From the NCBI GenBank assembly GCA_977030845.1, contig OZ365115.1, forward strand, positions 14,756,001 through 14,820,000: a DNA stretch of 64,000 nucleotides, written 5' to 3'. Position numbers and translations under genes: made by a program. The DNA comes from Fimbriosthenelais zetlandica. Its lineage: Eukaryota. Below are positions 1 to 64,000 of this stretch, one piece after another; position 1 is the stretch's first letter, and every line of letters begins with the position of its first letter. The notes beneath the pieces are model-generated. The model had not been told where the DNA came from. It was given only the letters and a program-made list of their open reading frames with translations, and searched no databases.

Positions 1-661
1 TCAGATAAGCTATAGGTTGCTTCTGTTATAAGTGAACTAATATTCCCGTACACTTGGTGAGATGACCAAGTGTTTTACCATCCTGGTGGTTCTAGTTAAA
101 AGCTTTGTGAGATGTTTTAATCTTGACTTTTATAGAATCACACGTCATTACCAAAGCTTTAGTCATTTAATTGTGAGCATTATAATTATAGAGAGCACTC
201 GTCTATAGAGAGTGAGAAGAGCGTCAATAGAATGAATTAATGACTAAAAGATATCAAAGTATTGTAAGGCAATCATGTCAAAACATGCAGGCAATGGTTG
301 GCAGCAATAGTCCAAATGACTTTATGCCGATTAGCAATCAAGAGCAGATGTTAAGCCTTTCCCCCACTGATGCGATTTGCCTTGCGACACATGTGTGGCA
401 GAGGTGAGGTGTCTATACCACGGAAAACTGCATCAGTGGTGGACCATCTTTAGGCCTTTGAAATATTAGAACTATTTTTTCGCTATAATTGCGAGGCACA
501 CCAGTTTGGGCGGCCTTGTAATAGTAAGTTAGGTCTCAGTTAGGCCTACAACTTGCCTTGTCGTATTAAAATATTATCAAAGTCAGAAAATGAGAATAAG
601 AGTTACACCAAGCTCCCAGAGATGTAAGATGGCAGATAGGTAGCGTTCATGAGGAGCTTAC

Positions 662-1018
662 CTGGAGCTGATGATGTTTTGGGTGAGGTGGGAACCATTA
701 TTACAGTATCCCTATTCCCTGTCTCTACCCATAAAGCATTGCTATGGTGGATGGCACTGGCCTCAGAACTGACCAACAACAGCTCGACATTAGAGCTACC
801 GGCGATTTTCTGTACGACTTGGTCGTGGGAGTCTCGTACGACTGATTCTCCGTTAACCTCAATGAGCTGGTCATTGTAGTTCATGTCAGCCTCGGCAGCG
901 GGAGTACCAGCTGTTATAGTGCCTATATAGTGACCAGGCTTCCCCTGAAGCTCATGAAGATCAAATCCATAGGTACCGTCAACCTTCTCAAGGTTGATGC
1001 GCCGAGGAGGGGAGCCCA
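662..1018 (-). CDS. PDZ exon 10 (357 nt)
   Basis: Acceptor ccaaacag|TG, donor CCAG|gtaagc. Encodes PPRRINLEKVDGTYGFDLHELQGKPGHYIG...SHDQVVQKIA. Confidence 0.88.
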
Positions 1019-4000
1019 CTGTTTGGTAAAGTTTTAAAAACCAAACATCACTTTTCACACAGTTACTTCCTTCTCATTGACAATTAAAATCATCCTTTCA
1101 CAATATATTCATAACCCAGTTATATTTGTATATTATTTTTTTAAATTGTTATATGACTTTCCTTTTATAATTAAATTATCAGCAGAATGTTTTTCCTTAT
1201 TAGTTGAACTGAGTAATATACTTTGGTATGCTTTATATTCATCTACATCATATTTATTTAAATTTCATCAGTTGTTTTTGGTTCATTTTAAAACCTCATT
1301 TACCAGTGTCCGTGCACTGAAAATTTATTTTTTAAATTGTTATATTGTTATTGATTGAGAAAAAATATTATGTTAGTATTGGAATGTATGAAGATCTCTC
1401 CTAGAGATTTGTGTTAATATTAAGGTGAATAAAATGCTATTGGGTTATATAGAATTAAAATATAAATAAATCTTGGTAAATAAGGGCAGTATTCGTAAAG
1501 AGCAGTTATTCAATCAATGGTCATGTAGCTATAATAAAAAATGTCCCATTCACCTCTGAAATATGCATATAAGTTGTTTTAGTGCGTATTGAATAGAAAA
1601 CAATTAGAAAAAATAACAAATGTGGAATGGAAAATAATGTCCAGGCTGACAAGTAATGATTTCATTCTTGGCTTCTTCATTTTGGGCAAATGGCACATGG
1701 ACATTGAAGCTTAACGATGGAGAGGTATTACTTTAAAGTCCTGCAGTAGTTTCAGCAATTCACAGTCCATCGCAGTGGGAGACATGGCTGGCTTTTTACA
1801 AGCCTCACCACAAACGGTGAGACATGGTTGGCCTTTTGCATGCATCTCACCACAGACAGTGGGGGACATGGCTGGTATTTTACATATCTCTAGCTTTTGA
1901 TATTCCAGTTAGCAGCACTGGATGAAGAAGGACAATGGCAAAATGTGGAGAATTAAATGTGGAATTAACTTTAAATTATAGTTAAGGTAGGATGAAGCAT
2001 GGATCAGTTAGTGGTCAGGGACGGTCATCATATTGAGGGTATATTAGTGAATGGTTGTAGTCCATTACCCCACACCTGGTTAACTAATCTACTATCAGAC
2101 CAACCTACCTCTAACCACTGAACCGTTCTCCTCACAGTGTTGCTCCTCAACCTCTACCATGCCTGAGTTTATATCTATCTCATTATATCTGAAGTGATCC
2201 AGCGACTTTTTGTCGACAACAAGAAGTGTGACCTGTGAAGGGTCCTGTCTTATCTTTTCCACCACTTCAGGGTGTTGGGCCTCTTGTACATTTGCCCCGT
2301 TTACTTCTATAATATAGTCATTCCTGTCCACGCCTACAGACGCGGCGGGAGAGCCGGGTTCCACTTTTCCTACCCGTGGTTCAGGTCTATGTTTAACTTC
2401 GTATAAGTCAAAGCCGTAGCCCTCAAAGTCAGGCCACTTCTTGAGGTGACAGAGTCGCGCGTGGGGCTTGCTGTTTTTAGGAAGTGTGCTATCACGACTG
2501 GCACTGGGGTGGGCTGAAGTAACATTTAATATATTCTAAAATTAAATTTAATCTCACTAAAACAGATTCTCCATGATCAACGGTGTTATCTTAAATTTAA
2601 ATTAAAATGTAAAATTTAAATTTATAACAAAGTAAGTTCACATACCATTACCTAGAAATGTACAAATTATTTTATGTATATAATTTAAAGACAAAACATC
2701 TTAAAAGTTATGTTTATAAAATGACCTGAAAATGAAACCATTAGAAAAGGAAAATATTAGTTTATGTTAATTTAATTTAAAGTTCTATGTTATAAATGTA
2801 AAATTTAAGGTTCAAAATGTTAGTGTAGAGAACTAAAATCATGCAGATAATAAGAGATGGGTTAGTAATATTTATTTTTTAATGATGGGTTTATAAATCT
2901 CATGTGGATAGATATTCCAGAGCGAGTTAAAAATAGATCCAGCGAAAATGTAGGCAATCGGTGAAAAAATGGTCCAAACTCCGCAAAATGTGCCAGCTCA
3001 ACTATGGTCAAACCTGGCATCAAGCTGTATGCGATATAAAAAGTGAGCGATTGATGAATGGAGATTAAGATCTTGCCTTCCACCTTTAGATACAAGCAGT
3101 CATGGATGAGCCTGACGTAGTCAGGTTTAGCAGGGATTATCGTGCTAATACAAGCTAATCTTACCCCTGGTGTTCACACTATTGGTAGGGATCAGGGTTG
3201 AGTACCCGCCATAATCCAGTCTGTCTCCAGACACGACTAATGTTAAGTCCTCGGGATGTTTTTTGATGTTTTTAGCCAAGTCCTCGTGAGGTGTGTTCTG
3301 GACGTTCACACCCTGTACCTCTATGATCTCCTCGCCCTGCTGGAGTCCAGCATGCTCGGCCGGGGAGTTAGCGTCCACTACGCCCACGTAGTGACCGGAC
3401 TTGTTCAGTAAACGGTGAAGCTCAAACCCGTAACTTTGACCCGGAGCGGCTCGGAGGTGACAGGTATGTACCCCGTCAGACTGTACACCTAGTGTGAGTG
3501 AGGCAAGAGTGAATATTGATTCCGGCTACAAGTTCTCGAGTAGGTCCTACCCTTCCCAAAAGTTTCTGTTACATGCGTCTCACCACAGACAGTGAGAGAC
3601 ATGGCTGCCTCTCACCACAGACAGTGAGAGACATGGCTGCCTCTCACCACAGACAGTGGGAGACATGGCTGGCCTTTTACACATCTCTCACCATAGACAG
3701 TGGATGACATGGCTGGTATTTTACATGCCTCGTACCACAGACAGTGAGACATGGCTGGCCTTTTACATGCCTCTCACCACAGACAGTGGGAGACATGGTT
3801 GGCCTTTTACACGTCTCTTACCACAGAGAGTAGGAGACATGGCTGGCTTTTGATATCCCAGTTAGCAGCACTGGGTGGAAAAGGACAATGGCAAATTTAA
3901 AGAATGCTTGGGGGAATTGAACCCGGGGTCTCCGGCATTCACACTGAGTATTAGATATGGAAAAGTGTCAGTAAGTTGCAACAGGGGAAGAGGGAATACA

Positions 4001-7000
4001 CGGAGGTGTAATCATCGTTTTAAAAATGTATTGTTAGCGTATTATGGAAGGGGGAGATATGACAGTCATCTCCATAAGGTTCCTTTGGAATGCAAGGGAT
4101 TTTAAGCACATGAAAGAATGTAACATGATCATTATGTCAGATGAATTCATCAGGAAATATAATTATAAGGATGAATATTTCTTTCACGATTTGACTTTTC
4201 AGTATACAACAGAAAAAAATAAATTGAATTTAAAGTGTATTGTATCCATAAGGATGTCGAATATCATCAAGTCATTATACCAACAACTATTTTATCTTTA
4301 AGTTTATATTAGATATTTAAGTTTATAAATATACAATATAGTTAACAGTTATAATTAAGTATTTAATATCCTATATTATATTAGGTGTCATTTATGACAG
4401 ATTAAAAGTCTGTCATAAATAAAGTGGAGTTCTAGATTAAATCTAGTTATTGTGAATCTAGTTAGGATCAATTTAAATCAATCAGTGAAGCCCATATTAG
4501 GTAATTAATTAATGTGATTAAAATTAATTTACTTCTGTGATTAAATAGTGTCAACTGTTATATCCGTTAACAAATCAAAATGATTAAATGCCGGACCGTG
4601 TCCAATTATTCCTCCATAAAAGATATTTCACTAAACCGTGAGAAACATTTTCTCAAAGCATTTTGTTCCAAATAGAGAGCAGATAAAACAGAACCAAATC
4701 ACCGGAAATCAAGGATAATCAGGTAAAGGAAAGACTAGAGAAATCTGAGAGAATGAAGTGATATAAAGATCCAAAGCTAAGATAATTCAATCAGTTGTGG
4801 TTGTGAATAATTATGAATCAATCTTGAAGTTGAAATGGATTCAATAAAATAAAATGAATTAATAAATGGGTGATAAATAATAATATACCCTTCACTAACA
4901 TTCTGAGTGAATGACTCAGCAAGTTTCAAAATCTGTGAGGCCACTTCCGCCACTAGCCCAGTGACTTCCGTGGAACAATTCATAAAATATATTCAGGATA
5001 ATCTGATAATCTGGGGGATAATTATTAAACAAACAAGACTCCATGAGACTTGATACTAATACTGTTATGAGCCTCACTACTAGTTTAAGGATCTTCTCTG
5101 ATGGTTTATCTATGGAGCTATCGGGAGCTATGTACTGATACTTCACAAGTCAAACTCTCAGCTATCTAAACCATCTAAAATACAGAAATCTCACCCCCAA
5201 CTTCAACTATTCTAACACCAAGTATAACTTTCCTAAAGCCTGGAAGGCTCTGAGTTGGAAATCTATCCGATCAAGCGACCCAATGACACGTTTGATAATA
5301 TAAGGCAATTCTTTACACTTAAAATTTCAAGAGCAATTCAGTATGACTCTAACAGGTCATTATATCTGGCTTTATATTACCCAACTGGGCAATGGGTCGT
5401 CCAATCGTATGGAAATCCTGATCAATGTGATCCAGACGTGACAACCTGCCCACAACTCTAGGTGAATCTAAGTCTGAGATCTGATTCATTTAGTGGCTTC
5501 TGCAACTAGAAAGCCCTTCTTGCATTGAATCTCTAACACTGAACCTGCCTAGTTTAAGCATTAGATGTTTAAGATCTACTGTCTGTAAGGCAGTATAAGC
5601 TAGCAGCTAGTCTGAGCGAGTGTTTGAGCTAGTCTAGATTATTATCAGCATCCATACTCTCTGTAGACTATTGCACTTTATTTACCTTTAAATTTAAGCA
5701 TCGGTAATTTAACCCTAGTTTAGAAGTCATTCAGATTCTGGGCCCAATGTCTGACTGCCCAGTGAGACATCTGAATGACATTAATATACTCTAATCATGT
5801 GCACGAAATACTGTCAAAATGTAGTTAGGTAAGTTCCATAACTATCACATAAGTTCTGTAACTGCACCCAAGATTCGCATTCTGGTAATCCACCTAGACA
5901 AGTTAAAAGGTCTACGGCAACCAGAAGCTGATAGGGCCTGTCGAGGGTGTCCAGATCATTTTGGATTCTGTAGGTCCAATTTAATAAAGGCTTAGTCTAC
6001 AGAAGGCATGGAAATAAAGCTGGCTAAGACAAGAGAGCATTCCCACCTATAACAGACCCCTTACCTGGTGTGGTATTTGAGTTAAGCATTGCTACTAGAG
6101 GCGTGATTCCATGTAGATGGAAGTACCGTGAAGCTGTCTTATCAACCACCATGAAGCTCATCTGGTTGCCTTGAGCTTTGATCAGTTCTACAGCGTCAGA
6201 GTGAGGTGTGTTCTGGATGTTAACACTGTTCACTTCTACCACCTCATCACCGATCAGAAGACCAGCATGAACAGCGGGTGATGGACGCTCCAGATCACCA
6301 ATAACATGACCAGGGAGGTCTTTATCATATTCAAGTTTAAAGCCGAAGCCGTGAGTGCTCGATGATCGCTGAAGTTCACAGATCCGAGGCGCGTGCTCAC
6401 CATCCACTGATCTGGTGCACTTTTGTTGGGACGTTACTTTGAATTTGTGAATCCAGAAAATTAATATTAGACTAAGTACATTGAAATTTAATTATGCGTA
6501 GAAATCTTCTTCAGGAAAGTATTTTTGAATGGGGTAACTCTACTAGGGATTTTCGCCCTGGGATTCTGTTAACTTTTCGCTTTGGGATTATGGTAACTTT
6601 TTGCCTTGGGATTATGTTTGCCTTGGGATTACAGTAACCTTTCATTGTAATTTTCTTCTAGACAGAAGGTCCCTGTCTTGGTAACCCAAGTTGTGCTGGC
6701 CTATAATAGCATCAATAGAAAGCACTGATTCAAAATCCCCAATTCCATGCATGACATAAAAGCATCATCAGCCAGAAAATGCTTCAGGAAAACTGTAATA
6801 AAATAGAGCAAGAATGGCGGAAATCCCTAGTGGAGTTACCCTAAAAGCAATAGCTCAGAATTATTTCTTCAATTACATAAGACTGAAAGAGATGATTAGT
6901 ATTATTCCAATTAATTATTACTCACTAGTTAATCTATGACTAAAACGTAGGAAAGTTATCTACGGCAGATTTAACCCTGTAAAACAATGATTAAAGTGCC

Positions 7001-10000
7001 CTAATCTAACCTATAAACCTGTTATTATTATCACACACACCCTAGTCAACCTCATGCAGAACTCAGGTCAGAAACTACTGGTGTTAACAGGGACCTCCAT
7101 AAATTAAAAAAATCTGATTTCAATTTTAATCTGTTGAGGTCAGGAGCAACTGTGCTCTCTTTGATCTGCTCCAGACCACCAAGAGAGGTAGGCCTACTTG
7201 TAGAACAGTCAATTGCTTGTCTGCTATGGGTGGCCATCTGATCTTTTGGCCCAATTTCAGAACCAATTCTCGTCCACTCAGTTTGCATAGACAATTGGTC
7301 GATACTTTGGAGGGAGCCCCTCATTGCAGATCCTTGGGACTCTGGTGTTCAAAACACCCCTTAATCTACCCATAGAGCTACAGTTCTATGGTCTACCTTC
7401 TCCAAAATCCTGGATCAGGATACAATCTTCAATATTTTATCCTATGGTTGTAAAATGGGGTCACTAGTTTAGTAAATAACACCAGACAAGACTTCATGTT
7501 ATCAGGTATCATGTCTTCCCCTGATTAAATCAATATAGATCTAATTAACCTAATTAACGGTGCTGGGTTACCTGGGAGTTAATCCCTGGTGGTTTAGTAT
7601 TAGTAAAGCCCGTGAACCGTGAGATAATCCGTCATGTATGTGGATTATAAGGATTACCTGGAGGTGACGTCACACTGTCCCTCACTTGGACGTTGTTGTT
7701 GGTAGTGTATGTCGATGACGCCTTGTCAATGACAAGTAAGGTCACTGACTGTGGATTGTTCTGGAACCTCTTGACCACTTCAATGTGGCTCTCCTCCTCC
7801 ACATTCTGGCCATTCACCTCCATTATCTCATCCCCGCTGGCCAGTCCAGCTTGCTGGGCTGGGGAGTCAGGGACGACATAGCTCACAAAGTGGCCCTTCT
7901 TATTACTCTCATCCTGCATGTCAAACCCATAGCCCTGATAGTCAGGGCGGGCCACAAGGGTACATAGACGGGCCACAGGAGGAGGGGTACTGTTCACTAC
8001 AGCCTCAGAGGTGGAGGCCACCATGGCAGAGCCATTGACGCTGGCTGAACCATTGGTTACTACGCCTGTCAGAGAAAATCATACGGGCATCTTCATCAAG
8101 TGTTACTATCATTAAATATACTGTAAATCTAAAGTGCTTTATGTATCAAACAAGGTATCAACTACTCTTATCTGGCTCCTATATATAATACGTCAAATAA
8201 AATACGAAAAATACATGTATACGACTAATTCTGCACATGACATATAGACTGATAGAAATGCCTTCAAGCCAAATAATTGGCAAAAGATATAAAATATATG
8301 AATGAAGTCAAGGGGCACCACAATGATTTTGAACAGCAAGTGAAAATATCCAAATCAAGAAGAGTGGATTGAGACTGAGAGAAGCACACACATGGATGGC
8401 CTATGTCTATCATGATCTAATCTAGGATCCTCTATGTCTACTATATCTACCACCAGCCCTTACCTGGAGCGGCCTGCGTGGGGCATTCTATGTAATCTAT
8501 ATTGTCCATCCGGCCGTGGACCCATATAGAGTTGTTATTGTAATACTCCTCGGCTACACTGTCTACCACCAGTAGCTTCACTTCGTTAGGGTTCTCCAAT
8601 ATTCTCTCCACTACTCTCTTGTGCGGTTCTTCCAGCACGTTATGGTAGTTCACTTCTATGATTTTATCATCTCGTCTCATGGCCACAGCGTCTGATGGTG
8701 AACCTCTATCGATAGAACCTATCAAATGTCCCGGACGGCTCTTCTCCTCGTGAAGGTCAAAGCCGTAACCTTGGAAGGTGGGCCATTTCTTGAGGTGGTA
8801 GAGACGGGGTCTAGGAGCTAGCCAACAATGAAGGAAACAATCAAAATACATTCACAAGAAACAACTTCAGTTGAGAAGATTTTACAATAAGTACCAAATA
8901 TGGCACATATCGTAAGGAAAGTACAGTAAAAAGAAAATTGTTTTGGAAGAAGAATTAGAGAAGCCACTGCGATGGAAGCTGCATGTGAGGAGAAGCAGGG
9001 ACTGTATAAGGTGTAAGGCCTCCTTATCATGGAAGACCGGATCATTTATAAAATAATTTATTTAAAAAACTCCTACTGGTTTAAAATACTAAGAGATGGG
9101 TGCCACATAGGTGCACAACATGCAGTATGATTAAACTGTTAATTAGCCCAGGATGAATGGGCAAAACTTGTTAGAATGTTGACGATAAGTATTTTAAACA
9201 AATATTCCTAGTAATATTTCACATTAACAAAGAATCAAAAACTGATGTTCATTAAAGAAAAAGATTATTAAAAATCAAAATCCCCTTGATTATTATGGTT
9301 AGCAACATAGTATTCTACCATGAAATCAAATTATTTTCCACTGCAAATAAAAAATTTGTGGGGTTTTGAGTTGATTTTTGGATGAATGGCGCTGGGGGTG
9401 GGCTTGTTTTTTTGGGGGCGGGGTAGTCTTACCTTTATAATTAGACGCGGGACATTCTATTTCCTCTATGTTGGGCATCTTGCTATGGACCCATACCGCC
9501 CGCTCCTTATAAAACTGATCACCTTCCATGTCCAGTACCAGTAGACTGACCCTGTCACTGAACTGTCTGATTTTTTCCACCACCTGTTGGTGGGTATAGT
9601 CCAGCACATTACGGCCGTTAACTTCAATGATCTTGTCATCTAGACGGAGTCCGGTTACAGCCCCGGGGGACCCCGCATCCAGGGATCCCACCAAATGCCC
9701 GGGGTGCTTCAGCCGCTCGTGAAGATCAAAGCCATAGCCGCTAAAGTTGGGCCATTTTTTCAGGTGAATAAGACGCGGCCGCGGCATACCAACTGGGGAG
9801 TAAAAGCTAACATGATAAGGTACTCTTCACGGGCTCTCATAGACCTGGTATACCAACACAACTATCAAAACCTACTACTGACAAACCACAGGGAAAAGTA
9901 GGCAGTGGAAAACCGACTGCTGACAAACCACAGGGCAATGTAGGCAGTGGGAAGGGCTAAAAAGCTACCAATCAAGGGGCACTGAGAACATCAGGTACAT

Positions 10001-13000
10001 TCTACACGGGTTAACTAAAGGCCGATCTCCACTGATGCGATTTTACTTTCAACAATACTGCGATAAAGTGATGTTTGTCTTGCAATAAAATTTAAAAGTT
10101 TTAGTTAAGCTGACCAAGGCGTTGTGGCCATCCTCAAGTGGATTTTTTTATTTTCATTGCGACAAGCATCACCTTTGTCGCAATAGTGTAGCAAGCAAAA
10201 TCGCAGCAGTGGAGTACAGGCTTGCGACAATGGAGGAACGACTTGGAGGAATCACCAAAAACAAAGCCAAAATACGATGACAATTCACTACAGGGGTTTA
10301 AAACAGGGAAGTCTACTCTCACGGGGGTTGGGGGTAATTATAAACATGCCAAAACATTACAAATCACACTCCATTCACTGCCAAGGCTTCCAAGGCTGGC
10401 CATTGATCCAAGATTAATCATGAAAAATAATTAAATCAAATAAAACCCAAGTGTTACTTTATGATAGTAGATGAGTGGAGCACCAAGGGCAGGTTAGTCC
10501 TAGGTCTATATCGGGTATGTAGATGTAGAGTGATTTTAGAGGTTTTAGAGTATTTTAGAGGTTCTATATGATCTACCCACCACCTAACCCACGTCTGGAA
10601 CCCATTTCCCAGACATCCCAGTGAATCCAAAGCAAGGATACCATCCTTGTCCAAAGCAATGCTTGTAATAGGTACATTTCCCATGTGTTAAGTGCACAAA
10701 ATGTGTGACCTATTATACAAGAATACAGTTTAAATCACTATGATATATTGTAATGCAACTCAAGCGCATTGAGTTAGTTTTAGTCATGTAACATGTGTTG
10801 AAATGTAATATGTCCTGATTGCTCTACATGGATAGAAGTCGTATATAAGTGTATTACAAATTATGTTTGTTCTTGGCCGATTCGTTACATACAGTGTATT
10901 TTAAGGCCACGTTATGAATTAGAAAACTTAATTAGCTCGGTATGTAAAAGCTGTTACCAAAAGTACAACTTAAGGTTCTTTGAAGCCTATGACCCTCAGG
11001 ATAGCAAGTGCATTATTCTGTATCTGTTATGTAAATAATTATACTGTGAGAAACGAGCGGTATATATAATGAGTGTTATCATGCCATCTTGGGGTTTAAT
11101 GAGCCCAATATAATCACGCAACCATGCGGACAGTTACATAAAATATTACTAGATCACTACATTCTCATACTTTCTTAGATTCCAAGTTCCCTGAAAACAC
11201 TTGTATACTTCCAATGGAAGTACATTCTCTGCAGTCAAAGATTTGGCTGCCAGGCCTTGTAGCAGAACAAGAACTGTCAATGACCTGGAAGACGTACTCG
11301 CGTGTGTAACAGTGAAGGACTTCCATGTTCAAAGCCATGACAGTGATCTCTTCCGACCGTTCACAAAAATATTCTGGTATATATTGATTCAGATTCTTCT
11401 TTACTGAAACCTTTAAAATTCCAGATTATTTCTTTTAGAATCAAAAGGCCTGAGATCAGACATGTGAAGAGATGGTAGCAAAGATTCTTAAAGATCAGAG
11501 ATGAATGATCTAGCTTTTTTTTAGTTAGAATTTTTATAGAGCCTGTAATGGGTGAATACCAGCTCAGACTCTTGATTACTCAAGTTTCTCGTATAATTTT
11601 CAGCTGGGGGATCTTTCTATGTGCATTACTACATTGCCTTCTGTGTAATGGATATTTCTAGGTGCATGTGCTCTATGTACACCAACACCCTGAGGAAGGA
11701 GGCATTAGAAATGCCTTGGACAGCTCGGGGGATTTGAACCGCCGACCCTTCGATCATTGGTCCACCACCCTGTGTGAGCTGGCGCTCTAACCAACTGAGC
11801 TAACTCCGCTCCCCAATAAAGATGTGAGCATCACGTTCCTAAAATAGCCACAGAATAGGTTCTGCTCATTTTCACAGACTGACTGATTAGAATGAACTCC
11901 CTGAAAAATCCTCCCATCAGTCTCCAGCCTTCCCATGATGTTCTCTCTCCCATAAAGCAGTTTTTATCAGCTGGCTTTGTAGTTGAAGTCAACATGGCAG
12001 TACAAAGGTAGAACGCAGTGTAACTCAGCCATGCATGTGTGGGCTAGGATCGTGATGTAGAGAGACAGGCATCATCTCTATACCCAGTCAGGCCTGAATG
12101 GGGGCTAGCATGCCTGGCCGTCTAATATCAAATATCTAATATTCCCTTTGTCTTCTTATTCAAGGGTTGAAAGGGGAAAAGCGGCTTGTTGGTCGATTGG
12201 GAATTATTGCCTCAACGAGGAAACACTCTGTTAGCTATATGGACTGCTCCTACTGGTTGGCAGCAATGTTCTTTGCTACATATATATATGGTGGGAGATA
12301 TAGCTGGCCATTTACATACCTCTCACTACAGTAGGAGACATGGCTGAGCTTTTAAATGCCTCTAACCACAGACAGTTGGAGATATTGCTGGTCTTTTACA
12401 TGCGTCACGACACCGACAGTGGGAATCATGGTGGGCCTTTTATTACCCAGTTAGCAGGACAAATGGCAAATAATGAGGCTGTCTGGGGAATTGAACCAGG
12501 GACCTCCTGCATTCAAGTCAAACACTCTGCCACCTGAGCCTTACCACCCACAAGGGTTAAGACTACAGACAATAAATAATTTAAAAGGCAATATAAATAT
12601 AGCACAAAGTCTATGTTTACAGTACCAAACACTGGGTCTTTTTTTCCCCGAGGTTCTCACCGACATTCTCATGATTAATTAAGCCATTAAAAACCCTTGA
12701 GAAAATTAAAAATCTTCATGAGGAAAAGGTGCATATTTATAAGGCAAATCTGTATTTTGTTCATGGGAAACAGGAAGAGCATTCTTCCAGATGGTATCAC
12801 ATATTTCGTAGAGGAAATCATTTTTTACTTTGGTCTGAGAAGTCCCTTAAAGGAGGAAAAATAAACCAGTGGAAAAACAAGTAGTATAAGGAGAATTCCT
12901 GGCATGTTGAAGAACCCTTAAAGCAGTGTTGGGAATGTGTGGAGCTAGCCAGGTCTTCCTCCCTCTCATCTCCTTGAAAATACAAGCACTACATGAGCAG

Positions 13001-16000
13001 AGAATGCTTCAAATACAAGCAGAGATCCCAGAGACCGAGTCACACACACTGGCCTATTGACTAAACTAAGCCTGGTGAGTTTGAATAATGTCAAAACTTA
13101 TTGTGAGGAAATACCAGGGGTATCTACTGTGTGTGTGCTTTTCCTGGCTCTAGAGCTCACGCTTCACTTCCAAAGTAAATTTTCTCAACCTGACTAATAT
13201 TCTGAATTTACTGGGGCATGGCCTTTTCTTTCACAAGGAAAATATATAACACTTCATCCCATCCAGGCTGGCGTGTGTGAAATCCGGTGACATATTTAAT
13301 GCTTTAAAATCAAGGGTTGAACTTTAAAAATTACAAAGTTGGAGTATACATATATTATCATAAAAATAAAATGAATAGTTATTTAATTTCATCGTTATTT
13401 TTATAATAAATAGAATGTTAATATTTGGTATGTATTCAGATTCCCGATGTGGCTTTTTGAATGTAGTGTATTTAATTTCATCATATTTATTATAACAAAT
13501 AACTCATAAAACCAACAGGGTAGAAGCTATTTGTAACAGACATCCATGCCCAGACATACAGATATGAATATAACGTTAATATTAATTATATTCAGATTAT
13601 CAATGTAGTTTTTGGAAAAAAAATAAAATATTTTATTTTGTATTTGTCACTTATTTGGGTCAGAAACACGGATTGGACTTCACCGATCAGCAGCTGTGGA
13701 TACAAGCTGCTACCTCGAACCAATCCAAAATAAATACATGGAGAAATAAAAATATAATTTGGCTGTTTACAGGCCCTGGTGTGAACAACCCTGTCCATCA
13801 CATAAAACCTCCCGTCTACAACCTCTGGGTGGCAGTAGGGCAGCCAGAGTTGGGACCAATCCAAAAATTTTGGATCCAGAGAATTCTGAATGAAACTTTG
13901 TTTTTTTAGTGGCCAGCTGGTCTGAAGTATACAGATTTCAGCAGGACGTATTGGCCATTCAGTAACTGGTATCAAATCCACAGATTCATTATCTGATGCC
14001 TTAACAGATTTCTCTTAACTTGAACTATTGTAAAATTTCAGGTTCATATTAAGAAGGCAAATATCAACAAATCCATCTTTTAGTTTGGGAAAAGACCAAA
14101 CACACTAGCAGATGGAAAGTTGAGGGGAAAAATGAAAAAAATAATCATTAAGGCAATTGCGTCCAGATATGATAATTTATAAATCATCAGTTCACTCAGA
14201 AGGAAACAAGCTTTTGGCAAACAATGATCTGCTCTTGAATTCCATTTCATAGAATCAGCTGGTGGGTCGAGTTGGTGTGAGTGTACTTTTACCGAGTACC
14301 ATGCAGCAGAAACCCTATAACAAGGGGACCTCACAAATCCCCTATTGACCAGAGGGAAGTAGCGGACCAGGCATTGACCAGAGAGAAGTAGCGGACCAAG
14401 CCTTGAGTAGCTGACCAAGCCTTGAGTAGCTGACCAAGTCTTGTCCATCTTGAGAAGGGCGTCTACCCTGACAAGGGCATGTAATGTCCAGCCCTGTCAT
14501 ACATCACTGACCGCCTGCCCATACAAGTCTCCCCCTCACCGCTTGACCAGCACAAGATGGTCAAGCCTAATGGTTTACTGGTCAGACAATCATTCAGACT
14601 GACCACTAACACTCGTCCCTCCACCCCTCACACCGTCCATACAACTCTGTTGATCTGAATTTCAATGGTTTACATTGAGAGGACAACGTCAGGGCTCGCT
14701 CTACCCGATCGCATTGTCGCAATTTGCGAATAAAAATACTACTCTGCTAAAAGAAAATTCCTGTTATTTGCGAAATAAAAATCGCTCCTAACCATCGCAA
14801 CATCACGCAAATATCCAGGTGAAAAACAGTAATGTTTCTTTCACATTAACATCTGTTAAATTGGGTGTCTTTAACACTTTTTGATACACAAAATCTGTAG
14901 CGAGAGTCAGCTCAGAATGTATGTACAATGATTCAGTGAACGCCTCCAGTACATGGCAATAACCCGGTACAATGCTCCTGGTATTGTAAAAAAACAGGAA
15001 CAGACATGTAGGAGAGGGGGGGGGGGGGGGGGGGCTAGAGGGGCCATGGCCCTTGCCAATAAAGTTAGGGACTATAGGATATGTAAGGTTCCGACTACCA
15101 TTTGACATGTATCTTCCATAATTCTACATATTAATATTCATGTTGCTCATTCTGAGCGAAGTTGTTATTCAAAGTCAGATTATCATTTTAACAAGTCCGT
15201 ATATTCTTGGAATTTATGAATGGAGGGAATATTTAAGGTAAAAATTCAATAAAAATATAATTGATTTGAATCTGTGAGGTGAAATTGCCCTCCTCCTTTC
15301 ATTCGCTTTCTCCAACTTCCGAAAAGAAAACTTTCAGAAGGAGTAGGAGTGGGTTTCAAACCACTCCTGGAATCAGCTTAAAAGCATTGGGACATTAAAG
15401 AGAAGGTATCAGTTGTTACAGAGCTTGAGGCAGGTTCACAAATTAAAGTAGAAAGCTCTGGTAGTGAACTAAATAAAGGCAGCAAGTGAATAATAGCCGC
15501 TAAAGGCAGCTTCTTACTCATTCATTCCTCACAGAAAATGGCACAGAGCCTGGAATGTCGTACAAAAAACCCATACAATATTCACCGCATCTCGCCTATT
15601 GAGTTGAATTGGCATTCTGTGCCAATTTGTCCCAACTTAAATTCAACATTTCGCTATTGAAGCGAGAAAATTTCCATGTCAATAACTGGGTTTCTCTGCG
15701 AGGATAGACCATTAAATGTATAATCAATTCCCGGGCTAGCATTTACACCCATTTTAATAATTCATCTAAAGGAAATAAACATGGCTTTGTCAATCAATGA
15801 ATAGCACAGATAACAATCTATTCCTTGATAAAAGAGCTCTGGAAATTAGAAAGCAATTCATTCCAGTAGGAAAGTATTCCATTTCATTGTTGATCTATGT
15901 ACTGTGACATAGTATAATAATATATTGAATGTAGACGTCAAAAACAAACTCTATTGTTTGTGGGAAGTTGGATGTTGTATGAAACACGAACTTTACCCTG

Positions 16001-19000
16001 GCAATACCAGGTTGACTTGTTTACCTAGTCAACTCAGGTTACATTCAATGTTAGAAGACATGTTGGTGGATATAGAATGAGGAACAGTATCCTGGCCCAA
16101 TCCATGCATAGAGAAGAAACGCCTCAATGCACAGACGAAATGCTCTCGGACAAATACATTGACCCAGGAAAAGTGAAATGGGAGGGCAGGTTCTACCGAA
16201 TATTCATTCTCTCCTCATTTTCATAGACCACTTGGCAGAATTTTCACACAGAAATATTGACAAGTAGCCTAGATAGTTCATATGTTCAAGTGTATACTTT
16301 CCAGTGAATAGAAGGTGCACTGAATTTATTATGTAATTGGTGAGTGTATATATGCTGAAGCAATCCGAGTCCAGTGAAACTGAATACTGATTTAACATTT
16401 TTTTAATTGAAAAAAGTATATATTGTAGACGCGTTGAAAAGTATCAGTCAAAAGTCTGATTACATTTTAGTCCTGTATTTTAGTGCTCAAACATAAGTCG
16501 AAGTTTTGAGTTCCATGTAGTCAATTACAGTACTAGTACTAGTCCGGAATATTTTAGTACTGTATTAGAGTACCAAAATACAGTACTGTACCATGTATGA
16601 CTACAGCACTCAAGTAGATACTGTATGTAATAGACTTTAATAGAAGTATCAGTATGTTAAGATGGACCATTGTCCCGGCGCTAGGCTAGCTTCAGGGCTA
16701 GAATATTGACATACATGTAAACGAGTATAGAGATGGTAAAATCAACCATTGTATGGCGCACTCTAATCCTCGGGGTATAGTATGTGAGGATCCAGATTAC
16801 CTGTACCTGGATTACCACCAGATTAACATACATCTACACCTGCCAAATCACAGGTAATATACGCCAAGTCCTATATGTACATCTGCTGCCATATCAGCAT
16901 CAGCAGGTTAGAAAATAGAAAATAAAGGAAGGAAAATGGTTATATAATACACAAATCAAGTAAAAGCATGGTGAGAGAGCGAGAGATAGGATAGAGAGAG
17001 AGGGGGAGATATGATAGAGAGAGAGGGGGAGATAGGATAGAGAGAGAGAGGGAAGAGATAGAGTAGTTTTGAGATACAGAGTGGGAGTGAGATAGAGAGT
17101 CAAAATGAGTGAGAGCGACAGATAGTGAGGGTGACTGAGAGTGAGAGACAGAGATAGAGATAGTAAGACAGAGATAGAAATAGTGAGACAGAGACAGTGA
17201 GAGAGATACCGAAGTGACAGACAGTGAGAGATACAGGAGAGACAGAAACAGAGATAGACAGGGACAGGAAAAAGTATTGAGGGCGGCTGAATCTGAGATT
17301 CTGAGACAGCCACAGAGAAACAGACAGTGATAAAGTGAGAGAGATTCTGAGAGAGACAGATAGAGTGACCCTGCCAGGATAACCAGCCTGGACTTTGAAA
17401 TAAGAAACTTAAGCCTAAAGTCCTTAAAGCTAGGGGCTGCTGTACACATTGTGTGCCTTGACCAGGCAGGGCAGCTTGATGCTATAACTTACCATTACTG
17501 ATGGCCTCGTCAGGACAGGTAATAGTGACCACACTGGACAGCTGACCACTCATCTTCACCCCCTTTGTCTTGTAGTATTCGGCGTCCGCTGGCTTGACCA
17601 GTAAGAGTTTCACATGATCTTGGTGAGCTATGATTTTGGTGACGACCGTTTTGTGATCCACTTCAGCCACATCCTCCCCATTGACTTCAATGATAAAATC
17701 ACCTTTGAGGACTCCAGCGGCTTCAGCTGGGGAGCTGGGGTCCACGCCCCCGATGAAGTTCCCTACACGACCCTTCTCAGCGTTTAGGTTGAAGCCGTAA
17801 CCTTTGAAACTGGCCCATTTCTTGAGGTGGCACAGACGGAGGGCAGGAGCATCATCATCAACATCATCATTGGTTGAGGCGGCAGGAGCAACTGTAGCAT
17901 TTAGGAATGCATGGATATTTAGTAAGTAATTCATGGGAAATTAATACAGATTTAGGAGAGAAAATAAGAGAAAAGTCCATGAAAGTAGGGGAGGGGTCGG
18001 GGCTGATGAACTGGCTTGAAGTGGGTTTAAAACATTGCAGTGAATGCTGACATTCACAAGAAGCCTTATTTTGATACAGTAAATGTTTAAGATCACTGGA
18101 GCCATCGCACTTGGGTGTTGACAAGACAAAATAGTTTACAACACCATGCCAATACATTACATACATTAAGTGCAGAGTCCAACCTCCGTTATATTCAAAA
18201 GTGCAGCATTCAGGCTTCAGCCCTGGAGCTAGGGCTTTCATTCCATCCAAAGCCTGGGGTTAATTTGAATTTGAATCTTAACTGACTAAACAGTTAGCTT
18301 GTGTTAGTACTCTATGACCGTTATTCAACAGACAGGAAATGTTTGAATGCTTTACATGCAATATGTTCATAATTACAAACATTTCTGAAACAGATATTTG
18401 ATTAGTTTTGGGGGAAAATCACCATGGATTAACCATTATGATCTAAGGTACAAAGGTGATTTAACTTGTAGGGTATTAATATCCAAAACCCTTTAATCCA
18501 GGGGAGGTAACTTGCATTAAAAATGCACACCTTGTCACCAGAAAACCCAGGTAGTGCAGGGAGTAGGGTACAGGGATGGGGTTACCCACAGGGTTCCTTA
18601 CACCAGGGAAAAACCAGGTTCCACAGTAGCTTAACAAGAACACAGAGGTACACCCAAGGGTTGTGTGTGATCCAGGGGAACCAGGGGCTGTTTCATAATT
18701 ATGTCATGGTTTATGAAACGCGCCCCAAGGCCTGTTTCATAATAGACTTACGACGGATTATAAAACAGACCCAAAGGAATCAAAGGGTTGGGTTTATATT
18801 TACAGAGTTCCTTAAATGTATATAGCTCGACTAGGAGGTAAAGATTCAGCTCAAAGAGCTAATAAAAAATGTTCAATCAGTAGGAAACTGGGTAGCAGGT
18901 CAATGAGCTAATGTACAATGCTCAATCAGTGGGTGAATCCATATCAGGAGCAGCTCAGCGCTAATATACAGAGCTGAATCAGGTGTGATGATCCATTGGT

Positions 19001-22000
19001 CTTGATTGGTGAACGGTAAGCAATTGACCTTTTCCAGATAGTCTTAATTGATGATAGGGCCTACAGGTAACCTTAACTGATTACAGGTAGACTTAACGAT
19101 GATAACAGGTAGACTTAGCTGTTGATTACAGGTGTTGTACAGGTATCTTACAGGTGTTAACCTTACCTTCAGGCGCCTCATCAGGACACTCAATCCTCTC
19201 TACATTCTCCATGTCGCTGTGTATTTTAATACTCTTGTCCTGGTAGTATTTGGCCGTGTCGTCGTCCACCACCAGCATGGTCACTCGGCCGGGGGTTGCC
19301 TTGATTTTCTGTACCACCTGAGGGTGTGTATCCTCATACACGTTACTACCATTAACCTCCACCATCTTGTCCCCCGCCTGCAGCCCCCCAGCCTGGGCGG
19401 GGGAATCCTCGTCCACCCCACCTATAAAGTGACCCTCGGTATTTTTAGAGGCCTGGAGGTTGAAGCCGTAACCTCTGAATGAGCTCCATGTCTTGATGAT
19501 GCAGAGACGTGGACGTGGTGCCTCATCATCAATCTCAGCAACAACGGCCGCAACAATGCTCGCAACAGCTACAGCTTCCATTGGAGTAACAACGGCAGGT
19601 TCCTCGTCAACATCGTCAGTGCCATCAGCAACGTCGTAAAGGGCGGCTTTTTCTAATTCGTCAATGGCTTCAGCTTCCTCGTCTTTTGGATCAGGAGCGT
19701 CCTGGACTTCCGGTTCCGGTTCAGATTGGCGGGCTGGGGTTTCATCCTCCTCGTCATCAGGGAGGGGAGCATCTGGTACGGGTGGTGGGGTGGATTCTAT
19801 ATAAAATATCACCCTCTGTTAGCTGACTTAACTAGACTATATCATTATATTATCCCACTGATATATCATCAGTTATCTTATAACAGTTTTAAATATCAAT
19901 ACTTGGAAATCAGTAAGTAAGAGTTTATAAATTCCTCATGGCATTATGTTATAGATTGCACAGATGTCTTGTCCTGTAAAGGTAGGCTTAACTAGGAATG
20001 GATCAATGGGACTTGTCCATCTTAATCACATTAAGGTTGGATAAAGCTGGGGGTTATTTCTAAGTTTATACTATAGTCTACTGTATAATTGAAATTTCTG
20101 TACATAGGTGTTCTAGGTTTCTATCTCTGAACACATATACACACCCCCCTGAGGAGGGAGCCAGGGGAAATTTATTTGACAGCTCGGCGATAGAACTGTC
20201 CACTCAAGGGCAACTCCTTCCCTGACAAAGTCATACATGGGAAGTTTGCGACAACATTTAACAATTTAGATATGGTCGCAAACCTATGTGACACTATAGG
20301 GTCGCTAGTCCCAGAGGAAAAAGTCACAAAACAGAGTCGCAATTAATGGTTTGTGACTCAGAGTCATTGGATTTCTACCAAAAGTAAGAGGAATCTTGAT
20401 TAAAAACATGTAAATGGGGTCTACCATCCACATGCTGGACCAGCGCCAGTCAGGATCTGGCTGACCTACATCTCCAGCCGACCATGAAATGATCTTATTT
20501 CTCTAACTCTGTACATGCTTAGATGAGAAGGGGCGGGGGGGGGGGGGGGGTGGGGGATGGGATGGGGGATGGGGAGAGGATAGTATGGCAATTTAGCCCT
20601 AGTTTGGCCATGAATCAAAACTAGAGGTGACTGGCCACAACACTAATTCATTCTCATTCTCTAGACTCTCAATGTATACTAGCCCCATCCCAAACCCCAC
20701 CGACAGATGATGTAAGATGTTACAGACAAAATCAGTCAGATCATGGGATGAGTTAACAAGCGCCATTAATTATCAGATCTAGACCTGATTGTCTTAATCA
20801 TCAGACGGTTCCATCAGACGGTATGGCTGATGGGTTCGAAAACCGATCAAAAATCGGTTCAAAAATCTGATGATCGGTTTGTGTCGGCTGGGGTATGTAT
20901 GGATTTAAATCTTATTTCTGCATGTCTCTCTCGATCTAGGAGTCTATAGAACATTTTATGTTCAACACACCAATACCGTGAGGGGGGGGGGGGCAGGGCA
21001 GTGAAAAAGCCTTGGACAGCTCGGGGATTGAACCGCCAAACCTTCGATCATTGGTAAAGCCCGAGTGAGCAGCATCAACTGAGCTAACTCAAGAGTCCCT
21101 CCGACTCCTTGAGAACTAATTAAGGAGTGGTTCAGGGAAAGGGGAGGGGATGGGAATATAACTGAGTGGAGTTTATTTGTATTAAGAACTGCGCAGCAAG
21201 TCCACTTTTTCTCTGGACTATAATCACTTCTCACCCAGCATTTTGGCATCCTCCATGAAAACAACCATTGTTGAGATATACTCTTCTCATGGCCTGGCTG
21301 CCTTTTTATATTAACAACTATTTTTTTGTATTTTAACGAGTTCTGGACTCTGGTATAAGTGATTCACGACTGCAGGCCGACCACCGGAGCATGGTAGAAA
21401 CTTTTGTATAAGTTTCCGTTCCCGGAGCTTCTTAATAAACAATATCCTGAAGGCACAAACACTTATTATCATTTAAGTAACTCTCTTTGTGGTCTTCAAG
21501 AAAAATATGTAAAAAAGCATAGCAAAAACAGAGCATATTGCGTTCCTAAGTCCAGTTAGAATTGCCTGGGAGACATAGAGTTCAGAAATATGACAAGAAT
21601 GGTACCACAAGACTTGCTTGGGATTTTTCTTTAAATTAAAGATATTGATTACGAAAGGAGAGCCTAGTAGTGTCTGGAATCATTGTATAAACAGCCTGAA
21701 GCAAGTCTAATTCCAGGTAATAGACTGGCGAGAGATAATACCAACCACTCATACTAATCAATACCATCAAGGACCACTAGAAATATTAAATTTCCAGACA
21801 TAATCTAAGTGGTTTGAAATAATCCGAATATTCTGAACCTAAGGTTGGATCAGACTGCGAACGCCTCCAGTTGCTTGCGTTTTTCTTGTCATGCGACTTC
21901 AGCAAGAAGCCAGCCGATTAGTTTTTCTAATCGAGTCGCAGAGGCTTGATTTTTGTCGCATGCTCTCTCGGATAGCAGTGCACAAAGACACAGAGCAAGG

Positions 22001-25000
22001 CAGATCCGTCTATGTATAATCAAAATGCAGCAAGAGCGCGACCTTTAAAACGCTCAGGTCGGTTCAAGTTATAATAGAGTTCCTCCACAAATCAGTGGAG
22101 AGAAAGTTGAGGTAGTTTTCTGATGTTCGTGTTCACTTGTCTGTGTATATTTGTCTTTCTATTGCTTTAGTAGGACACCATTTTTTTCATGACACCACAC
22201 TTGGTTGACATTCACACAATTTACCACTGGAAATGTTTGGTTGAACGCGTGAAATGATCGATATTATATCGTAGAAATGCGTCTTATATTTTAATGGTAT
22301 TTACGTTGTAATATGGTTGGAATTGTGGTGTTGAAACAATGTTAAAATTAAAAAATAATTAAATCATAATTATTGTTATTAACCGTTCAGTGTTAATATT
22401 AACCCAGAAACAGATGATAATACAGGATTAGCAAAATCAATACGGATGGTTAATCCCTAGGATTAACTCACCATCACTAGATTATGTCTAACGGATTAAC
22501 GGATCAAATCATGAGGTATCCATTTAAAACCGTGCAGGTTTATAACTAAAACAGGTTAAATTAAACTTAATAATCAACATGGGTGAAGTGAGGTGTTAGG
22601 CACTAGCGTTAAGGTGCAATCATTAGGGGGACATTAAGGCAAACAAAAATCACCCTGTTTCTTGTAAATCATCAGAAAAACCATCAAAACGAAAGTTTCT
22701 TTAGTCTGTTTCTATGTGAATTAGAAACACATTCGGAATATCTTTGTTCGAAATTAATTTATAAAAAAAAATCATATATTGACACCCTATTTTAGGGTGG
22801 TACTGTGTAATATTGAAGGGAATTTTGATGTTAATTTATAAATATCGGATATTTTTTGACTTTGAATTACAAGAAACATTGTGTTTATCTTGGCCTGAGG
22901 ATGTACCCACCTCCACCAGTATTATGTATATATGATTGTGAGGATCAAAGTCAGCCTGTCTTTTCATTCTCTCAATATTTCATATTCCACCAGGTGCGCA
23001 CCTCTCAGAGGTGGTTACCATGGCAACCTTCAAAGTTAAACTGGCAACGCCCCCGTGCCGCCAGAGGGCGCCCCGGGCCAGGCAATAAGCACGGCTCATC
23101 TTGTGTAATCGAATCGAAAAGAGACAGAAAATCAATGGATGGGGAAGTGAGGGACAGGAACAAGGGACGCCGAAAACACTGCATAAATAACATGCAGTCA
23201 TCATCAATCATTTCACAGCCAAATTGCAAAGTTGTCATAATAATGAAAACATTTCCTATATATAGTGACAATTTTGGGTTTCAAAAAGGGATTTTTCGCT
23301 CATTCGACATAAATAGTAAATTTCGGACAATTTTGGTTGAAATTTTCATAAGTTTTATATCAGAGAATTGACTGAAAATCCTGGGGGAATCCTATGGTAA
23401 AAGATTTCAAAACGAGAGGAAATTAAAGGTCGTATCGTTATTGTTTCTTTCTTAAAAATTAAAAAAAAATGCCTGGCCCGGGGCACTATGGTGTCGGGGG
23501 TGGAATGAGAACGATTTTTTTGCTTTTAGAATCAAACAAATATTGGGGAATAGGGAGGTGGGAGGCAGGCGCAATATTGGGGAAATAATGCAAGGGCAAG
23601 GTACAAGGTAAAGGCATCAAAATCTAATATCATCAAGTTCAAATATTTCATATTCTAACTTGCTGATGTGAAATTTGTAACATGCAAGCATATTGTCATT
23701 ACAAGTCAAATGGCAAGCAACATTTCAAAAGACAAAATATAGTCTATGACAATATTGGGAACGGTGGGTGAAGGGGAAAACACAGAGACAATGGTAGGAA
23801 AGGGACAATGTCATTGATCATGCAACCAACGTCAGTCTAGTTTTTTTTTCTAAATGCTCCATTTTTTCAATGCATTACTCTTAAATCTGTGCCAATTTGT
23901 CCTCAAAACATGAAGGTATTGGATTGTTCACAAACATTATTTTCTCCCCAGTTTTTCACACAGTTTTGGACTATAATTGACATAAAAATTAAGGAAAAAT
24001 ACATGTTTCCAGCCAGCAATTTGTTCAACATATGTTCAAATTGTAAATGTTCCAAAGTCACTTTTGGCCCGAAAAATCCAAGGCAATCAAAATACCTATT
24101 TCACATATATATTTCCATATAAGCAACCAGAATGTTAGAGCTCCAATATGTTTGAAGCTGTAGCAAATGGAGAGAAGAGAAGAGGTGGAGAGGGGCAAAA
24201 AAGTAAGGCAGTATCTAGGTTAGGAGTAAGGTGGCCTCGCCATGTTCTATTTGCCGACATGAAAGGTAGGTATATATGGCATAGATAGTAAAATATCAGA
24301 CCTCAAAGTTTGGTCCTTCTATGGCCCTTCTTCACCCCTTCACAATTTATACTATACACTATAATACCTCTGTATAGTGAACACTTTGGTGACTGAAAAG
24401 GTGTTCACTATTTGGTGTTTACTAATCAGAGGTGTACACCTCAAGATATGGAACTGAACAAATTCATTTCTGAGGTGTTTCTTGTTTACCTATGAAAGAT
24501 TATGAATAAATGAAGCTAATTTGTGTCCACCTTTTAGTGTTAAAGCCAGACTGGGACAGGTTCATATTAGTCATGACCCTCAAGTAGATGACTATGAGGT
24601 CTAAATAAAGATAAGTAAATATGTCTCAGAGTAAATAGAGTAAAAGGTTAGGGTGGGTGCTGGGTCGCTAGTTGCATGATCAATACAGGGTTAGTTAGTC
24701 TGAAGGTGAAAAGACTGGAGGGAACGAAAAGAAAAATCAATATGAACATCATCATATTAGGTCAAAGAGGAAAAACATGATATTATCTTATTAAAGAAGA
24801 AGCATTAGATATATGACAAACATGAAAAACCTTTACATGTAAATATCAAAGATTCTACCATTAAAGATTCTACCATTAAAGCACTATGATCTTAATTAAT
24901 CTTAAACTGATCTTAATATAGACTATAAAAGGTATGTATTAACCGGGAACTATATATAAGAGACAAGCCTTTCTGTGCAATATTCATTTCTCTATTAAAT

Positions 25001-26629
25001 ATGCCATGGTAACATTGATAGTAAAGTAACCTTGGTAACTCCTAGTAACAATGGTAACATTGGTGTAACAACCGTAACCTAGGTAACATTGCTGTAACCT
25101 TGTTAACGGAATTAAACGTTGTTACTTGTTGATAATGGTAACAATGAACCAGTGTAACCTTGTAACAATGTAACCGTGGTAACAGTGTTAATCACGGTAA
25201 CTCTAACCATGGTAGTATATAAGTAACCGTGATCTTACCTCGTGAGTTACGTTCCGGCGTTTCTCCTCGGATCACGTTGGCCATGTCGCTGCGTACCACC
25301 GTACCTCGTTGCTTGTAGTAACTATCCGCGTCCTTGTCGAGCACCAATAAGGTAACTGTCTCACGGTTAGACTTAATCCTCGTCACCACATCCTGGTGGG
25401 ACTCCTCCAGTACGTTCACGTCGTTAACCTCTATAATGCGGTCACCCTCCAGTAGCCCCGCCGTGGACGCCGGGGAGTCCGTGTCCACCTTACCTATAAA
25501 CTGACCAGGCCGGTTCTTCTCGGCCGTTAGGTTAAAGCCGTATCCCGTAAAGTCAGACCAGAGGTGGAGGATACAGAGACGCGGGCTGGGCTCCGAGTCT
25601 GGTTCTGAAACGAGACGAAAAAACAAGGTGAGAAAGAGATTTAAGGATGGATAGAGGAAAAAATAGTGAGAAAGAGATCTATGGATGGCTATGAGAGGAA
25701 AAGATGGTGAGAGAAAGATGTAGATGAGCTAATCCATGAAATCGTCGCCTTTGGTAAAAAAAAAATGGATGATTTTTCATATTGATAATAGGCCTATGTG
25801 TTACAATGATATAGAGCTGGAGGACTATTCAGGACATGTGAGGGCTGGGGGAGACAGGTGAGGGCTGGAGGTACTGGAGTCAACTCAGTTAGGACACCAG
25901 CTTATTCAGAGAAACCAATTTCATTATGATCAAAGGGTCACTGGTTCAATCCCCGAACCGTCTAAGACATTTCCTTGTAAACTTTAGGGGTTCAATTTAG
26001 GATATGATGCCACCCATGCACGGGAATATGAAATTCAAAAAAGCCAGACAAACATTTCCCATTAGATATGGCTGTTCTCAGAAATGACCTTTGGCCTGGG
26101 GACCTAGAAACACCGGCTTTAGTCTGGAAATTCCAATGGTAAAGGTATGCTATTCCGTAGCTCCCCACCCCCTCTCACGATCTTCTACGATCAGGTTTTG
26201 TTAAATCAAAGTATTTGATCTTTGAAATATGGCAAAATATAGCATCCGTATAAGGGAATCCTTTAGCCTGATACACTAATCCGATTCTCTATCCGGCTCC
26301 ATATGATAGCTGTCTGATACTATATTTCTATTCACACAAACTCCTTGTAATTTGAAGTCTGTTACACCTAAGCAAGGTCACTGACACTATCGTTGGATAT
26401 GACACTAGGAATATCCATAAGAGTAACCGCTGACAAACTTTCAATCATTGGATGCCATTAGAAATGGGAGATGGGATGGCGACGGGTTAGATAATCGGAT
26501 TAGTGTGTGGGGACTTTAAAGCTTGATAAATGCTCGGGTGAATGATCTATAATTATGGTGGTATGAGTCCATAATTACAGGTGTGATGATGCACACATCC
26601 AGGTAATGGTCAATATGATTACCTCCCAT
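662..26629 (-). CDS. Multi-PDZ scaffold of the NHERF/PDZK1 family; at least 10 PDZ domains, 11 coding exons in window, 3' end beyond the left edge
   Basis: Ten ORF segments match the NHERF-type PDZ pattern PRLC-x-L-x(n)-GYGF-x-L...SPA-x2-AGL-x2-GD-x-IIEVNG-x-NV-x4-H-x2-VV-x2-I...V-x-LLVVD. All have AG/GT boundaries in phase 1. Joined to ATG GGA G at 26629-26623 they give one open frame of about 3,980 nt. Orthology to a specific NHERF paralogue cannot be assigned. Confidence 0.88.
1767..1955 (-). mobile_element. 44-bp-minisatellite SINE-like copy
   Basis: Three decayed units plus the gatattccagttagcagcactgg core. Confidence 0.7.
2109..2513 (-). CDS. PDZ exon 9 (405 nt)
   Basis: Acceptor gttacttcag|CC, donor AGAG|gtaggt. 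Manual translation gives KPHARLCHLKKWPDFEGYGFDLYEVKHRPEPRVGKVEPGSPAASVG...QHPEVVEKIR. Confidence 0.9.
3165..3488 (-). CDS. PDZ exon 8 (324 nt)
   Basis: Acceptor ctcacactag|GT, donor AGGG|gtaaga. Manual translation upstream of the listed ORF gives VQSDGVHTCHLRAAPGQSYGFELHRLLNKSGHYVGVVDANSPAEHAGL...PHEDLAKNIK. Confidence 0.85.
3569..3948 (-). mobile_element. tRNA-headed SINE-like element with 44-bp minisatellite tail (7 units)
   Basis: Tandem cagacagtgggagacatggctggccttttacatgcctctcacca, then gatatcccagttagcagcactgg, then gggaattgaaccc (Pol III B box GGTTCAATTCC on the minus strand). Confidence 0.75.
6065..6436 (-). CDS. PDZ exon 7 (372 nt; 342 nt if the acceptor before 6406 is used)
   Basis: Donor CCAG|gtaagg is clear. 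There are two in-frame phase-1 acceptors: ttcaaag|TA (start 6436, first AG after a CTAAT branch-like motif) and gatcag|TG (start 6406). Encodes APRICELQRSSSTHGFGFKLEYD...PHSDAVELIK. Confidence 0.8.
6532..6841. mobile_element. MITE-like element with about 26-bp terminal inverted repeats
   Basis: gggtaactctactagggattttcgcc ... ggcggaaatccctagtggagttaccc, with internal gggatt sub-repeats. No clear TSD. Confidence 0.65.
7658..8065 (-). CDS. PDZ exon 6 (408 nt)
   Basis: Acceptor ttttctctgacag|GC, donor CCAG|gtaatc. Encodes VARLCTLVARPDYQGYGFDMQDE...SHIEVVKRF. Confidence 0.88.
8464..8817 (-). CDS. PDZ exon 5 (354 nt)
   Basis: Acceptor gttggctag|CT, donor CCAG|gtaagg. Encodes PRPRLYHLKKWPTFQGYGFDLHEE...PHKRVVERIL...DYIECP. 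Confidence 0.9.
9433..9792 (-). CDS. PDZ exon 4 (360 nt)
   Basis: Acceptor ttttactccccag|TT, donor AAAG|gtaaga. Encodes PRPRLIHLKKWPNFSGYGFDLHE...THQQVVEKIR...EEIECP. Confidence 0.9.
11650..11814 (-). mobile_element. Second tRNA-derived SINE family (tRNA-Ile-like head)
   Basis: Minus strand GTTAGCTCAGTTGGTTAGAGCG (A box/D arm)...GGTTCAAATCC (B box), continuing into GAGCTGTCCAAGGC. Related copies at about 20090-20200(-), 20930-21090(-), 25877-25975(+), 28450-28600(+), 36110-36230(+) and 41640-41730(-). Confidence 0.72.
12290..12548 (-). mobile_element. Same SINE-like family; copy with the most complete tRNA-like head
   Basis: Minus strand GGTGGTAAGGCTCAGGTGGCAGAGTGTTTGACTTGAATGCAGGAGGTCCCTGGTTCAATTCCCCAGACAGCC has A- and B-box-like motifs and is followed by decayed 44-bp units. 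Confidence 0.72.
13592..16398 (-). mobile_element. Possible highly decayed L1/Tx1-like LINE remnants
   Basis: Minus-strand fragments in the expected order: ...MNYLGYL... near 16.3 kb, then DWSQLW...FYVMDRVVHTR...SPCIYFG near 13.8 kb, resembling the L1/Tx1 ORF2 C-terminus. Weak pattern recall only. Confidence 0.25.
16965..17360. repeat. Degenerate GA-rich simple repeat
   Basis: Long (GA/GACA/GATA)-type tract. Similar polypurine/polypyrimidine tracts at about 29545-29800, 43070-43800, 47530-47830, 56010-56200, 57770-58140 and 61520-61690. Confidence 0.85.
17493..17891 (-). CDS. PDZ exon 3 (399 nt)
   Basis: Acceptor gctacag|TT, donor AATG|gtaagt. Encodes LRLCHLKKWASFKGYGFNLNAEK...DHKTVVTKII...TITCP. 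Confidence 0.9.
19167..19796 (-). CDS. Acidic/Pro-rich linker plus PDZ exon 2 (630 nt)
   Basis: Acceptor tttatatag|AA, donor GAAG|gtaagg. Encodes an acidic linker, then PRPRLCIIKTWSSFRGYGFNLQASK...HPQVVQKIK...ERIECP. Confidence 0.9.
23014..23071. promoter_or_regulatory. Intronic RFX X-box plus CTCF-like motif
   Basis: GTTACCATGGCAAC (23014-23027) and CCGCCAGAGGGCGC (23058-23071) in a small GC-rich island. Confidence 0.5.
25239..25604 (-). CDS. PDZ exon 1 (366 nt)
   Basis: Acceptor tcgtttcag|AA, donor CGAG|gtaaga. Encodes SPRLCILHLWSDFTGYGFNLTAEKNRPGQFIGKVDTDSPASTAGLLEGDRIIEVNDVNVLEESHQDVVTRIKS. Confidence 0.92.
26623..26629 (-). CDS. Predicted first coding exon (ATG GGA G, 7 coding nt)
   Basis: Minus strand reads GCATC-ATG-GGA-G|GTAATC: Kozak-like context (A at -3, G at +4), a phase-1 donor, and in-frame TAG TAG 12 codons upstream. 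Splicing to 25604 gives MGEPDSEPSPRLC. Confidence 0.62.
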
Positions 26630-26906
26630 GATGCTGGGTGATGGCCGAGAGGTGGTCAGCAGCTACTATAGGTGGTCAGTGAGGAGCGGTCAGGGAATAG
26701 AGCAGGTAGTAGAGATGGACTGGTCGAGGTAAAGATCCAAGTCTGACTGAACACACCCCCTACCTACACCATACACGGAGTGAGAGAGAGGAGAGAGAGC
26801 ACTGCAGGCAGCAGCACAACACCACCTCCCACACACTCCCTACCTCTACCACTCCTCACTCACTCACTGACTCACTCATTTGAAGTTTGAAAGCGTTTTA
26901 TTTATA
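26623..26906 (-). promoter_or_regulatory. Candidate core promoter and 5'UTR of the PDZ gene
   Basis: Minus-strand TATAAATA at 26906-26899; Inr-like TCAGT at 26870-26866 and 26750-26746; then the Kozak ATG at 26629. Motif match only. Confidence 0.35.
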
Positions 26907-27569
26907 CCATGCATTAAGGCAGCTTTAATATCAGAGTATTCTTAATCAAAATATTGGTAGATTTTACTCACTCATTTATTCACCCCTTTACTAATTCATT
27001 AACTCACTCAAGCACTCACTCACTCACTTACTACAAATTCCAGCCTTACAAACTGAGCTAAATTCTTGAAATATCAAATATAATTATATATAATTATGTC
27101 TGCCCTGTTTTCTATCTAATCATATTATAAATCTTAATAAATTTATTATTTTTCATTCATTTCTATACATTAATGCGTGTAACATTACATTTTTCTGTTC
27201 AATTTACATACCATTTCCTTAATATTTTCTGATATTTTTTCTCATGTACTCATACCATTTTAGGGTTATGATGGTTATGTCTATAATGGGGACAGAATCC
27301 ATCATTTGAATACTCTGCCAACTCTGCCTACATGCAGTATAGCCCCTCCACCACCACCCACCACCTTCTAGCACCTCTCACCTGCCTGGATATATCTCTG
27401 TATTTTATGGTTTGATTCACCTGTATGGCCCTTACCTCTCCACCTACACACTCCCCCTACCTATACCATGCCTAGACTCGTACCTTACAGCGGGTAAAGT
27501 ATGAATAAACCCTCAACACACCAGGCCGAGTGGCTATCCGATATTATAGGCTGCGTTGGACAAAAATGC

Positions 27570-27830
27570 TTTAGCCTTTTACATGCCTCTCACCAGTGAC
27601 CACAGACAGTGGGAGACATGGCTGGCCTTTTACATGCCTCTCACCAGTGACCACAGACAGTGGGAGACATGGCTGGCCTTTTACATGCCTCTCACCACAG
27701 ACAGTGGGAGACATGGCTGGTCTTTTACATGCGTCTCACCACAGAGAGCTGGCCTTTTACATGCCTCTCACCAGTGACCACAGAGAGTGGGAGACATGGC
27801 TGGGCTTTGATATCCCAGTTAGCAGCACTT
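27570..27830 (-). mobile_element. 44-bp-minisatellite SINE-like copy (some units carry a 7-bp insertion)
   Basis: Tandem units, several reading ctcaccagtgaccacag, ending in gatatcccagttagcagcact. Confidence 0.72.
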
Positions 27831-30488
27831 TTGATGAAATGAATTCCATGGCCAATCTGGTCAGCCAAGTATACTCAGTCGGTTTGGAAACAAATCAAGT
27901 TTGGGAAATCTTTCTTGCTGAATTTGCAACTTCAAAAGGGGCATAGAAAGAGCACCCAGGTTAGGACCAAGTATATGGCCATAATCTAGCATGGACCTAT
28001 TTATCACTATATGAAAACTCATGTTAAAAACATGGAATTTGAGAAGAGAGAGGAGCGAACAAGGTCATTAAAGAATGGGGTCAGTGGGCTTGCTACCTAT
28101 CTACACATAAACTCACACACCAAAATATTCTACAGAAAATAGAAATAAGAATAAAATTCCGAGGAGCATGACCTGAGAATACTGTGAATAAATAGGCCCA
28201 CGACATCCTCTTGAATAATCAAGATTTTCCTTTTATTGTATTATTTTTGAGGTATTTTACTTTGTGGAGGGTGGGCATGGTATGTTGGTATAGCTTTTTG
28301 AGTGGGAAGGAATGTGTTGGCAGCCCACGGAGCATTCACTGAATCAGCATGCATGGAAATGACCTACTCTCCCAGGTGTAGGTGTTAAATCAAAATAATA
28401 AACATTTTATAGTTGTCCAATGTCAAACAAGTGGACCATTTGTCCCAGATGCTCTGAGTGTCGGCTTATTTAGTGGTTGTCAATGATAAAAGGGTCGGGG
28501 GTTCAATTCCCGAGCTGTCCAAGACATTTTCACTGCCTCCCTCATAGTGTTTTGTTTTGTGTCGTATATATACTATTCTAGAGCACCTGTTCATAGAATA
28601 TATATGTTGGATAAAAGGCAACATAGACATCCCTAAGAATGAGCCCCTTGTCGAATATAGCACAAAAATTCGATAAAATAAATCATGTCTGTGACTTGGC
28701 TTGGACCATTCACATGAATCATAATCAAACCGAAAAAATGTTCCTTCATAAAAAAAAATCTCTTGCAGACGCCGCCCCAGGGCCTACTTGAAGAGGAAGT
28801 GACGTCATAGAGGGAGTTTGAGACGCAGAGCACGTGCAGCGTCTCTATTATAGAGCAGAGAGCATGGAAATCAGGTCTGACAACGATGAATTATTAAATA
28901 CTATAAGATATGCCCGTCTGTCAGGCTTCCAAGGCTAGTCTTAAGATGCTACACCCACTACTAACATTGGTCCCAAGGAAAATTCATTAAATCAATATTT
29001 AAAAAAAAAGATTTTCTAGGTCTTTTCATTGAAATGCCCATGACCATTTAAAAATTTATCACTTTTGATAGCCCCACAAATTGTCAAATATTTCTGCCTT
29101 GATTTTTCAGTCAAGCATTATTTTTTGTTTAGGTTGAATTTATCTATACTGCGGAACTTCAGCGCAAGCGTTGGTTTAATTTCATCCCTCTTGCTGAATA
29201 AAAAATGACAAAATAATGACTAAAGTGTGAGTTGTTTAGTTGTAGGGCAATACCTGTGACCTCATTATATAATTTACACGATCCACCTTTCAGTACCGGG
29301 GGTAAACAGGTAGGCCTGTCCTTGTACGCATGCGTCAGATGCATGTTTCTATACAAGTAACCAAGACACAGTGAATTAAGAGCTGGCAGTGAGCCAGGAC
29401 TGACATGTCTCAGCTACTCGCTGGGTTTGACCATGTTCGCTGATGAGGTGCCAGCCCCACTAAACATGTGATTACTTCTCTATCATGTATTATATAGACA
29501 ACAATGGGTTCAAGCTAGGGTACTACTCCCTGTCCAACTAACCCTTCCTCTCGTTCTTGTCTACCTCTTCTACTCTCTCCCTCCCCCTCCCTGGCTGTCT
29601 CTCCCCCTTTTTCTTCTCCTTTCTATGTCTGCCCCCTTTTTCTTCTCTTTTATCTGTCTGTCTCTCCCCTTCTTCCCTCTGTTTTCTATGTTTCTCTCTC
29701 TCCCTTTCCTTCTTTCTTCTGTCTGTCACTCTCCCTTTCCTTCTCTTTTTGTCTGCCTTCCTGTTCTTTTCTGTCTCCTTCTTCTTTCTATTTTTGTTGA
29801 GATTCCAAACTCCACTAGTTCCACCCACCCATCTCCTCAACCAACCCACTATCGCTTCCTGATATAAAGGTGGTTGAAGATAATAAATGATGGGATAAAT
29901 CGTGTGTCAAATTAGGGCAGAACCGGCTATTGGAACCAAGCTTAAAACAAACACAACGAACGCCCTCCATGAAACGCCTATAACCGGGGCGTCATAAAAC
30001 AAACCGATAAAAAAAACGTAATAAAAGGCAAAACAAACGAGTGTGTGGGAAGATTTGAGTCTTATTTTAGTACAAGTGGGAACTTACAAAGTAATGTATA
30101 TTTTAACCTCCCCCCAAGTCCTCATACCCCGTCACCCTCACCCCAACCTACCACGCTGATACATGACTTGAAAGGCCCTAAAGGACTTGGTATCAATACA
30201 CTTCCTTGAGGTACACCATCCATTTTTCACCCTTGACTACATCAAAGGGATTTCCATCAGTGGTAGGCTGACTAAGCTTTCTAATGCCTCCCACTCTCAT
30301 GGTCTCTGTGTGGGGGGTTAAGGGGGATCCAGGCCCCAGATTACTGGTAAGGTTTTCTTTTTATAGAAAATCATTTGTCTACAGAGATGTTGCACATTCA
30401 TATTGACAGAGTTTTTCCTCTGGTTTCTGCACTGAAGAACCTTGCTTTTTCATTTCCTCAGGATACGTTTCTCTGAGAATTATATTCG

Positions 30489-30590
30489 GTGAGTGAGTGA
30501 GTGAGTGAGTGAGTGAGTGAGTGAGTGAGTGAGTGAGTGAGTGCGTAGTATTTTAACGTCCAATCAGTAAATTTCCAGTAATATCACGAA
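30489..30590 (-). repeat. (GAGT)n microsatellite joined to a SINE-type 3' tail
   Basis: About 13 GAGT units next to ttttaacgtccaatcagtaaatttccagtaatatcacga, which resembles the tail of the 31.3-kb element. Confidence 0.7.
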
Positions 30591-31261
30591 AAGGAAACAT
30601 GTCAATATTACGAAAAGGAAACATGTCAGAACAGAACCTGCTATTTTAATTAAACATTTTCTTCGCCAATTTTGAAGGCAATATTATCTATAAACTGTTC
30701 CAAACAATTTAGTGCAATTAAAATAATGTATATTAAATCATTGGTATGTGAAAATACCTAAAGATAATAGGTCTTCCCTGGGCACACAATCATAAATTAT
30801 GAACCAAACATATGAAAGCTTTGTTCATCATACCTATGATTTCTTTAATACAAAGAAATTGAATCATAATTTAATAGAAACTCTTTGAGACACAAATCAA
30901 GGAACCAATCAGCCTAGGGCAGTCTCCGTTGCCATGGTGAGAGGAAGGTCGGTGTAGCTAACGACGCTAGCCTGGTCTTTGATCAAGGAAGAAGTCGATG
31001 GAAATGGCGCCAAAAAACAGGGTTGGGACATGGGAGGTGGGATGGAGAGGGGGGATGGAGGGGGAAGGGGAGGTGGGATGGAGAGGGGAGGGGGGTAGGT
31101 AACAAATAACACTAATTAGAGAGAACTTAACGAGGCTTCACGAGGTGGTGCTGCCGTCTAGCGGCGGGGAGATGAATGCTAGCCTGACCTCTAGTGAGTG
31201 GAGGATACATTAACAATATTACAGCCTTCACCCTCCTCACTCTACACTCTAAACCTGTACT

Positions 31262-31570
31262 TGTAGTTGTATGGTTGTTTAACGTCAATTTCTACAATCT
31301 TTCAGTTATATCTTGACGGTGCCTACTTGTGAAATTGAGCCCTAGGCCCCGATGCTCTTTCATAAAGCTGCCTCACTGAGGTATCATGTCACAGGCACAT
31401 GACATGATACCTCACACAGTCACATAATCCTGACAGCAGGCCGGCCAGTCCTAGTACTGTCATCTTATTGTTGAGTGCTAAGAGAGGGAGCTACTAGTAC
31501 CAGTTTTTTGGCTTTTGGTTTGACCCGGCCGCGCTTTGAACCGGCGACCTTCCACACAAGGTTAGGACAC
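31262..31570 (-). mobile_element. tRNA-derived SINE, V-SINE-like central region
   Basis: Minus strand has GGTTCAAAGC (B-box-like), then GGTCAAACCAAAAGCC...TGGTACTAGTAGCTCCC...GCACTCAA (resembles the V-domain from memory, unverified), and a GATATAACTGAAAG...GACGTTAAACAA tail. Perfect 15-bp hairpin at 31377-31414. Confidence 0.6.
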
Positions 31571-32880
31571 TTTATCTTTAATAACGTTACGCCAAATAAG
31601 TCTACTTGAATTTGCCTTCACCCCCACCCCTTAGAGGGACCTTCTTACATTCCAGCAGGGTGAAAGAGGGAGCAGAGTGGATACTATATCCAAAAGTCCA
31701 AGAGAAATTATGTTCAGAATAAGAGGTATAAAAAGAAATATAAGGATATAAGAGGACAAAAAATGAGACACAGTTCAGTGTAAGGAAGACGAATTATCGG
31801 TGTAGTTCCTTCACAGAGAGTAGGGGACGCGGCTGTATTAGCAGGATATTGGTGGGTAGTGGAGGAAAAGGGAGAGAGGAAGGAGTGAGAGGGAGAAAGG
31901 AGGGGGGAGAACAGCTGATGGATGGGAGAAAGTGAGGGAAATGTACCACATCACGCTATACTGTACTACACACCACTGAACATGCTACTCTACTGCCATC
32001 TACAGGGCTCGAGAGAAACTAGAGTAGCGCTGAGAGGGGAATAAATACCTCAATACATGTATAAAACCCGAGGGTATAACTAAATAGCAGACTAGACTAA
32101 AACACCACAATCAATATCAAAAACTACATGGTAAAAATATTCCATCACTTCACTCAATTTTGTCAAATTTCCAGGATGATTATCTGGATCTATTTCTATT
32201 TTAACATAATCTACAATTAAGCCTGAAAGTGAACTGAAGTGGCTTATTAAATGTCAGAATATTGAAACTAAGACAATATCATGGGTCAATCAGATTCCCA
32301 CGATTTGTGAAAATCCTTTTCAAATTCTCCCATTGTCCAGGAGGGCTGGGAAACTTGGCAATTGCCAATCCCAAAGTGTCCAGAATTGCTTAAGCTTCAT
32401 TTAAAATATTTTCACCAAATATAATACGATCTTTATTATAGCTGAATCGTTTCTTGTTTAATTGCCTGACAAATTAATTATTTTTCAAGGTGGTCAGAGG
32501 TTTGTGGAATCTAAGTGGTGTAAAATTGGCAAATGAGTTAATTGCAGCGCTGGTATTTAAGATGAAATGAAGCAAAGCTTGAGAAATCACTCAATTGAAA
32601 ATAACCGCCATTAGAGTCGACTGATCCATCCATCACTCAAACCCTGGAGCAGGCGGGGGTAGGGGAGGGTGAGGCAGGGGGTGGGGGGGGGGGGGTGAGG
32701 CGTGGGGGGGGGGGGGTGTGGGTGATTTAATTAAAGGTTCACACGGATGAAATGATAGCCCAGTTGTTGACCCCGGTGAGGGTGGCAGGGTCAATACCTG
32801 ACAAATTATCATGACGTCATACATGGCGTTCACACCATCGGGTATTGTAAACTTATCGGGTTTAACTTTCACAATGTAGG

Positions 32881-32952
32881 CTACAGTGGGAGACGGAAAA
32901 TGTGAAATATTCCTGGGGAATTGAACCCGGGACCTCCTGCCTTCACCCATTC
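32881..32952 (-). mobile_element. Short copy of the same family (head plus partial unit)
   Basis: acagtgggagac followed by ggggaattgaacccgggacctcctgc. Confidence 0.5.
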
Positions 32953-33870
32953 ATTTTTCATGACTCTAGGCCACAAGCCTTGCGTAAAATAGGAGCAAAA
33001 TATTCCGGGGATAATTGGCAGTTTCCAGTAATTAAATCAATAGCCTTGATTATTGGTTTTTAATTAAGACACTGGTTAAAGAATGAGGGCTCCATAAGCA
33101 CCACTTAAAGGGTAGTGGAATCGTTTAAGAACTCCTAATATAACCGCAGGCCTTCCCCTTGGGGTTGAAACCCACCTTGTAACAATGTATTACACAAACA
33201 CTTATCCTCAACTTTCTAATCATTTATTTAACCTGAAAATTATTACATACCTGCCACCTAGCAGCTGCGGCAAAAACCAAGATAACTGTTACAACAGCCT
33301 TCCCCTTGAGTCACTCCACTACCACTTTAAATTCAGGCTGACTAATTAAAATGTCTACTTCCACTTTAAATTAGGTTTGATTAAGATTTTCACTCCAACC
33401 TTGTCTGATTAAAATTTCCACAGCCATTTTTAATTCAGGCTGATTAAGGATATTGGTCTTGGTACATTTGGTTTTGATGATAGAAGATATTGATTATTTC
33501 TCATATTAGTATTTTATACTTGATATTGATCTGGTTTATAGATACTGATATCATGTTAGATAGGGCTCACCCACCTTATCTGAGGACTGGCTATACTAAT
33601 GCTTTATACTGTATATTGACTGATTAATCTACAAAGGTGACTTAAGACCATTCCAGACATCAGGTAAACAATATGACTCAAAAGAACAAGCCTGCATGTA
33701 TGACTCGAAATCACGAGATCTCCCACACAAATTAGGTATTTTCCACTTGACTCCTCCCAATTTTTTGTCTATTTCTCCATTAAAAAAATAACTATGAAAA
33801 AGTATAGTGATTCATTCATTTGTAGAGGAAATGCTCAGACAATAATTGAAATAATTTACAAGTGCCCTGT

Positions 33871-34025
33871 TCAGACAGTGGGAGACATGACTGGCTTTTT
33901 ACATGCCTCTCACCACAGACAGTGGGAGACATGGCTGGCCTTTTACATGCCTCTCACCACAGACAGTGGGAGACATGACTGGCTTTTTACTTTTTTGATA
34001 TCCCAGTTAGCAGCACTGGGTGGGC
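33871..34025 (-). mobile_element. 44-bp-minisatellite SINE-like copy
   Basis: Units start at 33872, 33916 and 33960 (period 44), followed by the core sequence. Confidence 0.75.
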
Positions 34026-34315
34026 AGAGAATGTATATAGGCCTGGTATATAGGCCTGTAGTCATGTTAGACATACATCTGGTCTTTACCTATAGTCACG
34101 TTTATTCCCATCTCTTCATCATATTTAGTCTCCACATATCGTGACAAGGAGCAATATTTCTCAAGGTAAAATAAAGCCAACAGACACATCTCATCCATGA
34201 AGGGTAAAGGTAGGACTCCAATGCTGCGACAATGGCGAGACAAAGTTTAAAAAGGTCCTAAGGTAGCAAAAAATATATAAATAATACTATTTTTGTTAAA
34301 AGTGACAAATCCTAA

Positions 34316-34404
34316 AGGCGGTCCTCCACTGGAACGATTTTTCTGGCGATTAAGGCGACGCGTTTGTCGCACTATTGAAAAATCGCAATAGTGGAGGACG
34401 GCCT
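34316..34404. mobile_element. 89-bp MITE with TAA target-site duplication (PIF/Harbinger-like)
   Basis: taa|aggcggtcctccact...agtggaggacggcct|taa. Related decayed copies near 354-450 and 10019-10222. Confidence 0.7.
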
Positions 34405-34977
34405 TAACTTTTACAGTTAGAACTTCATATCTTGTATAAATCTATTACATTGCCATTCGGCCAAGCCCTGAAACCCAACACACATAACTGTTACATGGAA
34501 GATAAAACACGTAAATGGCAGCCTAGTAACCAGGGTGGTAACCTGGCAGGTAAGTATGGCATAAAGCGACCATGTTTATAACAATCATAAAACAATCACT
34601 ATACTGTTTTGAAGTTTGTAAGCTTTTTTATTTTACCAATAACATTTTACAATGTATTTTCAGGCAGCTTTTCATTCGCAAATTTTAACAGAAAAAATTG
34701 TTTTCTCTTTAGAGTAAAATATGTACATTAAAAACATTTGCCCACCCTCACAAAAATACAAGTCCCACCCCACGCCTCAGGTCCACTAGCTCTACTACTA
34801 TGAATATATATATTTGTTTTTTACATCATCTAGATCGTCAACAATTTGTCATAAATAAATAATACAATCAATCAAATAACCTTTAGTCAATCCTTGTGGA
34901 AACAATGTTTTTCATAGACCTGTGTTTCAATAAGTTACAGTTAGGTGGGTAAACAATCATAAATATATGGTATGTAT

Positions 34978-48220: not shown

Positions 48221-51200
48221 AGAATTAAATTAAATCATAAGACACTATAATTTCTACAGCAGTTCATCTGTTGCTAAACATTTTGCTCAGTGTATATGTG
48301 ATACTTAAGAATGCATGGCTGTGTCTTCTACAATTTAATCCAAATTACAAAGTTTTCATCCAATCAAAAAGTAGTTCATGATTAGCCAATTAAAAAAGTA
48401 GTTCTTAATCAATGAAATCTTAATTAGATTTCAGCCAATCAGTAGCGATGTCCAATCAGTAGCCCCCTACCCCACAGGGCAATAATTTCCAGCCAACCAG
48501 GGACAGCTATAGTACACTGTTAATCAGGGTATATTTTTGTTATTTTTGGCCCCTGAACTTATATTTTAAGGCCATACTTTCCTGAGCGAGTGACTTTTCC
48601 TCACATTAAAGATCATTTGTGGGTGCAAATGACGACTGATCAAATAGAGTGGTAGTTTTTTGAGTTTTTAGTCACAAAAATTTGCCCTGTGTTTATATAT
48701 AGATCACCCCTTTAATAGTGAACCTCCAGGGTGAGATGGGTGTGGTTGTGGTGTAGGGTAAAATAAGCTACAATCCCGCCACCCCCTACCCCCACCCCCA
48801 CCCCCTACACAATACACAGTCACCAACCAGTGTACTCCTCACTCACAGTGTCTTCAAATCACATTTTTTCTGTCTTGTGTAATTTTAGATTTAACAATCA
48901 CTTGCACTCAGCTTTCATAAGAAGATATTCATGGCATTTCTTCTTCCAAGCTCTCTCTAGCTAATGGTGGAAGCTCCGCGAGTGAGTAGGTCAATGAGTG
49001 AGCGAGTGAGGGCGGGGGGGTGAGTTAGTGAGTGAGAATGAGTGAGCTAGCGAGTGTAAACGTGAGCAAGAAAGAGTGAGAGTGAGCAGCAAGAAAATGA
49101 GTGAATGTCCGAGTGACCAGATGAGTAGTTTTGAGGCGTAGCTGCAAAATGCGCCTTCCAAATACTACTCAGATGTGTGGGTGTGAGATTGATGGATGGA
49201 TTGATTGCGTGGGTGAGTGAGCAAACGAGCAAATGAGTGAGTGAATGAGTGAGTTACTGAATGAGTGAGTGAGTAAATGAGTCTCACTTTTTATACGTAT
49301 TACCAATCCCTATCACAGACCACCACTTCCACTTTTTGCCTGGCTAGTTACACCAGCTCGCCTGATTCCCAATACCAGATATCTATATTAGCCCAGGCTT
49401 CACGAGACAATAGGATCATCCCAGCTACCAGCTCATGACCTCTGACCCCTGACCCCGGGAGGTCACGTGATCTACAGCTGACACGTGACCTCCCACAGTG
49501 ATCTTCAATATATATTCAACTCGTGGTGTAACGTTACGCAACTAAAGTACATTCACCGAAGCTCACAAAATAGTTCAATAAATGAATTTGATCCGGTACC
49601 AAATACTCCACAAAACAGTTTAATTTTAATCTCTTCCTTGCAAGGATAGACTTGCCCAAGTCATTGACTGAATTGATTTCTTACCGACAAGGAGGTGGGT
49701 GTCTGGGATTCTCCTGTTATAGGACAAGGGAGAATTTAAAGCCAGTTGAAAATGAAATAAAGAGAAATCGGAGGAAAGCTTTAGAAGGAACCGAGACTTT
49801 TTGGGGTCAAAACTCTGATATTGATATCTTATCAGCCATATTTCTATAGCAACACAGATATATAGATAAGAATGTCTGAACCGTACTGTTGGTAGACTTG
49901 TCAAAGTCTTTTAAACACAAAATATTTGTTAGTCCCAGGCACCCAATTGAGCGAGTTCTAAATCCTTTTCTAATACGAAAACCTATTGATTTATGGTAAA
50001 TATGACGATGAAATGAGCTGACAGAACATTATCTGTTCAATCTCGATCACAAATATAGCCAATTTATTACACCTATCTATTACACCAAATGAATAGAAAT
50101 TAAAAAGATCTACTGTAGTGAACAAGTCTAGTCTCCATACATGGAAGCTACCCCACTTTTAATATGTGCTATAGTCACTGCAGACCTCTGTCAGGAAAAA
50201 AAAGATAATAAACGATCTTCTAGAATTACTAGCGGACCAGCCATTCCTGGCATAACTATATAGTATCCTCTGGTATCCTCCCGCTCTTACAACCCTATAA
50301 TTAGTGCAGGTTTTACTGTACGTGTTAAACACTCTAAAGTCAGGCCTTAGAGTAAAATGACATTTTACTCTAAGGTCAGGCCAATATTTCAGGCCTGCCG
50401 TCTATTATGTATATTGTTCACTAATATTTTTTTTTCAAATGCACTAAAATAACCGTATAGTAAACACTTTTGTGTCTGAGAAAAAAATGTTCATTCCATA
50501 ATAGTTATAGGACGAGTTCACTAATGGAATTATTTCCAATTATTATGAAATTTTAAATTTTAATTGTTTGGAAATACACTAGAAGCATTGGTATACAGTG
50601 GCTCTTTAGGGAACAGGGGATAGGCATTATATGGATGAAACATCTTGGGGGATAACTTGAGGCCAATGGGATTTAACTGTATATTAAAATGTAAAATTAA
50701 ATTGATATTTTTAAGGAAATAACGGAGAAACAACCCTATCTTACCTGAGGAGTTGTTGAACGAATGTGAATTGGACAAAGTAAACTCACCTGAAACGACA
50801 AGAAAAAGATCATTAAATGATTTATAAATACTTATATTTAGATTTATTATGTGTACATACAAAAGCCCCAGGGGTAGATTGGTGATAGTAGTTATAAGAA
50901 ATTCCTCCATTACCAAGATCTTGACAGTAGCATTTAGTTGAATCCCATCAGCTCTGGTGAGTTAATAAAGCCATGTGATATTCTCACAATACCCACTTGT
51001 GATAGAGTGTCACCTTTCACACCATTATCTCCTCTCATACCAACTATTACTGGCCTTTAAATGTTATCTCATTTTTTTGCAGATAAGGAACAAAAAAACT
51101 CTTATTCTCCTTACTGGAGCCTCATTTCTCCTAATAAATAGTCGCAAGTTATACTTTATCAGGCCGAGAGCAAAATGATTTTAGGCAAAGTGATTGGCAG

Positions 51201-54200
51201 ACAGTAATTTTCACCTCTGTAATATGAATAATTTCGTTTTCTCACCCAAGGAAATGTGGCTAAATTTTCATTTCGGGTGAACTTCACATTTGGCTTCCCA
51301 TAATCATTTGAATTAATATCAGAAAGTATAAATATTTGGCTCCCCATATATAGTATAGAATCTGCCCTGTATACCGAGCCTACATCTAAAACCCCCCTGT
51401 TTTTCACTTATATAGAGGATGTTTTTTCTTCCTTGTAATATAAAATCAATAAAGGCTGGGATATTTCTCTGACAATTAAATCTTACAGCACACAGTTCTG
51501 GTCTTCATCTCTTCACCATGAATCTATGTTACAGACCAGAGCCACAATCATACCTCGTGTCAATGAACTTCCATTTGTTCTTAGACTTGTACAAGTCCTG
51601 GTCCAAATAACAAAAATATCCACATGGAAAAAGCATTTCTGACACGAGGCTTGAAATTTGGCCAAGATATTTTTAGGGGCAAAATATGTTATACAATGCT
51701 TAGGGGACAAAAAAAAATCACGAAAGATTCAAAGACCAATAGAGATTTCCTAGATTTCATTAATTGTTTTTGGCGTATGGATCCACATCTTTCAATGAGA
51801 TATAATCCAAATCTGAATATGGTGAAAATTAAAAATATCTGAAATAAGGTAATTGCATTTAAAGTTGTAACATTTTTTTGTCACAAACAAAAAGATTTTT
51901 GGCCTAAGGTAAGGAATGAGGAGAATGCTGTTGACATACAGTATTGTGGTTAGAGAAGTGGCCAAGAAAATTTTACACATCATTTAATCTGGAACTCGTC
52001 CAATCTAAGTACCTCCCTATAGGAAATTCAACTTACAGTATCATAACAGTCTACAGTCAAACTAAATTATTCAGATACTTCAGTTCTGGAGATGTACAAT
52101 GGGTCCTCGCTTTGTGACCCTCTCACTAAAGCGACAATCTCACTAAGTGGACATTAAATGATCGGAAACAATTATTGAACACAATTTCACGATGTAAGCA
52201 CCAATGAGTGGTAACGACTAAATGGTCAGAAGCAATCGAATGCCATTTCACTAAGATACAGTTGAACCCCACGCAATGTTTACCTCACTAAAGCGGTCAC
52301 CTCACATAACGGCCCAAAAAACCTTGGAACGAAGAATGGACATATTAATAGTGCGGTTCCACTGCACTCATTAAAGCGACCATCTCACTATACAACCACA
52401 TTAGTGTAGTGATCATGGTCGCATTAGTGAAAGTTCACTGTATCTTTTATCTAAAAGCTTTCTTTCTAAAAACCTCTGTATCACTAAAGGTAATTGAGTG
52501 AATAATTATTGGCCTGACTTCAGGTATGTATGAAGTTGAACTATATGGAAGGTTGAAGTACAGTAAGTATAAGATAGCTAATTTCTTATCATACATTCTG
52601 ATATAGGAGAGAGATTAGACATAGAATGAACAAACATACAGTGTATTCCAGTACAGTTAAGATTAATTCATCTTATAATCTAATACTGTACTAAAATACC
52701 ACCTAATGTACCATTAATCAATACAACACTCCCTGTTACTACTTTCAGTTTTAAAAGTAAATTAAGGTGTTTCAAAAAAAAGTAAATTAAGGTGAAATAT
52801 AACATGAAGGACCAGGTGTGAAATTATATAAATACCGGCACTTAATGTTTGAGCCATCATGTTATATTTCAACATAGTTTCAGTTTAGAAAATCTTAAAA
52901 TATTCTTTGAATTCTTGGCCCATTATCTTGATCCTAAATCATAAGTTTTCCCTAACTATATTAGAAAACAATATTCCAAGCTTATAGCATAATTCTGGAT
53001 ATTCTGGCATGAATCCAATAGCTAAATGAAATCACAAAACAACCAAAAGTCAATCAATTCTGCTTGTATTGACTGATTCTTGACTTAGGAGTGATGTCTA
53101 TGAATCTCTATTATAGATCAGGATTAAGCCACGCCCATTTCAGGATGATTGACAGGTCTATATTTAGGTCAGGAGGCCTGGAGATCGGATCCAGGTTCAC
53201 AGTTGAGAGCACACCTCAGCCAAGCGTGACCCCTCACTCCTCCAATCACTGTTATTTTCACACAATAAACATTTAAAAATATTCCCACTAGTTTTCAGAA
53301 ATAAAATATATAAAAACAACCCTTTCTTTAGGGCTAAATTGTAAAGCGTTTACTTCTGAATTCATATATAAATTAGTTAGGAGTGAGGATTTTAGGAGTG
53401 AAAATATCACTGAATGAAAAATAAAAGTTTCTGGAGATTCATGAGGCTACAGCATTAAAGTAATTCATTGATTTAAATTTTTTGCTCTAATTCGGACCGG
53501 AATTAGGTTAGTTGCAACTGGTACGAGCTGTCATTTTTATTAATTTACCATTTTCCCCTGTAAATAACAAAACTCGCTACGGTAGAATGGATCAGATAAT
53601 AAGTTAAACAATCTTTGCTGGAGATTTTGTGTTTTCAAAGTTGAATATATATTATTATGTTCATATATACATGTCGTCCTAGGACAAAATTCCTCAATAG
53701 GACATTTTCTGAAGTAGAACATACATTTAGTAAATTTTAAGTATAATCTAAGATTAAACATTTATGAATGGAAATGTGCTCAGAAGTAATGTAAAGTAAG
53801 AGACAAAGGTATTACAATTATGGTTGAAACTGAAGCATTCTTTTGAAACTCTTCGATTTTTTTCCTTCACATGTGCACTTTTCCCTAAGCTTCTTTCTAA
53901 GCTTCTTTGACCTTTCCCACTTTTCTCTGACCTTGAATTTCCTGACCTCGAACTTCAATGAATTTCGCTGAATAATGACTGAGTTTAGGGGAGTATTGGG
54001 GATGTTTCCACCACAGCCTAGCCTGGCTGATAGCATGAAGTGCCGTATTGTACTACCTGAAGTCATGCCTTCAACTACTGACATTTTACTTCCTTAAGAT
54101 TTAATATGTTTACTTCCTTAACTTTTAACATTCTACTTCCTCACATCCCAATCACACTCGTGCCATTTGGTTACAATACAGGGCGCTTGTAATAATATAA

Positions 54201-54618
54201 CCTGACCATAATCACCTCCCCGTCAAATGTTAAATACTGTTATATTAATTACATGTATGCGTCTATTAACCCAATTAAATACTTAAATACTGTTCTTACC
54301 TCAAATTTAACACCTGTCTTACCTATGTACAGTTTTAATCCTATAGGCCAAGAACATTAAACCTCACTTGGGCAATTTATAGAATATAACTACTCAATTA
54401 GGATTCCATTTATACTATGAAATATAGAATGTCCTATGCCTAGAGACCCTGGAATACCATAAATATTATTAATAAATATATTCGGCAAGTGGGAGGGTTC
54501 CATGGGTCATAGCCCCTAAGAGTTAAATCAGGAGAGGCGTTAGGAATACCCCAAAATAACAAAATTCAATACACTCCAATATCCCCCAAATCCGACCTGC
54601 ACTCTTCATTTACCCCCC

Positions 54619-54649
<31 letters not shown>

Positions 54650-55439
54650 ATCCATACCCCTACACGGTCCACCCCACCCCACCCCCCAATCCCATCTCCC
54701 CCTCACATCCCATATTACCTATATCAAAGCCTATACAATCCTACAATGTAAAGTGCTACTGAATCCATCCACCATCTCCCATTAAAGTATTTATCCTGAG
54801 TGGATGAAACAAAACAGCGGGAAACATTTTTGATAGGAGGATTCATAATTTAATAGGCTTTACTACATTTTAAGAGGCTTTCCTACATTCCAATCATATA
54901 GTGCCTGCATCATGAAAATAAAGTAGAATGCCATTGTACTATATTCCACTGTCATTGGATTGGAAGGTAATGGGGCATTTCATTATGGCAATTAATAGGA
55001 TTGAAAAAGACCTGGGGGTTTTACAAAAGTAATTAATTTAATGGTGATTAACTTCCTTATACGGAGGTAATGGAAATATGTTTTTCTGTATATGATCTAG
55101 ATTCTTAATTAAAGTAAATTCATCCCCATGCCATCAGCGGTGGTAGGTTTTATAGACAGTTCCAGTAGGGACTTTTTTCTCTGGTGGAGGAACATGCGGC
55201 GACATGTGCCGCCATTTGCCTGTTGCTCATGTTCATCCGAGTTCAAAGTCCCACATATTGTTTCAGCCAGTGCTACCGTACAAAAAACAAATAAAAACTT
55301 TTGGGAACTTTGCCATTTGGAAAGTTTCCCTTAAAAAGCGTTCAGATGAAATTTCACAAGTACACACACCTCTAATGTATTGCTCATTAGCATATGAATT
55401 ATGCAAATTAGCAATACATGCCTTGAATATCTACATAGC

Positions 55440-55690
55440 TTTTTGCCACAGACAGTGGGAGACATGGCAGGCCTTTTACATGCTTCTCGCCATAGACAGT
55501 GGGAGACCTGTCTGGTATTTTATATGCCTCTCACCACAGACAGTGGGAGACATGGCTGGCCTTTTACCTGCCTCTCACCAGACAGTGGCAGACATGGCTG
55601 GCCTTTTACTAGTTACAGAATGCTTGGGGAATTGAACCCTGGACCTCTAACATTCTGGTTGAACACTACCATCAGAGCCAGGGCCAGATA
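55440..55690 (-). mobile_element. 44-bp-minisatellite SINE-like copy
   Basis: Four units, then gaatgcttggggaattgaaccc (B box on the minus strand). Confidence 0.7.
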
Positions 55691-58600
55691 CCTATACATC
55701 TAAGTCCATATTGAGTGTGTAATAAGTCCATGTAACGGGTAGAGTGTATAGAATGGCTATTATAATATTTGAATGGCACATGTAATCTGACAAGGCTCAC
55801 ATGGAAGCTGCCCGCATCGTCAGTACATTGAGTTTTTGTTTAACTTTTACTATAAAGTTTAAAATGCAGCATGGTACCATGTAATATACTATGATCTAGT
55901 ACTGACAGGGTACATTGTTTATTATAGTTTAAATACCGTCATATTCTAACTTAAAATAGCTCCTTAAAATGGGCTTCAATAGGAACTATATATTTTTAAA
56001 AAAAATCTCTATCTGTTTCTCTCTCTTTTTGTCTCTCTTCACTGGCCCTCTCTTTCTTCTCAGGCCCTCCCTCACACTCTCTTCTCTGGCCCTCTCTCTG
56101 TCTCTCTTCTCTTGTTCTTTCTGTATCTCGCCCTAGTCTCTCTAACTCTCTGCCTCTCCCTCTCTCTCACCTTATGCCTCCCTCTCTCTCTCTCCCTCTC
56201 CACATTAATGACTAGTGTATGAGAGTATTTAAGTATTAACTTTAAGCCAGCCCTCGTTCACCTTTTACCTATTCACTGCTCGCCGCAGCCATTCAGTGGT
56301 AGCCGGGTCAGTTACATGCCTGACTCCAGACCAGGATCGATACCATTGGCAATCACCCGGCCAAAGTCCAGGACTCTACCATTTCAATATTTAATAGGGG
56401 GGTCAGGAGGGCAGAATGGACTAGCCCACTTAATATAAGTCACTCATTATAATACCACTGAGACAATACAGTCAGATATTGTGTATTGTCATCTGTTAAT
56501 TTTATATTCTGGATCAATCTTAAAAACTATTAATTTGTTTGAAAACTTTGTGGATTGAGGAAAGGCACCTCAAGAATTTGGTACTAAATAAATAAAAAAT
56601 AAATAATAAATAAATATTAAAAAGTGCCATTTGTCTGAGGCTAATTCCAGAAGGCTTTACTCTATTTGTTCTCATGGTCATGGATTCGGCAAAGGGAAAT
56701 ATCAGAAGCACAAAAGGCAGTAGAAAATCGCACACAGTTGATAAGAACTCAATAATAATTTTTTTAAATCTAAAATAAAACAATAGCATTGGGGTTTCTA
56801 GTTTATAAAGAAAGGTAATTTATTAGGCTTAATAGCAACTCTTTCTTTTAAAAATCTAGAAAAAATCTAGAGGAAGGAATTTGAGCTTTCTAGTCTAGTG
56901 ATACAGAAGGACTTCAGTTACAGTGGTTGCCTTCAGTTTGACGGTCTCTGTAGAGTTTTGTGTAAGATCTGGATGTTTTGAGATTGTTACATTGATCGAC
57001 TCACAAGGCCAAAACAATCCCCCGAGTTCTTATCTCCCCTCACTTTACACGAGGTGTGTAATCTCTATAGACGAGGCCGAGTCAATAAAACCAGGCCAAA
57101 AACAAGGTATAATACTCACCCTTACAAAAAATAACTATTTGTTCTTAGAAATATATATATTTAAAAAACAAACTCTGAGTTTCCAACGCCCTACCTGGCC
57201 ATCTATGAACTAAATAAAATCCATCACAGTTGAAAGAAATTAATTTTCAACTAAGGTATTTTTCTGCAAACAGAAATCCGCAAAAATGGAACCGAACTGT
57301 TGCGAGTTGTAATCAATGGCTTGCTTCTTTGGCTCAATATAATTTGTATATACGAGAGGCAAGATGGATAGAGGGCAAAAAGACATATTTCAGTCCAGAA
57401 CCACTTTTTGAAAGTCAAAGTTGTAAATGTAGATAGATTCCTTCAGCAAATGAAATCAGATGAAAGTTATTTTAGTGAAGTAGACCTAAATCGAAATGCT
57501 TTTAAATTAAATAGCAACATGGACGTAAATCATATTTTCGGGGCCAAACTTATGATATATTTGACGTGATGACATGACGTAATCAGAGCGTTACTACAGT
57601 TACATATACATGATGTGGGGGGGGGGGGATGTGAGAAGGGCCATCCGGTAAGCGGGGGGAGGCTGCAGGAAGAGCCTTGTCATCTACGTGAATCTATCTC
57701 CCTACAGCAGCCGCGAAATGACGCCCTGCACAATTAACATTATTGATTTTTGGTTGGCAACTCATATATCTCATTCTTTCTTCCCCTTTTATTCCCCATC
57801 CCTCACCCTCCCTCTACTGCTTCCCTTCTATCATCATCCCTCACCATATTCCCTGCACCCGTCTCTCCCCTCCAGGGTTCCACCGCCTCTTCCCTTCCCT
57901 TAGATCGCTATTCTCGGATTCCTTTCCTCTTTCCCACTACCTCCCTCCCATTTCCTCTGTGTCCCTCGCTCCCTTTCCCCAGTAACACTCTGTCCACTAT
58001 CTCTATTCTTCCTCTCGGTCTATCTGTCTATCATTCTCCCTAGTTCCCATCCTTCCGTCCTTCCTTCTCCCTGTCTCTCCCTTTCATTTCCTCTCTCCCC
58101 TTTCCTCACCTGTCTTCTAACCCTCCCTGTCTCTCCCTTCCAGTCTTGCACCCTTTCACCTACCGCTAACCAAACTCTCCCTACCCTAACCTAAGCCCTA
58201 ACCAACCATTCCTCGTACAAGTCCACCTTTGCCTGACTGTGCTCAGTGTATATAAATACAGGAGATCACAGTGATCTGATCTCTGTAAACTAAATCACCC
58301 GTCAAGGACACGATCATGACCCCACAGGTCAAGGTCATCTCATCATTACAGACCAAGGTCAGATGAGCAGCTTTGTCTTCATGTCCTCCACTTTCATCTT
58401 TTTTCCTATAGCTCATAATCATTTTTCTCATGTCGTATTTAATTTAATTTTATTGCTCTTTGTCTTCCTTAGAGAGTATTTTTCTTCCGATAACACTTAA
58501 GTGTTCCTCTTGAAATAAGAGGCACTTTATTTCCAGATTTTTACATCACGAATGTATTTAGATTTCCTTATGCTGATCAGAGCTGTTAAAAATAATATAG

Positions 58601-61600
58601 CGATGCGCGAGACGAAAAATCGAAACCACAAACTTTCAGTTAAAAATCTGGTGCAACTGACCCTTAGGGACACTATAAGTTTTGTAGGACTTTTCCTAGA
58701 CAATTTAAATGTTTTCCAGGACAAGCTTATTCGAGCTACGAATCGAATAAATAAATAGTTTATCAAGAAGGGTCGACATTCTATTCATTTGGCATTTATT
58801 TCAGGGTTTCTAGGATCACAAACCGGTGGGATCCCAGTTTAATTCCAGTTTTTCATTACAACTGACCTCAGGAATGATGAGGTCAACTAATGACCTCAGG
58901 TAATGACCTCACGTCATGACCTTGGGGGAATAATTTGGGTGTAATATAAGACGCTATGACGTCATGAATTGAAGCTAGCCTCAGAGGACGAGTTCTTACT
59001 AATGATATCTCAAATGAAGAAACATGAAAGGATTATTAATATACGTGTAGTCAGAATTAACTCTACCATCTGAGCTTCCAAACTACCACAATAAAGCAAT
59101 CATCTCAAAATGTAAAACTAATTGACCAGGAACTCTTTCCAGTAATCCGGTAGGATAACCATTAAACATCTCTAGGGGGAGCCACTGAAACCTTCAAAAA
59201 TCCTTCAAGATCAGATACCAATCAGTAGACATCAAGGATCATCTGATAGCCCACTCTAAAAAGTCTCTTATCTAAATTTACATTATCTTCTTCCACAATC
59301 GCACTAAAAATCAGACCAGATCAAATCACTTTATCTAAGATTTCACTTTATTCTGTGAGCTATCTTCATGGTTTTTCCTCTCAATATCTTCCTGAATCAT
59401 ATTTATATCTGAGAGATAGTGGCTGAAAATAACTCAATCATGATAGGACGATATTTCACTTCCCTGATTCTCTATTTGTCTTCTCAGATTTGACACCTTT
59501 CACTCAACTCTCCTCCTTTACTTATTATTTGAAGTTAAATGTTAAGATGATGCAACAGGAACTAAACTAAATGAGACATTAAATCTGATAAACCAGTTTT
59601 GAACCCAATTAAATTGGAAATCACTAAATTAAGTTCCATTAAATTAATTTCCACCAAAGATAATTATACACCCGCAAAAACAGTCGATTCTTTGTCAAAT
59701 ATCATCATCAAAATATGCAAAAGTGGCCTCTAATGAGTAAAACCAGAACTGTACCCTTCATTACTATTGGCTAATCCAACTTCAATTATTTATTTTTGGG
59801 CAAATCATAACATGTAGAATCAAAATTTGATTTCTCAGACAACTATAACTTTAGGTGAAATCAAGTATCGAAAGTAGGGACAACTTAGGAAAATAACTTT
59901 ATACATAGTGTTCCACATCCCTTTAAGAAAAGCTGCAAGTGTAGAATACTTGTTGTTATAGAGCATATTTATAATGATTATAATTATAGAGTGATTATGT
60001 GTATATTAGACTGGGTCAGTGTATAATACACCTGGCCCACCTGGCTACACCTGTAGCACTAATTAGGACAGATCATATTATAATTAACATTCAGGTGAAA
60101 CATACAACATACCTGACAATGTCTCGCCTTAACATGACCTCATACTCACTTAATTGACCCAGAAAAAAAGTCAACTTTTATACAACACACTCTCCCAATT
60201 AACTTTAAATATATACGCAAATCCAAAATAATTAATACTGTTAAACAGGAATTGTACTGGAAATTATATTGAAAATATATTTTAATGAAACTAATTAGTA
60301 ACAGTAAAATCTTTTCCTTCTGTTAATGTCTAATTATTTGGGAAATAAATTATATTGAAAGCATAGTTAAAAATGTCCTAAAATCGTTAATTAATACTAT
60401 TTTAAAAGAATTACGATGGAAAATCCATCCGGTTTAATTTAATTAATTTCATACCGGAAAACAATGATATATTATATGTGCCACTAAATAAACGACATTA
60501 TATGACTTTATGATCAGCTATACCACACCATCAGTCCTATAACATGACTGAATCCACCGCTGTACACATTGATAATAGCTTAGAGTAAAATGATCATTTT
60601 ACTCTAGAAGATAATAGTAAATAGTTACATTAATCTGTGGCAACAGTGAAATGTTTGCATTTCTCAGGGTAGGTTTTAGGATTTTTTTCGGAAAGAATGT
60701 GAAGGAAGCAGTAATCCAGTAGAGATAATAAAGAGCCAACCCGTCCCCACCTCTCAACTCAGTCTGATTCCACTTAGTTCACCTCCAATAAACTTTATCA
60801 GCAGACTAATAAACCAGTGGTTTATAGGAGCTCCACCTCTCACCGCTACTAATTCCCTCACCAGTGGCGGTCATTTACTCTCTACTACTACACGGTCAGA
60901 GTCCACATTCTATAAAGTGCTTTCATTCAAACCGGTGAATTTTAATTAAAAACTGACATTTAAATTAAGTTTGAAGAGTGTTCCCCTATCTGAACTTTAA
61001 GAACTGTACTGGAGACAGAGCCAATATTTCATATTTAGAACAACCTATTTTACGTTAATTCTCTTAAATAATTGACAGGAAATTATCAAAACAAAGGAAA
61101 TTATCGTAACAATTTTTCAATTAGGACACATTATATATGTATTTTAAATGAAATGCAGGAAATTATAAAGTTGTGTTTAAAGTATTCAGTGAAATAAGAA
61201 TCGAAGATTCGCCACTCGTTATTGATTTCTGATTTATAAATATTTCCTACCAAAATTCAAAGTTTTTTTCCTTTTTTCATATAAGAGACATTCAAATAAA
61301 AGAGAAATCTCGCCTTGTACTATAATGTTATATTCCTATAATCATGAGTTAATATATGAAGGTGTACGAGTCAATAATTAAGACCAACGTTATCAGAGAT
61401 TGTAATGTTATCTTTCAGATATGAGAGTATGATAAAGGTGATAACACGTCCATACATGTCCTACAGGTAGATAAACTAACAATACTCAATGATCGGTGAA
61501 CAACAGGTAGATACTGAGGTCACAGAGAGAGTGAGAGATATTGTTAGCCAGAGTGAGAGAGAGGGATCGGGAGAGAGTGCGAAAGAGAGAGAAAGCCACA

Positions 61601-61939
61601 GTGAGAGAGAGGGAGAGAGAGAGAGAGAGAGATAGGGAAAGTGGGAGTGGGAGAAGAGATGGGAAAAGTGAGGGAGACAAAAAGAGAATTGAAGGATAAA
61701 TATGGGTATTTCAAAGAACATTAATATATGGATTTTCCATCAAAAACTGGTCCCCTATTCACAAAATCTATTTCCCTTCTGTGCCAAGAGCACAATTTTT
61801 CGGAAGAATTCTGAGAAAAAAGAGACATCACGAGTCCTTCAGGAAACAAAGAACCAATTCCCTTTCAAAGAAAAAAACTAGTGAAGTAATTAAGAAACTG
61901 TTGGGAATAGGCAATGTTAATAATTCATAGCTCATGACA

Positions 61940-62159
61940 TGAGTCAGGACAGCCTAGGAATGGCGGCCATCTCCAGAATAAAAACCTAATCAAATAAAAC
62001 AACACAGTGGCCAGAATCACATTAAATCATTCACCAATCATGGCAAAACTTGTATTGATTTATGAAGGTTTTTGTCTTCATCAAAAGATGGTTTTAGCCT
62101 CACCGGAAGTTGGTAAGTGATGATAAGGTAGAGCTGTGCTGGGCTGTTTCCATGGTAAC
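61940..62159. promoter_or_regulatory. Promoter-like motif cluster
   Basis: AP-1 TGAGTCA (61940), YY1-like AATGGCGGCCAT (61959), ETS CCGGAAGT (62103), plus-strand donor-like GTAAGT (62113) and X-box GTTTCCATGGTAAC (62146-62159). Confidence 0.4.
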
Positions 62160-62269
62160 CGTATGAGGCATGGACAGTAGCGATAAGAGACAGGGGTATG
62201 TTTCATAATAGAATAACTTTATAATGAAACGGTTCTGGGCCTGGCCTACAGACTGCAATTGATATTGCA

Positions 62270-62545
62270 CATGCCTCTCACATGCCTCTGATCACATAGG
62301 TCGGGGACATGGCTGGCCTTTGACATGCCTCTCACTATAGACAGTGGGAGACATAACTGACCTTGTACATGCCTCTCACCACAGACAGTGGGAGACTTGG
62401 CTGGCCTTTTACATGCATCTCACCACAGACAGTGGGAGACATGGCTGGACTTTAGATGCCTCTCACCACAGACAATGGGAGACATGGCTGGCCTTTTACA
62501 AGCCTCTCACCACAGACAGTGGGAGACATGGCTGGCCTTTTACAA
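62270..62545 (-). repeat. 44-bp minisatellite array of the same family, head absent
   Basis: About six tandem units; no core or B box follows. Confidence 0.72.
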
Positions 62546-64000
62546 GCCTCTCACCACAGACACTAAATCTAATAAATCCTATCTAAGTAAAGGTAGACAA
62601 GTGCATCTATAATACATATAATGTATCATTGTATGTGAGCGATAATAAGTGAGATAGGGGTATTTTACAAGTCACCCTGGTCACGTGGACATTAACCAGA
62701 CATCTTATCTTGCCTTATCACTAACAGAGTCCGGGTCATCGGTACATTCCATCAATTTATGACATCACAGGACATAATTTATCAATGTTTCAAATGTGAT
62801 AACTACCATGGCACTACCATGGCATGAGCCTCAACCTTAGCTTTTGTTCTACCCAAGGCACTATCATTGGTTAATCCCAGAGGTAGAACCTACCGCCAAT
62901 TGTTTAAGTTTTTTTACCTTAGAATAAACTTCATATTACTAAATCCAGAATAAAAGACTGCCATGCAGGCCTACAGTAATTTTGCTAATTATCTTAGGGG
63001 ATAATTTATGCCATTATAATTAGGCCTATCTTTATGGTAAGCTATAGGTATTTTAGTAATTAGGATAAGTATAGCCTACTGTAGGTATTTTTTCACCATA
63101 TCATTTAACCTATATCTTATACCGTACATATAGGCCTACAATTTACTGTGAATTTTCTACTATAATTAGAGTAAAAAATTGATAAATTCAGAGCTATATA
63201 CATGTGAAAACATTCAATTGGACATGATACTGCCATATCTGCAACACCACTTGCATATAGAGCACAATATAGGGAGCTCTCACAAAAAACAAGCCCCTGC
63301 TAGTGCAGTTAGAGAATCCAGTGGTGCTATACCCTATAAAGCCTGAGCACCTGATAGCAGCCCTAAACTACTACACTACTAAATCATGTCATCTAAACCT
63401 GCTAGATCACTACAAACTGATTTACACAGGTTTAATAGATCATTATCAATAAATGAAATATGTAGTACTCAATCAATTAACATCAATATTTTAATACCCA
63501 TACAAGTTCATACTAAACATGGGAAGTGACTACTACTGAACCTATTAGTCAGATTACAAAATAATAAATTTTGTTTATATTATTTCACATTTATTTGGGT
63601 TTTTTGTGCGATAATCTATATCTATTAGATAATTCAGGATGACACAATTATAATTGACAGCAATGACTTTTAGAAATTTATCATTTTGATTGATCGAATT
63701 GATTTAATATCTAGTTCCCAAGCGTGCTGAAAGATAAAATCTAGCACAAAGACTAGTTTTCTGGGCAATTGATTAAAACAAATTTGCTTGACGATACTCT
63801 TATTTGTCAACCAACATTATGAAAGTGACCTAATCAGGAAATGGGTAAATAAAGTCAATGGGATCATGACATAAACAGTTAATATACATTAAGAGTTTCT
63901 ATATGAAAGTAGCAATAACGAAAGCACTTTATAAAGTGGTATAATAGTATAGAGCTGTGAATGAAGGCCGGCCTGGCTGGTATTATGAGGGGAGGACAGG

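What the first reader, a model, noticed from the sequence alone, without database searches (positions are those of the whole stretch)
662..26629. NHERF-type scaffold with at least ten PDZ domains, one per symmetric phase-1 exon
Seen: ten complete NHERF-type PDZ domains, each on its own exon (366, 630, 399, 360, 354, 408, 372/342, 324, 405 and 357 nt). All lengths are multiples of 3 and all introns are phase 1. There are no stops or frameshifts, and the frame continues past the window edge. Established: NHERF1/2 have two PDZ domains and PDZK1/PDZD3 have four; the 10-13-PDZ scaffolds (PATJ, MPDZ) are a different family with an L27 domain. Inference: this is a lineage-specific giant NHERF built by exon duplication. 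Symmetric exons mean any subset can be skipped in frame, so the locus could encode many scaffold variants. I cannot confirm it is absent from databases.
Basis: partly seen in the sequence, partly recalled or inferred. Interest (0 to 1): 0.86.

Follow-up and report, generated by a model that had tools for sequence, protein, structure and literature searches.

The report
Ten-PDZ NHERF-type scaffold gene

Summary
Ten PDZ domains lie on the minus strand between 662 and 25604, each on one exon. With a putative 7-nt start exon at 26629-26623, the joined frame is 1327 aa with no stop and stays open at the last donor (662).

All ten domains are NHERF-type by PDB profile search, domain tree and a predicted fold. 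They are not MPDZ/PATJ-type.

"Lineage-specific" is only partly supported:
- The copies are old: 29-56% amino-acid identity, at most 74% DNA identity.
- An AU test rejects all ten forming one clade (p 0.009).
- Domains 3 and 10 have one-to-one orthologues in a 5-PDZ transcript of another species.

The size is rare but not unique. Priapulus caudatus LOC106807044 is annotated with 10-11 such PDZ domains plus a C-terminal tail that resembles the NHERF ezrin-binding tail by eye. Its predicted isoforms differ by exactly one PDZ module each.

No RNA runs were listed for this genome. One gene, expression and cassette skipping are therefore inferred, not shown. The 3' end lies outside the window.

The scan had noted exons 4-10 of this stretch before (s1-196167).

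Verdict: real, a new member of a known kind, modest interest.

The parts
26623..26629 (-). Putative first coding exon ATGGGAG (Met-Gly plus the first base of Glu) followed by a GT donor, phase 1
   Evidence: Sequence read and joined frame. A at -3 and G at +4 around the ATG. The model begins MGE, like the Priapulus protein P0008/P0171. The PDZ1 exon has no in-frame ATG upstream of the domain. Inferred, not shown by RNA.
25239..25604 (-). Exon with PDZ 1 (366 nt, phase 1-1), GYGF loop
   Evidence: Pfam PDZ E 1.6e-12; splice sites; closest to the first PDZ of NHERF proteins (60% to Caligus NHERF d1, 57% to P0173 d1).
19167..19796 (-). Exon with a ~95-aa acidic Asp/Glu/Pro-rich linker followed by PDZ 2 (630 nt, phase 1-1)
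   Evidence: Pfam PDZ E 2.8e-13; translation; acceptor tatatag|AAT and donor AAG|gtaagg.
17493..17891 (-). Exon with PDZ 3 (399 nt, phase 1-1)
   Evidence: Pfam PDZ E 8.5e-11. Sister to domain 3 of transcript protein P0011 with 99% support; 52% identity.
9433..9792 (-). Exon with PDZ 4 (360 nt, phase 1-1)
   Evidence: Pfam PDZ E 8e-11; 56% identical to PDZ 5, the closest pair in the array.
8464..8817 (-). Exon with PDZ 5 (354 nt, phase 1-1)
   Evidence: Pfam PDZ E 1.8e-7. AlphaFold2 model pLDDT 96.9 shows a PDZ core, an extra helix (residues 86-94) and an extra strand. Best fold matches are the extended NHERF1 PDZ2 structures 2kjd and 6rqr.
7658..8065 (-). Exon with PDZ 6 (408 nt, phase 1-1), Ser/Asn/Val-rich leader
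   Evidence: Pfam PDZ E 2.5e-15; splice sites.
6065..6436 (-). Exon with PDZ 7 (372 nt; a second phase-1 acceptor at 6406 would give 342 nt), GFGF loop
   Evidence: Pfam PDZ E 2e-10. Both acceptors are weak. The most divergent domain (29-40% to the others).
3165..3488 (-). Exon with PDZ 8 (324 nt, phase 1-1), SYGF loop; PDZ core only, without the C-terminal extension
   Evidence: Pfam PDZ E 5.2e-11 covering 7-80 of 81 profile positions. It matches only positions 12-92 of the array's own profile.
2109..2513 (-). Exon with PDZ 9 (405 nt, phase 1-1)
   Evidence: Pfam PDZ E 9.4e-11; splice sites.
662..1018 (-). Exon with PDZ 10 (357 nt, phase 1-1), TYGF loop; last exon inside the window, frame still open at its donor
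   Evidence: Pfam PDZ E 3.8e-12. Sister to domain 4 of P0011 with 99% support; 53% identity over 121 aa including the end of the exon. In P0011 a further PDZ follows at the same point.

Best explanation
One protein-coding gene on the minus strand encodes a cytoplasmic scaffold of the NHERF family (NHERF1/2, PDZK1, PDZD3). It carries at least ten tandem class-I PDZ domains, each on its own phase-1/phase-1 exon, and its 3' part lies beyond the left edge of the window.

Shown here:
- The ten exons and their splice phases.
- The uninterrupted 1327-aa frame.
- The NHERF type of every domain.
- Conservation in all ten of the carboxylate-binding loop (x-Tyr/Phe-Gly-Phe) and of the first-helix histidine.

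From established PDZ knowledge (not tested here), that histidine marks binders of C-terminal Ser/Thr-x-hydrophobic tails.

Inferred: by analogy with vertebrate NHERF proteins, the product probably clusters transporters, channels and receptors under the plasma membrane, with up to ten or more clients per molecule. The array grew by repeated tandem duplication of a symmetric PDZ exon, over a long time rather than in one recent burst. Because all exons are symmetric, skipping any of them keeps the frame, so isoforms of different valency are possible.
For: - Pfam PDZ on all ten exons. An own-profile scan finds ten and only ten in the window.
- Canonical phase-1 splice sites and a stop-free joined frame.
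- Invariant Gly-Phe of the loop and invariant His across the ten.
- A PDB profile search puts NHERF1, 2, 3 and 4 in the 38 best places, bar one whole-protein DLG4 hit at rank 30, at E 5e-33 to 9e-19. The other PDZ families start at about E 2e-16.
- Score per domain against the array profile: NHERF and PDZK1 references 73-136 bits, MPDZ/PATJ 16-34 bits.
- In the tree all ten sit in the NHERF clade, split from MPDZ/PATJ with 99% support.
- The AlphaFold2 model of domain 5 has pLDDT 96.9, and its 40 best fold matches are all NHERF1-4 domains.
- One-gene argument: the complete transcript-derived protein P0011 (locus L003) joins orthologues of exon 3 and exon 10 in one reading frame, at the positions of the window's exon borders. 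No exon has its own start or stop.
- Precedent: the Priapulus protein P0008/P0171 has 10-11 such domains in one model, and its isoforms differ by one whole module.
- Related genomic contigs L001 and L002 show the same layout of one PDZ per exon, with phase-1 sites most clearly in L001.
Against: - No RNA evidence for this genome: no sequencing run was listed, and a junction 24-mer was absent from metagenome contigs.
- The start exon is a guess resting on a Kozak-like context and the shared MGE start.
- The 7.7-kb and 5.4-kb introns could hide a second promoter or an alternative last exon. A full ten-domain isoform is therefore not proven.
- The nearest specific orthologue (P0011) has only five PDZ domains and joins the domain-3-like module directly to the domain-10-like one. 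Exons 4-9 may be optional or rarely used.
- The 3' end is missing, so an ezrin-binding tail cannot be checked.
- Ligands and location are by analogy only.
Confidence: 0.75

Rival explanations
1. Two or more neighbouring genes rather than one. For example, a short gene made of exons 1-3 and a second gene made of exons 4-10 plus exons outside the window, each with unseen first or last exons in the long introns.
For: The intron between exons 3 and 4 is 7.7 kb, against 0.4-2.6 kb for the others downstream. Symmetric phases mean the frame cannot tell one gene from two. An earlier reading treated exons 4-10 as their own cluster (s1-196167), and a clade of domains 4-10 is not rejected (AU p 0.12). 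Most NHERF-like proteins in the databases have 2-4 domains.
Against: The transcript protein P0011 of another species joins the orthologue of exon 3 to the orthologue of exon 10. This places exons 4-9 inside one transcription unit. No PDZ exon has an in-frame ATG before the domain or a stop before its donor. No other coding matches were found in the introns.
Confidence: 0.12
2. A conserved five- or six-domain core gene (exons 1, 2, 3, 10 and those beyond the window). Exons 4-9 would be rarely used or decaying duplicates that are seldom or never included in mRNA.
For: P0011 has five domains and skips from the domain-3-like module to the domain-10-like one. Related contigs carry 5 and 6 PDZ exons. 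Exon 7 has weak acceptors, and exon 8 lacks the C-terminal extension.
Against: Exons 4-9 all keep open frames, strong phase-1 donors, the binding loop and the key histidine, despite divergence to 31-56% identity. This fits long-term purifying selection, not decay. P0011 may simply come from a species without these copies.
Confidence: 0.13

Closest known systems
NHERF1/EBP50 and NHERF2 (SLC9A3R1/2), two-PDZ ezrin-binding scaffolds
   Same: The PDZ sequence type is the same: the best PDB hits are NHERF1 PDZ1 and PDZ2 at E 5e-33 to 1e-30. The fold includes the helical extension after the PDZ core (2kjd, 6rqr, 2m0t). A short N-terminus precedes PDZ1. The class-I binding residues are kept.
   Different: At least ten domains instead of two. 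The ezrin-binding tail (Pfam EBP50_C, seen in references P0177 and P0143) cannot be checked because the 3' end is outside the window.
PDZK1 (NHERF3) and PDZD3 (NHERF4), four-PDZ scaffolds
   Same: PDZ-only tandem architecture of the same domain clade. Automatic names of the nearest named invertebrate hits are 'NHE-RF3-like'.
   Different: Four domains against ten or more. Identity to human PDZK1 domains is 30-46%. No one-to-one domain orthology was seen.
Priapulus caudatus LOC106807044 (XP_014664751.1 and isoforms; 'uncharacterized protein')
   Same: It has 10-11 NHERF-type extended PDZ domains in one predicted protein that also starts MGE. Its predicted isoforms differ by exactly one PDZ module. 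It is the only other protein in the returned list with 10 or more domains scoring at NHERF level.
   Different: It comes from another phylum, with about 31% identity overall. Five of its domains form their own starred clade, so much of its expansion was independent. By eye, its C-terminal tail resembles the end of the NHERF ezrin-binding tail, but it did not reach the Pfam EBP50_C threshold.
MPDZ/MUPP1 and PATJ/INADL, 10-13-PDZ polarity scaffolds
   Same: A similar number of PDZ domains in one polypeptide.
   Different: Those proteins carry an N-terminal L27 domain (P0099 and P0127). Their PDZ domains score only 16-34 bits against this array's profile and form a separate clade at 99% support.
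Tunicate tetraspanin-multi-PDZ proteins (Ciona LOC100179724, Clavelina, Oikopleura) and rotifer 7-9-PDZ proteins
   Same: They hold many PDZ domains of the wider NHERF clade.
   Different: The tunicate proteins carry an N-terminal tetraspanin domain, and no such match exists in the window. Their per-domain scores are lower, at 45-62 bits.

Membership tests
NHERF family (NHERF1-4) | PDZ domains of the NHERF sequence type | tested here: met
   The PDB profile search places NHERF1-4 in the 38 best positions, bar one whole-protein DLG4 hit at rank 30. All ten domains fall in the NHERF clade, split from MPDZ/PATJ at 99% support. Named database hits are all NHE-RF1/2/3 or PDZK1.
NHERF family (NHERF1-4) | Extended PDZ fold with a helical segment after the core | tested here: met
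   The AlphaFold2 model of domain 5 (pLDDT 96.9) has helix 86-94. Its best matches are the extended NHERF1 PDZ2 and PDZ1 structures. The array profile aligns through position about 120 in domains 1-5, 7, 9 and 10, and to 112 in domain 6. Domain 8 lacks the extension.
NHERF family (NHERF1-4) | Class-I ligand-binding residues (Gly-Tyr/Phe-Gly-Phe-type loop, His at the start of the second helix) | tested here: met
   Gly and Phe of the loop and the His are invariant in the ten-domain alignment. Binding itself was not tested.
NHERF family (NHERF1-4) | Two (NHERF1/2) or four (PDZK1, PDZD3) PDZ domains | tested here: not met
   At least ten domains. The references show 2 and 4. This is a difference of size, not of domain type.
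NHERF1/2 subgroup | C-terminal ezrin/radixin/moesin-binding tail (Pfam EBP50_C) | not testable with these tools
   The gene runs off the window at coordinate 1, and no flanking sequence is available. The nearest specific orthologue, P0011, ends without such a tail.
MPDZ/PATJ family | N-terminal L27 domain | tested here: not met
   The model has about 10 residues before PDZ1. The Pfam scan of the exon open frames found PDZ-type families only, with no L27, and no other coding match lies upstream. References P0099 and P0127 do carry L27_2.
MPDZ/PATJ family | PDZ domains orthologous to those of MPDZ/PATJ | tested here: not met
   Separate clade at 99% support; 16-34 bits against 78-178 bits for the window's own domains.

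The most novel reading that the evidence does not exclude
The locus is a combinatorial scaffold. Regulated skipping of the symmetric PDZ cassette exons, most plausibly exons 4-9, would give a family of isoforms with different valency and client sets from one gene. In this way, cell types could tune which membrane proteins are clustered together. Two observations point this way: the 5-PDZ orthologue transcript that joins module 3 directly to module 10, and the one-module differences between Priapulus isoforms.
Probability: 0.3. Interest if true: 0.5.

Novelty: new member of a known kind. Interest (0 to 1): 0.3.

Why it matters
NHERF scaffolds organise transporters and receptors at apical membranes. 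They are studied almost only as two- or four-PDZ vertebrate proteins. This gene and its Priapulus counterpart show that the family can reach ten or more domains through repeated duplication of one symmetric exon.

That makes it a natural test case for two questions: how scaffold valency evolves, and whether cassette splicing is used to vary it. The practical value is modest. It is a clean gene model for annotation and a candidate for long-read isoform profiling. No new mechanism is implied.

Tried and rejected
- RNA support was sought twice with the look-up of sequencing runs (a 3.9-kb stretch with four exons, and exon 2 alone). None was listed (one search did not complete), so read laying could not be used.
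- An exact 24-mer across the exon 4/exon 5 junction was not found in metagenome contigs.
- A word-based protein search with exon 2 found only short fragments at 58% identity or less. No same-species protein is in the collections.
- Fetching the Priapulus locus to read its exon phases failed because neither isoform is the one on record.
- Rfam found nothing in the window.
- The organism could not be identified. The retrotransposon fragment gave only broad invertebrate hits.
- I considered and rejected an MPDZ/PATJ relation.
- I considered and rejected a tetraspanin fusion like the tunicate proteins.
- I considered and rejected a pseudogene array, because all frames and key residues are intact.
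- I considered and rejected N-myristoylation of the Met-Gly start. From memory of the PROSITE pattern, Glu after the Gly does not fit; this was not tested.
- Three literature searches found no description of a giant NHERF.
Full report
**What is there.**
The window is eukaryotic DNA of about 40% G+C with no gaps. Ten open frames on the minus strand between 606 and 25728 each contain a PDZ domain. Pfam PF00595 matches all ten at E 2e-7 to 3e-15, above the gathering score.

A profile built from these domains was run with all filters off against the six-frame translation of the whole window. It finds these ten and nothing else; the next hit has E 0.29. tblastn with three multi-PDZ relatives also matches only these exons and nothing beyond 27 kb.

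**Exon structure.**
Each open frame is bounded by an AG acceptor and a GT donor in phase 1. The donors are strong (mostly G|GTAAG) and lie just before the first stop.

The exons are:
- 25604..25239
- 19796..19167
- 17891..17493
- 9792..9433
- 8817..8464
- 8065..7658
- 6436..6065 (a second phase-1 acceptor lies at 6406)
- 3488..3165
- 2513..2109
- 1018..662

A candidate first coding exon, ATGGGAG|gt, lies at 26629..26623 and has A at -3 and G at +4. Joined to it, the exons give 1327 codons without a stop, and the frame is still open at the donor at 662.

The start exon remains a guess. Its only outside support is that the model begins MGE, like the Priapulus protein. The PDZ1 open frame also has no in-frame ATG before the domain.

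**Domain type.**
- A profile of the ten domains searched against all PDB sequences puts NHERF1, NHERF2, PDZK1/NHERF3 and PDZD3/NHERF4 in the 38 best positions, apart from one whole-protein DLG4 hit at rank 30. These score E 5e-33 to 9e-19, and the other families begin near E 2e-16.
- The best hit, the extended NHERF1 PDZ1 (2m0t), aligns through profile position 120. This covers the segment after the PDZ core.
- An AlphaFold2 model of domain 5 (pLDDT 96.9) shows the PDZ core plus an extra helix and strand.
- Its 40 best Foldseek matches in the PDB are all NHERF1-4 domains, led by the extended NHERF1 PDZ2 (2kjd, 6rqr).
- Against the array's own profile, NHERF and PDZK1 references score 73-136 bits per domain. 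L27-bearing MPDZ-like and PATJ-like references score 16-34 bits.
- In a maximum-likelihood tree of 96 domains, all ten window domains fall in the NHERF clade. A branch with 99% SH-aLRT support separates this clade from MPDZ/PATJ.
- The Gly-Phe of the carboxylate-binding loop and the His at the start of the second helix are invariant across the ten. From established PDZ knowledge, that His marks class-I binders of Ser/Thr-x-hydrophobic tails.

**One gene or several.**
The phases cannot decide this, because every subset of exons is in frame.

The best evidence is comparative. P0011 is an 842-aa complete reading frame on a 3.3-kb intronless Logan contig, so it is transcript-derived (L003). It has five PDZ domains. 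Its third and fourth domains are sisters of window domains 3 and 10 with 99% support, at 52-53% identity, and the match runs to the very end of exon 10.

In that transcript the two modules are joined at the position of the window's exon borders, and a further PDZ follows. Exons 3 and 10 therefore belong to one transcription unit in a relative, and exons 4-9 lie inside it on the same strand and in the same phase.

By the same orthology, the window's gene probably continues with at least one more PDZ exon to the left. No RNA data could be obtained for this genome. A full ten-domain isoform is thus inferred, not shown.

**History of the array.**
Identity between the ten domains is 29-56%, and the closest pair is the adjacent domains 4 and 5. 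DNA similarity between exons is at most 74% over about 100 nt. The duplications are therefore old.

An AU test rejects the tree in which all ten window domains form one clade (p 0.009). A clade of domains 4-10 is not rejected (p 0.12). Domain 1 is closest to the first PDZ of NHERF proteins from other phyla (54-60%). 'Built by exon duplication' therefore stands, but 'lineage-specific' holds at most for part of the array.

**Relatives and precedent.**
The exhaustive profile search of 1.84 billion representatives returned one protein with ten high-scoring domains, P0008. This is Priapulus caudatus LOC106807044 isoform X5, and isoform X2 has eleven.

- Five of the Priapulus domains form their own starred clade, so its expansion was largely independent.
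- Its C-terminus, like those of the 7-PDZ P0173 and the 6-7-PDZ P0009, resembles by eye the end of the copepod and fish NHERF tails. It did not reach Pfam EBP50_C at E 0.01.
- The three Priapulus isoforms are identical except for blocks of 125 and 132 aa, each one whole PDZ module, plus one single-residue difference. This is what skipping a symmetric cassette exon would give, though these are predicted models.
- Among retrieved proteins with NHERF-level scores per domain, nearly all have 2-4 domains, two have 5, one has 6 and one has 7. Only the Priapulus isoforms have 10-11.
- Looser relatives with 7-9 domains occur in tunicates, where they are fused to a tetraspanin domain, and in rotifers.
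- Two genomic contigs from ENA assemblies carry arrays of 5 and 6 PDZ exons of this type, with phase-1 sites most clearly in L001.
- No paper describing a giant NHERF was found.

**Likely working.**
Shown: the coding capacity for a tandem array of ten intact NHERF-type class-I PDZ domains. Most linkers are short, and a ~95-aa acidic linker sits in exon 2.

Inferred from the vertebrate family: the product would be a cytoplasmic scaffold under the plasma membrane. It would bind the C-terminal tails of transporters, channels and receptors, with higher valency than NHERF1/2 or PDZK1. Whether it links to ezrin-type proteins depends on a tail that would lie outside the window. Variable valency through cassette skipping is possible and has a predicted precedent, but it is untested.

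**Verdict.**
This is a large new member of a known scaffold family. The one public counterpart of similar size is uncharacterised.

Noticed in passing
window 3574-3851, 27574-27745, 33872-33990, 55446-55609, 62273-62562 (also 1819-1944, 12335-12460): A 44-nt minisatellite (unit about GCCTTTTACATGCCTCTCACCACAGACAGTGGGAGACATGGCTG) is dispersed at seven or more sites. Three of these lie in introns of the PDZ gene. It creates spurious open frames with the peptide QTVGDMAGLLHASHH. It is probably part of a mobile element.
   Followed up: partly
window 34978-35796 (-): A 272-aa open frame resembles the C-terminal part of non-LTR retrotransposon reverse transcriptases (protein atlas hits with RVT_1). 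It is likely a truncated element.
   Followed up: partly
window 606-661 (-): If the donor at 662 were not used, the frame would read on for 19 codons and end in Ser-Leu-Val. That ending has the form of a class-I PDZ ligand. A retained-intron isoform could then carry a tail able to bind its own domains, as NHERF1's tail does. This is speculation from the sequence alone.
   Followed up: no
window exon ends, e.g. 19177-19200, 9443-9466, 8474-8497 (-): Domains 2, 3, 4, 5 and 9 carry a conserved Cys near the end of the exon, in an Ile-Glu-Cys-Pro-like motif (Thr-Cys-Pro in domain 3, His-Cys-Glu in domain 9). Several domains of P0173 share it, while Priapulus has Leu-Glu-Thr-Pro there. In the model of domain 5 this segment forms an extra strand. 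Its role is unknown.
   Followed up: no
window 42001-44000: Strong purine/pyrimidine strand asymmetry (GC skew 0.43, AT skew 0.24). On the minus strand it reads as Ser/Leu/Pro-rich low-complexity frames. Similar AG-rich tracts lie at 16900-17450, inside the intron between exons 3 and 4.
   Followed up: no
L002:7511-8689: In a related contig, two PDZ domains lie in one uninterrupted open frame. This may mean an intron was lost between two cassette exons, or that a short in-frame intron is present.
   Followed up: partly
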